DNA of 64,000 nucleotides, taken from an uncultured Gemmatimonadaceae bacterium (GTDB lineage Bacteria; Gemmatimonadota; Gemmatimonadetes; Gemmatimonadales; Gemmatimonadaceae). Where the stretch lies: contig CAWHHI010000012.1 in NCBI GenBank assembly GCA_963829055.1, forward strand, positions 192,001 through 256,000, in the 5' to 3' direction. The notes beneath the pieces are model-generated. The model made no database searches. It was not told the DNA's origin and worked only from the letters and a program-made list of their open reading frames with translations. The position numbers were made by a program, and so were the translations under genes. Of this stretch, positions 1 through 64,000 are shown in pieces (positions within the stretch are counted from its first letter, which is position 1; every line of letters begins with the position of its first letter).

Positions 1-472
1 CGGACATCGCACCGGGAAGCAGCCGCACCGTCGCGTCCACGATCGCGAGCGCCGCGGGCTCGCCACCACTCAGCACGAAGTCGCCGAGCGAGATCTCTTC
101 GGTCGCGAGGAAATCCGCGACGCGCTGATCGATGTCTTTGTAGTGTCCACAGAGCAGCGTCAGCGTTTCGCTTCCCGCGAAGCGCACGGCGTCCGCATGG
201 CTGAACCGACGTCCGCGAGGCGACAGCAGCACGATCGGTCCCGCGATCTGAAGCGACTCGACGGCCTCGAAGAACGGCCCCGGCTTCATCACCATTCCCG
301 CACCGCCGCCATACGGGTAGTCGTCTACCGTCCGGTGCCGATCGTGAGTGAAGTCGCGGAGGTCAACGACGTTGTATGTCACGGCGCCGGCGGCCGCCGC
401 TCGCGCCGGAATGCTCAGCGCGAGCGGAGCCGCGAAGAACTCGGGAAAGATCGTGACGACATCGATCCTCAC
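1..472 (-). CDS. trmD: tRNA (guanine-N1)-methyltransferase, runs off the left edge
   Basis: Hand translation from GTG at 472 gives [13 protein letters not shown]...[16 protein letters not shown]...[13 protein letters not shown]...[14 protein letters not shown], the TrmD signature; follows rimM. Confidence 0.95.
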
Positions 473-1003
473 TCGAGCAAACCCTCGGGCGGATCGATCT
501 CCAGCCGACGCTCGGCGAGATCAACGCGGGTTACGACCTCACCACGAAACGGGATGAGGACGCTCCCACTCGGACGCCTAACGTCGAGCATGACGCCCTG
601 TGGCAACTCGTAGACGTCGGTCACCTCGCCGACAGGCTCGAGAGAGCCGGCGCGCACGACGGACAAGCCGAACAGGTCGTGGATGTAGACCTCACCTTCC
701 TCGACCGGCGCGAGCTCATTCACGCGGCGCGAGAAGGTAGCGCTCACGCCACAGCTCGGCCTCGTTGCGGTCGGCGATGCTATCGAACGCAACGATCCAC
801 CCGCCCTTGAATGGGCGGCTTTCCTCGACCACGAGCTCTCGTCGGTCGCGCGCGGGATCGCCATCGACGGTTCCCGCAAAAACACGACGGCCGGGCGCGA
901 AGACCGCGTCCGGCACGTTGGTCAGCGGCTCGACGACGAGCTCGCCGTGGATTCCGTGTGCTTTGCGGACGCGCCCGACGATCGCGAATTCGGGCGCCGT
1001 CAC
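469..1003 (-). CDS. rimM: 16S rRNA processing protein RimM (one apparent frameshift near 720-735)
   Basis: N-half [14 protein letters not shown] (ORF 716..1003) and C-half [12 protein letters not shown]...VLIPF...IDPPEGLLE (ORF 469..885); lies between rpsP and trmD. Confidence 0.92.
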
Positions 1004-1004
1004 G

Positions 1005-1340
1005 TCACTCCGCCGTGCCGGCGGGGGCGTCAGCAGCCGCCTCGCGGACCGGAACGGCCGCGGTGTTCAGCTTGCGGGCAAGACGCGCCTCGTGGCGGAC
1101 CTTCAGGAGCCCCGCCTTTCTGAGAAGCGAACGCACCGTGTCGCTCGGCTGAGCGCCGACGTCGAGCCAGTGATTCGCGCGCTCGGTGTTCAGCTGGACG
1201 GCCTGATCGCCCTGGCGCGGATAGTACTGGCCAATGATCTCGATGAAGCGTCCGTCGCGCGGGCTCGTCGACTCGGCGACGACAATGCGATAGGACGGCG
1301 AGTTCTTGCGGCCGGTGCGGCGAAGTCGAATGCGAACCAT
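1005..1340 (-). CDS. rpsP: 30S ribosomal protein S16
   Basis: MVRIRLRRTGRKNSPSYRIVVAESTSPRDGRFIEIIGQY...GAQPSDTVRSLL. Confidence 0.97.
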   Translation of the reverse strand: MVRIRLRRTGRKNSPSYRIVVAESTSPRDGRFIEIIGQYYPRQGDQAVQLNTERANHWLDVGAQPSDTVRSLLRKAGLLKVRHEARLARKLNTAAVPVREAAADAPAGTAE

Positions 1341-1447
1341 GGTGTGTTTCCCGTTAGGCGTGTCGTACACAACGCTGGGTTCCTCGCGCCTCCGGAAGGT
1401 CCGGAACGCACCCAGCAAGCAGCAACTAGCAAGCGGTAGCCAGCAAG

Positions 1448-2780
1448 TTACCGCATCCCCATCATCCCGGGCGGCAATCGCATGCCGCCGCCTGACGAGG
1501 CCTTCTTCATCATCTTCTTCATGTCGCGGAACTGCTCCAGCAGTCGGTTGACTTCGTTCGTCGGCCGGCCCGAGCCTTTCGCGATACGTGAGCGTCGCGA
1601 CCCGTTGATCAGAGTCGGATCCTTTCGCTCTGCAGGCGTCATGGAGAGCACGATCGCTTCGACGTGCTTCATGCGCTTCGGATCGAGATTGGCCTGCTTG
1701 AGCATTTTGGAATTCACGCCAGGAAGCATCTTCAGGATCCCTTCGATGGGACCGAGCTTCTGCATCTGACGCATGGCGGTGAGCATGTCGTTCAGGTCCA
1801 TGCCTTCCTTGCGGACCTTTTTCTCCAGCTTCCTCGCCTCGTCCTCGTCGAACGCCGACTGCGCCTTCTCGACGAGCGAGACCACGTCGCCCATCTGGAG
1901 AATGCGGCCGGCCATGCGCTCAGGATGGAACTCCTCGAGCGCATCGGTCTTCTCGCCGACGCCGATGTACTTGATCGGCTTCTTCGTGACGCCGTAGATC
2001 GACAGCGCCGCGCCACCGCGCGCGTCGCCATCGAGCTTCGTGAGAATCACACCGGTTATCGACAGCGCCTGGTCGAAGCCCTGCGCGATTCGCACGGCCT
2101 CCTGACCGGTCATGCCGTCGGCCACCAGAAGGATCTCGTCGGGGTGAACGGCTTCTTTCACCTTTACGAGCTCCTTCATCATCTCTTCATCGATCTGCAG
2201 TCGGCCTGCGGTGTCGATGATCACAACGCGGTCGCGGGCGCGGCGGGACTGTTCGATCCCCTGCTTCACGATCCGCACGACGTCCTTTGTCGTGCGATCG
2301 GCGTACACGGGAATCTCGAGCTGCGCACCGAGTGTTTCGAGCTGATCGATGGCGGCCGGCCGATACACGTCCGCGGCGATCAGTCGCGTGGGTCGCGACT
2401 CACCCTTGAGACGACGCGCGAGCTTGGCAGCGGTCGTCGTCTTACCCGACCCCTGTAGCCCCACCATCATCACGATCGTCGGTGGGAGTGGAGCTATGCT
2501 TGAGTCCCTCTCGATGCTCGCCGAGCATGGCGGCGAGCTCGTCGTGGACAATCTTGACCAGTTGTTGCGCGGGGGAGACCGTGCGCAACGCCGACACGCC
2601 GACGGACTTCTTCTCGACGCGCTCCAGGAACTCGCGCGTCAGCTGGAAGTTTACGTCAGCTTCGAGGAGAACTCGGCGAACCTCGCGGAGTCCTTCCTTG
2701 ATGTCGGCATCAGTAAGGACGCCACGGCCACGGAGGCGCGCAAACGTCGCTTCGAGTTTCTCGGACAGCTCATCGAACAT
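1448..2780 (-). CDS. ffh: Signal recognition particle protein Ffh (apparent frameshift near 2500)
   Basis: MFDELSEKLEATF N-domain, GLQGSGKTT, DTAGR, TKLDGDARGG, SRRSRIAKGSG and a Met-rich M domain. Confidence 0.96.
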
Positions 2781-2892
2781 AGCCGTTAAACGTAGATAGC
2801 CGTGCGGGTTGAAGCAACCGCAGATGGCTGTCATTCCGGGCCTATCTTGTTAGCTTACCCGGTCCCTTCCCCCTCGCCGCCGCAGACGTCGC

Positions 2893-5347
2893 ATGGCTCG
2901 TAACCAACGTAAAGAAGAGATCCTCAAATCCGAGCTCCCGCCGGCGCTGCCGCTCATGGCGCTGCGGTCCACCATCGTCTATCCGCTTGGTACGATCGCG
3001 GTGCAGATGGGGGCTCCGGAAAACCTGGCCCTGCTGCGCGCCAACGAGGAAGCGGGCCTGATCGTCGCTCTCGTCGTCGCCAGTGGCGATCACGATGAGC
3101 CGGTCGAGCCTGGAAAGTTCGTTGGGCGGGTGGGCGTTGCCGCCCGGGTGCATGAGCGGATCAATCTGCCGGGCGACACGGTGCAGATCACGCTGCAGGG
3201 ACTTCGTCGCATCACGATCGAGTCGATCGAGCAGACGAGCCCCTACGCTATCGCGTCGATCAAGGCGGCCAGAGAAACGCCGGCCGAGCCGGCGGAGCTC
3301 GAGGATCTCGTGGCGCGGGTGGTATCCGCCGCCGAGACGCTCGCGGACCTCGTCGACCGCATTCCCGGACGAGGTGCCGCAGATCCTCAAGATGAACGTG
3401 TCCGATCCAGGACGGTTCGCCGACCTCGCGGCCACGAACATGAACTTCCGGATCTCGGACAAGGACGAAGTCCTGCAGCGGCTCGATGTCGGCCAGCGCA
3501 TTCGGTTCATCCTGTCGCGCCTCGAGCGCGAAGTCGCGCGCGCTCGCGTCATGGAAGACGTGAAGCGCCAGACCGAGGTGAAGATCGAGCAGCATCAGCG
3601 CGAGTTCTATCTGCGCCAGCAGCTCCGCGCGATTCAGGCGGAGCTCGGCGAGGCAGACCCCGGTGAGAAGGAAGCCCTCGACACGCTCAAGAAGATCGAA
3701 GAGGCGAAGCTTCCCGAGAAGGTGGCGCAGGAAGCTCGGCGTGAGACCGAGCGGCTGCGCATGCTCTCACCGGCATCGAGCGAGTATCAGGTCATTCGCA
3801 CGTACATGGACTGGATCCTGTCGCTGCCGTGGCACAAGCGGTCGGGCGACGAGGAGATCGCGCTCAAGAAAGTGGAGGAGGCGCTCGACACGCGGCACTA
3901 CGGGTTGCTCGAGGCGAAAGAGCGCATCATCGAGTTTCTCGCGGTGCGCAAGCTCAGAGGCGGCGATCCGCATGGCCCCATTCTTTGCCTTGTCGGCCCC
4001 CCCGGCACCGGCAAGACGTCGTTAGGCGAGGCGATCGCGAAAGCCATCGGGCGCGAGTTCTACCGCATCTCCGTCGGCGGCGTCCGCGACGAAGCGGAGA
4101 TTCGCGGGCATCGACGGACGTACGTCGGCGCGCTTCCGGGGCTGCTCATCCAGGCGCTCAGGCGCGTGGGCGTGAAAGACCCGGTGCTCATGATCGACGA
4201 GATCGACAAGATGTCCGCCGGCGGACCGTCCGGCGATCCCACCGCGGCGATGCTCGAAGTACTCGACCCGTCGCAGAACGACGAGTTCGTCGATCACTAC
4301 CTGAATCTCCCGTTCGATCTTTCGGCCTGTCTGTTCATCTGCACGGCGAACAACCTGTTCGACATTCCGGCGCCGCTCCGCGACCGGATGGAAGTCATTC
4401 GCATCGCGGGGTACACGGTCGAGGAGAAGGTCGAGATCGCGTGGCGGTATCTCATGCCGCGGCTGCTCGAGGAGCATGGCATCACCGACAAGGACATTCA
4501 GTTCACGGACGAGGTGCTCAGCTTCATCTCGGGCCGCTACTCGCGTGAGGCAGGTCTCCGCAACTTCGAGCGCAACCTCGCGTCGATCATGCGGAAGCGC
4601 GCGCGGGCCAAGGCCGAGGGCGAAGAGGGCGCGTGGATCATCGACCTCGCGCGCGTCGAGCACATCCTCGGTGCGCCGCGCTACGCCATGGAAGAAGCGG
4701 AGAAGGAACCGGAGATCGGCGTCGTCACCGGCCTCGCCTGGACGTCGACCGGCGGTGACATCATGCTCATCGAGGCGCTGCGCATGGCAGGCAGCGGTCG
4801 CCTAACGGTAACCGGCCAGCTCGGTGACGTGATGCGCGAGTCCGTGGACGCCGCTCTGTCGTTCGTGCGGTCGCGCGCGAAGGTGTTGGAGATTCCGGAG
4901 CAGGACTTCCGCGAGAGCGACCTGCACATCCACTTCCCCGCGGGCGCGATTCCCAAGGACGGACCGAGCGCGGGCATCGCCGTCACGCTCGCCATCGCCA
5001 GCGTGTGGAGCCGGCGCCCCGTTAGGCGCGACGTCGCCATGACGGGCGAGGTGACGCTGCGCGGCAAGGTGCTGGAGATCGGCGGCGTCAAGGAAAAGAC
5101 CCTCGCGGCGTATCGCGCCGGTCTGCGCGAGGTGATCATGCCGAAGGGGAACGAAAAGGATCTGCGCGACGTGCCGCCGGAGGTGCGCGCGAACATGGCG
5201 TTCACGTTCGTGGCGACGATGGACGAGGTGCTCCGTCTTGCGCTGCTGCCAGCGCCGGCGCCGGAGCTGGCCGATCAGGTCGCACCGGAGATTCAGCCGA
5301 CGTCTGATCGCGCCACCGCCGAAGCGGAGGCGGTGCCGGCGGACTAG
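2893..5347 (+). CDS. lon: Lon ATP-dependent protease, copy 1 (apparent frameshift near 3365)
   Basis: LON N-domain (LPLMALRSTIVYP), Walker [33 protein letters not shown] catalytic Ser, IGGVKEK catalytic Lys. Confidence 0.95.
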
Positions 5348-5372
5348 TTCCCGCTCGGGATGCCGTTGCGCG

Positions 5373-6683
5373 TCAATCGCGCAACGTCACCTTCGTCAGG
5401 TCGATCGCGTCGGTGGGCGCGCCGGTCGGCACGTCCATGTAGAGGACGACCGGGCGTCCGCCGACTTCGGTCGTCGTGATCTGGATCGTGCGGCCGCCGA
5501 CGTCATAGGTGCGGGCCTCGCTGCTTGCAGCACGCGGTTTGGCGTTGCGGTAGCGCTTCAGGATGACCGTGTCGACGATGTCGAAGAATTCGCCGGCGTC
5601 GATTCTCGAGTCCCACACCGTCACCCACGCAATGCCGTCGCCGCCCTTCGTGTCGAACAGCACGAAGCGATCGCCATCCCAACCGGCGGCGCCGCGGATT
5701 GCCGCGTTCTGATCCTGCAGGTGCTGGAACAGGAACAGACGCGTCTCGAACTCGCCAAGGTTGTTCGAGTACACGCTCTTCGCTCCGCCGCGTGAGCTCC
5801 GGTAGCGTGACGACTGTTGGCGGATCGGCCTTGTCGAAGTAGGCGGACGTGTGGAGGATCTGCTCCGTCGACAGCGGCATCTCCGCCAAATGGAACCTTG
5901 CCCGGTCGCGTTTCGTCGAAGTGGCGCATGAACTCGGCGCCGCTCAGATACGGGAAGATCAGCGTCTCCTGGATGATCATCGGCGCGGACGAGAACACGG
6001 GCATGCTGCTCTGGCCTTCCCGGATCATGTCGCGCACGCGATCCCATCCGCCCGGCAGCTGTGCCGCGAGGTTACTCGTGCCGAGCATCGCCTGCACCTG
6101 CTCGAACGTCGCCTGCCCTTCGATGACGGCCTGCGCCGCGACCTGACGATCGTTGTCGCCCGTGATCTTCTGAATCGAGTCGAGATTCAGATACTGATCC
6201 TGTAGCGCGTGCACGAGCTCGTGGGTCACCGTCACGCCGACCATTGCCGGGTCGGCGCCGTCGACGACGTACAGGACCTTCGTGGCCGGATCGTAGTAGC
6301 CGACGACCTGCTCCGTGAGCAGCTCGAGCATGAACGGGCGCAGTTGCAGCGTATCGGAGATGAGCCCGAAGCGGCGATACGTGCGCTCGATGCGCGCTGA
6401 TCTCGGCCGCGGGCATCGACTCGTTGAACTTCTGCATGAGGAACGAGCGGACCTCGTCCTTCGATCGCCGCTCGACCTTCGGTGGCGTCTTGAAGGGCAA
6501 CCCGACCGCTTTCTCGATGCGCGGCACCGCGTCGTTCACTTCCTTTGCATAGGGGCCGGAGTTGCTCGCTGCGGAGCCTTTCGCTGCAGCGCCGCCGTCT
6601 CGCGAGCACGCACCTAACGTTGCGAGTGCCAACGAGCACAGGGCCGCGAGCGCACGTGCCCTAACGAGTCTTACTCCGTCCAT
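5373..6683 (-). CDS. Putative lipoprotein with zincin-like HExxH metallopeptidase motif (two apparent frameshifts)
   Basis: Lipobox-like LGAC; VVGYYDP...HELVHALQDQ...EGQA; FPYLSGAEF; AAGWDGD; pieced together from three frames. Confidence 0.65.
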
Positions 6684-7886
6684 GTCACGTCCTTTGAAGT
6701 GGCGAGCCTGACGACGCGTGCAATATCATGACCCCGGACGACGATGCCCTGCTCCGCGAGCACGCGCTGCAACTCCGCGTCGAGCGCCGCCAGCGACGTT
6801 GGGTCGTCGGACGACGCGCGGGGCGGACTGGCTGGACGCTCGCGGCGCAGACGTGGCGGCGGCGCCGTTGGTGGACGCTGCCGCGGCTTCGGGCACGCCA
6901 GCCGGCGGAACGAAGATCGCCTCGATCTCCGCGCCGAACCGCTCCAACGCGGCGAAGCCGTTGCGGGCCATCCGCTCGATTGGATCGTCCTCGGGATCGA
7001 CGCGATCCATCGGCTCCTCCACGGTCTCGGAACGCGGCTGCTGCCGTTCCGCTCCCTTCCGTTCCGGACGAGCCGCCGCAAGCGCGCGCCGACGTCGAAT
7101 GAGCTCCTGCGCGCGCTCCGAGTACTCTGCCACGGCGTGCGTGTGCGCACAGGCTTCGTCGAGCGCGTCGATGGCGCGATCCGGCCGCATGCGATCCGTC
7201 TCGTACCGATCGGTGAGCTCGACGGCCGCGCGCACCGCGGATTCGGTGATGACGACGTTATGATGGCGTTCGAGTCGCTCGACGCGGGCCCTGATGATGT
7301 CGAGCGTCTCATCGGCGGACAGCTCGCGAACGAGGACACGCTGAAACCGCCGCTCGAGCGCGGGGTCACCGCAGACCCAGCGTTCGTACTCGTCGTTCGT
7401 GGTCGCGCCGATCACGCGGAAGTCGCCGCGGACGAGCGCCGGCTTGAGCATGTTGCCGGCATCCATCGCGACGCCCATGGCGGTGCCCTGCCCAATCAGG
7501 TTGTGCAGCTCATCGATGAACAGCACGACGTCGGGTGACGCGGTCGTGTCGGCAACGAGGCGTCGAATGCGCTCCTCGTAGTCGCCGCGGTACGTGGTGC
7601 CCGCGAGGAGCGAGACGTGGTCGACGGCCATGATGCGCGTGCCGCGCAGCGACAGCGGCACATCGTTCGCCGCGAGCCGCTGCGCGAGCCCTTCGACGAT
7701 CGCCGTCTTGCCGACGCCGGCTGGACCCACCAGTGCAGGATTGTTCTTGCCGTGACGGAGCAGGATGTCCATCACGCGGGAGATCTCTTCGGCGCGGCAT
7801 CGCACCGGTTCGAGACGACCTTCGCGCGCATCCGCGGTCAGGTCGCGCGCATAGCGTCCGAGAACGCCGTCAGATTGGCGGGCCAT
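6671..7886 (-). CDS. Clp/Hsp100-like AAA+ ATPase with only the first nucleotide-binding domain (apparent frameshift in 3' part)
   Basis: RYARDLT...KNNPALVGPAGVGKT, LFIDELH, DAGNMLKPAL, IGATT, DPALERRFQ, PDRAIDALDEA; alternate frame ends HDIARVVRLAT, resembling the Clp EDIAEVVSRWTG segment. Confidence 0.8.
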
Positions 7887-7943
7887 GGGGTCAGCTTTGA
7901 GACATCGCAGCGTCTCGCTGCGTGACACTCATCCGGGTGCGGA

Positions 7944-8812
7944 TCATCCGGGTCCGGTCATGCGGCCGGCGTACCAGCCGATGAGGTCATATCCCCAAAG
8001 CAAAGTGGCGAGCGCGGCGGGCGCAAGGAAAACACCGAATGGAACGTGTGGCAGCTCAGCTGGCGCGTCGCCGAGTGCGAGGTCGAATTGCGGCTCGGCA
8101 CTGGTTCGCGACGGAGCCGCGAGAGCGGGTACACGACGCCCAGGAACGCGACGACACCGATCACCGCGCCAACGAACACGACGAGCAGCGCTCGTCCCGG
8201 ACCAACGGCCGCGCCGATCACCGCCATGAGCGTCACGTCGCCAAAGCCCATCGCTTCCTTCTTGAGCGCGACCTCGCCCAACCAGCCGGCAATGGCGATC
8301 GCGCCGGCGCCGGCGCACGCGCCGATCATCGCATCGTACGGATCCGCAAACGGCGACGGCTGATTGAGCATTGTGCCCACGACCGCGGTCAGGAACACCC
8401 ACAGCAATCCGAATACGGTGAAGCCGTCAGGGATGAGGTAGTGTCGCGCATCCGTGACGGCGATACCGAGTAGCACGGTTCCGAGCACCGCGACGCGAAC
8501 CGCGGTGAACGTCGGGCCAAACGCGAGCACGGTTCCCAGCCATCCGAGGCCAGTGATCAATTCGATCGCCGGATAGAGCGTGGAGATCGGCAGCGCACAG
8601 CCGCGGCATTTACCGCGCAGCAGGACCCAACTCAGAATCGGGATGTTGTCGAGCGCCGTGATCGGGCGCTCGCAGCGCGGACAGCGAGAGCGAGGACGCA
8701 CGACGGAGAGATCGTGCGGCCATCGCGTTATGCAGACGTTGAGAAACGATCCCACGCATGCGCCGACGACGAATGCGAAGAGCAGCTCGGGCCAGACGGT
8801 GACGGGCGTCAC
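7944..8812 (-). CDS. pilD: Type IV prepilin peptidase / methyltransferase (apparent frameshift near 3' end)
   Basis: GSFLNVCI, RSRCPRC, IPILSWVLLRGKCRGC, MGFGD; alternate frame supplies VPFGVFL. Confidence 0.9.
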
Positions 8813-9568
8813 GGGCGAAGCTCGTAGAGGAGAATACCGGCGGCAACGGCGACGTTCAGCGACTCGACGGAGTCGGCGAGCGGCAGCGCGACAAAGTGAG
8901 GCGACGAGCGGCGTAGCTCATCGCTCAAGCCACTGCCTTCGTTGCCCACGGCGAGCGCCAGACGGCGCGGCGCCGTGGCACGATCGACGGGCGTGCCGCG
9001 CGCGTCTGCGCCCCACAACGGCATACTGGCGCCGTCGAGGAACAGTCGGAGCTCGTCCCATGTACAATGAAGTGCCGGGTGGAAGAAGTGAGCGCCCATT
9101 GCGCTACGGACGACTTTGGCGTTCCACAGGTCAACGGTTCCCGGAAGTGCGACTGTGGCGGTGGCGCCAAGGGCGGCTGCGGTACGCACCAGGGTGCCGA
9201 CGTTGCCGGGGTCCTGGATGCCATCCAGCACGAGCACGCGGGCAGGATCGGACAGTCGCATAGTCCTGCAGCGCGCGCCTGGGGATTTCGGCGATGATGA
9301 GGATGCCTTGTGGAGTCTCTGTCTCGCTCGCGCTTTCGAATTCGGCGGCGGTGACGTCGGTGACCTCTATGTTCCGCGCCGTGAGGGCGTCACGCAGTGC
9401 GGTGCCGCGCGCGTTCGATGTGAGCTGCGGCGAGGTGAGCGCGCCGACGATGCGCAGCGCGGATCGCGCGAGCTCTTCGCCCGCGCGAACGCCTTCGACG
9501 ACGAATAGTGCATTGCGATCGCGTGCTTTGCGACGGCGGAGGTCGCGTGCTAACGTCAGTAGTCGCAC
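8809..9568 (-). CDS. TrmH/SpoU-family RNA 2'-O-methyltransferase (apparent frameshift near 9260)
   Basis: FVVEGVR, ETPQGI, LDGIQDPGNVGTLVRTA, GNEGSGLS, ESLNVAVAAGILLYE. Confidence 0.9.
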
Positions 9569-9642
9569 AGTATTACGTGGGACCAGTCGATTGGAATGCC
9601 TCTTGCCTTTTTTAGGCTGAGCAATACAGACCAGGAGCAAGC

Positions 9643-10453
9643 ATGAAACGTATACTCATCGGGTTGGCGCTCGCGGCGACGGGATCTGCTTGCGCGATCT
9701 CGACGCAGCAAGAAGTGCAGATGGGAACTGAATACGCGCAACAGATCAATGCGCAGCTTCCCGTCGTCAAAGATCCCGAAATCGTCCGCTACATCAACGT
9801 GATCGGCGACTCGATCGCGAAGCTCACGGATGACCGCCATCTGGATTGGCAGTTCTTCGTCGTGAACGCGGCCGAGGTGAACGCGTTCGCCGTGCCCGGT
9901 GGCTACGTCTACGTGAATCGCGGGCTCATCGAGCGCGCGCAGCGCATGGATCAACTCGCGGGCGTGTTGGGGCACGAGATCGGACACGTGACGCGTCGTC
10001 ACTCCGTGCAGCAGATGCAGAAGGCGCAGGAGCGCGAACATCGGTGTGACGCTGGCGTGCGTGCTCACGAGCGTGTGTAACAACCAGGCAACTGGAGCCG
10101 CGATCGACGTGGCGGGCGGTGCGCTGTTCGCGAAGTTCAGCCGCGACGATGAGGCGGAAGCCGATGCCGAAGGCGTGAAGAACGTCGTGCGCGCGGGCAT
10201 CGACCCGCGCGGAATCCCGGAGATGTTCCAGATCCTGCTGAACGAGCGCGAATCCTCGCCGTCATCGGTGAGCTCGTTTTTCGCCACGCACCCGCTCGAG
10301 GAGGATCGCATTCAGGCGACGCAGGCGCAGATCGCGAAGATCGCCCCCACGATCCTGAATGGCTTGACGAAGGACAGCCAGAGCTTCCAGGCGTTCAAGC
10401 AGCGCGTTCGTGCGCTCCCTGCTCCCCCGCCGCCGCCGCGGGCGAGTCAGTAA
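9643..10453 (+). CDS. M48-family metallopeptidase lipoprotein (apparent frameshift near 10030)
   Basis: [35 protein letters not shown]. Confidence 0.9.
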
Positions 10454-10473
10454 CTCGCGGACAGGATGAACGC

Positions 10474-10516
10474 AGAAACGGCCTCGGGGACGCATTCAGT
10501 CTCCCGAGGCCGTTTC
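10474..10516 (+). terminator. Probable intrinsic terminator hairpin
   Basis: gaaacggcctcggg...cccgaggccgtttc inverted repeat just after the M48 stop. Confidence 0.55.
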
Positions 10517-10543
10517 TTCAGGTAGTCGACCATTCTTCTCTCC

Positions 10544-11323
10544 ATGCACATTGCACTCACCATCGCCGGCTCCGACTCGGGCGGCGGCGCTGGCATCCAG
10601 GCAGACCTCAAGACGTTTCACCGGTTCGGCGTGTACGGAACGTCGGCCATCACGGCGTTGACGGCGCAGAACACGCGCGGTGTCGATCGAGTGGATCGCT
10701 GTGGACGCCAGCGTTCGTGCGACGGCAGATCGATGCCGTCGCGTCCGATCTGCGGCCGCACGCCGTGAAGAGCGGCATGCTCGGGACGGCCGCCATCGTG
10801 CGCGCAGTCGCCGACAGCGTGCGCGAACACCGGCTTGCACCGTTCGTCGTCGATCCCGTGATGGTCGCGACGTCAGGCGACCCGCTACTCGACACCAGCG
10901 CCGTCACGGCGGTTCGCGATGACCTAACGCCGCTCGCCGACCTCATCACGCCCAACCTCGACGAGGTCGCGGTGCTTCTCGGAGTGCGTCCTCGAGACGA
11001 AGGTGAAATGTGCGATGCGGCCGAGCGTTTGGTGCGCGAGCTCGGGGCGCGCGCGGCGCTCGTGAAGGGCGGCCATCTCGACGGCCACGACATCGTCGAC
11101 GTCCTGTACGACGGCCAGCTGCACATTCTGGCGGCGACCACGGATCGTTACCAGCAGCACGCACGGCACCGGCTGTACGCTGTCCGCCGCTATCGCGGCG
11201 CTACTCGCGCTCGGGCATTCGCTGCCGGATGCCGTGATGGAGGCGCTCGCGTTCGTCCAGCGCGCCATCGAGACGGCCCCCGGACTCGGCGGCGGACACG
11301 GCCCGCTCAACCACTGGGCCTAA
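10544..11323 (+). CDS. thiD: Hydroxymethylpyrimidine/phosphomethylpyrimidine kinase (two apparent frameshifts)
   Basis: [76 protein letters not shown]. Confidence 0.92.
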
Positions 11324-11349
11324 CGCATCACCACGCGAGCCGCGGGCGG

Positions 11350-12190
11350 TCAAAGCTCGCGCACCCACTCGAGTACGACAGCCTCGAACCGTCCGGCCGC
11401 CTCACGCGTCGTCGCGATCACTTCCTCGTGATCGATGGGAGCCGTCGTGATCCCGCACGCGAGGTTGGTCACACAGCTCATGCCGGCAACCCGCATCCCG
11501 CTGGCCCTCGCGGCAATGACTTCGGGCACAGTGGACATGCCAATAGCGTCGAGACCGAAGCGTTCGAGCATCCGCACTTCCGCGGGTGTTTCGTACGAAG
11601 GGCCTAACGCCCAGCCGTAGACCCCTTCGACGAGCGATACACCCGCCCGTTTCCCGGCCTGGTGCAACGCCGCTCGCAGCGCAGCGTCGTAGGGGTTGGA
11701 CATGTCCGGGAACCGATCATCACCCGGCTCGACCGCGCCGAACAGCGGGTTCCGTCCGGTCAGGTTCGCGTGGTCCGCTATGACCATCAGGTCGCCCGGG
11801 CGGAACGTTCGCCGGATCCCCCCCGCCGCGTTGGACACGAACAACACCTCGGCGCCTAACGCCGCGAGGACACGCGCCGGTAACGCGGCGAGGGTGGCGT
11901 CGTGGCCCTCGTACATGTGAAACCGTCCCGCCAGCGCGACGGCAGGCCGGCCTGCCAGCGATCCCGCGACGAGCATGCCGGGATGCCCGATGACCGTGGG
12001 CGTGGGGAAACCGGGAATGTCGGCGTACGCGACACGCCGCGCGTTTTCGAAGCGCCCAGCCAGACCGGCGAGCCCGGAGCCCAGGATGAGGCCCACGGCC
12101 GGTGTCTCTGTTCCGATGCGATCCTGGATCGCTCGGGCGGCCTGAGCGGCGGCCGCTTTGCCGAATCGAGGAACTCGCGGTCACACTCAC
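11350..12190 (-). CDS. punA: Purine nucleoside phosphorylase, trimeric type (N-terminus apparently frameshifted)
   Basis: GLILGSGL, YADIPGFP, GRFHMYEG, SNAAGG, GPSYETPAE, GMSTVPE, VTN. Confidence 0.92.
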
Positions 12191-13233
12191 GACTGCTCTG
12201 ACCGCAGAACAGCAATGTCCGCTTTGGCCTTCCCGATGAGCATTGCGCGCTCGTCGTCCGACAGGAACGCGCTCTCGAAGCCGTTCAGCGCGACGGCGCA
12301 GAGCTCGTCGAACGAGAAGTCGAGTCGTTCGGCCGCATGGATGTATTCGTCTGTGAGCGTGGTGCCGCTCATCAGACGATTGTCAGTGTTGAGCACGACG
12401 TTCATGCCGGCGTCGAAGTACCGACGGAACGGATGCGCTTCGTAGGATTCGGCGGCGTGCGTCTGGACGTTACTCGTCAGGCAGATCTCGAGCGCGACGT
12501 GCCGCTCGTTCAGATCCTCGGTGAGCGCGGCATCTTCGATGAGCCGAGTGGCGTGGCCGATACGTTGCGCACCGCAGGCGTAGACTGCCTCGCGCACGGA
12601 ATGCGCACCTGCGCCTTCGCCCGCGTGACACGTGCACGCGAGCCCATGCTCGCGTGCATGCTCGAACGCCCTTGCGTGCTCCGATGCCGGGTGGCCGCGC
12701 TCGCCGCCCGCGAGGTCGAATCCGACGACGCCGCGCCCCCTGTAGTCCACCGCGAGGCGCGCCAGCTCCATCGAGATGCCGGGCGAGAGATTGCGCAGCG
12801 CGCAGATGATCAGGCGGCTCACGATTCCGTGGTCGCGCTGCGCGCGCTCGACGCCGCGAAGCGCGGCCTCCACGGTGTCGCCGAGCGTCAGGTCATGCCG
12901 CGTGTTGAGGACCGGCGAGTAGCGCATCTCAATGTATCGCACACCCTCCGCGGCCGCGTCTTCCGCCAGCTCGTACGCGATGCGCTCGAGCGACTCGGCT
13001 GTCTGCATCACCGACAGCGTGATATCAAAGCGCGTCAGATAGTCTTCGAGGTTCTGCGCATCACGAACGACCATGAATTCGCGCAATGCATCGACATCGT
13101 CCGCGGGCATCGGCACGTGGTGGTCACGCCCGAGCTCGAGCAGGGTCGACGGACGAACCGATCCGTCGAGATGGCAGTGGAGCTCGGCTTTCGGGAGCCG
13201 GCGCAGCAGCGCGCGGGCGGGGATTGGCGACAT
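12187..13233 (-). CDS. add: Adenosine deaminase
   Basis: LPKAELHCHLDGS, GFDLAG, HAGE, RIGH, EICLTSN, LNTDN. Confidence 0.95.
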   Translation of the reverse strand: MSPIPARALLRRLPKAELHCHLDGSVRPSTLLELGRDHHVPMPADDVDALREFMVVRDAQNLEDYLTRFDITLSVMQTAESLERIAYELAEDAAAEGVRYIEMRYSPVLNTRHDLTLGDTVEAALRGVERAQRDHGIVSRLIICALRNLSPGISMELARLAVDYRGRGVVGFDLAGGERGHPASEHARAFEHAREHGLACTCHAGEGAGAHSVREAVYACGAQRIGHATRLIEDAALTEDLNERHVALEICLTSNVQTHAAESYEAHPFRRYFDAGMNVVLNTDNRLMSGTTLTDEYIHAAERLDFSFDELCAVALNGFESAFLSDDERAMLIGKAKADIAVLRSEQS

Positions 13234-13242
13234 GGAGCGGGT

Positions 13243-13491
13243 CTAGTCGTTAGGCTCGTCGGCGTCGTGCCGGCGGCGGGCGGGCAGCACGCGGAAGATC
13301 GCACCACCGTGGAGGGGCGCATCGGGGGCGGTCGGAAGGCCGCGGCTGTCCGCGATCACACGTTCGCCGACAGCAACTTCGTCGGCCGCGGCGGCGTTCC
13401 AGGCGCGCACCGCGTCCAGCGCCGTCGAACCCGGCGGAAGGTCGAGACCCGTAGCGTTGACGTAGACTCGCATCGTGGTGGGGCGATTCAA
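13243..13491 (-). CDS. Small hypothetical protein, possible beta-grasp (ThiS/MoaD-like) fold
   Basis: MRVYVNATGLDLPPGSTALDAV...; tightly coupled between the nucleotidase and add; no C-terminal GG. Confidence 0.55.
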   Translation of the reverse strand: MNRPTTMRVYVNATGLDLPPGSTALDAVRAWNAAAADEVAVGERVIADSRGLPTAPDAPLHGGAIFRVLPARRRHDADEPND

Positions 13492-16400
13492 GGGAGAGCG
13501 GCGGTCAGGCGTGATTCGAACGGATACCGCAGCGGCTGCGGCCGGGATTGGACGTAGCGTATCAGGGCGTCGAGGTCAGGGATGCCGAGTGGCTCGGTCT
13601 TGAGTGCCTGGCCCGCGAGGCCCAGCCCATCGCCGCCCGCGACGAGGAAGTTCGTGAGCACGAGCGTGTACGTCGCGTCGTCACGCAGCGGCTGACCGTT
13701 CGCCATTGCGACGCTGACCGAGCCGCGAGCCCGGCGGCTTGGCCGGAGCATAGACGATGGTCACGCCGCTCACGTGCGCGTTGATCTCGTCGCGCCCGAC
13801 GAGTCGCTCGAGGTACGCGCGCAGGTCCCGCCCGCGGACGGTGAGCCGATACAGCGTGTTGGCGAACGGATGGATCTCGAACAGGCTGCCGTACGTCGCC
13901 TGCCCCGCTTGCAGATCCGCACGAATGCCGCCGTTGTTCATCACGGCGACGTCCCCCTTCCCCGCCGCGCGCTGCGCGTCGGCGATGAGGTTGCCCAACG
14001 CATACTGTCGCCCGGACCGACGCAGCGGCTCGGCGATCTGCGCGATCGGGCGGCCCATCTCGGCCGCGACGGCGGCGACCACGCGCTTGACGAGTGAGTC
14101 CACTCCGGGATTCGGCACGACGGAATCAGCCAGCACGTCACGGACGTCGATGGTGGCGGCCCCGCCGCCTAACGGCACGTCGATGACACCGACGGCACGT
14201 CCGTGCGACCGCGCCTGGACGATCGGGATCCCGTTCACGTGCGTGTTCACGAACGAATGGGTGTGGCCGCTCACGATGGCGTCCACGCGCTCGGTGATGC
14301 CGCGAGCGAGGTCGATGATCTCGCCGTCGCATGTCGGCTCGCCAGCGGACGCACGCTGGCAGAACGCGCCAGCATGGGCGACGACGACCACCGCCTCGGC
14401 ACCCCGCGCGCGAAGTGCGCGAGCGCGCTCGTTCACGAGCGGAGCCGGCGCGGGGAACGTGAGGTCAGCGATATTCAGAACGAGCGTCGTGCGCGGGGTC
14501 TCCACTGTCGAGACCGCCGATGACGCCGACCTTGACCCCGCCTACGGAGATCAACGTGTCGTCCGGCATCCACGCGACGTCCCGGCCATCCGCGAAGCGA
14601 ACGTTCGCGCCGAGAATCGGGTAGCGCGCCTGCCGCATGCGCGCGCGCAGCGAATCGCGCCCCCAGTCCCATTCGTGGTTGCCTAACGCTGCCGCCGAGT
14701 AACCGAGCTTGTTGTACAGCTCGACGACGGTTGCGCCGTACGTACGGTTCGATGCGGCGGAGCCCTGGAACATGTCGCCGCCGTCGAGCAGCATGCTCGT
14801 GCACGTCGTTCGCGCCGCGCACTCGGCGCGCGCCTGCGTGATGACGGTCGCGACGTATGCGGCCCCGCCACGGCGGATGCCCGCGGAGTCGGGGCGCGGC
14901 TCGAACGACCCGTGGAAGTCGTTCGTCGCGATGATTCGCAGCGTGCGGCCAGGCGGCACCGGAAGGGGCGTCGGGTGCGGACGGGGAATGCCCGCGGCGC
15001 CCAGCGCGGGCGGCGTGCGCACCGGGCCGCCCGCCGGCTCGGCGCGTGTTGCGGTGCATGGCGAGGTACGCAGCCTCGACCGCCGGCGCCGGCTCGAGAC
15101 GCCAGTTCGGCGTGAAGTACGCGTTAGGCTCGAGCGTGCGTTGTCGCGTGACCTCGTCGATCAACAGTTGGCGAAGCTCCTGCTGCTTGTCGTACACGAC
15201 TGGCGCGCCCTGCAGCATCGCGTAGCCGCCGCCACCGCTTTGTCGATAGTTGTTCAGCGCGAGCGTGAATGTGTCGGTGTCCGCCACGGGCTTTCCCTTC
15301 ACACTCAACGTCGTGACGCGTGATCCGATCGGACGCGACACGTCCATGACGTAGTCGGCACCTGCCACGATGTCGAAGTTGTAGCCCGGGATGCGCTCGT
15401 TCACGAGCGGCGTGGTTCGACCGGTGTCGCCGGCGAAGGTCCGGTAGTACCGCGCGCTGAACTCGAGGTAGTCGCGCAGCTGGCGTCCGGAGATACGCAC
15501 GGCCCGCAGCGTGTTGTCGTACGGATACAGCCGCGCGAGCTCGGCGACGGTCACAGGGCCTGCGTCGAGTGCGGCATCGAGCGAGAAGGCGGAGCCGGCA
15601 GCAAGGTCCGCTCCGGCCGTGCGACGCTCCACCTCGAGCACGAAATCCATGAGAGGTGTATCGCGAACTCGGGCTGAGTCGCCGCGCCACGCGCTGGTGG
15701 TCGTGCCGACGGGACGATTGACGTACGCGATGGTTGCGGTGTGCGCGCGCGACACCGCGCTTACGACCGCCGGATTCTCAGCGTGGCCGGCGGACTGCAC
15801 CGTTGTACCGCGGCTGCTGGCGATGCGCCATTGCCCTGCACTGCGTTCCACCACGAGGTGCGCGACGCCGACGCTCGTCGCCCAGTTCTTCGGCTGAAGC
15901 AGGCGCGTCGTGCCGATGACGCTGTCAGCGAGCTCCTGATGCGAATGGCCGAACACAAGAAGATCGATGCCGGGAACTTCACGGGCGACACGTGCTGCGA
16001 CGTTCTCACTGGGCAACCCGGTCGTCACCGTGTCGTAGCTCGACTGACCGGTGAGGCCCGAGTGCAGCGTCACGACGATGACGTCCGCGCCTTTTGCGCG
16101 CGCATCGGCAACCGCGGTGCGCACCTCGGGGACGATGTCACGGATCACGACGCGTCCCCGGAGGTTGTCGCGATCCCACAGCATCGATCCGGGAGTCGTC
16201 GCGCCGACGATGCCGACCCGCACGTCACCGCGTTTCACGATGACGAACGCCGGATAGGCCCGTGCGCCGTTGGCGAGGTACGCGTTCGCGGCCAGAAAGG
16301 GGAACGACGCCTCCCGAATGGCGCGGCCGAGCGTGGAGAGGCCGTAGTTGAACTCGTGGTTACCGACCGCGGACGCGTCGTACCGCATGACATTCATCGC

Positions 16401-16749
16401 GGCAATGACCGGGTGAGGACCGGTCGTATCGACACGCGCACCAACGAACGCGAGCGGATTCCCCTGTAACAGGTCGCCCGCATCGACGAGGACGACGCGG
16501 TCGGGGTTCGCCGTCCGAACGGAATCGACGATGGTCGCCGCTCGAGAGAGCCCCCGGAGCGAGTCGGCGCCGCCCGCGTAGTAGTCCCAACCCGTGAGGC
16601 GACCGTGAACATCGGTGGTGGCCGCAACGACGAGGTCGAAGGACTCGGCGGGACTACCGGTCCGACGGTTCGCCGCACACGAATGCGATCCACGGCGCGA
16701 ACCCGAACAGGAGCGCGCGGCGCGCGAGGGAGGACACGGGACGTGACAT
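13488..16749 (-). CDS. Secreted double metallophosphoesterase: CpdB-like 2',3'-cyclic-nucleotide phosphodiesterase fused to a UshA-like 5'-nucleotidase (several apparent frameshifts)
   Basis: Module 1: TTDVHG, DAGDLLQG, GNHEFNYG, FGHSH, YPYDN. Module 2: TNDFHG, DGGDMFQG, GNHEWDWG, SGHTH, NNGGIR, HPFAN, GGDG. Signal-like N-terminus from ATG 16749. Confidence 0.85.
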
Positions 16750-16819
16750 TGGGGAAAGGTACGTCAGTGCCGCAGCCGGCAGAATCCAGTGGTGGTACGG
16801 TTGTGCGATTGACGAACCG

Positions 16820-17572
16820 ATGGAGGCCGACAAGCTTGATCGCATGCCGATACAGAACCGTGACGGTGCGGACGCTTCTCTTTACGACGTCGGCACGCGA
16901 ACGTCCGGCGAGAGCAGTGCAGCCGAGTCGTTGGACGCGTCGCACAGGAAGCCGCTGGTGATAGGCATTGCCGGTGGCTCGGGGTCCGGGAAATCGACGG
17001 TCGCGCGAAAAGTTGGTGAAGCGATCTCGCGGTCGTCGGTCGCGTTTCTCGACATGGATGCCTACTATCGCAACTTCGCGCATCTTCCGATGGAAGATCG
17101 CAAGCGCGTGAACTGGGATCACCCCGAGGCGTTCGACACGAGGTTGTTCGCGTCGCAGGTACGAGACCTATGTGCCGGGAAGCCTGTGGACAAACCCGTC
17201 TACGACTTCGTCACGCACACACGAAGTCCGCGCACGGAGCATGTGAGTCCGGCGAATGTGCTCGTGCTCGACGGCATTCTGCTCTTCGTGGACGAGGAGA
17301 TGCGGGCGCTGTGTGACGTGAAGGTGTTCGTCGACGCAGACCCCGACATTCGACTCATCCGGCGTCTCCGACGTGACGTGCAGAAGCGTGGGCGGACGCT
17401 CGACGATGTGATCGCGCAGTACCTCGAGACCGTTCACCCCATGCATTTGCAATTCGTCGAACCGAGTAAACGTTATGCGGACGTGATCGTGCCACGAGGA
17501 GGGCACAACGCCATCGCCATCGAGATGATCGTCGCGAAAATCCAGCACCGCCTGCGCGGGCGGCCGGCGTGA
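16820..17572 (+). CDS. udk: Uridine kinase (start uncertain)
   Basis: IGIAGGSGSGKST, DAYY, NWDHPEAFD, RLIRRLRRD, FVEPSKRYADVIVP. Confidence 0.95.
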   Translation: MEADKLDRMPIQNRDGADASLYDVGTRTSGESSAAESLDASHRKPLVIGIAGGSGSGKSTVARKVGEAISRSSVAFLDMDAYYRNFAHLPMEDRKRVNWDHPEAFDTRLFASQVRDLCAGKPVDKPVYDFVTHTRSPRTEHVSPANVLVLDGILLFVDEEMRALCDVKVFVDADPDIRLIRRLRRDVQKRGRTLDDVIAQYLETVHPMHLQFVEPSKRYADVIVPRGGHNAIAIEMIVAKIQHRLRGRPA

Positions 17573-18291
17573 CACAGACTCCCGTGAGCGGCGAGCGCCT
17601 GCTCGTCGTGGACGACGAACCCGATATCGCGGCGCTCGTCTCGTTTCATCTGGTGAAAGCCGGGTACCGCGTCTCGACAGCGGCCAATGGGACGGACGCG
17701 ATCGCGCAGACGCGACAGGAGCATCCCGTCCTGATCGTTCTCGATCTCATGCTTCCCGGCATGTCGGGCTACGAGGTGCTCGAGCAACTGCGCGCCGACA
17801 ATGCAACGCGAGATGTCGCGGTGCTCATGCTCACCGCGCGCAAGGAAGAGCAGGATCGCATTCGCGGTCTCTCGCTCGGCGCCGATGACTATCTGACGAA
17901 ACCGTTCAGCCCGCAGGAGCTCGTGCTTCGTGTGGGCGCGATCCTCCGCCGCGTTGCGCAGGCCCCGTCGCCAGCGGCCGACGTTCTGCGCATCGGGACG
18001 CTGCAGATCGACCGCGGCGCGCATCGCGTCGCCGTCGACGGCGCGGACGTCGAGCTCACGCCGACCGAATACCGCCTGCTCGTCACGCTGGCAGAGCGTC
18101 GCGGGCGCGTGCAGGCGCGCGGTCATCTGCTGGAGACCGTGTGGGAAGCGGCGCCGGACATCCAGACCCGAACGGTGGACATGCACGTGCAGCGACTGCG
18201 GACGAAGCTCGGGTCCGCCGGCGACCTGATCGAAACGGTTCGCGGATTCGGCTATCGGTTGCGCACGGCGGGGCAGTCACGCAGCGCGTGA
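17569..18291 (+). CDS. phoB: OmpR/PhoB-family response regulator, probably PhoB
   Basis: Receiver domain (VVDDE, LDLMLP, GADDYLTKPFS) plus winged helix (LTPTEY, RTVDMHVQRLR, IETVRGFGY); upstream of the pst locus. Confidence 0.85.
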   Translation: MTQTPVSGERLLVVDDEPDIAALVSFHLVKAGYRVSTAANGTDAIAQTRQEHPVLIVLDLMLPGMSGYEVLEQLRADNATRDVAVLMLTARKEEQDRIRGLSLGADDYLTKPFSPQELVLRVGAILRRVAQAPSPAADVLRIGTLQIDRGAHRVAVDGADVELTPTEYRLLVTLAERRGRVQARGHLLETVWEAAPDIQTRTVDMHVQRLRTKLGSAGDLIETVRGFGYRLRTAGQSRSA

Positions 18292-18301
18292 CCACGCCGA
18301 C

Positions 18302-20020
18302 GTGAAGCTCACCCAGCGGCTGCTCATCGGCTCGCTTCTCATAGTTGGCGTCCTCGTCGCGCTCGTCGTCGCAATTCTCGACGGACGGTTGCGACTCCGG
18401 TTCTACGAGGAGAGCTCGGCTGCCCTACTCCGCGAAGCACGCCTCGTTGCCGCTCAATGGCGACCCGGCCTGAACGTCGACTCGCTCGCGAATGCAGCCG
18501 GCGGGGCACTCGGCCATCGAGTTACGCTCATCGACTCGTCGGGCAAGGTCGTCGGCGACTCCGAGTTCGATCCACCGGCACTCGGCGAGCTCGAGAACCA
18601 CCTAACGCGGCCCGAGGTGCAGGATGCACTGCGCGGCGGCACTGGCACTTCACGGCGCGTGAGCCCGTCGGCCGGAGACGAGGAGCTGTACGCGGCGGTG
18701 CGCTCGGGCCACGGCGTCGCCCGTGTCTCTGTGAGTGCAGTCGCAATCCAACAACTGTTCGCGCGCGCGCGCGCCGACGTACTCGTGGCGGCAGGCATCG
18801 CGCTCGCGCTCGCGTTCGTGCTCGCGTGGTTCTTCTCGCAGTCCGTTGCGCGTCCGGTGGTCGAGCTCCGGGACGTGGCGCGATCACTCGCCGCCGGAGA
18901 TCTCAAGCGTCGGCCCTCGCTCGCCGCTCCGGGCGAAGTCGGCGACCTCGCCAGTGCGATTCATCGACTGGCCGAGCAGTTGAGCAGTCGGCTCGAAGCG
19001 CTCGAGGCGGAAGAAGTGAGGCTCGTCGCGCTGACCGAGTCGCTCAACGAGGGCGTCATCGCGATCGACGCGCGACAGCAAGTCGCGCAGGTGAACCAGC
19101 GCGCGCGTGACCTGCTCGGTCTCAAGGACACCGTTCCGTTTCCTGCGTCCAACCTGCCACGGGAGCGCGGGCTCCGGGAAGCGATCGGCACTGCGCTGGC
19201 GGGCCACGCCGTCGACGCGCATGAGGTACAGATCGGCGGGCGCGAGCTCGCGCTCACCGCGCGGCCACTGCAGACGGGCGGCGCGGTCATCGCGCTGTTT
19301 GATCTCACGCCGGTACGACGCCTGGAGATCGTGCGCCGCGACTTCGTGGCGAACGTCTCGCACGAGTTGCGGACGCCGCTCACCGTCATCGGCGGCTTCG
19401 CCGAGACCCTGCTGGACGATTCGCTCCCTGACGAGCAGCGGCGTCAGTTCACGCAAACCGTGCTCGCGAACACGCAGCGCATGCAGCGCCTCGTGGACGA
19501 CCTGCTGGACCTCTCGCGCATCGAGTCCGGCGGGTGGAAGTCCAAGCCGGTGCGGACCGATGTGCGCGCGCTCGCCTCCGAAGCGTTGGCGGCAGTCGAG
19601 CAGCAGCACCCGGAGAAGCACCTGGATCTGCGACTGGAGATCGGTGCTGGGGCGACGCATGTCTGGGCTGATCCCACCGCCTTGCGTCAGGTGCTGGCGA
19701 ACCTCGTCGACAACGCGGTGCGGCACACCAATCAGGGTACGGTGACGGTCTACTCGCAACGCGCGCCGGGTGGCGTCGCGGTTGGCGTTCGCGACACCGG
19801 CATCGGGATACCGGCCGAGCATCTGCCGCGGATCTTCGAGCGCTTCTATCGTGTGGACGCCGGCCGCTCCCGCTCCGAGGGCGGCACCGGCCTCGGGCTG
19901 GCCATCGTGAAGCATCTCGTCGAGGGCCACCGCGGCCGCGTTAGGGCCGAGAGCACGGTCGGCCGCGGCACGAACATCTGGGCGGAATTCCCCGAGGCCA
20001 CGTCCGTTACAGCGACGTGA
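18302..20020 (+). CDS. phoR: PhoR-like sensor histidine kinase (HAMP, PAS-like, HisKA, HATPase)
   Basis: ENHLTRPEV periplasmic motif, RRDFVANVSHELRTPLT, NLVDNA, DTGIGI, RIFERFYRVD, GGTGLGLAIVKH. Confidence 0.87.
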   Translation: MKLTQRLLIGSLLIVGVLVALVVAILDGRLRLRFYEESSAALLREARLVAAQWRPGLNVDSLANAAGGALGHRVTLIDSSGKVVGDSEFDPPALGELENHLTRPEVQDALRGGTGTSRRVSPSAGDEELYAAVRSGHGVARVSVSAVAIQQLFARARADVLVAAGIALALAFVLAWFFSQSVARPVVELRDVARSLAAGDLKRRPSLAAPGEVGDLASAIHRLAEQLSSRLEALEAEEVRLVALTESLNEGVIAIDARQQVAQVNQRARDLLGLKDTVPFPASNLPRERGLREAIGTALAGHAVDAHEVQIGGRELALTARPLQTGGAVIALFDLTPVRRLEIVRRDFVANVSHELRTPLTVIGGFAETLLDDSLPDEQRRQFTQTVLANTQRMQRLVDDLLDLSRIESGGWKSKPVRTDVRALASEALAAVEQQHPEKHLDLRLEIGAGATHVWADPTALRQVLANLVDNAVRHTNQGTVTVYSQRAPGGVAVGVRDTGIGIPAEHLPRIFERFYRVDAGRSRSEGGTGLGLAIVKHLVEGHRGRVRAESTVGRGTNIWAEFPEATSVTAT

Positions 20021-20043
20021 CGGGCGCGCACTGATGGCGTGAC
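20006..20043 (+). promoter_or_regulatory. Pho-box-like direct repeats with 11-bp period
   Basis: GTTAC at 20006, GTGAC at 20017, GTGAC at 20039 (+11, then +22). Confidence 0.5.
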
Positions 20044-20057
20044 GGCGCCGGGAGAGC

Positions 20058-20459
20058 TTGAGCGCAACGCCCTCCGGAGCCCCGGTGATCCACAAGTCTG
20101 GACTTACGATAGAATCCCACGCGAGCGCCGCCAGTGCGTATCTCAGCGGCCCGCTCTCGCTCGGGTTGACGGCCCGTGCCATCAGCGCGTTCTGCGCGTT
20201 GCCGACGCGCGTGCGTGCCCTACGCGTCGACCTCCGGGCCATCACGGTCTGCGATGTCGACGCCCTGCTCATGCTCGAATCGCTCGTCGTCGAGTGGTGT
20301 CATGCGCGACGCGGTGTGAGTCGTATTACACGACCGCGCGTCGGCGGCCGTGACCCGTTCGTTGCAATTCCGTGCGCGATTCGAGACGCGCCTGACGCAC
20401 AGTTAGGACCAGAGCGTGATGTTCGAGTCCTCTCGTCGCCACCTACTCTCATCTGGTGA
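20058..20459 (+). CDS. Hypothetical protein, weakly STAS-like (start uncertain)
   Basis: YLSGPLSL...LRVDLRAITVCDVDALLML pattern resembles STAS strand-helix order. Confidence 0.35.
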   Translation: MSATPSGAPVIHKSGLTIESHASAASAYLSGPLSLGLTARAISAFCALPTRVRALRVDLRAITVCDVDALLMLESLVVEWCHARRGVSRITRPRVGGRDPFVAIPCAIRDAPDAQLGPERDVRVLSSPPTLIW

Positions 20460-20460
20460 A

Positions 20461-23300
20461 ATGGACACAATCTTGTCGGATCTCGGGCTCGCGGTGCGGG
20501 CTCGTTTCGTACGTAGCATTCTCTTCGTCGCGTGTGTGGCTGTTCCGTCGACGCCAATCGCACTCTCCGCGCAGCAGCCCGCTGCGCCCGAAGCCGCGCG
20601 CACGGGGCGCATCGTCGGCAGAATTCTGGACGCCGCGACCGGTCAGGGCCTGAGCGACGTCGGCGTGCAGATCGTCGGCACGACGTTAGGCACCTCGTCC
20701 GCGATCGAAGGCCGATACACCGTGGTGAACGTTCCCGCCGGCACTGTGACAATTCAGGTGCGACGGATCGGCTACGCACCGAAGACCGTCACTGGCATCC
20801 TGCTCGAATGCCGGCCAGACGCTCGAGCAGAACATCACGCATGCAGCCCGCCACGGTGCAACTGCAGGCGATGCAGGTGACTGCGGCCAACGAACGCGGC
20901 ACCGTGAACGAGGCACTGGACCAGCAGCGCACAGCGACTGGCATCGTGAGCTCCGTGACCGCAGAGCAGATCACGCGGAGCCCCGACAGCGACGCCGCGC
21001 AGGCCGTACAGCGGGTGAGCGGGGTGACGGTCCAGGATGGGCGCTATGTGTTCGTCCGCGGGCTCGGAGAGCGGTACACGACGGCGTCGCTGAATGGAGC
21101 GCGAATCCCGAGTCCGGAGCCGGAGAAGCGCGTGGTGCCGCTCGACATGTTTCCGTCCGGGCTTCTTCAGTCGATCACGACGTCCAAGACCTTCACGCCC
21201 GATCAGTCGGGCGATTTCAGCGGCGCGCAGGTCGACATCCGCACACGCGAGTTCCCGGCACGGCGGCAGATCACGTATTCGCTGACGACCGGGGTCAACT
21301 CCGGCTCTACCGGCTCGAACATCCTGACCGCTCCACGTGCCGGAGGCGAGCGGTTGGCCTTCGTCGGGACGAAGCGCGACCTGCCGTGGCTCGTCGCGTC
21401 CGTCGGCAACTTCCAGCAGATCAATCTCAATCAGGGCGACAAGAATCTCCTGATCAACACGTTCCGGAACTCGTGGGCGCCAGAGACCGAGCGCGCGTCG
21501 CCTAACGTCACAGCGTCCATGTCGGTCGGCGGGAACGACGCCATGCTCGGGCACCGCGTCGGCTATGTGGCGTCCGGGACATACTCGCTCGTGCAGGACC
21601 AGAAATCCGAACAGACGCGTGCGCTCGCTGATCGCGGCACCACCTTCGGCGAGACACGCGAGATCGACCACTTCGACGGTTCCACAGGGAGCTCGTCGGT
21701 GCTGTGGGGCGGACTCGTCAATCTGAGCACGCTCGTTGGCACGAACACGCGACTCATGTTCAACAACACGTACAACCGGACGGCGGACAACGACGCCCGG
21801 TCGGAGACGGGGTCCCTGGAAAACGAGGGCGTCCGTGCGCACATCGACCGGCTCCAGTACGTCGAGCGCAGCGTGCGGTCGAATCAGCTCGCCGGCGAGC
21901 ACCAGGTGGGAGACCGGCACAAGGTGGATTGGGCAGCGACGTCGTCGGCCGTCACGCGCGATGAGCCGGATCGCTCCGAGTTCGTGTCCGTTCTCGAACG
22001 CACGACGCCTAACGGGCCCGAGTCCTCGCTGTGGCTGAACACGGGCAACCAGGGCGCGGTCCGTACGTTCTCCAAGCTGGACGAACAGAGCAGCGAGGGG
22101 AAACTCAACTACCAGCTCACGTTCCCGTGGCGTGGGCGCGATAACCTGGTGAAGGTCGGTGGGCTCTACCGCGCCACTGACCGTGACGCCGACTCGCGCG
22201 CGTTCAGCATCAGCGCTGCGGCAGCGCCCTTGTCGGTCCGCGAGCTGCCGCCGGAGGAGCTGTTCGACGGGCGCTTCAGCCAGGGCGCGTCCAACGTGTT
22301 CGACATTGCTCCGTTGGGTCAGGGCGGTGCGTACGACGCGCGCGATCGGTTGACGGCGAGCTACGCCATGACGGAGATCGGCATCACGGACCGAGTTCGC
22401 TTCATTGGCGGCGCGCGGTTGGAGCTCGACAACGTCCGTGTCAACGCCGTGTCCACACTCGGGTCTCCGGTGTCGACGGACAAGTCGTGGACGGACGTGC
22501 TACCGTCAGCGGCCGTCAACGTTAGGCTGACGGAGGCGCAGAGCGTCCGTCTGTCGGTGTCCCGCACGCTTGCTCGCCCCGAATACCGCGAGCTCGCCCC
22601 GATCGCGAGTCGCGACGTGATTGGTGGCGACAACATCGAAGGGGACCCGAATCTCGAGCGTACACTCATCTCGAACGCCGACGTTCGCTGGGAGTGGTAT
22701 CCCAACGCCGGTGAAGTCGTGAGCGTGGCGCTGTTCGGCAAGCGTTTCGAGAAACCGATCGAGCGCGTGTATCGGCCCGTGGGAAGCGGATCGCGCACTG
22801 TGTTCTATCTGAACGCGGCAGGAGCCGACAACTACGGGATCGAGCTCGAGCTGCGGAAGAATATGGGTATCCTCGCGCGTGCGCTCGAGCCACTTACCGC
22901 CTTCACGAACGTCACGGTGATGGAGAGCAAGATCGAGCTCGGGGAGACGACCGCGAGCGCCACGAACAAGAATCGCCGGATGGTCGGGCAGTCTCCGTAT
23001 GTCGTTAACGCAGGACTCACGTACGCTCCGCTTCGCGGATCCACGAGCGCGACGCTGCTCTTCAATCGCGTCGGCGAGCGCATCGACGCCGCAGGCGATC
23101 AGCCCCTACCTGACGTGGTCGAGCAGGCGCGCACCGCACTGGATTTCTCGGTGCACTTCCCGCTGCTCTCCTCGCTCAGTGGACGCTTCGACGCCAAGAA
23201 TCTGCTCAATGATCCATACAAGACCGTGCAGGGCTCGGTCACGCGCGAATACTATCGCACCGGCCGCGTGCTCCAGCTTGGACTCGTGTGGCGTCCGTAG
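20461..23300 (+). CDS. TonB-dependent receptor with N-terminal carboxypeptidase-regulatory-like domain (apparent frameshifts near 20810-20840)
   Basis: GRIVGRILDAATG, plug SPDSDAAQAVQRVSGV...VRGLGERY...VPLDMFP, barrel YELAP/RWEWYP/KNLLN, aromatic C-terminus. Confidence 0.9.
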
Positions 23301-23307
23301 TCGCGTT

Positions 23308-23433
23308 GTCATTCCGAGCGGAGCGCCGGAGGCGCGGAGTCGAGGAATCTTGCGCTCCGGCAGAGCGCCTGACGCTCGACGCGTGACCGAGGATTCCTCG
23401 ACTCCGCCGCTGCGCGGCTGCGCTCGGAATGAC
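23308..23433. repeat. REP/RPE-like imperfect palindrome, about 126 bp
   Basis: GTCATTCCGAGCG...CGCTCGGAATGAC termini; inner GCGGAGTCGAGGAATC / GATTCCTCGACTCCGC. Confidence 0.8.
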
Positions 23434-23438
23434 GCGCC

Positions 23439-23465
23439 GTGACATCGCCGTGACGCGCGTGAGAC
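23439..23465 (+). promoter_or_regulatory. Pho-box-like direct repeats with 11-bp period
   Basis: GTGAC 23439, GTGAC 23450, GAGAC 23461, upstream of the FN3 lipoprotein. Confidence 0.55.
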
Positions 23466-23564
23466 ACAGCCACCATACGCCGGCAGTTACTTAGCCGCGG
23501 CTGCCGCGAGTGCGGATGAGCCGATCAAGGCGACACTCGACACGACATTATACCAGGGTGACCG

Positions 23565-25331
23565 ATGCTCCTTTCCGGACGTAGGATTTCGGCGTTGACG
23601 CTCGCGATGGCGACGTTCGCGCTCGCGGCGTGCAGTGACGATGACCCCACCGAGCCCACTGTTCCGCCGGTGCTTGGCGCGTCGGCCGCTCCGAATCCCG
23701 CGGCGACGACCAGCAGCATCATCGTGACGTTTCAGAGCCGAACTGGCGACAACAGCTACAACATCGAACGTGCGGAAGGCGCGACGGGCGGCACGTTCGC
23801 GCAGGTAGGCACGGTACCAGCTCCGGCAGCTCCGGTGACGGTCACGTACACGGACAATGCGTTGAAGCTGAACACGACGTACCGCTATCGCATCTTCGCG
23901 GTGCGCGGCTCGCAGACGAGCACCGCGTCGTCGGAGTTTACCGCAACGACCGCAGCGGCAGGCGGCGCCGGCAACGTCGATGTGACCGCCGATATCGCGA
24001 CCAATACGACGTGGACGAACGACAAGACATACACGCTCAAGGGCTTCATTCACGTCGCCAGCGGTGCCACCCTAACGATTCAGCCGGGCACCAAGATCAT
24101 GGGCGACTTCGCCACGCTCGGATCGTCGCTGTTCATCCTCCGCGGCGCGAAGATCAACGCCGTCGGGACGGCCGATGCGCCGATCGTCTTCACGTCGTCA
24201 CGCGCGGTGGGTCAGCGCCAGCCGGGTGACTGGGGCGGCCTGATCATCATCGGCAATGCGAAGATCAACCGGAGCGGCACGGTTTCGGTCGAAGGCACCG
24301 GAACCGATGGCTCCGCCGTGGTGAGCGGCAAGAACTACACGGTTAATTATTCTGGCGGGACCGCGGACGATGACAACAGCGGCACCCTCAGCTACGTCCG
24401 AGTGGAGTTCGCTGGCTTCGCGCCCGCGCCCGATCAGGAGCTCAACTCGTTCACGTTCGCGGCCGTCGGAAGCGGGACGCGCATCTCCTACCTCCAGTCG
24501 ATGGCCGGTCTCGACGACTCCTACGAGTTTTTCGGCGGCGGCCTCGTTGGCGATCACCTCGTATCGTACGAATCGGGCGACGATCACTTCGACATGTCCG
24601 AAGGCTTCAGGGGCAAGCTGCAGTACCTGATCGCGTTCCAGTCGACGCAGCTGACGCCGCGCACCGGTTCGGGGTCACTCGCGAGCGATCCCGAAGGGAT
24701 CGAGAACGACGGCTGCAACGGCAGCGGCTGCGACCTCGGTTTCAACTCGGCGCCATTCACGATTCCGGTGATCGCGAACTTCACGCTCGTCGGCACGGGC
24801 GACGCGGCCACGTCCGGTACCGCAGGCGGACTTGGCATGATGGTTCGTCGTGGCACCGGCGGGTACTACGTGAACGGCGTCATCGCTCGCTACCCACGCG
24901 GCGGCGTGAGCCTTCGCGATGCAGACACGTACACCCGCGCTGGCGCGACGCCCATCACGGACTTGGCGACCGCCGACCTCGCGATCAAGAACGTCCTGTT
25001 CACCGAGAACGCGACGATCTTCCAGGGCGCGAACGGCACGAACGTCCAGAACTCGCTCGACCTCGCAGGCAACTCGCTCGTGAGCAGCACCACGGCAACG
25101 GCGGCACTGTTCACAGCGTTTCCTGCGACGGTGAGCGGCACGACGACGGCGGCGGCATTCGACTGGACGCCCGCAACGGGGGCACCGATCACGACGGGCG
25201 GACTCGCGACGTTTACCGGCAAGCTCGCGACGGCTGCAGGGACGACGGTCGCCGGAACGGCCTATCTCGGAGCTGCGCAGCCGGGTGGCACGAAGTGGTG
25301 GCAGGGATGGACGATCTACGCGCGCAACTAG
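23565..25331 (+). CDS. Surface lipoprotein with fibronectin-III-like domain and probable beta-helix domain
   Basis: Lipobox ALAAC; YNIERA...YTDNAL...TYRYRIFAV (FN3); GDWGGLIIIGNA, NSGTLSYVRVEFAG, DDSYEFFGG, DDHFD; ends WWQGWT. Confidence 0.8.
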   Translation: MLLSGRRISALTLAMATFALAACSDDDPTEPTVPPVLGASAAPNPAATTSSIIVTFQSRTGDNSYNIERAEGATGGTFAQVGTVPAPAAPVTVTYTDNALKLNTTYRYRIFAVRGSQTSTASSEFTATTAAAGGAGNVDVTADIATNTTWTNDKTYTLKGFIHVASGATLTIQPGTKIMGDFATLGSSLFILRGAKINAVGTADAPIVFTSSRAVGQRQPGDWGGLIIIGNAKINRSGTVSVEGTGTDGSAVVSGKNYTVNYSGGTADDDNSGTLSYVRVEFAGFAPAPDQELNSFTFAAVGSGTRISYLQSMAGLDDSYEFFGGGLVGDHLVSYESGDDHFDMSEGFRGKLQYLIAFQSTQLTPRTGSGSLASDPEGIENDGCNGSGCDLGFNSAPFTIPVIANFTLVGTGDAATSGTAGGLGMMVRRGTGGYYVNGVIARYPRGGVSLRDADTYTRAGATPITDLATADLAIKNVLFTENATIFQGANGTNVQNSLDLAGNSLVSSTTATAALFTAFPATVSGTTTAAAFDWTPATGAPITTGGLATFTGKLATAAGTTVAGTAYLGAAQPGGTKWWQGWTIYARN

Positions 25332-25418
25332 ACCATTCGTGTGATTCCGAGGACGCTGTCGCCCTCGGATCTCTCACCGGGAGCGATAGCTTCATCTGAC
25401 CCATTCCGTTTCAGCGTC

Positions 25419-26122
25419 ATGACAGCGCCGTCCCGCCGTCGCCTTCTAATGACGCGCTCTCCGCAGCGATCCTCGCGTCGGGCTATCCGCGGCGTGCGAC
25501 AACGGTGCGTCCGTCTCGAACCGCGCGAGCGGCATCCGCTGACTCCGCCACCGCGGAGCAGCGCGCCGAGTCGGAGCGCGCGCGACAGGACTCCATCGTG
25601 CGGGCGCGGCCCGGGTACATCGTCGACAGCATCCTCCCTGTCGAAGAACAGATTCGGCGATTCCAAGCGACGCTTGGCACACGCCCAGGGGGATTTTCTC
25701 ACGGCGCGGCCACGCGAAAGGCACTCGTCGCGCAGTTCGTTCGCGCCATCGAGCGCAACGACACGACAGCGCTCACCCAGCTGGTCGTCGACCGCGACGA
25801 GTTCGGCTACCTGGTCTACCCGACGTCGCCTAACGTGGCACCGCCCTACCGCCAGGCGCCCGATCTGGTGTGGCTCATGCGCTCCGCCGGCACGGAGAAA
25901 GCCGTCACGAGATTAATGGCCCGATTCGGCGGCCGACCGCTTGGATTTGTAGGGCACTCCTGTGCCACACCGCTCGAGCGCCAGGGCGAGAACACCGTCT
26001 GGTCTCGCTGCGTCGTTCGCCGTGCCGGAGACGGAGGCAACACGACTTCGCTACGGATGTTCGGCTCGATCATCGAGCGCGGCGGCCAGTTCAAGTTCCT
26101 TTCCCTGAGCAACGGACTCTGA
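25419..26122 (+). CDS. Hypothetical, probably exported protein (5' end uncertain or frameshifted)
   Basis: ORF 25505..26122 ...PGYIVDSILPVEEQIRRF...RMFGSIIERGGQFKFLSLSNGL, co-oriented within the cluster. Confidence 0.5.
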
Positions 26123-26154
26123 CCCGACGCCACCAGACAATCAGTCAACCGAGT

Positions 26155-26206
26155 GCGACGGGCGCGTTACCCGTGCGTTGCGAGTCCGTTACAAAACCCG
26201 GATAAT
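26155..26206 (+). promoter_or_regulatory. Four Pho-box-like units with 11-bp period followed by a -10-like GATAAT
   Basis: GCGAC 26155, GTTAC 26166, GTTGC 26177, GTTAC 26188, GATAAT 26201; upstream of porin-pstS. Confidence 0.6.
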
Positions 26207-26261
26207 GTAACGGCGCAATGGTCGAGCACCCTGCGGCCGCTCTCCAACCTCGGACAACTGA

Positions 26262-27476
26262 ATGCGTCGACTATCCGGATTGCTCTGCTGCGCCGTCACG
26301 ATTGCAGCAGCCGCTCTCTCGAATACCTCGCTCTCCGCACAGGACACCACTCGAACCACCCGTCCCGATACGGCGCGGCAACCCGCCGACACGCAACCGA
26401 CACCGCCCCCGCCGGCCCCCGCTGCGTCGCTGCCATTCGACTTCTCCGGCATCATTTACGCGAACTACCAGTACGGTGGCGTGAAGGGCAATCGCTCCGT
26501 CAATCGCTTCGAGGTCGAGCGCGCGTATCTGACCTTTCGCGCGACACCGGGCGAGCACTTTTCCATTCGCATCACGACGGACCTGTACCAGCAGCGCGAT
26601 ACCACGCGCGACCAGTACTACCGCGGGTGGGCCATCCGCGCGAAGTACGCGTACGTGCAATACGACTTCATCCGCGGCATCGGCGATGAGCTGAAGGCGA
26701 ACGTCAGGCTCGGCCTGTTACCGACCGTGATCATCGAACAGGAGGAGCAGTTCTGGCAGCGAGGCCTCTCGCAGGTGGCTATCGAGCAGAACGGGTTCTT
26801 CTCGTCGTCCGACGCCGGGGCGGCGACCACGTTCACCCTGCCGCGCAAGCGCGGCGAGTTCTACGCCTCCATCACGAACGGGTCAGGGTACGCGTCGCGT
26901 GAAACGGACCGCTTCAAGGACTACGCGGCGCGCCTCACGCTCACGCCGCTCGCGAACACGTTCGGATTCTGGAAAGGCCTAACGATCTCGCCGTGGTATT
27001 ACAATGGTGATCGCGCGAGCGACTTCGCCCGTCGCCGGGGCACGGTCGCCGCTGTGTCGAGCGCACTACGAAAAGACCGAGCGGGCGTGTTCATTGGCCT
27101 CCGCGATCCGCGAATCGTCCTCGGAGCCGAGCTCGCGCAGAAGTGGGACGTCTTTGAATCGGCAGACACCACGCGTGACATAACGCCGACGGCGGTCGAG
27201 CGAACGGCACGTGTAATCTCGCTCCACACGACGATTCGCCCGCTGACGTTCATCAACAGCGCGCCCAACTGGCCTGTCGCCATCGTGCTCCGCGCCGACG
27301 ACATCAAGCCGAACATCGATAGCGACCCGTACACCCGGAACTACATCGCCGGTCTGCAGTGGGAGTTCAACCGGCGAACGTCGTTCACGTTCGACTATCA
27401 GAACCAGGTGCCGAAGGACGGCAGCACGGCTGTGGACAACAAGGTGTACTTCCTCCACGTCATCGCCGCGTTCTGA
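26262..27476 (+). CDS. Outer-membrane beta-barrel, putative phosphate-selective porin
   Basis: Signal peptide, FEVERAYLTF, KYAYVQY, alternating strands, terminal Phe; directly upstream of pstS. Confidence 0.7.
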   Translation: MRRLSGLLCCAVTIAAAALSNTSLSAQDTTRTTRPDTARQPADTQPTPPPPAPAASLPFDFSGIIYANYQYGGVKGNRSVNRFEVERAYLTFRATPGEHFSIRITTDLYQQRDTTRDQYYRGWAIRAKYAYVQYDFIRGIGDELKANVRLGLLPTVIIEQEEQFWQRGLSQVAIEQNGFFSSSDAGAATTFTLPRKRGEFYASITNGSGYASRETDRFKDYAARLTLTPLANTFGFWKGLTISPWYYNGDRASDFARRRGTVAAVSSALRKDRAGVFIGLRDPRIVLGAELAQKWDVFESADTTRDITPTAVERTARVISLHTTIRPLTFINSAPNWPVAIVLRADDIKPNIDSDPYTRNYIAGLQWEFNRRTSFTFDYQNQVPKDGSTAVDNKVYFLHVIAAF

Positions 27477-27515
27477 ATCGTGATGCAGCCGATCAACCTA
27501 ACGAGACATCATCGC

Positions 27516-28550
27516 ATGCGAAAATTTGCAAAGCTGGCCGTCCTCTGCCTGGTGCCAGTCGCACTGAGCGCACAGGCTGACCTCACTGGGGCGGGCGCTA
27601 CGTTCCCGTATCCGATCTACTCGAAGTGGTTCGCCGAATACGCCAAGACGGGCGTGAAGATCAACTACCAGTCCATCGGATCGGGCGGTGGTATCCGCCA
27701 GCTCTCCGACGGCACGGTCGACTTCGGCGCATCGGACTCGCCGATGACGGACGGTGAGATGCAGAAGGCGAAGGGTGGCCGCGTGCTGCACTTTCCGACG
27801 GTCATCGGCGCCGTCGCGATCGTGTACAACGTGCCTGGCATCTCGAAGCCGCTCAACCTCGATGGCGGTACGGTCTCCGACATCTTCCTCGGCAAGGTTC
27901 GTAAGTGGAACGACGGCAAGATCGCCAAGCTCAATCCCGGCGTCTCGCTGCCCGCGCGCGACATTCTCGTGGTCCATCGCTCGGATGGCAGCGGCACGAC
28001 CTACATCTTCACTGACTTCCTGTCGTCGGCGAGCAAGGAGTGGCTCGCGGGACCGGGTCGGTCGAAGGAGGTGGCGTGGCCAATCGGCCTCGGGGGCAAG
28101 GGCAACGACGGCGTTGCCGGTCAGGTCAAGCAGATTCCCGGCGCCATCGGGTATGTCGAGCTGGCGTACGCGCGGCAGAATAACCTGGCCTTTGCCGCCA
28201 TCAAGAACGCGGCTGGCGCCTTCATCACGCCGTCAGTGGAATCGGCGACGGCCGCGGCAGACGGTGTCGCCGCGAAGCTGAACCCGAAGAGCGACTATCG
28301 CGTGTCGATCGTCAACGCGCCCGGTGCACAGGCGTACCCGGTGACGTCGTTCACGTGGCTGCTGGTGTATCAGGATCAGACCGATCCGATCAAGGGGAAA
28401 AAGCTCGTGGACTTCATGCGCTGGGCCCTAACGAGTGGCCAGGCGTCCGCGGCCGCGCTGGACTATGCGCCACTTCCGAAAGTGATCGCCGATCGCCTCG
28501 TCGAACGGTTAGGCACGATCCGGATGTCCGGGGCGGCGGCGACCCAGTAG
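27516..28550 (+). CDS. pstS: Phosphate ABC transporter binding protein PstS (soluble, signal peptidase I type)
   Basis: GAGATFPYP, YQSIGSGGG, DFGASD, HRSDGSGTT, GKGNDGV, IGYVE, YAPLP. Confidence 0.96.
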   Translation: MRKFAKLAVLCLVPVALSAQADLTGAGATFPYPIYSKWFAEYAKTGVKINYQSIGSGGGIRQLSDGTVDFGASDSPMTDGEMQKAKGGRVLHFPTVIGAVAIVYNVPGISKPLNLDGGTVSDIFLGKVRKWNDGKIAKLNPGVSLPARDILVVHRSDGSGTTYIFTDFLSSASKEWLAGPGRSKEVAWPIGLGGKGNDGVAGQVKQIPGAIGYVELAYARQNNLAFAAIKNAAGAFITPSVESATAAADGVAAKLNPKSDYRVSIVNAPGAQAYPVTSFTWLLVYQDQTDPIKGKKLVDFMRWALTSGQASAAALDYAPLPKVIADRLVERLGTIRMSGAAATQ

Positions 28551-28575
28551 CGCAGTTCCGACCCGCCGGCGGAGT

Positions 28576-28591
28576 GTGACGTGGCCGTTAC
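28576..28591 (+). promoter_or_regulatory. Pho-box-like pair with 11-bp spacing
   Basis: GTGAC 28576 and GTTAC 28587, upstream of the second pstS. Confidence 0.5.
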
Positions 28592-28655
28592 ATGCCGTAG
28601 CTCCGCCTGTCCGGTTCGCACGACAACGTTCAGATAACTCCATTTGGAGGACGCA

Positions 28656-29757
28656 GTGACTCGTTCGACTCTATTCACCCTCGCCGCCGCTGGACTCGTC
28701 TCCACCGCCGCATGCGCGGGCAGCGATACGAAAGCTGCATCGGACTCGAGCGCCGCGAGCAGCGCGCCGTCCGCATCGACGAGCGCCCGCGTCGACCTTA
28801 CCGGCGCAGGTGCAACGTTTCCGTATCCGATCTACTCGAAGTGGATCTCCGATTACAGCGCCAAGACGGGCGTCAAGATCAACTACCAGGCGATCGGATC
28901 CGGCGGGGGAATTCGGCAACTCCAGGAAGGCACCGTCGACTTCGGTGCATCCGATGCACCGATGACCGACGAGGAACTGGCGAAGGCGAAAGGTCCCGTC
29001 CTGCACATTCCCACAGTGCTCGGCGCGGTTGTTCTGACGTATAACGTGCCCGGCCTCACGCAGCCGCTCAATCTGAGCGGCGACGTAATCGCTGACATCT
29101 TCCTCGGAAAGATCACGAAGTGGAATGACAGCCGCCTTGCGTCGCTCAACCCTGGCGTGAAGCTGCCTGCTCGCGATCTCCTCGTCGTTCATCGGTCGGA
29201 GGGCAGCGGTACGACGTACATCTTCTCCGATTATCTGACAGCGGTCAGCCCTGCCTGGGCAGCTGGCCCCGGCAAGGGGAAAGAGCTCAAGTGGCCCGTG
29301 GGCTTGGGCGGTCGGGGCAACGATGGCGTCTCGGGTCAGGTGAAGCAGACACCAGGCACGATCGGCTACGTCGAGCTCGCGTACGCGAATCAGAACAAGC
29401 TCGCGGTCGCGAAGGTGAAGAACGCCGCCGGACAATTCGTTGCGCCGACGATTGCGTCGATCACTGCGGCCGCCGCGGGCGCCGCGGAGAAGCTTCCACC
29501 GACAACGGACTACCGCGTATCGATCGTCAATGCACCGGGCGCCGCAGGCGTATCCGATCTCGTCGTTCACGTGGCTGCTCGTGTATCAGCGGCAGACGGA
29601 CGCCACGAAGTCGAAGAAGCTCGTCGATTTCATGAAGTGGGCGCTCACGGAAGGTGAAGGGTCCGCAGCGACGCTCGACTACGCACCGCTGCCGGCATCG
29701 CTCGGCGCACAGCTCATGGATCGCGTGGCATCGATTCAGGTCGGCACCGCGTCGTGA
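28656..29757 (+). CDS. pstS: Second PstS, lipoprotein type (apparent frameshift near 29545)
   Basis: Lipobox-like TAAC, same PstS motifs; C-terminus YPISSFTWLL...YAPLP in the next frame; GGAGG RBS. Confidence 0.93.
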
Positions 29758-30740
29758 GCGAAGTCGCTCGCCCGCTGGTCACCACGCGTCAGGACGACAC
29801 CGGGATCGCGGCACGCATCGAAGGCTCGGCCATCGGCGATACGGTGTATCGCTGGATGACGACGGCCTTCGCGTTATGCGTCCCGGTCTTGTTGCTGCTC
29901 ATTGCGCTCGGGGTCGGGACCGCGGCGTGGCCGGCGTTCAAGGCATTCGGCTTCGGGTTTCTCACCTCGAGCGACTGGGATCCGCCGCATAACGTGTTCG
30001 GCGCCGCGCCGGCGATCTACGGGACGATCATCTCCGCGATCATCGCGCTCGTGATCGCGACGCCGCTCGCGCTGGGTGTCGCGATCTTTCTGTCGGAATT
30101 CGCGCCGTCCTGGCTGCGTCAACCCGTCGCGTTTCTGGTTGACCTGCTCGCCGCGATCCCGAGCGTCGTCTACGGGCTGTGGGGCATCTTCGTTCTGCAA
30201 CCGGTGCTCCGGGATCGCGTCATGCCGTTCCTCGCAGGACTGCCGGTGATCGGGAAGTCGGCGTTGTTCGAGGGCCCGGCATACGGCCCGAGCATGTTAG
30301 GCGCCGGCCTCATCCTCGCCATCATGGTCCTCCCGTTCATCTCCGCCGTGTCGCGCGAGGTGCTGATGGCCGTTCCTCGCTCGCAGCGCGAGGCTGCGTT
30401 GGCGCTGGGCGCCACCAAGTGGGAGATGATCGCGGACGCGGTTGTGCCCTATGCACGATCGGGAATCATCGGCGGCATCATCCTTGGTCTCGGACGTGCA
30501 CTCGGCGAGACGATGGCGGTCACGATGCTGATCGGCAACGTCCACCAGATCTCGGCGTCGCTGTTTGCGCCCGGGTACACGATGGCGTCGCTGATCGCCA
30601 ACGAATTCGCGGAAGCGACGGGCGATCTCCACCTGTCCGCGTTGATGGGCGTCGGCGCTGTGCTGTTCGTGCTCACGTTGATCGTCAACGCCATCGCGCG
30701 CTGGCTCGTGTGGCGCGTGTCGCGTGAGGCGCGTTCGTGA
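29754..30740 (+). CDS. pstC: Phosphate ABC transporter permease PstC
   Basis: LLAAIPSVVYGLWG, REAALALGATKWE, LGLGRALGETMAV, IANEF. Confidence 0.96.
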   Translation: MSEVARPLVTTRQDDTGIAARIEGSAIGDTVYRWMTTAFALCVPVLLLLIALGVGTAAWPAFKAFGFGFLTSSDWDPPHNVFGAAPAIYGTIISAIIALVIATPLALGVAIFLSEFAPSWLRQPVAFLVDLLAAIPSVVYGLWGIFVLQPVLRDRVMPFLAGLPVIGKSALFEGPAYGPSMLGAGLILAIMVLPFISAVSREVLMAVPRSQREAALALGATKWEMIADAVVPYARSGIIGGIILGLGRALGETMAVTMLIGNVHQISASLFAPGYTMASLIANEFAEATGDLHLSALMGVGAVLFVLTLIVNAIARWLVWRVSREARS

Positions 30741-31669
30741 CGACGTCAACGATGCCGGTCAAGCCAGGCAATCGCGGACCTCGCCCGTCCGGCGTTCAGC
30801 GTGCCGCGGCGGAGCGAACCCGCACGACACTCGGGCGGCGGCGTGTCGTGAACGTCGTGATGATCGGCGTCACGATGCTCGCCGCCGTCGTGGCCACGCT
30901 GCCGTTGATCTTCATCCTCGGCCATCTGATCAGCGCCGGCGCGTCGTCGATCAATCTCGCGTTCTTCACCGAGATCCCGAAGCCGCCGGGCGAAACCGGT
31001 GGCGGCATGGCGAACGCGATGGTCGGCACGCTGGTGCTGATCGGCGCGGCGTCGGCCGTCGGCCTGCCCGTGGGAATCGGCGCAGGGCTCTACCTCGCCG
31101 AGAATCGAGGGACGCTGCTCGCGAACGCCGTGCGCTTTCTATCGGACGTCTTGAACGGTCTGCCGTCGATCGTCATGGGCATCTTCGCGTGGCAGTTCCT
31201 CGTGAAGCCCATGGGCAAGTTCACGGCGCTGGCCGGTGGCATCGCGCTCGGCGCCATGATGATTCCGCTGGTGACGCGCACGACGGAAGAGATGATCAGC
31301 ATTGTGCCCGTATCGCTCCGCGAGGCTGCGCTGGCGTTAGGCTATTCGCGCTGGCGCACGTCGCTCGTCGTGGTGTTGCGGACTGCATTGCCGGGCATCG
31401 TCACCGGGGCGCTCGTGGCCGTGTCACGCATCGCCGGCGAGACGGCGCCGCTGCTGTTCACCGTGTTAGGCAATCAGTTCTGGTCGTTGTCGCTCCGCGA
31501 ACCGATTGCGGCGCTCCCGCTACAGATCTTCAATTTCGCGATCAGCCCGTACGACGCGCAGCATGCGCTCGCGTGGGCTGGTGCGCTGGTCCTCATTGGT
31601 ATTGTCCTCATCATCAGCCTTGCAGCCCGTTTCGCGACACGCTCCCGATTCGGCCGTGGTGGCGACTGA
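30737..31669 (+). CDS. pstA: Phosphate ABC transporter permease PstA
   Basis: YLAE, LNGLPSIV, LREAALALG, RIAGETAPLLFT, AWAGALVL. Confidence 0.96.
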   Translation: MTTSTMPVKPGNRGPRPSGVQRAAAERTRTTLGRRRVVNVVMIGVTMLAAVVATLPLIFILGHLISAGASSINLAFFTEIPKPPGETGGGMANAMVGTLVLIGAASAVGLPVGIGAGLYLAENRGTLLANAVRFLSDVLNGLPSIVMGIFAWQFLVKPMGKFTALAGGIALGAMMIPLVTRTTEEMISIVPVSLREAALALGYSRWRTSLVVVLRTALPGIVTGALVAVSRIAGETAPLLFTVLGNQFWSLSLREPIAALPLQIFNFAISPYDAQHALAWAGALVLIGIVLIISLAARFATRSRFGRGGD

Positions 31670-32492
31670 GTCGCCGCGGGTTCCCCGCCCCACCGCGTCT
31701 GCACCGGCGGCGGCGGTGGGCGGGCCGGCTCGCGTGCGCCTCGACGCGAGCCGGCTGAGTGCGTTCTTCGGTGCCGCCGAAGTCGTACGCCAGGTCTCCA
31801 TCACGTTCCGCGATCGCGAGGTCACCGCGATCATCGGGCCATCGGGGTGCGGCAAGTCCACGCTGTTGCGCTGTCTCAATCGCATGCACGAGACGGTGCC
31901 GACAGCGCGCGTCACCGGTGCGATCACGCTCGACGGCCAGGACATCTACGCGCGCGGCGTGAATCCCATCGAGGTGCGACGTCACGTCGGTATGGTATTC
32001 CAGCGCCCGACGCCATTCCCCACGATGTCGATCCGTGACAACGTCGCCGCGGGGCTGCAGATCCTCGGAAGCAAGCGCCCTTCCCGAAGCGAGACTGACG
32101 GCATCGTCGAGGACGCGCTCAAGCGCACGGCGCTGTGGGACGAAGTGAGCACGCGTCTCAGGGACAGCGCCGTTGGCCTCTCGGGCGGTCAACAACAACG
32201 TCTGTGCATCGCACGCGCGCTCGCCACGCGACCCGCGGTGCTCCTGCTCGATGAGCCAACGGCGTCGCTCGATCCGATCAGCACGCAGAAGGTCGAGGAG
32301 CTCGTCTACGAGCTGCGTCGCGACATGACGGTCGTGATCGTCACCCACAACATGCAGCAGGCGGCCCGCGTGTCGGACCGGACGGCATTCATGCTGAGCG
32401 GCGAGCTGGTGGAGTTCGCGCCGACGAACGCGCTGTTCACCACGCCGTCGGATTCGCGGACGGAAGCGTACATCACGGGACGGTTCGGGTGA
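31659..32492 (+). CDS. pstB: Phosphate ABC transporter ATPase PstB, copy 1
   Basis: [59 protein letters not shown]. Confidence 0.95.
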
Positions 32493-32503
32493 CGTCATCG
32501 TTA

Positions 32504-32617
32504 GGGACATCGGGACCGGGGACCGGGGACTCGGCGAAAGCACGGTCGTGCCGCGCGCCGCAGCGCTGCGAGCGGCTTTCGCCGAGTCCCCAGTCCCCAA
32601 TCCCCAGTCCCCAGCCC
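32504..32617. repeat. Palindrome built from heptamer repeats (GGGGACC/T left arm; CCCCAGT/CCCCAAT right arm)
   Basis: ggggactcggcgaaagc...gctttcgccgagtcccc core followed by ccccagt ccccaat ccccagt ccccagc. Confidence 0.8.
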
Positions 32618-33372
32618 ACCCTGGCACCATCGCCGCGCGCGATTTCTCGTTCTGGTACGGCGCGAAACAGGCCCTCTTCGATGTCAACCTGACGATTCCG
32701 TCGCGCGCCGTGACCGCGCTCATCGGGCCGTCGGGCTGCGGCAAGTCCACGTTCCTGCGCTCCATCAATCGTCTCAACGCGCTGATTCCCGGAGCGAAGC
32801 ACTCCGGAGCCATCGAGCTCGATGGCGAAGACGTGTACGGGCAGGCCATGACCGCCGTCGCCCTTCGACAGCGCGTGGGAATGGTATTCCAACGCTGGAA
32901 TCCGTTTCCCAAATCCATCTACGACAACGTCGCGTACGGCCCCCGCATCAACGGCGGTGCCTCACGCGCCGAGATCGATGAGATCGTCGAGCAGTCGTTG
33001 CGGCGCGCCGCGTTATGGGACGAAGTGAAGGACCGGCTCCGCCAGAGCGCGTTAGGTCTCTCGGGCGGGCAGCAGCAACGACTGTGCATCGCGCGAGCGC
33101 TCGCGAATGAGCCGGAGGTGCTGCTGCTCGACGAGCCCGCGAGTGCGCTCGATCCGATCGCGACGCAGAAGATCGAGGAGCTGCTCTACGAGCTCCGTTC
33201 CGAGTTGACCATTGTCATCGTGACCCACAACATGCAGCAGGCGGCTCGCGTCTCGGACCACACCGCCTTCTTCTACCTCGGACGGCTCGTCGAAGTGAAC
33301 GAGACCGGACGGCTGTTCACGACCCCGCGCGAGGAGCGCACCGAGGCGTACATCACTGGGAGATTCGGATGA
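32548..33372 (+). CDS. pstB: Phosphate ABC transporter ATPase PstB, copy 2 (true start may be GTG 32489 with an indel)
   Basis: [45 protein letters not shown]. Confidence 0.93.
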
Positions 33373-34088
33373 GTCCCGAGGCCGCTGGCTTTCGTCATTT
33401 CCACGATCAGCTGCGAACGCTCAAGGAGCGCCTGCTCGACATGTCCGCCCGCGCCGAGGAGCTGGTCGATCTCGCGGTCGAGTCGCTGCTCACCCGCGAC
33501 AAAGACAAGGCGGACACCGTCATCAGTGGCGATCACGAGCTCGACATGATGGAGCTGGAGTGCGAGAACCTCGCCGTGTCGCTGCTCGCGCTCCAGCAGC
33601 CAATGGGGCGTGATCTCCGCTTCATCATCAGCGCCATCAAGATCACGAGCGACCTCGAGCGCGTTGGAGACCACGCGGTGAACATTGCCCAGTCCGCGCT
33701 GCGTCTCATCGCGCTGCACGTCGAGATTACGCCGACGCCTGAGATCGAGGATATGGCGCGGCGGTCTCGCGGCATGCTCGCCCAGGCGCTCGACGCGTTC
33801 ATCCGTGCTGACGGTGCCGTCGGTCGCGAGGTGTGCCGAGCGGATGACGCCGTCGATGCCCTGCACGACTCGGTCTTCCGTATCCTGCTGACTCACATGA
33901 TGGCCGACGCCCGCACGATCACCCCGTCGCTGGAGTTGTTGCTCGTGAGCCGCAACCTCGAGCGCGTCGCCGACCTCGCCACGAACATCGGCGAAGATGC
34001 GGTTTTCCTAGCCGAGGGGAAGCAGATCAAGCATCATTATGAGGAGCAGCAGCGCGACCGCGCTGTCATCCCTCAACCGACTGGTTAG
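33369..34088 (+). CDS. phoU: Phosphate signalling protein PhoU
   Basis: [39 protein letters not shown]. Confidence 0.96.
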
Positions 34089-35726
34089 GTGGCCCTCCCA
34101 GCGCTCTCTCGATCGTCCGAAACTTCCACACGATCTCCGCGAGCCGAGCAGGACGCGCGGCTCGCAGCAATCGACATCGGCTCGAATTCCATCCGGCAGA
34201 TCGTTGCCGATGTGTCGCCGACCGGCTCCATCCGCGTCGTCGACGAGATGAAGGCCGCGCCGCGACTCGGTGCCGGCCTCCGCGAGACGGGGCTCCTCAG
34301 TGAGACGTCGATGCGTAAGGCGCTCGAGGCGCTGACGCGCATGGCGACGCTCGCTCGGCAATTGGGCGCGACGCGTATCGAGGCCGTCGCGACCAGTGCC
34401 GTGCGCGACGCCGCCAATGGGCTCACGTTCCTCGAGCTCGTTCGCTCCGAGACCGGGCTCAAGGTGAAGGTGCTTCGTGGCGAGGAGGAAGCACGCCTCT
34501 CGTTCCGGAGCGCGCTCGCCCACTTCGAGATGGGCGTCGGACGCGCGGTCGTCATGGACATCGGCGGTGGCTCGTTGGAGCTCGCCCTGAGCGCCGATGG
34601 ACTGCTCGAGCGCCTGATCTCACTCCCATTCGGGGCGATTCGCCTGACGGAGGAGTTCCTGGCGCCTGGCACGCGGCGCAAGGGAGTACGAAAGCTGCGC
34701 GCCGCGATCCGCGACGATATCCGGAGGACGCTGCCCGTCCGTGATTGGCGCGGCGCACAGGTCATCGGCTCTGGTGGGACATTCACGAACCTCGCCGGCA
34801 TCTACCTCAACCGGCAAGGCGTGCAGACCGCGCGCACCACCCACGGGACGCGGCTGCCTCGCGTGGAGCTCGAGCACATTCTCGACATGCTGCAGGACAT
34901 GTCGCCGGAGCAGCGCACCGCGGTCCCCGGCCTGAACCCGGGCCGCGCGGACATCATCGTCGCGGGATTCGCCGTTGCGGCGGAAGTCCTCGCTCGGCTC
35001 GAGTCGCGCGAGGTGATCGTATCCGCCTACGGCATCCGCGAGGGGCTGCTGCTCGAGACCGCGCGCGTCGTGCCCACGTTCTCCGACCGCGGCGAAGCGC
35101 GCGAGCGCTCGGTCCGGGAGTTCGCCGAGCGTTGCCACTACGAAGAACCGCACGCGCGACACGTCCAGCGATTGTCGCTGCAACTGTTCGACGCCATCGG
35201 ACCGCGCATCGGCCTGACGGCAGTTGACCGACAGATCCTCGCCGACGCGGCGTTGCTCCACGACGTCGGCTACCACATCAACTACGAGAAGCATCACAAG
35301 CACTCGTACCACCTGATCATCCACGCCGACATGTTAGGCATGTCGCCGGAGGAACAGGTCGCGATCGCAAACGTGGCGCGCTACCACCGCGGCGCGGCGC
35401 CGAAGCGAAAGCATCCGAACTTCGGCATGCTCGATCGTGGATTGCGCCGGCGCATTCGCAAGCTCGCGGCGCTTCTTCGCGTCGCGGATGGATTCGACCG
35501 GGGTCACATCGGGGCTGTCGATCGCGTGAAGGTGCGCTGGCTCGATCGCGCGCTGCGCATCACACCGAGCGCCAATCGACGAGCGCAGTCACTGCGTCTC
35601 GATCTCTGGGGCGCGAGCCGCAAGGCAGAACTGCTCGCGAGGATCGTGCAGATCCCCGTCGAGATCGTGGCGCCCGACGGCACGGTGATCTCGCAAGAGC
35701 AGACGGACGAGCAGGCCGCCGACTGA
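34089..35726 (+). CDS. ppx: Ppx/GppA exopolyphosphatase with HD domain
   Basis: AAIDIGSNS, ATSAVRDA, GEEEA, DIGGGSLE, RADII, GIREG, LLHDVG, VADGFD. Confidence 0.92.
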   Translation: MALPALSRSSETSTRSPRAEQDARLAAIDIGSNSIRQIVADVSPTGSIRVVDEMKAAPRLGAGLRETGLLSETSMRKALEALTRMATLARQLGATRIEAVATSAVRDAANGLTFLELVRSETGLKVKVLRGEEEARLSFRSALAHFEMGVGRAVVMDIGGGSLELALSADGLLERLISLPFGAIRLTEEFLAPGTRRKGVRKLRAAIRDDIRRTLPVRDWRGAQVIGSGGTFTNLAGIYLNRQGVQTARTTHGTRLPRVELEHILDMLQDMSPEQRTAVPGLNPGRADIIVAGFAVAAEVLARLESREVIVSAYGIREGLLLETARVVPTFSDRGEARERSVREFAERCHYEEPHARHVQRLSLQLFDAIGPRIGLTAVDRQILADAALLHDVGYHINYEKHHKHSYHLIIHADMLGMSPEEQVAIANVARYHRGAAPKRKHPNFGMLDRGLRRRIRKLAALLRVADGFDRGHIGAVDRVKVRWLDRALRITPSANRRAQSLRLDLWGASRKAELLARIVQIPVEIVAPDGTVISQEQTDEQAAD

Positions 35727-35777
35727 GTTTTCGCCGCGCCTAACGTCGTGCGGCTCGATCGGCGTCGTTGAGCAGCG

Positions 35778-37931
35778 TCAGGCGCTGTTAGGCACCCGCT
35801 CGGTTCGTTGGACCGTCTCGGGCGTGCGCGATGCGGCGCGCTCAGGTACCTCGAGCCCCCATGGGTCTCGCAGGAGCACGCGATGCGTTCCCCGCTCCAC
35901 GCCGTCGCCAGGTGTGCGCTGCTCGTAACCGCCGTCAGGCCTGAGCTCCCACGCCTGACGGTTGTCGGCAAGACACGTTTCCAGCACGCCGCGCAGACGC
36001 GGGTGCAGTGCCTTGTCGACCACGGGCGCCACCGCTTCCACCCGGCGATCGAGGTTGCGCGGCATCCAGTCCGCTGAGCCGATGAAGTACTCGTCATCGC
36101 CGCTGTTGGCGAAGTAGAACACGCGCGAATGCTCGAGAAAACGACCGACGATGCTGATCACGCGAATGCGTTCGCTCACATCGGGCACACCGGGACGCAG
36201 GCAGCAGATGCCGCGAACGATGAGGTCGATCTCCACTCCCGCCTGCGACGCCTCGTACAGCGCCGCGATGATTCCCGGATCGACGAGTGCGTTCATCTTG
36301 GCGATGATTCGCGCCGGTCGCCCGTCGCGCGCCGCATTCGCTTCGTTGCCGATCAGTTCCAGAAAGCGATCGCGCATGTTGCCAGGCGCGATCAGCAGCT
36401 TGCGATACACCCGTTGCCGCGAGAAGCCCGTCAACGAGTTGAAGAGGTCACTCAGGTCGGCGCCGATCGACGGACTCGCCGTGAACAGACCGATGTCCGT
36501 GTACGTCCGCGCCGTCTTCGTGTTGTAGTTGCCAGTACCGATGTGGACGTAGCGGCGAATGCCATCCGCCTCGCGGCGAACGACCAGCGCGACCTTCGAG
36601 TGCGTCTTGAGCCCAGGGAGCCCGTAGGCGACGTGCACGCCGAAGTTTTCCAGGGTCCGCGCCCACGTGATGTTGTTCGCCTCGTCGAAGCGCGCTTGCA
36701 GCTCGACGAGTACCGCGACCTGCTTGCCGCGTTGCGCAGCCTCCGTGAGCGCGCGCACGATCGCCGTGTCGCCGGACGTGCGGTACAGCGTGAGCTTGAT
36801 CGCGAGCACGTGGTCGTCACGCGCTGCCGCCTCGAGAAACTGCTCCACCGTCGCGGCGAAGGACTCGAATGGATGGTGCACGAGCAGGTCATGTTCGCGA
36901 ATCACATCGAAGATCGATCGCGTCGTGTCTCGCACGGCGAGCGGCACCGTCGGCACGAGCATCGGGTCGCGGAGCTCCGGAATGTCGAGCATCGCGATCG
37001 CCATGAGGTCGCCCAGCTCCAGCAACGGGCCACCGTCATAGACATCGCGTTCCGCGAGCACGATCCCGGGCAACGCTTCGCTCTCGCGCAGCTCCTCGAG
37101 GATGAGCGCGCGTATGTGTGCCGGCATTCCGTCCTGCACTTCGAGCCGCACCACTTCGCCGAACCGACGCTGGAACACCTGCTCCTCGATCATCGCCAGC
37201 AGGTCCTCCGGCTCGTCGACAGTCTTGTCCAGCTCGAGGTCCGAGTAGCGCGTGACCTTGAACGCCCACCAACCGAGGACCTGCATGCCGGGGAACAACG
37301 ACCCGAGGTTCGCGCCGATGACCTCCTCGAGTGATACGAACTGATTCCCGCGGCCGAACGGCACCCAGCGCGGAAGACTCTTCGGCACCTTCACACGCGC
37401 GAAGTGGTCGACGCCTCGATCCGGATCGCGGATCTCGACCGCGAGCGACAACGAGAGATTCGAGACGTATGGGAACGGATGCCCCGGGTCGACCGCGAGG
37501 GGCGTGAGCACCGGAAACACCTCGGACTCGAAGAACACGTCGACGGTATTCCACTCGCTCGACGTTAGGTCGTTCATGTGCACGAGTCGGATGCCCTTCT
37601 CATCCAGCGCTGGCAACACGCGTTGATGGAGGCACTCGTGCGCGCGCGCGAGAAGCTCGCGAACCCGGCGCTCGATCGCGTCCAGCTGCGCCTGCGCGCT
37701 CAATCCGTCTGCGGGAACCGCCGTCACCCCAGCCGCGACCTGTCGTCGCAGACCGGCAACGCGCACCATGTAGAACTCGTCGAGATTCGTGCTGAAGATC
37801 GAAAGGAACTTCAGCCGCTCCAGCAGCGGGTTGCGCTCGTCGAACGCCTCGTGGAGTACGCGCGCATTGAACTCGAGCCAACTGAGCTCGCGGTTGAAGA
37901 ACAGCGCTGGTGGAAGGGAATCGTGAGGCAT
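35778..37931 (-). CDS. ppk1: Polyphosphate kinase 1
   Basis: FNRELSWLEFNARVL, NLDEFYMVRVAGL, HPFPYVSN, LVHHPFESF, ARFDE, KTHSK, GTGNYN, GRFLEHSR, SADWMPRNLDRRVE. Confidence 0.97.
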   Translation of the reverse strand: MPHDSLPPALFFNRELSWLEFNARVLHEAFDERNPLLERLKFLSIFSTNLDEFYMVRVAGLRRQVAAGVTAVPADGLSAQAQLDAIERRVRELLARAHECLHQRVLPALDEKGIRLVHMNDLTSSEWNTVDVFFESEVFPVLTPLAVDPGHPFPYVSNLSLSLAVEIRDPDRGVDHFARVKVPKSLPRWVPFGRGNQFVSLEEVIGANLGSLFPGMQVLGWWAFKVTRYSDLELDKTVDEPEDLLAMIEEQVFQRRFGEVVRLEVQDGMPAHIRALILEELRESEALPGIVLAERDVYDGGPLLELGDLMAIAMLDIPELRDPMLVPTVPLAVRDTTRSIFDVIREHDLLVHHPFESFAATVEQFLEAAARDDHVLAIKLTLYRTSGDTAIVRALTEAAQRGKQVAVLVELQARFDEANNITWARTLENFGVHVAYGLPGLKTHSKVALVVRREADGIRRYVHIGTGNYNTKTARTYTDIGLFTASPSIGADLSDLFNSLTGFSRQRVYRKLLIAPGNMRDRFLELIGNEANAARDGRPARIIAKMNALVDPGIIAALYEASQAGVEIDLIVRGICCLRPGVPDVSERIRVISIVGRFLEHSRVFYFANSGDDEYFIGSADWMPRNLDRRVEAVAPVVDKALHPRLRGVLETCLADNRQAWELRPDGGYEQRTPGDGVERGTHRVLLRDPWGLEVPERAASRTPETVQRTERVPNSA

Positions 37932-37986
37932 ACCGAGGGGCGAAATGAGCTTCGAAACACCTGCGAACACGTATGCGGTCAGCCCG

Positions 37987-38013
37987 AAAAAAACGCCCGG
38001 CATGTGCGGGCGC
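37987..38013 (-). terminator. Probable intrinsic terminator after pit
   Basis: Minus strand reads cgcccgcacatgccgggcg then TTTTTTT. Confidence 0.55.
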
Positions 38014-38062
38014 GGGTGTTCATCTCAACCGACCGCGAATCGGCCCACGCGCCACGAAGCTG

Positions 38063-39106
38063 TCACAGCCGGATAAAATGCGAGAGCACAAAATACGACA
38101 ACGCAGCGATGAGCGCCGCAGCGGGGATCGTCATGATCCATGCCCAGACGATGCGACCCGCGACGCCCCAGCGAACGGCGGACAGCCCGTTCGTCGCGCC
38201 AACCCCGACGATAGCCCCCGTAATGGTGTGCGTGGTGCTGACCGGAATTCCGAGTTTCGTCGCCACGAGAATGGCGAACGCGCCGCCCGTCTCCGCGCAG
38301 AAGCCACCAACCGGTCGCAGCTTCGTGATCCGGTTGCCCATCGTGTGCACGATTCGCCAGCCGCCCAGGAGTGTGCCCAGCGCGATACAGCTGTACGCGC
38401 CGATCTCCACCCAGTACGGCACCGCACCCTCCGGGTTAGGCAGGTAGAAGAGGCCCAGCAATCCGGTCTGGCCGCGAAACAATTCCTGCGTGTGCGACGC
38501 GCCGAGCAGCCCGACGATGATGCCCATCGTCTTCTGCGCGTCGTTGGCGCCGTGCGAGAACGAGAAGAGGCCCGAGCTCACGAGCTGCGCCACACGGAAC
38601 ACTCTGTCCACACGCGCCGGCGCCGCGCGCTGAAAGATCCAGTACACCGCGACCATCAGCACGAAGCCCGCAGCAAGCCCGATCAGCGGCGACAGGGCGA
38701 TGAACTCGAGCGTCTTGATCCACTTGTCGCCCCACAGAATCGCGCTCCACCCGGCCTTCGTCACCGCCGCGCCAGCGTAGCCGCCGATCAGTGCGTGCGA
38801 GGAGCTCGACGGAAGTCCGTACGCCCAGGTGATGAGGTTCCACGCGATCGCACCGAGTAGCGCCGCGAGAATGACGGTCGGGTCGACGATCGCCTGATCG
38901 ATCATCCCGCTCTGCACCGTCTTGGCGACCGCGGTGCCAACGACGAACGCCGCCGAGAAGTTGAAGAACGCGGCCCAGACGACGGCGGCGAACGGATTCA
39001 GCACGCGCGTCCCGACGATTGTGGCGATCGAGTTCGCCGAATCGTGAAAGCCGTTGATGAAGTCGAACGCGAACCCGATCAGGACGATGACGACGACGTA
39101 CGCCAT
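38063..39106 (-). CDS. pit: PiT-family inorganic phosphate transporter
   Basis: NGFHDSANSIAT, GLPSSSSHALIGG, HGANDAQK, GIPVSTTH. Confidence 0.95.
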   Translation of the reverse strand: MAYVVVIVLIGFAFDFINGFHDSANSIATIVGTRVLNPFAAVVWAAFFNFSAAFVVGTAVAKTVQSGMIDQAIVDPTVILAALLGAIAWNLITWAYGLPSSSSHALIGGYAGAAVTKAGWSAILWGDKWIKTLEFIALSPLIGLAAGFVLMVAVYWIFQRAAPARVDRVFRVAQLVSSGLFSFSHGANDAQKTMGIIVGLLGASHTQELFRGQTGLLGLFYLPNPEGAVPYWVEIGAYSCIALGTLLGGWRIVHTMGNRITKLRPVGGFCAETGGAFAILVATKLGIPVSTTHTITGAIVGVGATNGLSAVRWGVAGRIVWAWIMTIPAAALIAALSYFVLSHFIRL

Positions 39107-39111
39107 CGGAC

Positions 39112-39723
39112 TCACGAATTCTTGAGCGAGATACTCTCCAGCACGTGGCCGACGCCCTGACACTGATCCAGCGTTTCCTCGAGCGTGTCGTACATCTCCT
39201 TCCACTTCACGACCTCGAGCGCGTCCGGCGTGCCGCGGAACAGCTCACCGACGGCATCCTGATAGATCGCGTCGCCTTCCTCTTCCAGCTTCTTGATCTC
39301 GCGACTCTTCTCGGCGACGACAGCCGGCTGCTTGATCGCGGCGACCGCTGCCTGGATGTGGTCGGCGGCCCGTGAGATCGTTTCCGAAAGCTTCTGCGCC
39401 GGCTTCCGTGATTCCGTGATGTGGAACATCGCGACGCGACGTGCGGTGCCATCGATCAGGTCGATGACATCGTCGAGCTCCGTTGCCAGCAGATGGATGT
39501 CTTCACGATCGATCGGTGTGACGAAGCTTCGATCGATCCGCGCCCGCACGTCGTTCGTGAGGACGTCAGCCTCGTGCTCGACCGTCTTGATCGCGGCGAC
39601 GTACTGATCGAGGCGATCGGGCTCGTTGAGCAGGCAATTGAGCAGCCGCGCTGCTTCCTTCAGGCGCTTGGCGAGTTCGTTGAACAGAACGAAAAAGCCT
39701 TCGTCGCGTGGAATGAGACGCAC
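39112..39723 (-). CDS. DUF47 (PhoU-like) Pit accessory protein
   Basis: LIPRDEGFF, EHEAD, FVTPIDREDI, LDDVID, LEEEGD, KWKEMY; upstream of pit. Confidence 0.92.
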   Translation of the reverse strand: MRLIPRDEGFFVLFNELAKRLKEAARLLNCLLNEPDRLDQYVAAIKTVEHEADVLTNDVRARIDRSFVTPIDREDIHLLATELDDVIDLIDGTARRVAMFHITESRKPAQKLSETISRAADHIQAAVAAIKQPAVVAEKSREIKKLEEEGDAIYQDAVGELFRGTPDALEVVKWKEMYDTLEETLDQCQGVGHVLESISLKNS

Positions 39724-39873
39724 GGGGTTTCGTCGGAGGTGGCCGAGGCCACGCGGCGTCCTCGGCTTCGCCGTGGCGCGGGCTTCGTGACGTGATCGCG
39801 ACAAAGATAGCCACCCCGTGTTCGGGCGCGCCAGCAGTGACGCGGTCTCATCACTGGAGGGATCAGGCGTCGA

Positions 39874-40149
39874 TCAGAAGGCAACGCCCCGAGCAATGCC
39901 TGCGGCTTTCTGGGGATTCCGCTGCGCGGGCGGTCGCGCGGTATGACACAGCCGTTCGAGCCCGGGCCAGTCCATCATGGCCCAGTCATCCGGGTAAGAA
40001 GCGAGGGATCGCGTCGCGTCACGCGAAAAAAAATACAGCCAGCTGTCAGCATCCTCGCCAGAAAGCTGCTTTGGAGCGACGTCGCCGGTCAGCTCGTACA
40101 CTTGCCAGTTCACCCCGTCGGAGTCGATGAACTTTCTAGTGACGGTCAC
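39874..40149 (-). CDS. Small Trp-rich hypothetical protein
   Basis: RKFIDSDGVNWQVYE...WLYF...RSL..YPDDW...LERLC; preceded by a GGAGG-type RBS. Confidence 0.65.
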   Translation of the reverse strand: MTVTRKFIDSDGVNWQVYELTGDVAPKQLSGEDADSWLYFFSRDATRSLASYPDDWAMMDWPGLERLCHTARPPAQRNPQKAAGIARGVAF

Positions 40150-40321
40150 TGCGCTCCTCCTCGAAGGTCCAAGCGACCTAATGCACTCACCGTGCCCACC
40201 AGTGGTGAATCTTCCCGACCGCGGGTGATCGATGCAATGCGCGCGAAGGTGCCGTCAGCGATCGTTACAGCCACTGTTACGAAACCGAGACACCGCGCCG
40301 CTTGACGCGGTGAGTTCGCGA

Positions 40322-41272
40322 TCAGTACGCGGAGCCGCTGCCCGTCTTCGCGTCGGCCGTCGCGCACGCCCCTGACGCACACCGTTCGGTGTGCATCTGC
40401 GGTGACGCGAGGAGCTCACGCATGGGGAGCGGCCCGCGCCCGAGGCATTGCGCCATCGCCACACCACTCGACGTCCCGATGCGTGTGGCGCCGTTCGCTA
40501 TCATGCGCAACGCCGTTGCACAGTCACGAACGCCGCCCGACGCCTTGACGCCTAACGCGTCACCCACCACGAGTCGCATGAGCGCCACCGCCTCGGCGGT
40601 CGCCCCGCCGGCAGCGTGGAAACCCGTGCTCGTCTTCACATAGTTCGCCCCCACCTCGCGGGCGAGCGCGCTGGCTTTGATGATCTCCACGGGCGTGAGG
40701 TGCGCGGACTCGATGATCACCTTGACGAGCACTCCACCAGCCGCACGCACAACGGCGGCAATGTCATCGGCGACGTGGTTCCAGTCACCACTCTTGATGT
40801 GGCCGACCGTGGCTACCATGTCGATTTCCGTGGCGCCTTGGCGGATGGCCAGCGATGCCTCCGCAGCCTTGATCTCGGACTGGTTCGCGCCTAACGGGAA
40901 ACCGACCACGGTCGCGAGCGCGACGCGGCTGCCCTTGAGCCGCTCGGCGCAGCGCGGTACCCACACCGGGTTGACGCACACGGCCGCGAACTCGTACTCC
41001 ATCGCCTCGGCGCAGAGTTGGTCGATCTCCGCCAGCGTCGTCTCCGCCTTGAGCATCGTGTGATCGATGAACTCGGCGATCCGCGCATTGTCGCGGACGT
41101 AACGCACACCCGGGGACGCAGTCGCAACGGCGGAAGGGGCCGGCGCGGAGACCGCGTGCGGCAGCGCGAACGAAGGTGCCGACTCGCGACGGACGGCCAC
41201 CTCATCCGCTCGCGCCAACTCTCGCGCAACCTTCGCCGCCAGCGCATCGAGATCGATGCCGCGCTGGCTCAT
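40322..41272 (-). CDS. deoC: Deoxyribose-phosphate aldolase with about 65-aa N-terminal extension (putative encapsulation peptide)
   Basis: IDHTMLK, AAVCVNP, TVVGFPLGA, GATEIDMV, KVIIE, YVKTSTGF, GVKASGGVR, GATRIGTS. Confidence 0.94.
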   Translation of the reverse strand: MSQRGIDLDALAAKVARELARADEVAVRRESAPSFALPHAVSAPAPSAVATASPGVRYVRDNARIAEFIDHTMLKAETTLAEIDQLCAEAMEYEFAAVCVNPVWVPRCAERLKGSRVALATVVGFPLGANQSEIKAAEASLAIRQGATEIDMVATVGHIKSGDWNHVADDIAAVVRAAGGVLVKVIIESAHLTPVEIIKASALAREVGANYVKTSTGFHAAGGATAEAVALMRLVVGDALGVKASGGVRDCATALRMIANGATRIGTSSGVAMAQCLGRGPLPMRELLASPQMHTERCASGACATADAKTGSGSAY

Positions 41273-41556
41273 CCCTGCCCCGCGTTCCGGTCGATGTGAA
41301 CCTGGTCGACGACGCCGACCACGACCGCCTGGACTGGAATCTTCGTGTCCTTGAACAGCGCTCGCGCGGCGTTGCCCTCCTGAACGATCAGGACCTTCTC
41401 GCCGACCCCAACGCCAATCACGTCGAGCGCGATCACGTCCCCTCCCTCCTCGCGATCATCGAGATCGAGACGCCTCACGAGCAGCAGTTTCTTTTGACCG
41501 AGATGCTCGTGACGATGCGTGGACACCACGTCACCGATGACGCGCGCGAGGTACAC
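41269..41556 (-). CDS. Microcompartment vertex protein (EutN/CcmL, BMC-P)
   Basis: (M)YLARVIGDVVSTHRH..L.QKKLLLV...IALDVIGVGVGEKVLIVQEGNAAR...PVQAVVVGVVD. Confidence 0.92.
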   Translation of the reverse strand: MYLARVIGDVVSTHRHEHLGQKKLLLVRRLDLDDREEGGDVIALDVIGVGVGEKVLIVQEGNAARALFKDTKIPVQAVVVGVVDQVHIDRNAGQG

Positions 41557-41558
41557 TG

Positions 41559-41903
41559 TCAGCCGTCTCTGTTGGTGTTGCCCGGACGGGGCGGCCGCGG
41601 AGCGTCCTCGATGTCTTCGGCGCACAAGCGGCGGCCACCGGCGACGTTCACCCAGTCGACCTTGCCGACGATGCCGGCGTCGACGGCGGCGAACGAATTC
41701 TCGAGCGTCAGCGCTGCCTCACGCGACGTGATGAAGTAGACGATCTCGTCGGGCCCCACACCGACGCGGTCGACAGCGACGATCGGCCTGCCAACAGCGA
41801 CTCCGTTGGTCGCGATCGGCTGAATCCATTGCAGCGGGACCGACGTCAACGTGTCCTGCTTGACCGTCGCGACGACGCGACCCACGACCTTGGCGAGTTG
41901 CAC
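41559..41903 (-). CDS. Microcompartment vertex protein (EutN/CcmL, BMC-P)
   Basis: MQLAKVVGRVVATVKQ...IVAVDRVGVGPDEIVYFITSREAA...VDAGIVGKVD. Confidence 0.92.
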   Translation of the reverse strand: MQLAKVVGRVVATVKQDTLTSVPLQWIQPIATNGVAVGRPIVAVDRVGVGPDEIVYFITSREAALTLENSFAAVDAGIVGKVDWVNVAGGRRLCAEDIEDAPRPPRPGNTNRDG

Positions 41904-41934
41904 GCCGCAAAGATACGCCTGTTGCGATCTGGCT

Positions 41935-42708
41935 CTAGGGGGTCCAGACCCCGCGGGCGTCGGAGACGAGCGTTCGGCGCGTCACGAGATCCTTGTTCTC
42001 GAAGAGCTTGATCAGGACAGCGCCGGCTACGAATCCGCCCACGTGTGCCCATACGGCCACGCCGCCGGAGATTTCAGGGCTCACCGGATTGAGCTGCGGG
42101 AGCGCCGTCAGCAGCTGCATCCCGAACCACCAGAGCAGCGCGACCCACGCCGGCAGTGGAATGAACTTGAAGAAGATGATGAAGAAGAAAAAGTATTTCA
42201 CGCGAACGCGCGGATAGAGCACGAGGTAGGCTCCGAGGATCCCTGAGATCGCTCCCGATGCGCCGACAGTCGGCACGGGTGAGGTGGGATCCACGAGTAC
42301 GTGCGTGCCGGCGGCGGCGAGGCCGCAGACGATGTAGAACACGAGAAAACGGAACCGCCCCATGCTGTCTTCGACGTTGTTGCCGAAGACCCAGAAGTAG
42401 ACCGCGTTTCCGAGCAGGTGCCCCCAGCTCGCATGCAGGAACATGGAGATCAGCGGCGTGAACACATTGATCTGGTTGTTGTCGATCGTGCACGCCAATC
42501 CCAAACCGATCGGGACCGCAAAGCCGATAGGCCTGCCATGCGTCAGCTCAGCCGGAACGAGGCCGTAGTCGCATACCGACACCGCGAGCCGATACGCATC
42601 GAGCCCAGCGCCCTGAAACAGGACCCACATTGCCACCGTCACGGCCAGCAGCGCGTAGGTGACGACGGGTGTGCGAATGGTCGGGTTTTCGTCGCTGATC
42701 GGAATCAT
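41935..42708 (-). CDS. Rhomboid intramembrane serine protease
   Basis: MIPISDENP, SMFLHASWGHLLGN, FGNNVED, GASGAISG, AVWAHVGGF. Confidence 0.93.
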   Translation of the reverse strand: MIPISDENPTIRTPVVTYALLAVTVAMWVLFQGAGLDAYRLAVSVCDYGLVPAELTHGRPIGFAVPIGLGLACTIDNNQINVFTPLISMFLHASWGHLLGNAVYFWVFGNNVEDSMGRFRFLVFYIVCGLAAAGTHVLVDPTSPVPTVGASGAISGILGAYLVLYPRVRVKYFFFFIIFFKFIPLPAWVALLWWFGMQLLTALPQLNPVSPEISGGVAVWAHVGGFVAGAVLIKLFENKDLVTRRTLVSDARGVWTP

Positions 42709-42927
42709 CGCGAGGTCATAGGCGAAGGAACGACGATATGAGCCGAGCCTGGCGTACCGGGTGTCATGGAAGACTGCCAACGACGGGCGGCATCCACTTG
42801 GTATCGCGCACAATGCTGCCAAAGTGACGCGCCTTTCGGGCCCTGACCTTGCTCATTGACCCACCCACGAGCGGGCACACCACGTCGCGCCGCTCGAAAT
42901 GGGTTTTTCATTCCGTGCGAGGGCGCA

Positions 42928-44865
42928 ATGGCAGATAAGGTAATTGGCATTGATCTCGGCACTACGAACTCGGTGGTTGCGGTGATGGAGGGCGGAGACC
43001 CCGTCGTCATCCCGAACTCGGAGGGTGGTCGTACGACGCCGTCGGTCGTCGGCTTTACGAAGGACGGAGAGCGCCTCGTCGGTCAGATCGCCAAGCGACA
43101 GGCCGTCACGAATCCGCAGAACACGGTGTTCTCGATCAAGCGATTCATGGGGCGGAAGATTGGCGAGGTGGCGGACGAGATCAAACGCGTCCCGTACAAA
43201 GTGCTGTCCGGCGGAAACGACGTCGCAAACGTCGAGGTCCAGGGCAAGCGGTATTCGCCGCCCGAGGTCTCGGCGATGATCCTGCAAAAGATGAAGCAGA
43301 CCGCCGAGGATTACCTCGGACACTCGGTCTCGAAGGCAGTGATCACGGTGCCGGCGTACTTCAATGACTCGCAGCGTCAGGCAACGAAGGACGCTGGCAA
43401 GATCGCGGGCCTCGATGTGCTTCGTATCATCAACGAGCCGACGGCTGCGGCACTGGCCTACGGCCTGGATAAGAAAAAGGATGAGAAGGTCGCCGTATTT
43501 GATCTTGGCGGCGGCACTTACGATATATCAGTTCTAGAACTTTATGATGTCGAAGGATCCCGGCAGTTCGAAGTGAAGTCGACGAACGGTGATACGCACC
43601 TGGGCGGCGACGACTTCGACCAGCGGGTCATTGACTGGCTCGTGAGCGAGTTCAAGCGTGATCAGGGCATCGACCTCTCGAAGGACCCGATGGCGCTCCA
43701 GCGCCTCAAGGAGGCTGGCGAGAAGGCGAAGATGGAGCTCTCCTCCACGCAGCAGACCGACATCAACCTGCCGTTCATCACGGCGGATCAGTCCGGACCG
43801 AAGCACCTCAACTATTCGCTCTCCCGGGCGAAGTTCGAGCAGCTGGTCGACGACCTGATCCAGCGCACCATCCCGCCGATGAAGCAGGCACTCAAGGATG
43901 CGGGCCTCGAGCCGAAGGACATTGACGAGGTCCTCCTCGTCGGCGGCTCGACGCGCATTCCGAAGATCCAGGCGATCGTCAAGGAGTTTTTCGGCAAGGA
44001 GCCCAACAAGGGCGTGAACCCGGACGAAGTCGTGGCCATTGGTGCCGCGGTTCAGGGTGCCGTTTTGACGGGCGAGCAGAAGGACGTTCTGCTCCTCGAC
44101 GTAACGCCGCTGTCGCTCGGCATCGAGACGCTCGGTGGTGTCACGACCGTGCTCATTCCGCGGAACACGACGATTCCGACGAAGAAGTCGGAGGTGTTCT
44201 CTACCGCCGATGACAATCAGACGACCGTCGAGATCCACGTACTCCAGGGCGAGCGCGAGCTCGCGACGTACAACAAGACGATCGGCAAATTCCAGCTCAC
44301 CGGAATTCCACCCGCCCCGCGCGGCATGCCGCAGGTCGAGGTCACGTTCGACATTGACGCGAACGGCATTCTGCACGTGACGGCGAAGGACAAGGCGACT
44401 GGCAAGGAGCAGAAGATTCGCGTCGAGGCGTCCAGCGGTTTGTCGGACAGCGAGATCAAGCGAATGGTCGATGACGCCGAGAAGAACGCGGCGGCCGACA
44501 AGACGCGCCGCGAGGAGATCGACACGCGCAACCGCCTCGACAGCCTGACGTACGAAGTCGAGAAGAACTCGAAGGAATGGTCGGATCGCCTGTCGCCGGA
44601 GCTCAAGACTCGTCTCGACGGCGCCGTCGAGCGGGCTCGCAAGGCGCTCCGCGGCGACGATATGGCCGAGATCCGCGCGGCACAGGAAGAGCTGACCGCG
44701 GCGTTCCAGGAGGCTGGGCGGTCGTTCTACGCACAGCAGCAAGAGTCGTCGCCACCGCCAGGCGCTGAGCCAACGGGCGAGCCCACCGCGGGCGCGACGT
44801 CGCAGCAGAAAGCCGACGATGTAGTCGAAGCCGACTACGAGATCGTCGACGAAGGCAAGAAGTAG
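42928..44865 (+). CDS. dnaK: Chaperone DnaK
   Basis: [63 protein letters not shown]. Confidence 0.98.
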
Positions 44866-45135
44866 CGAAGTAGTTACCGAACATTCAGCTTGACGCGTCC
44901 AGCTTACACAGTCACCAGTCCGGACGCGGCAATCATGCTCGAGCAAAGCGTGGGGCCGGGCAGCTTCGCCGGCCCCCGCATTGCATCAACGGCTTCGACC
45001 GGAAACTCTTCGACAGGTGTCGGTGTCCTACGGAAGGCAGGCGCCTTCGCGGCATGGCTTTTCCGCAAGACTAGCCTCGACGGCGAGCGTACCGAACCTC
45101 TACATTCCGATCAGTCAAGCAAGGATCAAAGGCCT

Positions 45136-46695
45136 ATGTCGTCTCGCACTCTTGCACGCGCGCGATTCGGTGCTGCCGTGGCGATCGCTTTCGCTGCCGG
45201 TATCATGTTCGCGTCCGGTTTCGACCTCACCCGCTTCGGGTATGCGCAGTCGCGCACCGTCGCCGCGAAACCGACGGTTCAGGAAGTCAAGTCCATCTCC
45301 GACGCCAGCAACGCGTTCGTCTCGATTGCCGAGCACGTAACGCCTGCCGTGGTGTCGATTCAGGCGGAGCGCGATGCGCGCACACGCACGCAGCGTTCGC
45401 CGCGACGCAACGCGCCGCCCGGCCTCGAGGATTTCTTCCAGCAGTTCGATCCGCGCCAGCAGCAGGCGCAGGAAGCCAGTGGCTCGGGCTTCATTGTGTC
45501 GAAGGATGGCTACATCCTCACGAACAACCACGTGGTCGAGAACTTCGACCGGCTGAACGTGACGTTGACCGACCACCGCGTCTTCAAGGCGAAGGTCGTC
45601 GGACGCGATCCGAGCACCGACGTCGCCGTCATCAAGATCGAGGGCAAGGATCTCCCGACCGCGACGTTAGGCAACGATGACGGCACGCGCGTCGGCGAAT
45701 GGGTTCTCGCGATCGGCAATCCGCTCGGCTTCGACTTCACCGTGACGGCCGGCATTGTGAGCGCGAAGGGCCGTGGTGGCGCGGAGCTCCAGGGCCTGAG
45801 CCGCGATGCGTACTCGATCACCGACTTCATTCAGACCGACGCGGCCATCAACCCGGGCAACTCCGGCGGACCGCTGGTCAACAATCGAGGCGAGGTGATC
45901 GGCATGAACAGCGCGATCGCGAGCCAGACCGGCTACTACTCCGGCTATGGGTTCGCGATTCCGATCACGCTCGCGAAGCAGGTCATGGACGACATCGTCG
46001 AGCACGGCGAGGTGCGACGCGCGGTGATCGGCGTCCAGATCTCGGCGGTGAGTCAGGAAGACGCCACGGTGGCGGGCCTCAAGGACATTTCTGGCGTGCT
46101 CGTTGGCGGGTACAGCGACGACAACAGCCCGGCGCGCGCCGCCGGCCTCGAGGCCGGCGACGTCATCATCGCCGCCGATGGCAAGCCGACTGATCGCGTG
46201 AGCACGCTGCAGCGCATCATCCGCAGCCACGAGCCGGGCGAGACCGTGACGCTCGACGTCATGCGCTACGGCACGAAGAAGACGTTCCGCGTGAAGCTCG
46301 GAAAGGCTCCGACGGAAGCGCAGGTCGCTTCGCGTGACGCTGACGGCGATTCCGCCGCTCCGGTACGCGGCATTTCCTACGACAAGCTCGGCGTGACCGT
46401 CGAGGCGCTGACACCGGAGTTCCAGCGTGCAAAGCGGCTGAACAGCGATCGGCAAGGTGTTCGAGTGGTTGACATTGACGCGGCTGGAGCTGCCCGTGGA
46501 CGGCTCTTCCCGAATGACGTGATCACCGCGGTGCTGTACCCCGCGCCGCGCAAAGACGTCCGAACGGTCGAAGACCTGCAGTCGGTGCTCTCGCGCGCGA
46601 AGGACGGCGACATCGTGAGTCTGCAGGTGTTCAACCCGGACGCCCAGCAGGCCGCGACGCGAGTGGTTAACATCAAGGTCGGCAGCAACAAGTAA
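45136..46695 (+). CDS. degP: DegP/HtrA serine protease with two PDZ domains
   Basis: GSGFIVS, LTNNHVV, TDVAVIK, IQTDAAINPGNSGGPL, PDZ regions. Confidence 0.9.
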   Translation: MSSRTLARARFGAAVAIAFAAGIMFASGFDLTRFGYAQSRTVAAKPTVQEVKSISDASNAFVSIAEHVTPAVVSIQAERDARTRTQRSPRRNAPPGLEDFFQQFDPRQQQAQEASGSGFIVSKDGYILTNNHVVENFDRLNVTLTDHRVFKAKVVGRDPSTDVAVIKIEGKDLPTATLGNDDGTRVGEWVLAIGNPLGFDFTVTAGIVSAKGRGGAELQGLSRDAYSITDFIQTDAAINPGNSGGPLVNNRGEVIGMNSAIASQTGYYSGYGFAIPITLAKQVMDDIVEHGEVRRAVIGVQISAVSQEDATVAGLKDISGVLVGGYSDDNSPARAAGLEAGDVIIAADGKPTDRVSTLQRIIRSHEPGETVTLDVMRYGTKKTFRVKLGKAPTEAQVASRDADGDSAAPVRGISYDKLGVTVEALTPEFQRAKRLNSDRQGVRVVDIDAAGAARGRLFPNDVITAVLYPAPRKDVRTVEDLQSVLSRAKDGDIVSLQVFNPDAQQAATRVVNIKVGSNK

Positions 46696-46713
46696 GTTTT
46701 CGGGTCGATCGAG

Positions 46714-46746
46714 CAAACGGGGCGATCGCACTGATCGCCCCGTTTG
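46714..46746 (+). terminator. Terminator-like hairpin after degP
   Basis: caaacggggcgatc-gcact-gatcgccccgtttg. Confidence 0.6.
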
Positions 46747-46759
46747 ACGTTTCAACCCT

Positions 46760-46841
46760 GCGGAAGTGGCGGAATTGGTAGACGCGCTGGACTTAGGATC
46801 CAGTGGGGCAACCCGTCCGGGTTCGAGTCCCGGCTTTCGCA
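46760..46841 (+). tRNA. tRNA-Leu (anticodon TAG), CCA not encoded
   Basis: GCGGAAG acceptor pairs with CTTTCGC; D-loop GGAATTGGTAGAC; anticodon arm CTGGA-CTTAGGA-TCCAG; variable arm; T-loop GGTTCGAGTCC. Confidence 0.95.
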
Positions 46842-47115
46842 TCGTCAGACAGCGTAACCGGTCGTTAGGCATCCCGCGCGCCGACGCCTGCGCCGGTTGA
46901 GGCAGGCCGATGGGTTAGATGGTCGAGCAGGTTGTGATGAGCTCGCACGTCGGGCCAATGTTCAGATCGCAATCGCACGCCTCGTGACCCTGCGAGCCCG
47001 GATGCATCAGAACGCCTCCGGCCGAGTCCAGCCCGAGTGACACGCCCTGACGTGGACGCGGTGCGGACGCCATCTTACTGAGCGCGTTACGAAGGCAAGT
47101 TGGAAGGAGGTGCAC

Positions 47116-47295
47116 ATGCATTGTATTCGCATACTCGGTCGCGAATTCGTCCGATCCGATGAAGGGATCGCCGTTACCGAGTACGGGCTCCTGGTAGCCC
47201 TGGTCGCCGTTCTGCTCATTGGCGTGGTAACGCTCTTCGGCTCGAGCATTCGGAGCTGGTTCGCCGATAAGACATCGCAGATCACGACGGTCTAG
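47116..47295 (+). CDS. flp: Flp/Fap (Tad-type) pilin 1
   Basis: DEG|IAVTEYGLLVALVAVLLIG, Glu+5/Tyr+6; GGAGG RBS. Confidence 0.88.
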   Translation: MHCIRILGREFVRSDEGIAVTEYGLLVALVAVLLIGVVTLFGSSIRSWFADKTSQITTV

Positions 47296-47727
47296 CTTCG
47301 CGGGGGTGGTGTCGGGCGCTTGGGCCGATCCGGCTCGAGCGCCCGTTTGCGTCTCGGTACGCGGGCCGGACCTCGATCACCAGCTGCTCGTTAGGTACGC
47401 CGCTGCACAGCGCGTCGATCTTGCTCCTGCGCCGGCTTGCATTGCACGAGGCGCCAGTGTGTGTCGCAGCCTGGCGACAATCGTCGGGCGGCCGCAGCAC
47501 GACCGCGGCGTAACATCCGCGGTTGCGTGCGAATCCGCGGGCATAACGAGCGCGCACACAGTCCCCCGCCGTTCGGAACGCCGCGTGCCTTATCGCAGGG
47601 CGTCGCCGCGATCGGGCCGAATCATGAACGAACTGTCATGAACCCGTAACACTTTCCCGGGTTACAGACCCGCCCGGAATAGCTATCCTGCCTGCTGAGT
47701 GAGTGACCCCTAATATTGGAGATCCCA

Positions 47728-47907
47728 ATGAACCGCATTCGCACCGCTGTCCGGAACTTCGCGCAGGCAGATGAGGGCATCGCCGTCACGGAATACGGGT
47801 TGCTCGTCGCCCTGGTGGCCGTCCTGCTGATCGGCGTCGTCACGGTGTTCGGCTCGAGCATCAAGAGCTGGTTCGCCGCTCGTACGAGCCAGATCACCAC
47901 CGTCTAG
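47728..47907 (+). CDS. flp: Flp/Fap pilin 2
   Basis: DEG|IAVTEYGLLVALVAVLLIGVVTVFGSSIKSWF. Confidence 0.88.
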   Translation: MNRIRTAVRNFAQADEGIAVTEYGLLVALVAVLLIGVVTVFGSSIKSWFAARTSQITTV

Positions 47908-47940
47908 CCGCGAATGGACTCGAACCGCGACGGAGTGACG

Positions 47941-48120
47941 GTGGATCGACTTCGTACACATGCCGTCCGGTTCGCGCTCGATGACGACGGTATCGCGGTT
48001 ACGGAGTACGGGCTGTTGGTGGCCCTGGTGGCCGTGCTGCTGATCGGGGTGGTCACGATTTTCGCTTCCAGCATCAAGAGCTGGTTCGCGGATCGGACGA
48101 GCCAGATCACGACCGTTTAG
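47941..48120 (+). CDS. flp: Flp/Fap pilin 3 (start could be ATG 47914)
   Basis: DDG|IAVTEYGLLVALVAVLLIGVVTIFASSIKSWF. Confidence 0.88.
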   Translation: MDRLRTHAVRFALDDDGIAVTEYGLLVALVAVLLIGVVTIFASSIKSWFADRTSQITTV

Positions 48121-48139
48121 ACTCCGGTGGGAGTGGGTT

Positions 48140-48172
48140 GGGGCGCTCGGGCCGATTCGGCCCGAGCGCCCC
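48140..48172. terminator. Hairpin between convergent flp3 and DUF853 gene; degenerate copy at 47314-47344
   Basis: ggggcgctcgggccg-att-cggcccgagcgcccc. Confidence 0.55.
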
Positions 48173-48211
48173 GCTCGCATCCCGGTACGCGAGACCGAGC
48201 GCCGGCGGCGC

Positions 48212-49789
48212 CTACCACAGACTGTTCCGGCTTCGCGTCGTGGTACGCCGCCGCGGCAGCAACGCGCCCATGATCCCGCGCGCAACTACGGCGGCCACCG
48301 TTCGCGTAAGCGGTGAGTTCACGACCTTCTCGAATGCGCTCGGCTCTGGCTTGGGCGTCCGCCCACCCGTGCGTGCGGCGGGCGGAGCGCCGGGAGGTTG
48401 GGCTCCCCCATCAGTCGCGCCCGCAGCGGCCTGCGCCGCTCCTCCGGCAATCCGCTTCGCGAGCAGCTCGCGCGCGCTCTCGCGATCGATGGGCGTCGCA
48501 TACTCCTTGACCTGCGCGGACGACGACAGGCGCTGTGACATTTCACTGTCGGTCAGCGGACCCATTCGGCCAGCGGGCGGAACCAGTCGAGTCGCGAACG
48601 GTTGCGTCGGTGCCCCGTTAGGTGACAGCACCGTCACGAACGCGTCGCCGATGCCTAACGTCGTCAACGTCTCCTCGATGTCGTAGAACGACGTCTTGGG
48701 AAACGTGCGCGCGGCCGCCTTGAGCGCTTTGTCGTCATCCGCCGTGAACGCACGCAACGCGTGCTGCACGCGGTTGCCCAGCTGCGCGAGCACGTCCCCC
48801 GGGATGTCCTTTGGGCTCTGCGTAATGAAGAAGATGCCGACGCCCTTCGAGCGGATGAGGCGCACGACCTTCTCGACTTCGTCGAGCAGGGCCTTCGTCG
48901 CGCCGTCGAACAGCAGATGCGCCTCGTCGAAGAAGAACACGAGCTTGGGCTTGTCGATATCGCCCACTTCCGGCAGGTGGTTGTAGAGCGACGCGAGCAT
49001 CCACAGCATGAACGTCGAGAACAGCGCCGGTTTGTCCTGCACGTCGCTCAACTCGAGAATACTGACGAGACCGCGGCCGTCGCGCTCCGTCTGCATGAGG
49101 TCATCGATCTCGAACTCCGGCTCGCCGAAGAACGCCTCGGCTCCCTGCTGCTCGAGCTCCACCATCTCGCGCAGCAGCACGCCCACAGTTTGTTTGGACA
49201 TGCCGCCGTAGTCCTTGAGCTCCGCTGCCCCGTCCCCCGCGAGGTACTGCAGGACCGCGCGAAGGTCGGAGAAGTCGAGGAGCGCGAGGCCCTTGTCGTC
49301 GCAGTACTTGAAGACGAGGCTCAGGACGCTCGTCTGCGTGTCGTTGAGCCCGAGGACCTTGGAGAGCAGCAGCGGTCCGAACGACGAAACCGTCGCGCGA
49401 AGCTGCGCGCCTTTCTTTCCGGTGAGACTCAGGAACTCCACGGGAAACGCGGCCGGATTCCACTCGAAGCCGGTATCCTTGAGGCGCTGTGTGATTCGAT
49501 CGTTAGGCACGCCGGGAGCGCCGACGCCGGACAGGTCGCCTTTCACATCGGACAGGAACACGGGCACACCGGCGCGCGACAGTTGTTCGGCGACCAGCTG
49601 CAACGTTCGCGTCTTCCCGGTTCCGGTGGCGCCCGCGATGAGACCGTGGCGGTTGAGCATCGCGAGCGGCATCTGGACGATCGGCTCCGGATGACACTCG
49701 GCACCGTCGAGTACCGCGCCCAATGTGATGGCGCCGCTCCCCGCGCTCGCGTATGCCTTTCTCGCTGCCTCGATGATCTCCGCCCGCAT
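48212..49789 (-). CDS. DUF853/YjgR-like HerA-family ATPase
   Basis: NRHGLIAGATGTGKT, DVKGDLSG, KPKLVFFFDEAHLLF, RLIRSKGVG, QLGNRVQHALRAFT. Confidence 0.9.
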   Translation of the reverse strand: MRAEIIEAARKAYASAGSGAITLGAVLDGAECHPEPIVQMPLAMLNRHGLIAGATGTGKTRTLQLVAEQLSRAGVPVFLSDVKGDLSGVGAPGVPNDRITQRLKDTGFEWNPAAFPVEFLSLTGKKGAQLRATVSSFGPLLLSKVLGLNDTQTSVLSLVFKYCDDKGLALLDFSDLRAVLQYLAGDGAAELKDYGGMSKQTVGVLLREMVELEQQGAEAFFGEPEFEIDDLMQTERDGRGLVSILELSDVQDKPALFSTFMLWMLASLYNHLPEVGDIDKPKLVFFFDEAHLLFDGATKALLDEVEKVVRLIRSKGVGIFFITQSPKDIPGDVLAQLGNRVQHALRAFTADDDKALKAAARTFPKTSFYDIEETLTTLGIGDAFVTVLSPNGAPTQPFATRLVPPAGRMGPLTDSEMSQRLSSSAQVKEYATPIDRESARELLAKRIAGGAAQAAAGATDGGAQPPGAPPAARTGGRTPKPEPSAFEKVVNSPLTRTVAAVVARGIMGALLPRRRTTTRSRNSLW

Positions 49790-49944
49790 CCACTGGACTC
49801 CGTTTCGTGGTGCGCACACTCTAGCACTGGTGCGCCACGACCGGGAGATGCGGCGCGGTCGAACCGGCACTAGATTCGAAATCGGCGTCGCGCGCGGCGC
49901 GATCCTTCCGCCGTCGCCCGAGGAATTTCAGGACCCGAGGCCAT

Positions 49945-50404
49945 ATGCGACCACTTCTGTCGATCCTTCTCGCCCTGCCGCTTGGCGCCTGCTACCGCTA
50001 CCAGCCCATTGATTCCTGCCGCTGGCGCTATCGGGCAGGAAGTGAACATTGAACTCAGCGATCGCGGCACGGTTTCGATGAGCCAGGCGTTGGGACCTAG
50101 CGTCACGGTAGTCGAAGGCACACTGCGCTCCGCTGACTCGGCTGCGGTTACGGTGTCGCTGTCCAAGGTGTTCCGGCGTGGCGATCGCGAGCCGACGGAC
50201 TATATCGGAGAGACAGTCACGTTCCAGCCTGGAGACATCCGCGCCGTGTCCGTGCGCCAGCTCTCCCGTTCACGAACGGTGTTGTTCGCCGGCGGGACGG
50301 CTGCGATCGCCGTCGCTGCGGCCGCGGCGATCGTCAACGCGAACGGCCAGGCCCAGGGCGACGGACCCATCAAACCCACGCCCGCCACGTCGCGATCGCC
50401 CTGA
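49945..50404 (+). CDS. Hypothetical lipoprotein (apparent frameshift near 50010)
   Basis: ATG 49945 gives MRPLLSILLALPLGACYRYQP (lipobox), continuing in ORF 49982..50404. Confidence 0.55.
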
Positions 50405-50483
50405 CCTTCGGCGACTCGGAGCGTTCGCGGACGCATTACGAACCGAGGTTCAAGCCGCGACCATACTCTCGATGCACGATGCG

Positions 50484-50510
50484 AACGGGGCGGCCCAGCT
50501 GGGCCGCCCC
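50484..50510. terminator. Hairpin between convergent genes
   Basis: acggggcggccc-agct-gggccgccccgt. Confidence 0.55.
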
Positions 50511-50539
50511 GTCGTATCAGGACTGATCGTGGTCTTCAC

Positions 50540-51925
50540 TCATGGCTTGCAGACCGGATCACCTGTGATCTCCGGATTCGCCCGCCGCTCGCTGATTGGG
50601 ATCGGGAACAGACAGCCCGGCTGCTTACGCGTCGTCGAATTGGCGAGCCATCGCGATTCCCCCTCGAGTCCGATGCCGCCGGTCGTAACGCCGAAACGAT
50701 ACATGTCGCTCAGACGTCTCCCCTGAAAGATCAGGTTGATCCGCCGAGCATAATTCAGCAACTGAATCCGAGTTGGTCCTGTCCCGGCGTAGGGCGCCAT
50801 CCCGTCGAGCACTCGGATAGCATTGAAGTTGGCATCGAAGCCGGCGTTGTTGCCTTGCGCAAGCGCAACCTCGGCAAGAATGAGATGCATCTCGCGCTTC
50901 GAAACCTGGACCATCGGCGGGTTGTTCCCATCCTCGGCCTGGGCGACGATCGCGATCATCTTCTGAGCGGTCAGGTCCGGTCCTCCTGTCACCGGATCTT
51001 TCGCCGTCACCGCGACGAGGTGGAAGTCGTCGGGGTCGAGCGACGCGAGGTCGGGGGCCACCGCCAGTTCGCCGCGGTTGTTGAATTCGAAACCGAAGCC
51101 GCCTCCCGAGCCATCGCCGGCATTCTGATTCGTGGTCACGATCGAGTACAAGAAATCTCCCGGCATGAGCGGGAGCGCCGCAGTGGCGTCGGCCGCGGCG
51201 CCGGCGTCGTTCACCAACGGATTCGCGGGGACTGTGCCCGGCGGGTTGAGCTTCTGCCAGATCGCCTTCGACATCTTGACTCGAGCACGCAAGCCGAGCA
51301 CCACACCGCGGTTCGAGCCGGTGGGTCCGAGCGCGAGGGCGCGATCCAGCCACTTGGTCGCCGAGTCGTACATGATCGACATGTTCTGCTCGCCGATATT
51401 CTTCCCGGCAGTCTGCCGGTCGGAGATCGGCGTGTCGTCCCACACGTCGGCGATGGTCGTGTAGATGATCGCGCCGTTCACATATGCCCGTATGAGCAGC
51501 GACTCGTCCTGCAGCTTTTGATCTTTGGCGAACTGCTCGAGCTTCGCGATCGATTGCTCGGCGAGCCACCGTGCTTCGCCCACGTTGAAGAACGCGGCGT
51601 CCGGGTACTCGTTGTTCGGATCCCCGATGCCGCCGTTGTCCAGCTGACCGTATGCGTCGCGCGAACCGACCCAGATCGACTCGTCGGTTGCCGCCGTGTA
51701 CGGCGTGAGCGCCGACGAAACGGCGCGCGCTACGGCATTCTCGGCACCGATTACGATCGGAGCGGCCGCCGTCGGATTGCTGAGGGCCGCGTCACCAACA
51801 TTGTTCGGATTCTCGACGTCGAGGATGTTGCCGCACGCGGCCACGAGCACCGCGCTTGCAACGACTGCCAGCGCAGTGCGCGCGCGGAGCGGCGGCATCC
51901 CGTCGGAAAGGCTTCGAAGTTTCAT
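50540..51925 (-). CDS. SusD/RagB-like outer-membrane lipoprotein
   Basis: Lipobox VAAC, LDVENPN, EMHLILAE, FQGRRLSDMYR, FPIPISE..ANP; directly after SusC. Confidence 0.85.
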   Translation of the reverse strand: MKLRSLSDGMPPLRARTALAVVASAVLVAACGNILDVENPNNVGDAALSNPTAAAPIVIGAENAVARAVSSALTPYTAATDESIWVGSRDAYGQLDNGGIGDPNNEYPDAAFFNVGEARWLAEQSIAKLEQFAKDQKLQDESLLIRAYVNGAIIYTTIADVWDDTPISDRQTAGKNIGEQNMSIMYDSATKWLDRALALGPTGSNRGVVLGLRARVKMSKAIWQKLNPPGTVPANPLVNDAGAAADATAALPLMPGDFLYSIVTTNQNAGDGSGGGFGFEFNNRGELAVAPDLASLDPDDFHLVAVTAKDPVTGGPDLTAQKMIAIVAQAEDGNNPPMVQVSKREMHLILAEVALAQGNNAGFDANFNAIRVLDGMAPYAGTGPTRIQLLNYARRINLIFQGRRLSDMYRFGVTTGGIGLEGESRWLANSTTRKQPGCLFPIPISERRANPEITGDPVCKP

Positions 51926-51938
51926 GAGTGGGCTCTCC

Positions 51939-54900
51939 TTAGTAGCCGAGGCGGATGGAAAGCCCGACGCGGCGCGGGATCGGCAGGTTGAACGAATCGA
52001 CGGCGTCGAGGTAGTTCGAGTCGCGTCCACCACCGAGCGTGCGCCCGATGGCGTTCACCTCGGGGTCGGTGCCGACGTACTTCGTCCACAACGCGATGTT
52101 GCGCCCACTCAGCGTCAGCGCGAGATCTCGCGCGCCGACTCGGGCAGCGAATTTGTTCGGCGCCGTGTAGGTGATGCTCAGCTCGCGCCATCGTACGAAA
52201 TCCGCCGGCGAGTTCTGATTGAGACCATCGTACGGCGTGAGCGCGGCGAGACTGTAGACCCATTCCTTCGCCGCGGCGAGCCGCTGATCGACCGTGCTCG
52301 CGGGATTCTGGAGCGTCGCTCCAACGCGCGCGGACGCGGAGGTATTCCTCGCTCGCGTGCTCGCGTTCCGAAAGCCGCACGTGAGGCAGGTATAGGTGTA
52401 ATTCCCGCCCTTGTACTCGAACAGCGTATAGACGCGCCAGTTGCGGAACAACGTCAACGTTCCGCCCCACGCACCCGTGTAGTCGGGCGTCGGCTTCCCG
52501 AGGTCGGAATTCAGCCCGTTCTCGAGCAGGATGACGTTGCCGCTGAACAGATCGTTGAGGCTCCGCGGTGAGCCAAGAAACGTGCGAACCTGAGCTTCGG
52601 TGTCGGGTGCCCCATCGCCGTTGAAATCGTATGGAAGCTCACCGGCCTTCAGGCAGTTGGCGGACTGGCCGCCGCCACACGGCTGAAGAAGCTTCGCACC
52701 GAACAAGTGCCCGGGGTCGTAGCCCTCTCGCAGGAAGTTGCGATAACGCGGGTAGGAACCGCTCACTTTGAGCTCGGAAGCCCCACCGAGGCTGGTGATC
52801 TCCTGGTGCAGGAAGGCACCGTTGACGAACAGGTCGGCGTTTACGTTGGGCCGGTTCACCACGAGGCCGCGGAGCGAGAACTCCACGCCGTGCGCTTTCA
52901 TCTGCCCGATGTTCGAGAGTTGTCGCGTCTGGAAACCGCCCGAGAGGGGGTACTGCTTCTCGACGAGCAGGTCGTCGACGACGCGGTTCCAGTAGGTGGC
53001 CTGCAGACCAACGCGGTCACCCCAGAAGCCCGCCTCGAACCCAGCTTCGATTTCCGTCGAGACCTCGGGCTTGAGGTCGGGATTGCCGAGGTTGTCCGGC
53101 ACCAGGCCCGGAGCCCGACGCCCCACTGATGGCCTTGAATGTCGTCAGCCTGTCGAACGCGCCCGGCTGACGCCCCGACGTGCCGTAGGCGCCGCGCAAC
53201 CGCAGCGACGAGAAACCAGGCAGGTCCCAGCCCGCGTGATCGGTCGGAACTACGGAGAGGCTGACCTTCGGGTAGAGGACGCCACCAGCGTTTTCGCCGA
53301 ATGTGCTCGCGTAGTCATAGCGCGCGCCGACGGTCGCGAACACCCAGTTTTCCCAACCGAGTTGCTCCTGCGCGAAGAAACCGCCGTTGACGGTCTGCTC
53401 GATGCGGTCGTAGACGACCGGCTCCTCGCCCGCGCTCGCGACCGCAATCCCAGGACCCGGGAAGTTGTGGCTGAACCCACCCGGCTGCGTGATGCGCGAG
53501 ATGAATCCCTGCGCGCCGACGACGAACGACGAGTTGATGCGGGACGTGAAGTCACGCGACCAATTCGCCTTCGCGTCGAGTGTGATCTCACGATCGTTGC
53601 GGTCCTGGACCGTTTTCGCACCTAACGTGTCGTTGTTCGTGATCTGGTCGACGTTGTACAGGAATTCCTGGAAGCTGCTATTCTGCGAGCTCGTGTAGTC
53701 GACACCTACCGTGGTCGTGATGTTCAGCGACGCGAGCGGTGAGTACTGCGCATCGATTCCCGAGATGTAGCGGTCGACACCCTGCTTCGTGAGGATGCCC
53801 TGTAGCTCGTTCGGTGAGCCGAATGTGCCCTGCACGCCGTAGGCGTTGCCCGGCCCCTTGCACTTGCCCGGGGATGCGATGCCCAGGTTGGGATCGGTGC
53901 GGTCCGGATCGGAGTTTCTGCAGTTGGCGAGGTCCGGCTTGCCGAACAACGCCTGTGTGATCGGGCTGATAGATGTTGTTGGAGTTCTGGGGCGTCTCGA
54001 GGCGACTGTTCGTGTACGCGCCGCGGCCGGTGATCCGCAGCTTGCTGGTCGGCACCATGCTGACGTTGATCGTGCCCTGGGCGCGCTTGCTCAGGTCATG
54101 CGCCGGACCGATCGTCTGCCCGCCCCACGGACCATCCTCGTCGTAGTAGCGGCCAGACACGAAGTAGGTGAGTCCGCCGGCACCGCCGTTGAGCGACGCC
54201 GACACGGTGGAAGCCCTTCCCGTCTCGAACAGATTCGCGAGAAGCGGTTCGGCGAACGGCTGGAACGGCGTGATCGTTTGCCCCCAGAACTTACTGAGGG
54301 AATCCGCCTGCCCCTGGCGTAGGGCGTAGCCCCAGTTCGGCTCGAGGCGCCCGGTGGGGTACTTGATCGCCTCCTGCGCGAGGTTGAAGTCCCAGCGGGC
54401 GGCACCAGTCGTTCCCTTCTTGGTGAAGATCTGGATGACGCCGTTGGACGCCTCGGTGCCATAGAGCGTCGCTGCGGCGGCGCCCTTCAGCACTTCGATG
54501 CGTTCAATGGATGCCGGATCGATGTCGTCGAGGCGCGACGGCGAGCCGCCGCCGCCCGCGCCAATGTTGAAGCTGAAGTCGCCCGATGAGTTGATGCGGA
54601 CGCCGTCGACGAAGATGATCGGCTCGTTCGACTGCGAGAGCGATGCGTTACCCCGGATGCGGATACGCGCCCCTTCGCCCGTCATACCGCTCGATGGCAG
54701 GCCGACGAGTCCCGGCTCCTTTCCCTGAAGAAGCTCCGATGGCGTATTGATCGGCGCGTACTTCGGCGGTTCGATGTTTCCGATCGTGTTGCCGAGCTTC
54801 TTCACTTCAACGGCGCCACCGGTGCCTGTGGTGACGACGGCCTCGAGCTGAAGCACCGACTGGCTGATTTCGAAGTCGGCCGTCTTGATCTGGCCCGCGG

Positions 54901-55198
54901 TAACGACAACGGTGCGGTTTGATGGCGTGAACCCAACAAGACGAATGCGCAGCTCTACAGTCCTCGCGGGCACGTTCGTGATGCGGTACTGGCCTCGCCC
55001 GTTCGTGGCAGCTCCGATATTCGCGCCCGTGACGCCGACCTGGACGCCCTCGAGCGGACGGCCGGTGCCCGCTTCGCGTATCGTCCCCTCGATTGTACCG
55101 ACGCCGGTCGCTTGCTGCGCGAACAGAGTCGGTGGCAGTGCCATTGTGATCGCGACTGCAACGACGCTCGTTATCCGCTGACGAAATCGCCCTCTCAT
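51939..55198 (-). CDS. SusC/RagA TonB-linked transporter (two apparent frameshifts)
   Basis: [70 protein letters not shown]. Confidence 0.9.
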
Positions 55199-55738
55199 GA
55201 GTTCCTCCCGCTTCGTGGGTGCCTTACACTGAACGGTACGGCCGGTCGGATGGCTGATCCGACACATCGAGCGCGCGTCATTCAATCAACGCCAACACAG
55301 CGGACGGTCATGACGCACAAGGAGTCGGGCTGATTCTCTTATCGTCTTACCATTTCGGTATCGATCACTCGTGGCGTGCCGCACTGACTCGGCACCACGC
55401 ACGCCTGTGACGAAACGTGACAACGGCGGGCTGGGTCGTTCGTACACGCTTTCGGGCGTAGCTTTATTACGATGGCGCTCGACGGCTTGTCAATAACGCC
55501 CTCTTTTTGCTTTACCCGCCGCGACACTAGGCCGGTGACCCGCATGAGTCTCGCGCCGTATGGCGGGATCGCTGGAGTGCCGCAGCAGTGAGATCCGTTG
55601 GGCGGCTCCAACACCGCAGCTGCGGGTGCTCGCCGACGGATCGGCAGCGAGCCCCCCGCGTCGGTCGACGGGTTGCCGCGCACGCACGACGCACGCCCAC
55701 GTTAGGCGTCGCGATCTGGTCACGCCCACGCTCACATA

Positions 55739-57208
55739 ATGCGTATTGTTGTCATTGGCTCGGGGTTCGGTGGTCTCAGCGCCGCGATACGGCTGCAGGC
55801 CCAGGGGCACGAAGTCGTCATCCTCGAGAAGCGCGATCGGGCCGGTGGCCGGGCCTATGTCTTTCGCCAGAATGGCTTCACGTTCGACGCCGGCCCGACC
55901 ATCCTCACCGCGCCGGCCATGATCGACGAGCTGTTCGCGCTCGCCGGCCGGCAGACATCAGAGGCAGTTCGACTCGTACGGCTCGATCCCTACTACAACG
56001 TGCGTTTCGAAGACGGGGCCGTGTTCCGGTACACGGGGGACTCGGAGCAGCTACGCGCCGAAGTTCGCCGGTTCAGGGGGAGCGACGTCGATGGGTACGA
56101 TCGATTCAGCGTCGCCGCTCAACGCATTTTCGATGCGGCCTTTCCGCTCGTCGACCAGCCGTTCACGACGGTCACGGACATGATGCGCGTACTCCCGGAG
56201 CTCGTCCGCCTCCGCGCTGACCGTTCCGTCGCTCGCGTCGCGGAACGCTACTTCTCGGACGAGCGCTTGCGGCAGGTGTTCAGCTTTCACCCGCTCCTCA
56301 TCGGTGGGAATCCGTTCCACAGCTCGTCGATCTACGCGCTCATTCACGTACTCGAAAAACGATGGGGTGTCTGGTTCGCCATGGGAGGCACGGGCGCCCT
56401 CGTCGACGCGCTCGTGCGGCTGTTCACGGATCTCGGCGGCGAGATCCGGTTCGATGCGGAGGTCGGTGGGATAGACGTCGATCTTGTGACGCGCCGCGCC
56501 CGCGGAGTGACGCTGGTTGACGGTGAACGGCTGACCGCCGATGCGGTAGTGAGCAACGCCAATGTCGCGTTCACCTATCGGCGACTCGTGCCGGCCGCCG
56601 CGCGAAAGGTGAACACGGATCGCCGCATCGATGGCCTGCGGTACTCGATGTCGCTGTTCGTCATCTACTTCGGTACCGATCGACGCTACGAGGACATCGC
56701 GCATCACGAGATCCTCATGGGGCCGCGCTATAAGGGTCTGCTCGGCGACATCTTCGACCGGAAGACGCTCGCGGACGATTTCTCGCTCTACCTGCATCGT
56801 CCGACGGCGACGGACACGTCGCTCGCGCCGCCGGGCTGCGACAGCTGGTACGTGCTGTCGCCCGTTCCGCACCTGGGCGGTCGCACCGACTGGGCGCAGG
56901 CGTCCGCGCCGTATCGCGACGCGATCATCCGCTACCTGGAACAGCGCTATCTGCCGGGACTGAGCCGTCACATCGTCGCCGAGCAGCGAGTGGATCCGCG
57001 GTACTTCCACGAGACGTTGAACAGTCACCTCGGGAGTGCGTTCTCCGTCGAACCGACGCTGACGCAGTCGGCGTGGTTCCGTCCTCACAACAAGAGCGAG
57101 GATGTTCCCAACCTCTATCTGGTTGGCGCCGGAACGCATCCCGGCGCCGGCGTGCCCGGTGTTCTCAGCTCGGGAAAGATCGTCGCGGACATGATCGGTC
57201 GCGTATGA
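55739..57208 (+). CDS. crtI: Phytoene desaturase
   Basis: VVIGSGFGGL, FTFDAGPT, FSFHPLLIGGNPF, PTLTQSAWFRPHN, LVGAGTHPGAGVPGV. Confidence 0.93.
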   Translation: MRIVVIGSGFGGLSAAIRLQAQGHEVVILEKRDRAGGRAYVFRQNGFTFDAGPTILTAPAMIDELFALAGRQTSEAVRLVRLDPYYNVRFEDGAVFRYTGDSEQLRAEVRRFRGSDVDGYDRFSVAAQRIFDAAFPLVDQPFTTVTDMMRVLPELVRLRADRSVARVAERYFSDERLRQVFSFHPLLIGGNPFHSSSIYALIHVLEKRWGVWFAMGGTGALVDALVRLFTDLGGEIRFDAEVGGIDVDLVTRRARGVTLVDGERLTADAVVSNANVAFTYRRLVPAAARKVNTDRRIDGLRYSMSLFVIYFGTDRRYEDIAHHEILMGPRYKGLLGDIFDRKTLADDFSLYLHRPTATDTSLAPPGCDSWYVLSPVPHLGGRTDWAQASAPYRDAIIRYLEQRYLPGLSRHIVAEQRVDPRYFHETLNSHLGSAFSVEPTLTQSAWFRPHNKSEDVPNLYLVGAGTHPGAGVPGVLSSGKIVADMIGRV

Positions 57209-57312
57209 CTGATCGCATCAGCGGCGATCCTCGGCTGCGACGAGTCCGCGTTAGGTGATGTCGTAGCGGACCAGCCGCGCAGTGGTCACGGCGCCGTCGC
57301 CGGCGCCGTTCG

Positions 57313-57780
57313 CTAGAACGCGACGCCGATCAGGAACCTCGCGGTGCCGTACACGAACGGCGCGCTGTCGAACGCATCGGCGTCGCCGAGGATCCGTTTC
57401 GCACCGAGACCACTGCCGACGTAGAAGCGCCGGCCGCGACCAAGCAGCCAGTTGTAATCGACGTAAACAGCGATCGACGGGCTGGTCTCGTCGACCAGCG
57501 ATTCGACTCCGTTCTCCGTGACGTGCTCGCGAGTGTTCACCGCGCCTAACCCGAGACCGACGGCAAATGCACGCGGCGCTTCTTCGTTCGGGTACAGGCG
57601 CCCCTTCACCTCGAAGCTCGAGCGCGTATAGTCGCTCGGGGAGAAGTAGCTGAAGTTCGCGCCAACGGAGAACGCTCCCTGGATCGCCTGCTCCGCTTCG
57701 ATCGCGACGACCTCGAATGGAATGCCGAGCGGATTGATGGCGAAGACGTGCGTTCTATTGGGATGCCAGACGAACCGCAC
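57313..57780 (-). CDS. Small outer-membrane beta-barrel-like hypothetical protein (5' end unresolved)
   Basis: INPLG, alternating strands, YNWLLG, C-terminal RFLIGVAF. Confidence 0.55.
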   Translation of the reverse strand: MRFVWHPNRTHVFAINPLGIPFEVVAIEAEQAIQGAFSVGANFSYFSPSDYTRSSFEVKGRLYPNEEAPRAFAVGLGLGAVNTREHVTENGVESLVDETSPSIAVYVDYNWLLGRGRRFYVGSGLGAKRILGDADAFDSAPFVYGTARFLIGVAF

Positions 57781-58003
57781 CCGCGCTCGAGAAAACTAGC
57801 GATGTGCTGCGCGAGACAGGGCAAGGACACGGATGCGGCGCGACGCGCGCACCCGCGCGGCAGTGTGTGAGGAGCCGCTCATGGAGTCGGGTTGGTGCCC
57901 TTCCGGCCGCGGGTTAGGTTTCCGCTCGCGGCCGGGAGCCGGCCCACCATCGAACGACGCGGCGCTGCCCGGCGCCAGCGACATCCATTACGTGCCTCTC
58001 GTC

Positions 58004-59242
58004 ATGAACATCGAGATCACTCCAAAGAAGAGCGACGGCGTCGAACGCCTCCTGCAGATCTCGGTGCCGATCGAGACCGTCCGGGCCGCCGAGGACAAAG
58101 CCGCACGACGCTACGCGACCAGCGTTCGGCTCCCGGGGTTCCGCCCGGGCAAAGCGCCACCGGCGATGGTCAAGAAGAAGTTCGCCGATGCGATTCGGCA
58201 GGAGACGCTCGAGAGCCTTGTCCAGGAGGCCTACAAGGAAGTCCTCGAGCGCGAGCAGCTGAAGCTCGCGTCGCAACCGCACGTGCACGACGTGAAGTTC
58301 GGCGAGAACGAGCCGCTGACGTTCGAGCTTCACCTGGAGGTGCGGCCTGACATTCCACTCGCCCGCACGCAGGGCTTCCGCGTTCAACGCACCGAGCGCA
58401 CGGTCACGGACGAACAGGTCCGCGACCAGATCGAACAGCTACGCGATCAGCGGGCGACGTGGGCGCCGGTCGAGGACCGCGCCGCGCCGGGTGACATGGT
58501 CAACGTGGTGCTCGCGACCGCGGACGAAACCGGAGCCATGCCCGAGGGCAAGCCGTATCCACTCGTCCTTGGCGCTGGTCAGGCGATCGCTGGGATCGAA
58601 GAGCTGATCATGGAAGCCAGGCCCGGCGAGACCGTCGAGCGGCCCGTGCAATGGCCCGAGGATTTTCCGGACGAGGCGCAGCGCTCGCAGATGAAGACCG
58701 TGCGCGTCACGGTGCAGGATGTGAAGCGCAAGACCGTGCCCGAACTCGACGATGCCTTCGCGCGCGAGGTCGGTGACTTCGACTCGATGGACGCGCTCAC
58801 GAAAGCGGTGCGCGACGACCTCGAAGCGAACGCAGAGCGCGAGACGGAATCGGAAATCCGTCAGCGCCTGCTCGATGACATCATCGGCGCGAATCCGTTC
58901 GAGGTCCCGCCGAGCTGGGTCAGTCAGCTCGTGGAGGCGTACGGGAACGCCTACCAGGTTCCGGAGAGCGAGAAGGAAAAGTTCGCGGCGGAGTTCCGCC
59001 CGATGGCGGAGCGTCAGGTCCGTCGCGATCTCGTGATCGACACGGTGGCGGAGCGCGAGAACCTAACGGCAACGGAAGCGGATCTCGACGATCGCATCGC
59101 CGAAACAGCGTCGAAGCGCGGCGCGGATCCGGGACAGCTCTACGCGTCGCTGCAAAAGGCAGGGCGTCTCAAGGAGCTCGAGCGATCGATCACCGAAGAC
59201 AAGGTCTTCAAGTGGCTCCTCGAGAGGAACACGGTTGAATGA
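58004..59242 (+). CDS. tig: Trigger factor
   Basis: LPGFRPGKAP, FKBP-like middle domain, PELDDAFA; precedes clpP. Confidence 0.95.
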   Translation: MNIEITPKKSDGVERLLQISVPIETVRAAEDKAARRYATSVRLPGFRPGKAPPAMVKKKFADAIRQETLESLVQEAYKEVLEREQLKLASQPHVHDVKFGENEPLTFELHLEVRPDIPLARTQGFRVQRTERTVTDEQVRDQIEQLRDQRATWAPVEDRAAPGDMVNVVLATADETGAMPEGKPYPLVLGAGQAIAGIEELIMEARPGETVERPVQWPEDFPDEAQRSQMKTVRVTVQDVKRKTVPELDDAFAREVGDFDSMDALTKAVRDDLEANAERETESEIRQRLLDDIIGANPFEVPPSWVSQLVEAYGNAYQVPESEKEKFAAEFRPMAERQVRRDLVIDTVAERENLTATEADLDDRIAETASKRGADPGQLYASLQKAGRLKELERSITEDKVFKWLLERNTVE

Positions 59243-59252
59243 TGATCAAGAG

Positions 59253-59360
59253 CGCTGGTGGCTGGGTGTGGGTGCTGGTGGCTGGGTGACGCTGAGTGGA
59301 CCACTTAGCTAGCACCGAGCATCACCCAGCACCGAGCACGAGCACCAAGCCACCAGCTTG
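59253..59360. repeat. Imperfect palindrome of GCTGG(G)T(G)/CACCCAGC-type short repeats
   Basis: gctggtggctgggtg... left arm; cacccagcaccgagcacgagcaccaagccaccagc right arm. Confidence 0.7.
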
Positions 59361-59395
59361 CAGTTGAGTAGATCTTTCACTTTTCAGGAAGGCCT

Positions 59396-60025
59396 ATGCC
59401 GACGATTTATCCTCCGTACGTCATCGAGCGCTCCAGCCGTGGCGAGCGCACGTACGACATCTTCTCGCGGCTCCTCATGGACCGCATCATCTTCCTCGGC
59501 ACGCCGATCAACGATGACGTCGCGAACATCGTGATCGCGCAGCTGTTGTTTCTCGAGGCGGATAACGCGGAGAAAGACATCCACCTCTATATCAACTCGC
59601 CAGGCGGCAGCGTATCGGCCGGTCTCGCGATCTACGACACGATGCAGTGGATGAAGTCGCCGGTGAACACGATCTGCATGGGGCTCGCGGCCAGCATGGG
59701 CGCGTTCCTGCTGGCGGCCGGTCGCAACGGCAAGCGTTCGGCGCTTCCGCACTCGCGCATTATGATTCACCAGCCGTCCGGTGGTGCGCAGGGCACGGCG
59801 GCGGACATCGAGATTCAGGCCCGCGAGATCATCTATCTCCGCGGCAAGATGAACGACCTCATGGCGAAGCACACCGGCCGCCCGGTCGAGCAGATCGAGC
59901 GCGACATTGACCGCGATCGATTCATGTCGGCCGACGAAGCCAAGTCGTACGGCATCGTGGATCACGTGATCTCGCATCGCGGTGAGCTCGTCGAGCCGTC
60001 GAAACAGCCGTCGATGACTTTGTGA
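59396..60025 (+). CDS. clpP: ClpP protease subunit
   Basis: [43 protein letters not shown]. Confidence 0.97.
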
Positions 60026-60160
60026 TGTGAAGGGGTGTCGGCTCGTGAATTTGTTCACAAGCGGCACCCCTGATTTTGCTTGACCCCATGCGGGGACGTC
60101 TATTAGCTATCCCCAGCCACCCGCCTCAGCGCGGTGTGGAATCCCGTATCACGGACCTCC

Positions 60161-61411
<1,251 letters not shown>

Positions 61412-61420
61412 CAAGAGGCA

Positions 61421-61552
61421 AGCTGGTAGCTGGGTGGTCGTGCTTGTTGCTGGGTGATAGCTGGGTGGGGCGGGGTCGAGTCGACTCCGCCCTTTTCTAT
61501 CCAGCCACACCCAGCGTCACCCAGCCACCAGCACGACCACCCAGCAACAAGC
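61421..61552. repeat. Second palindrome of the same short-repeat family as 59253-59360
   Basis: gctggtagctgggtgg... left arm; cacccagcgtcacccagccaccagcacgaccacccagc right arm. Confidence 0.7.
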
Positions 61553-61594
61553 GCCCTTTGTCGCTGCAACCCGGCAACGCGGTACATTACGTCC

Positions 61595-64000
61595 ATGGCT
61601 CTGATCCTTACCCGCGACGCCGAGCGCTTCGAGGTACCCGACCGGCTTCCGGTGCTCCCGCTCCGCGACGTCGTGGTGTTTCCGTACGTCGTCATGCCGC
61701 TGCTCATCGGGCGCGCGCATTCCCTCGCCGCCGTCGACTCGGCAGCGGACGACGGCAACGTCGTGCTGCTCGTGGCGCAGCGGAACGCGGACCAGCAGGA
61801 CCCCGCGGCTGGTGACCTCTTCCGTATCGGTGTGGTCGCGCGCCTCATGCAGGTCGTGCGTCTGCCCAACGGCACCACGAAGATCCTCGTCGAGGGCATC
61901 GCCCGCGCGCGGGTCACGCGCTACGCCACCAGCGGCGGAACGTTGCGCGCGACGATCGCGCCGGAGCCGTTCGTGGACCCGGCGGAACCCGGCGAAAACT
62001 CGGCCCTCGGCCGCCGCGTGTTGTCGCTGTTCGAGGAGTACGTCTCCTTGCACCGGCGCATCCCGGCCGAAGTCGTGACGCTGGTGCAGGCAACCGCTTC
62101 GGAAGAGCGGCAGGCGTGCGCGGTATCCGCGCACCTGGCAGTCCGGCACGACGTGCGGCAGACCTTGCTGGAAGCACCGACCCTCCCCGCCCTGCTCTCC
62201 CAACTCGCGCAGCTTCTGGCAGCCGAGATCGAGATTCTACGCCTGGAGCGGAAGATCGAGGACGACGTCCGCGGCTCGCTGTTCCAGAATCAGCGCGAGT
62301 TCTACCTGCAGGAACAGCTGAAGGCCATTCACCGGGAGCTCGGTCAGGACGACGATGACTTCGGTGACCTGGAAACGGCCATCGAGAAGAAAGCGCTCCC
62401 GGAGCCGGTGCAGGCGCGCGCGTACCGCGAGCTCAGAAAGCTCCGGCGCATGTCGCCGCTGTCACCGGAGGCGACGGTCGCGCGCAACTTCGTCGACTGG
62501 GTGCTCGCGCTTCCATGGACAGAGCGGACGGACGACGCACTCGACGTCGCGAAAGCCCGCGTCGTGCTCGACGAGGACCACTACGGACTCGCCGAGGTGA
62601 AGGAGCGGATTCTCGACTACATCGCCGTGCTGTCGCTCGTCGGGAAGCTCGAGGGCCCCATCCTCTGCCTCGTCGGCCCCCCGGGCGTCGGCAAGACATC
62701 ACTCGGCCGCTCGGTCGCACGTGCACTCGGACGGCGGTTCGCGCGAATGTCGTTAGGCGGCGTGCGCGACGAAGCGGAGATCCGCGGCCACCGGCGCACG
62801 TATATCGGCGCGATGCCCGGGCGCGTGATTCAGGCAATGCGGCGAGCCGAGGTGGTGAACCCCGTCATCCTGCTCGACGAGATCGACAAGCTCGGGCAGG
62901 ACTACCGTGGTGATCCGGCGTCGGCGCTGCTGGAGGTACTCGATCCCGAGCAGAACCGCACGTTCAGCGATCACTACCTCGAGGTCGATTACGACCTGTC
63001 GCACGTTCTGTTCATCACGACGGCGAATTCCCTGGGCACGATTCCCGAGCCGCTCCGCGATCGCATGGAGATCATCCGGCTGCCCGGGTATCTCGACACG
63101 GAGAAGCAGGCGATCGCGCGACAGTTCCTGATCCCGAAGCAGATCCGTCAGAACGGACTCGATCCCGCCGCCGTGACGTTCGAGCCGGAAGCCGTGTCGT
63201 CGATCATCCATCGCTACACGCGCGAGGCTGGCGTTCGCGATCTGGAGCGGCGGCTCGCGCGCGTGGCCCGCAAGCTCGCACGGCGACGTGCCGAGACATC
63301 GGCAGCGCCAATCGCGAACGCCGCTCCGGAGTCGGACGCGGCCGTGAGCCAGGCGACGGTCCCGCCCGCGACGGCGAAACGGTCGCGCTCGAAGAAGGCC
63401 GCCAACGCCAACAGCGAGCCTGAAGCAGCTCCCGCGCCCGTCGCCGTCGCGCAGTCCGTAGGGCCCGACGATCTTCGCGCACTGCTTGGCGTCGCTCCGT
63501 ACGATCCTGACGATATGTCGCTCGACGACAAGGTCGGGGTGGCGACGGGCCTCGCCTACACGTCCGTGGGCGGAGAGACGCTGGAGATCGAGGTGTCCGT
63601 CGTCCGAGGACGCGGCAAGGTGCAGCTCACGGGCACGTTAGGCGACGTCATGAAGGAGTCGGCCACGGCCGCCTTGAGCTACGCGCGTTCGCGGGCCGCC
63701 GCGTTAGGCATCGATCGTGACTTCCATCGCAGCCGCGACCTGCACGTGCACATCCCCGCCGGCGCGACGCCGAAAGACGGCCCGTCGGCGGGCATCGCGA
63801 TCGCGACGGCGGTCATCAGCGCGCTCACCGGGCGGCCGGTTCGTGGTGACACCGCGATGACGGGAGAGATCACGCTGCGAGGGCGCGTGCTCCCGATCGG
63901 CGGCCTCAAGGAAAAATCCGTGGCGGCGCATCGCAATGGCATCGCCAACGTGATCATTCCGTACGGCAACGCGCGTGAGCTCGAGGAGTTGCCCGACGAG
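61595..64000 (+). CDS. lon: Lon protease, copy 2 (runs off the right edge; not in the ORF track)
   Basis: Hand translation from ATG 61595: [30 protein letters not shown]..., [37 protein letters not shown]; canonical tig-clpP-clpX-lon order. Confidence 0.95.

What the first reader, a model, noticed from the sequence alone, without database searches (positions are those of the whole stretch)
577..63708. Dispersed, strongly over-represented non-palindromic motif (C)GTTAGG / CCTAAC(G): candidate uptake, marking or architecture signal
Seen: by-eye scanning found about 56 exact hexamers (about 31 GTTAGG and 25 CCTAAC on the + strand, roughly one per 1.1 kb), about 46 of them the 7-mer CGTTAGG/CCTAACG. 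Examples are at 577, 1353, 4021, 4801, 5021, 6613, 6660, 10923, 11319, 11603, 11855, 13249, 14168, 14682, 15123, 18601, 19940, 20685, 21501, 22008, 22521, 24071, 25829, 26978, 27497, 28427, 31336, 32500, 33051, 35739, 37564, 40551, 40890, 45666, 46864, 47390, 48617, 48654, 49502, 53621, 55701, 57250, 59062, 62752, 63637 and 63703. A rough base-composition estimate (about 66% GC) predicts only 7-8 copies of the 7-mer, and TTA/TAA/CTA are otherwise scarce here. In genes it is read in several frames and imposes codons rare in GC-rich genomes: TTA-GGC (Leu-Gly, lon 4021), CTA-ACG (Leu-Thr, lon 4801), GTT-AGG (Val-Arg, lon 5021 and rimM), and stop codons (thiD TAA, phoU TAG). It is also intergenic. 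So the selection or mutational drive appears to act on the DNA, not the protein. Established: Chi and KOPS sites are strand-polarised, whereas DNA uptake sequences of Neisseria/Pasteurellaceae and cyanobacterial HIP1 are dispersed without such polarity and sit inside genes. Inference: an uptake-sequence-like signal, a nucleoid-protein site, or a methyltransferase-linked HIP1-like motif. I do not recognise it as described. I saw none in ffh, dnaK, clpP, clpX or crtI.
Basis: partly seen in the sequence, partly recalled or inferred. Interest (0 to 1): 0.88.

Follow-up and report, generated by a model that had tools for sequence, protein, structure and literature searches.

The report
Genome-wide DNA word CGTTAGGC, Gemmatimonadaceae
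This soil bacterium has written one eight-letter DNA word about 5,000 times, evenly spaced, into its genes, stop codons and spacers against its own codon habits, as Neisseria and Haemophilus do with their DNA-uptake 'self tags', but the protein that reads the word is still unknown.

Summary
The window holds 46 CGTTAGG (3.2 expected) and 56 GTTAGG (6.1 expected). The whole 7.78-Mb Gemmatimonadaceae genome holds 5004 copies of the core 8-mer CGTTAGGC. That is 19-38 times a Markov expectation and the highest-ranked 8-mer.

- **Placement:** Copies are equal on both strands, show no replication polarity, and use all four stop-free frames through rare codons. They fill 9-46% of the peptide positions that could encode them and peak at stop codons.
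- **Spacing:** They are far more evenly spaced than a codon-aware null, with 49 gaps under 150 bp against 227 expected.
- **Conservation:** They are conserved about twice as well as other 7-mers between species 78-80% identical. New copies are also still arising.
- **Absence:** Foreign or chimeric segments of the same assembly lack them.
- **Distribution:** About 87 of 401 family genomes (24 of 68 genera) are rich. The pattern is patchy and one clade uses a shifted dialect.

Tests for Chi/KOPS polarity, RecBCD/AddAB, Vsr, a co-distributed methyltransferase, attC structure and Neisseria-type ComP all failed.

The word equals the attC core of integrons in sister families.

The parts
576..583 (-). 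CGTTAGGC; rimM (C-part), sense, GTT-AGG-C
1352..1359 (+). CGTTAGGC; rpsP, antisense, CCT-AAC-G
4020..4027 (+). CGTTAGGC; lon-1, sense TCG-TTA-GGC. Same codon carries the word in 18 of 23 word-rich Lon rows and 0 of 58 poor rows
4800..4807 (-). CGTTAGGC; lon-1, antisense, xGC-CTA-ACG
5020..5027 (+). CGTTAGGC; lon-1, sense GTT-AGG-C. Genus relatives have GTC-AGG and poor relatives GTG-CGC
6612..6619 (-). CGTTAGGT; intergenic
6659..6666 (-). CGTTAGGG; intergenic
10922..10929 (-). CGTTAGGT; at the edge of a small ORF
11318..11325 (-). CGTTAGGC; intergenic
11602..11609 (-). CGTTAGGC; purine nucleoside phosphorylase, sense GCG-TTA-GGC
11854..11861 (-). CGTTAGGC; purine nucleoside phosphorylase, sense GCG-TTA-GGC. 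Poor relatives have Leu CTC/CTT/CTG here
13248..13255 (+). CGTTAGGC; intergenic
14167..14174 (-). CGTTAGGC; nucleotidase (a), sense CCG-TTA-GGC
14681..14688 (-). CGTTAGGC; nucleotidase (b), sense GTT-AGG-C. Not in L001-L003 (a gain in this genome)
15122..15129 (+). CGTTAGGC; nucleotidase (b), antisense CCT-AAC-G. Not in L001-L003
18600..18607 (-). CGTTAGGT; phoR, antisense CTA-ACG. Conserved in 5 of 5 genus genomes
19939..19946 (+). CGTTAGGG; phoR, sense GTT-AGG. Present in 0 of 5 genus genomes (a gain)
20401..20408 (+). AGTTAGGA; hexamer only, intergenic
20684..20691 (+). CGTTAGGC; intergenic. Conserved in 4 of 4 aligned genus genomes
21500..21507 (-). CGTTAGGC; TonB-dependent receptor, antisense CCT-AAC-G
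22007..22014 (-). CGTTAGGC; TonB-dependent receptor, antisense CCT-AAC-G
22520..22527 (+). CGTTAGGC; TonB-dependent receptor, sense GTT-AGG-C
24070..24077 (-). CGTTAGGG; orf588, antisense CTA-ACG
25828..25835 (-). CGTTAGGC; orf205, antisense CCT-AAC-G. Conserved in 3 of 3 aligned genus genomes
26977..26984 (-). CGTTAGGC; orf398, antisense CTA-ACG. Present in 0 of 5 genus genomes (a gain)
27496..27503 (-). CGTTAGGT; pstS-1, antisense CTA-ACG
28426..28433 (-). CGTTAGGG; pstS-1, antisense CTA-ACG
28507..28514 (+). GGTTAGGC; pstS-1, sense TTA-GGC (hexamer plus 3' C)
30295..30302 (+). TGTTAGGC; pstC, sense ATG-TTA-GGC
31335..31342 (+). CGTTAGGC; pstA, sense GCG-TTA-GGC
31464..31471 (+). TGTTAGGC; pstA, sense GTG-TTA-GGC
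32499..32506 (+). CGTTAGGG; intergenic, just after pstB-1
33050..33057 (+). CGTTAGGT; pstB-2, sense GCG-TTA-GGT. All 5 genus genomes have CTC here (a gain)
34083..34090 (+). GGTTAGGT; supplies the TAG stop codon of phoU
35332..35339 (+). TGTTAGGC; ppx, sense ATG-TTA-GGC
35738..35745 (-). CGTTAGGC; intergenic between ppx and ppk1
35786..35793 (+). TGTTAGGC; ppk1, antisense CCT-AAC
37563..37570 (+). CGTTAGGT; ppk1, antisense CTA-ACG. Present in 0 of 5 genus genomes (a gain)
38434..38441 (+). GGTTAGGC; pit-like, antisense CCT-AAC
40550..40557 (-). CGTTAGGC; deoC, sense GCG-TTA-GGC. Present in 0 of 5 genus genomes (a gain)
40889..40896 (-). CGTTAGGC; deoC, sense CCG-TTA-GGC. Conserved in 5 of 5 genus genomes
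45665..45672 (+). CGTTAGGC; htrA, sense ACG-TTA-GGC. The 4 aligned genus genomes have CTC/CTT (a gain)
46863..46870 (+). CGTTAGGC; intergenic
47389..47396 (+). CGTTAGGT; intergenic
48616..48623 (+). CGTTAGGT; orf535, antisense CCT-AAC-G. The 7-mer is conserved in 5 of 5 genus genomes
48653..48660 (-). CGTTAGGC; orf535, sense ACG-TTA-GGC
49501..49508 (+). CGTTAGGC; orf535, antisense CCT-AAC-G. The 7-mer is conserved in 5 of 5 genus genomes
53620..53627 (-). CGTTAGGT; intergenic
55700..55707 (+). CGTTAGGC; intergenic, upstream of crtI
57249..57256 (+). CGTTAGGT; intergenic, just after crtI
57544..57551 (-). GGTTAGGC; orf155, sense GGG-TTA-GGC
57912..57919 (+). GGTTAGGT; tig, sense GGG-TTA-GGT
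59061..59068 (-). CGTTAGGT; tig, antisense CTA-ACG
62751..62758 (+). CGTTAGGC; lon-2, sense TCG-TTA-GGC
63636..63643 (+). CGTTAGGC; lon-2, sense ACG-TTA-GGC
63702..63709 (+). CGTTAGGC; lon-2, sense GCG-TTA-GGC

Best explanation
CGTTAGGC (core GTTAGG, flanking C on each side) is a lineage-specific 'self' tag on double-stranded DNA. It is read by a sequence-specific protein of a horizontal DNA-exchange pathway. The most likely pathway is the DNA-uptake step of natural transformation, with a donor-side packaging or transfer step as a variant.

Fragments carrying the word are taken up or transferred preferentially and recombined into relatives. New copies therefore rise in frequency by molecular drive, and old copies are kept, even where they cost rare codons. 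One copy per fragment suffices, so copies end up evenly spaced at about one per kilobase.

Shown here:
- The abundance of the word.
- Its DNA-level, frame-independent placement.
- The lack of strand polarity.
- The over-even spacing.
- The continuing gain and above-background conservation of copies.
- The absence of the word from foreign DNA.
- The dialect shift between clades.
- The presence of ComEC and a PilQ-like secretin.

Inferred, not shown: that any uptake or transfer bias exists, and which protein reads the word.
For: **Abundance.** There are 5004 copies against 131 (order-1 Markov) or 257 (order-3) expected, and it is the highest-ranked 8-mer. The observed/expected ratio of 19-38 lies in the range of 15.7-65 quoted for newly described DUS dialects (passages of bioRxiv 10.1101/2025.10.24.684340).

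**Both strands, no polarity.** The genome has 2547 forward and 2457 reverse copies. In 50-kb windows with positive GC skew the counts are 976 and 919. In windows with negative skew they are 1387 and 1382.

**Placement at DNA level.**
- Frame xCG-TTA-GGC: 1265 copies.
- Frame xxC-GTT-AGG-C: 411 copies.
- Frame xGC-CTA-ACG: 584 copies.
- Frame xxG-CCT-AAC-G: 866 copies.
- Intergenic: 1530 copies.
- At gene edges: 348 copies.
- The two stop-containing frames: 0 copies.

**Saturation of possible positions.**
- 1268 of 5661 [SPTA]-L-G positions carry the word.
- 871 of 1906 P-N-[VADEG] positions carry it.
- 588 of 2946 [SCRG]-L-T positions carry it.
- 411 of 4353 V-R-[LPHQR] positions carry it.
- TTA is 1268 of 2835 Leu codons in the context NCG-Leu-GGC, against about 1.5% of all Leu codons.

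**Cheapest sites preferred.** 496 of 6181 called genes stop inside the hexamer. Density peaks five-fold at the stop codon and is two-fold raised over the next 60 bp.

**Even spacing.** Against random occupancy of peptide-compatible positions, gaps under 150 bp number 49 observed and 227 expected, while gaps of 300-2000 bp are in excess. The same holds for all copies against an exponential expectation. Of 845 genes of 1.5 kb or more, 115 lack the word, against 165 expected.

**Maintenance and gain.** Between species only 78-80% identical in DNA, 43 of 92 site-by-genome cells keep the 7-mer, against 19-23% of all 7-mers. Six window copies are unique to this genome, where relatives have common codons.

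**Foreign DNA lacks it.** The deserts C6:6854-55038, C6:591809-623330 and C11:7377-44055 carry second copies of ftsK, aroC, trpG, folD and others, only 47-60% identical to the native ones. Density rises with codon typicality from 0.68 to 0.95 copies per kb.

**Dialect.** Clade iii stresses GTTAGGC(G), while clades i and ii stress CGTTAGG(C).

**Machinery.** ComEC is present in 31 of 31 genomes and a PilQ-like secretin in 30 of 31.
Against: - No uptake or transfer bias was measured. No Gemmatimonadota transformation paper that bears on this was found: 0 papers hold Gemmatimonad plus 'uptake sequence', and the 8 listed of 30 papers holding Gemmatimonad plus 'natural transformation' are unrelated by title and abstract.
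- ComEC and the secretin are equally present in word-poor genomes, so they explain nothing about who has the word.
- The Neisseria receptor family ComP_DUS was not found in the rich genomes G000 and G014. The weak matches lie in G233 (rich) and in G390 and G016 (poor).
- The word is shorter (8 bp) than DUS/USS (9-12 bp).
- Inverted pairs are rare: 33 of 7083 gaps are +-/-+ pairs under 50 bp. By contrast, about half of DUS/USS copies lie in terminators.
- The distribution is patchy, with 24 of 68 genera rich, one genus split 8 rich to 11 poor, and at least 4 well-supported changes on the Lon tree. DUS and USS are family-wide.
- The exact identity with the integron attC core is not predicted by this reading.
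- Gene calls are from my own crude caller and cover 72% of the genome.
Confidence: 0.4

Rival explanations
1. The word is read by a tyrosine recombinase of the integron-integrase/Xer kind, or by a DNA-binding module derived from one. The chromosome-wide copies would be bare core sites (GTTRRRY type) serving as landing, pairing or regulatory sites. The integron attC core and the genome word would then share one reader.
For: - The 8-mer is identical to the 3' end of attC sites in cassette arrays of sister-family genomes. All 29 aligned attC sites of G021 and G019 end in CGTTAGGC and begin with an inverse core (G/T)CCTAAC about 85 nt upstream.
- An array lies beside intI fragments on G021:C80.
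- Integron integrases over the curated cut-off occur in 18 of 31 genomes of the order.
- The same word recurring in separate clades fits a reader of fixed, mobile specificity.
- Position 8 prefers C, then T (78% and 13%), matching the Y of the recalled GTTRRRY consensus (the consensus is recalled, not from a call).
Against: - IntI presence does not follow the word. It is over the cut-off in 4 of 8 rich and 14 of 23 other genomes. G002, G004 and G010 have none, and the copy in G014 is broken.
- Dispersed copies have no attC structure. The covariance model gives 0 matches in G000, though only 132-150 of about 8000 first-look candidates were scored. nhmmer over the whole genome gives nothing better than E = 9.5.
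- There is no excess of CCTAAC...GTTAGG pairs at attC distances.
- No cassette array lies beside the G000 intI-like gene.
- Thousands of active recombination sites inside essential genes would be hazardous.
- No known mechanism makes a recombinase multiply its own core site.
Confidence: 0.15
2. A local mutational drive, as proposed for HIP1 of cyanobacteria and for very-short-patch repair at methylated sites. A modification enzyme marks the word and a mismatch-correcting enzyme converts near-words into the word.
For: - One-mismatch neighbours at positions 2-7 are rare, with observed/expected of 0.17-0.44 for most. This would fit conversion into the word.
- The reverse complement, (G)CCTAAC, resembles the 6-7 bp asymmetric sites with a penultimate A of MmeI/BREX-type enzymes (recalled, not from a call).
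- An MmeI/Eco57I-type methyltransferase with an SNF2 helicase is conserved in the family.
Against: - Vsr was found in 0 of 8 rich genomes and in 3 poor ones.
- G000 has no match to PF01555, PF00145 or PF02384, and only a partial match to PF02086.
- The MmeI-type module is present in rich and poor genomes alike. G014 is 49% identical to both the rich G233 and the poor G390, and the G000 copy is broken into several frames.
- Neighbour depletion shows no transition-specific signature, and TA-containing words are rare anyway.
- A site-by-site mutational drive does not predict the 4.6-fold deficit of close pairs.
- The word is not palindromic.
Confidence: 0.1
3. A Chi-like or other repair/recombination signal that a helicase-nuclease or repair machine must meet within about a kilobase of any lesion. 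It would work in either orientation, for example attenuating a nuclease on self DNA or acting as a strand-discrimination site for mismatch repair.
For: - Even spacing with few long gaps.
- Self-specificity and absence from foreign DNA.
- An 8-mer, like Chi of E. coli (recalled).
Against: - There is no strand polarity relative to GC skew.
- RecC was found in 0 of 5 panel genomes.
- An AddB-type protein was not found in the rich genomes.
- The AddB/AdnA-like gene of G016 occurs in 6 of 31 genomes, none of them rich.
- Selection on single sites of this kind is weak, yet 9-46% of possible positions have been converted against codon bias.
Confidence: 0.1
4. A binding site of an abundant nucleoid-associated or chromosome-organising protein, present only in the word-rich lineages.
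For: - Thousands of evenly spaced, orientation-independent copies.
- Lineage specificity with a dialect.
Against: - No candidate protein was identified.
- Known architectural sites are few, long and often palindromic, or else polar (recalled).
- Selection per site would be weak compared with the codon cost shown.
- This reading does not explain the attC identity.
Confidence: 0.1
5. No signal at all: a by-product of composition, codon usage, a short mobile repeat, or an assembly artefact.
For: None found.
Against: - Dinucleotide shuffles, Markov models and peptide-preserving counts all reject composition and codon usage.
- Flanks beyond positions -2 and +9 are unconserved, so this is not a repeat element.
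- The word is present in independent assemblies.
Confidence: 0.01

Closest known systems
DNA uptake sequences: DUS of Neisseriaceae (10-12 bp, receptor ComP) and USS of Pasteurellaceae (9-bp core, predicted receptor ComN)
   Same: - Non-palindromic word at about one per kilobase on both strands, inside genes in the cheaper frames and just after genes.
- Observed/expected ratio of the same order.
- Evenly spaced, absent from foreign DNA, with dialects among relatives.
- A competence channel is present.
(comparison figures from passages of bioRxiv 10.1101/2025.10.24.684340. The even spacing of USS is recalled.)
   Different: - Different phylum.
- Only 8 bp.
- Hardly any inverted pairs.
- Patchy rather than family-wide distribution.
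- No ComP-type receptor found.
- Uptake bias untested.
- The word equals an integron attC core.
Integron attC core site (R' box, GTTRRRY; consensus recalled)
   Same: The 8 letters are identical to the 3' end of attC in the cassette arrays of G021 and G019, in 29 of 29 aligned sites.
   Different: Dispersed copies lack the inverse core at attC distance and the folded arms. They lie in housekeeping genes at synonymous positions. IntI presence does not follow the word.
HIP1 (GCGATCGC) of cyanobacteria
   Same: A hyper-abundant 8-mer inside genes, without polarity and specific to a lineage.
   Different: HIP1 is a palindrome tied to cognate methyltransferases (recalled). Here the word is asymmetric, and neither Vsr nor a co-distributed methyltransferase was found.
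Chi and KOPS/architecture-imparting octamers
   Same: Over-represented 8-mers that mark the cell's own chromosome.
   Different: Those are polarised with replication, whereas here 976 forward and 919 reverse copies lie in positive-skew windows and 1387 and 1382 in negative-skew windows. RecC and AddB were not found in the rich genomes.

Membership tests
DUS/USS uptake signals | Short asymmetric word, hyper-abundant (about 1 per kb), both strands equal | tested here: met
   6391 CGTTAGG and 5004 CGTTAGGC copies in 7.78 Mb, with 2547 forward and 2457 reverse. The word is 8 bp, shorter than the 9-12 bp of DUS/USS.
DUS/USS uptake signals | DNA carrying the word is taken up or transforms preferentially | not testable with these tools
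0 papers hold Gemmatimonad plus 'uptake sequence'.
DUS/USS uptake signals | Dedicated receptor (minor pilin ComP; predicted ComN) | tested here: not met
   PF16732 ComP_DUS has no match in the rich genomes G000 and G014. Weak pilin-type matches occur in G233, G390 and G016. ComN has no model in the libraries and was not tested.
DUS/USS uptake signals | Competence machinery present | tested here: met
   ComEC is in 31 of 31 genomes and a PilQ-like secretin in 30 of 31, all below the curated cut-off. Both are present in word-poor genomes too.
DUS/USS uptake signals | Many copies in terminators, often as inverted pairs | tested here: inconclusive
   There is a five-fold peak at stop codons and a two-fold excess in the next 60 bp. 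Only 33 of 7083 neighbour gaps are inverted pairs under 50 bp. Terminators were not predicted.
DUS/USS uptake signals | Dialects among related lineages; vertical, family-wide presence | tested here: inconclusive
   A dialect shift is seen in clade iii. However, only about 87 of 401 genomes in 24 of 68 genera are rich, and genus g52 is split 8 to 11 (hand tally).
Integron attC site | Inverse core and core about 60-140 nt apart with imperfectly paired arms | tested here: not met
   The attC covariance model R1 gives 0 matches in G000 and 54-85 in the control G021. nhmmer finds none in G000. There is no pair excess.
HIP1-type / VSP-repair-driven word | Palindromic word with cognate methyltransferase and T:G mismatch endonuclease | tested here: not met
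   The word is asymmetric. Vsr was found in 0 of 8 rich genomes. PF01555, PF00145 and PF02384 have no match in G000. The MmeI-type module is not specific to rich genomes.
Chi | Polarity with replication; RecBCD or AddAB present | tested here: not met
   No polarity. RecC was found in 0 of 5 genomes. AddB-type proteins were not found in the rich genomes.
KOPS / architecture-imparting sequences | Strong strand skew switching at origin and terminus | tested here: not met
   The Spearman correlation of GC skew with word skew is 0.16 over 145 windows of 50 kb, and pooled counts are near 1:1.
REP/MITE-type repeat | Extended conserved sequence or hairpin around the core; extragenic | tested here: not met
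   Flanks return to background beyond positions -2 and +9. 3126 of 5004 copies lie wholly inside called genes.

The most novel reading that the evidence does not exclude
The genome word and the integron attC core are two uses of one recognition system. A tyrosine-recombinase-type or transformation-linked reader native to Gemmatimonadales recognises CGTTAGGC. Word-rich chromosomes would then be genome-wide fields of minimal integron core sites, acting as landing pads for cassettes, as raw material for new cassettes, or as tags that couple DNA uptake to integron capture. This would tie the unknown origin of integron recombination sites to a chromosome-wide self tag.
Probability: 0.12. Interest if true: 0.92.

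Novelty: new variant of a known kind. Interest (0 to 1): 0.78.

Why it matters
Hyper-abundant self tags that bias DNA exchange are established in only two families of Proteobacteria (passages). A third, independent case would come from a mostly uncultured soil phylum. It would show that such tags are a general outcome of DNA exchange rather than a peculiarity of mucosal pathogens.

The system also comes with natural experiments. Genera, and even species within one genus, differ by 4000 copies against fewer than 70.

There are practical uses as well:
- The word is a strong binning and contamination marker for Gemmatimonadaceae MAGs. It exposed foreign segments in this assembly.
- Its identity with the attC core means that attC-targeted PCR surveys of soil cassettes could prime on these chromosomes. 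This is an inference and was not tested.

Tried and rejected
- **Maximal-order Markov ranking.** This hid the word because its own sub-words absorb the signal. Orders 1 and 3 were used instead.
- **First gene caller.** It covered only about 50% of the genome and was replaced.
- **Apparent other dialects in relatives.** Motifs such as CCTGAAC and GAAAGCA turned out to be a different thing, namely inverted arrays of tandem heptamers.
- **Regex attC finder.** It found only 3 of about 24 known sites in the control and was dropped for a covariance model and nhmmer.
- **The run of same-strand copies beside the G000 intI-like gene.** No attC structure was found there.
- **Word deserts as mobile islands.** Rejected. 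They hold ordinary housekeeping genes that duplicate native ones at 47-60% identity, so they are foreign or chimeric DNA.
- **AddB-like gene as an anti-correlate of the word.** Rejected. It occurs in only 6 of 31 genomes.
It is present in rich and poor genomes alike, and rich ones do not cluster.
- **attC counts against word richness.** There is no pattern within the family. The model was trained on sister-family sites.
- **Depletion in highly biased genes.** Not seen.
- **Base modification from public reads.** All 24 runs are kept as contigs, so nothing could be read.
- **Earlier-notes look-ups by place and by sequence.** Both gave nothing.

Full report
**1. The observation**

The window is G000:C12:192001-256000 of a 7.78-Mb, 20-contig, 66.6% GC genome. 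Record titles of the closest Lon loci name Gemmatimonadaceae MAGs of the phylum Gemmatimonadota.

The window holds 46 CGTTAGG, at exactly the coordinates listed, against 3.23 expected from dinucleotide shuffles (largest shuffle 8). It holds 56 GTTAGG against 6.13 expected, 31 on the + strand and 25 on the - strand. Thirty of these are the full 8-mer.

Genome-wide there are 7103 GTTAGG, 6391 CGTTAGG and 5004 CGTTAGGC.
- The base after GTTAGG is C in 78% and T in 13% of copies.
- The base before CGTTAGG is G in 41% and T in 28%.
- Further out the flanks are at background.

Expected counts of the 8-mer are 131 (order-1 Markov) and 257 (order-3). It heads the 8-mer ranking under both models and is 31st of 65,147 8-mers by raw count, among pure G+C words. 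A maximal-order Markov null hides it, because its own sub-words carry the excess.

**2. Anatomy in this genome**

I called genes with a codon-likelihood caller of my own, which covers 72% of the genome and is therefore crude.

Of the 5004 copies, 3126 lie inside called genes, 348 straddle a gene edge and 1530 are intergenic. Density is 0.56 per kb in coding DNA and 0.70 per kb outside it.

All four frames without a stop are used, and the two frames that would create TAG or TAA are empty:

| Frame | Copies |
|---|---|
| xCG-TTA-GGC | 1265 |
| xxG-CCT-AAC-G | 866 |
| xGC-CTA-ACG | 584 |
| xxC-GTT-AGG-C | 411 |

The word occupies a large share of the peptide positions that could encode it:

| Peptide context | Positions carrying the word |
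|---|---|
| [SPTA]-L-G | 1268 of 5661 |
| P-N-[VADEG] | 871 of 1906 |
| [SCRG]-L-T | 588 of 2946 |
| V-R-[LPHQR] | 411 of 4353 |

In the context NCG-Leu-GGC, TTA is used 1268 times out of 2835. TTA makes up only 2756 of about 178,000 Leu codons overall.

Copies pile up where they cost least. 496 of 6181 called genes have their stop codon inside the hexamer (280 of 788 TAA stops and 216 of 1610 TAG stops). Density peaks five-fold at the stop and stays two-fold raised for 60 bp beyond it.

There is no replication polarity. In 50-kb windows with positive GC skew there are 976 forward and 919 reverse copies. With negative skew there are 1387 and 1382. GC skew itself tracks gene orientation (rho 0.46), so the test has power.

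Density does not fall in genes of strong codon bias. It rises from 0.68 to 0.95 per kb across deciles and is 0.83 in the top decile.

**3. Spacing**

Neighbouring copies avoid each other:

| Gap | Observed | Expected (exponential) |
|---|---|---|
| under 50 bp | 92 | 319 |
| 50-100 bp | 122 | 304 |
| 100-150 bp | 158 | 291 |
| 300-1000 bp | 3275 | 2553 |
| 3-10 kb | 332 | 446 |

A stricter null places copies at random among the 14,866 peptide-compatible positions, with frame-specific occupancy. Against it, gaps under 150 bp number 49 observed and 227 expected, each bin with a standard deviation of about 8.

Fewer long genes are empty than chance predicts: 115 of 845 genes of 1.5 kb or more, against 165 expected.

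A site-by-site mutational process does not predict this pattern. A process in which one copy per DNA segment is enough does.

**4. Deserts**

Seven gaps exceed 10 kb, where 0.7 are expected. The largest are:
- C6:6854-55038 (GC 0.70)
- C11:7377-44055
- C6:591809-623330 (GC 0.73)

Their genes are not mobile-element genes. They are housekeeping genes such as ftsK, chorismate synthase, trp genes, DAHP synthase and folD. These duplicate native copies elsewhere in the genome at only 47-60% identity.

The deserts are therefore DNA of another organism, either mis-joined in this MAG (estimated contamination 3.95%) or acquired. Either way they are an internal control. GC-rich DNA processed in the same assembly lacks the word.

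**5. Evolution of single copies**

In orthologues from word-poor relatives, the same residues are encoded by common codons. For example, lon 4020 is TCG-TTA-GGC here and TCG-CTC/CTG-GGC there, with some TTG forms. Site 5020 is GTT-AGG here, GTC-AGG in genus relatives and GTG-CGC elsewhere.

In Lon, codon 313 carries the word in 18 of 23 word-rich rows from all rich clades and in 0 of 58 poor rows. Other Lon copies are clade-specific.

I compared five congeneric genomes that are only 78-80% identical in DNA. 43 of 92 site-by-genome cells keep the 7-mer (23 of 51 for the 8-mer), against 19-23% (15-19%) of all 7-mers (8-mers) in the same alignments. These cells are not independent, because the genomes are kin.

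Sites fall into two classes:
- Kept in every genome: for example 18601, 20684, 40890, 48616 and 49501.
- Unique to this genome: 19939, 26978, 33050, 37563, 40551 and 45665, where relatives have CTC/CTT or CGN codons.

Old copies are therefore maintained and new ones are still being made.

**6. Distribution**

Among 31 relatives, all 7 genomes of the genus hold 2500-5100 copies. G014, of another genus, holds 6360 in 5.1 Mb. Most of the others hold 6-60.

I surveyed 401 family genomes of at least 80% completeness. By my hand tally, about 87 genomes in 24 of 68 genera hold at least 100 copies per Mb.
- Genus g9 reaches 1150-1340 copies per Mb.
- Genus g52 is split. Eight species hold 1586-4141 copies and eleven hold 4-66.
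- One of those eleven, G370, and some other word-poor rows in the denominators are flagged unpublished.

Across 251 genomes of the phylum, enrichment outside the family appears only in genus g102 of family f2, with up to 180 copies per Mb. Genome G030 of family f3 is also enriched.

On a Lon tree of 81 rows, the 21 rich rows need at least 7 changes of state. At least 4 are forced by well-supported branches, and shuffled labels need 18.8 on average.

A dialect exists. Clades i and ii have C before GTTAGG in about 90% and C after it in 70-77% of copies. Clade iii has C before in only 53%, C after in 97%, and then G in 64%.

**7. The integron link**

In word-poor genomes of sister families the few copies cluster on one strand about every 550 bp. 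These clusters are integron cassette arrays.

Each copy is the 3' end of an attC site of classical build: (G/T)CCTAAC, about 85 nt of imperfectly paired arms, then CGTTAGGC. In the alignment of 29 sites, all 8 letters are invariant. One array adjoins intI fragments.

The word therefore equals the local attC core. But the dispersed copies are bare words:
- A covariance model of these attC sites finds 54-85 matches in the control G021 and none in G000. Only 132-150 of about 8000 first-look candidates were scored in G000.
- A sequence profile run over the whole G000 genome finds nothing better than E = 9.5.
- Core/inverse-core pairs at attC distance are not in excess.
- The G000 intI-like gene, which only just reaches the cut-off, has no array beside it.
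- IntI over the cut-off occurs in 4 of 8 rich and 14 of 23 other genomes.
- attC counts show no pattern within the family.

**8. Tests of known mechanisms**

- **Chi/KOPS:** no polarity. RecC was found in 0 of 5 panel genomes. AddB-type proteins were not found in rich genomes. The AddB/AdnA-like gene of G016 occurs in 6 of 31 genomes, none of them rich.
- **VSP-type drive:** Vsr was found in 0 of 8 rich genomes and in 3 others.
- **Methyltransferases:** I used a panel of three rich genomes (G000, G014, G233) and two poor ones (G390, G016). G000 has no match to PF01555, PF00145 or PF02384, and only a fragmentary match to PF02086.
- **MmeI/Eco57I-type module:** A methyltransferase of this type with an SNF2 helicase is conserved in rich and poor genomes alike. 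G014 is 49% identical to both G233 and G390. The G000 copy is broken into several frames. This assembly splits other genes too (rimM, ffh), so the breaks may be assembly errors.
- **Competence:** ComEC is in 31 of 31 genomes and a PilQ-like secretin in 30 of 31, so neither discriminates. ComP_DUS was not found in G000 or G014.
- **One-mismatch variants:** Positions 1 and 8 tolerate T, with TGTTAGGC at 435 copies and CGTTAGGT at 827, ten- and thirteen-fold over expectation. Changes at positions 2-7 are rare. This reads as a position-weighted recognition site, not as a transition-specific repair signature.

**9. Reading**

The anatomy matches that of DUS and USS on the following points:
- density
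- both strands used equally
- cheaper frames and gene ends preferred
- even spacing
- dialects
- absence from foreign DNA
- observed/expected ratio in the published range (passages of bioRxiv 10.1101/2025.10.24.684340)

That preprint treats such signals as known in Neisseriaceae and Pasteurellaceae. I saw only passages of it, and only the search listing and abstract start of the ComN preprint.

I therefore commit to a self tag multiplied by biased DNA uptake or transfer, at 0.4. The gaps in this reading are:
- No bias has been measured.
- There is no receptor.
- The distribution is patchy.
- The attC identity is unexplained.

The rivals are set out in their own sections.

**10. Novelty**

- No paper in the library holds the 7- or 8-mer in this sense. 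There was 1 hit, on an unrelated chemokine review.
- None holds Gemmatimonad together with 'uptake sequence'.
- The 8 listed of 30 papers with Gemmatimonad and 'natural transformation' are unrelated by title and abstract.
- Three earlier notes of this scan describe the same word in other Gemmatimonadaceae genomes. They are not independent evidence, but they agree with what I measured here.

Noticed in passing
G000 genome-wide; L026:4572-12092, L057, L013:12014-12154, L078:150-250, L079, L071:15762-15842: Intergenic arrays of tandem heptamers or octamers arranged as inverted pairs that could form hairpins, with each lineage using its own unit ((CCTGAAC)n, (GAAAGCA)n, (AGGGAAG)n and so on). In G000, the 10-mers AGTCCCCAGT and GGGACTGGGG (212-246 copies, 40-80 times over an order-3 Markov expectation) look like the same kind of array.
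   Followed up: partly
window 23303-23434: A short intergenic repeat with two inverted halves has dozens of 42-130 bp copies at 73-98% identity in all five congeneric genomes. It also gives depth spikes of 100-430 in metagenome contigs.
   Followed up: no
G000 C6:6854-55038, C6:591809-623330, C11:7377-44055: Word-free segments with deviant GC (0.70-0.73 on C6). They hold second copies of single-copy housekeeping genes (ftsK, aroC, trpG, folD, DAHP synthase) only 47-60% identical to the native ones. This is probably chimeric or contaminant DNA in the MAG.
   Followed up: yes
window 472-1003 (rimM), 1451-2834 (ffh), 9643-10450 (bepA-like), 51942-55144 (susC-like): Several conserved genes are split into two adjacent ORFs. 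This suggests frameshift errors in this long-contig assembly, or real decay.
   Followed up: no
L161:6032-11877, L162:3750-9235, L163:6030-11431, L164:5494-10411 (G000 C8:73.5-78.4 kb): A conserved pair of a roughly 1100-aa MmeI/Eco57I-type N6-adenine methyltransferase-domain protein and a roughly 840-aa SNF2 helicase occurs in both word-rich and word-poor family members. The G000 copy is broken into several frames.
   Followed up: partly
L087 (G021:C80), L088 (G021:C95), L089 (G019:C3), G026:C3/C4, G020:C8, G029:C1: Large integron cassette arrays with highly uniform attC sites of about 96-109 nt occur in sister families of the order. G021 alone has about 50 attC sites.
   Followed up: partly
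L158:633-7021 (G016:C48): A pair of roughly 1080-aa ORFs resembles an AddAB/AdnAB helicase-nuclease. It occurs in only 6 of the 31 related genomes searched.
   Followed up: partly
window 48215-49819: A 535-aa ORF gives a weak match to a DNA-translocating ATPase family (CedD, 44 bits against a cut-off of 600). It carries three copies of the word, two of them as a close inverted pair.
   Followed up: no
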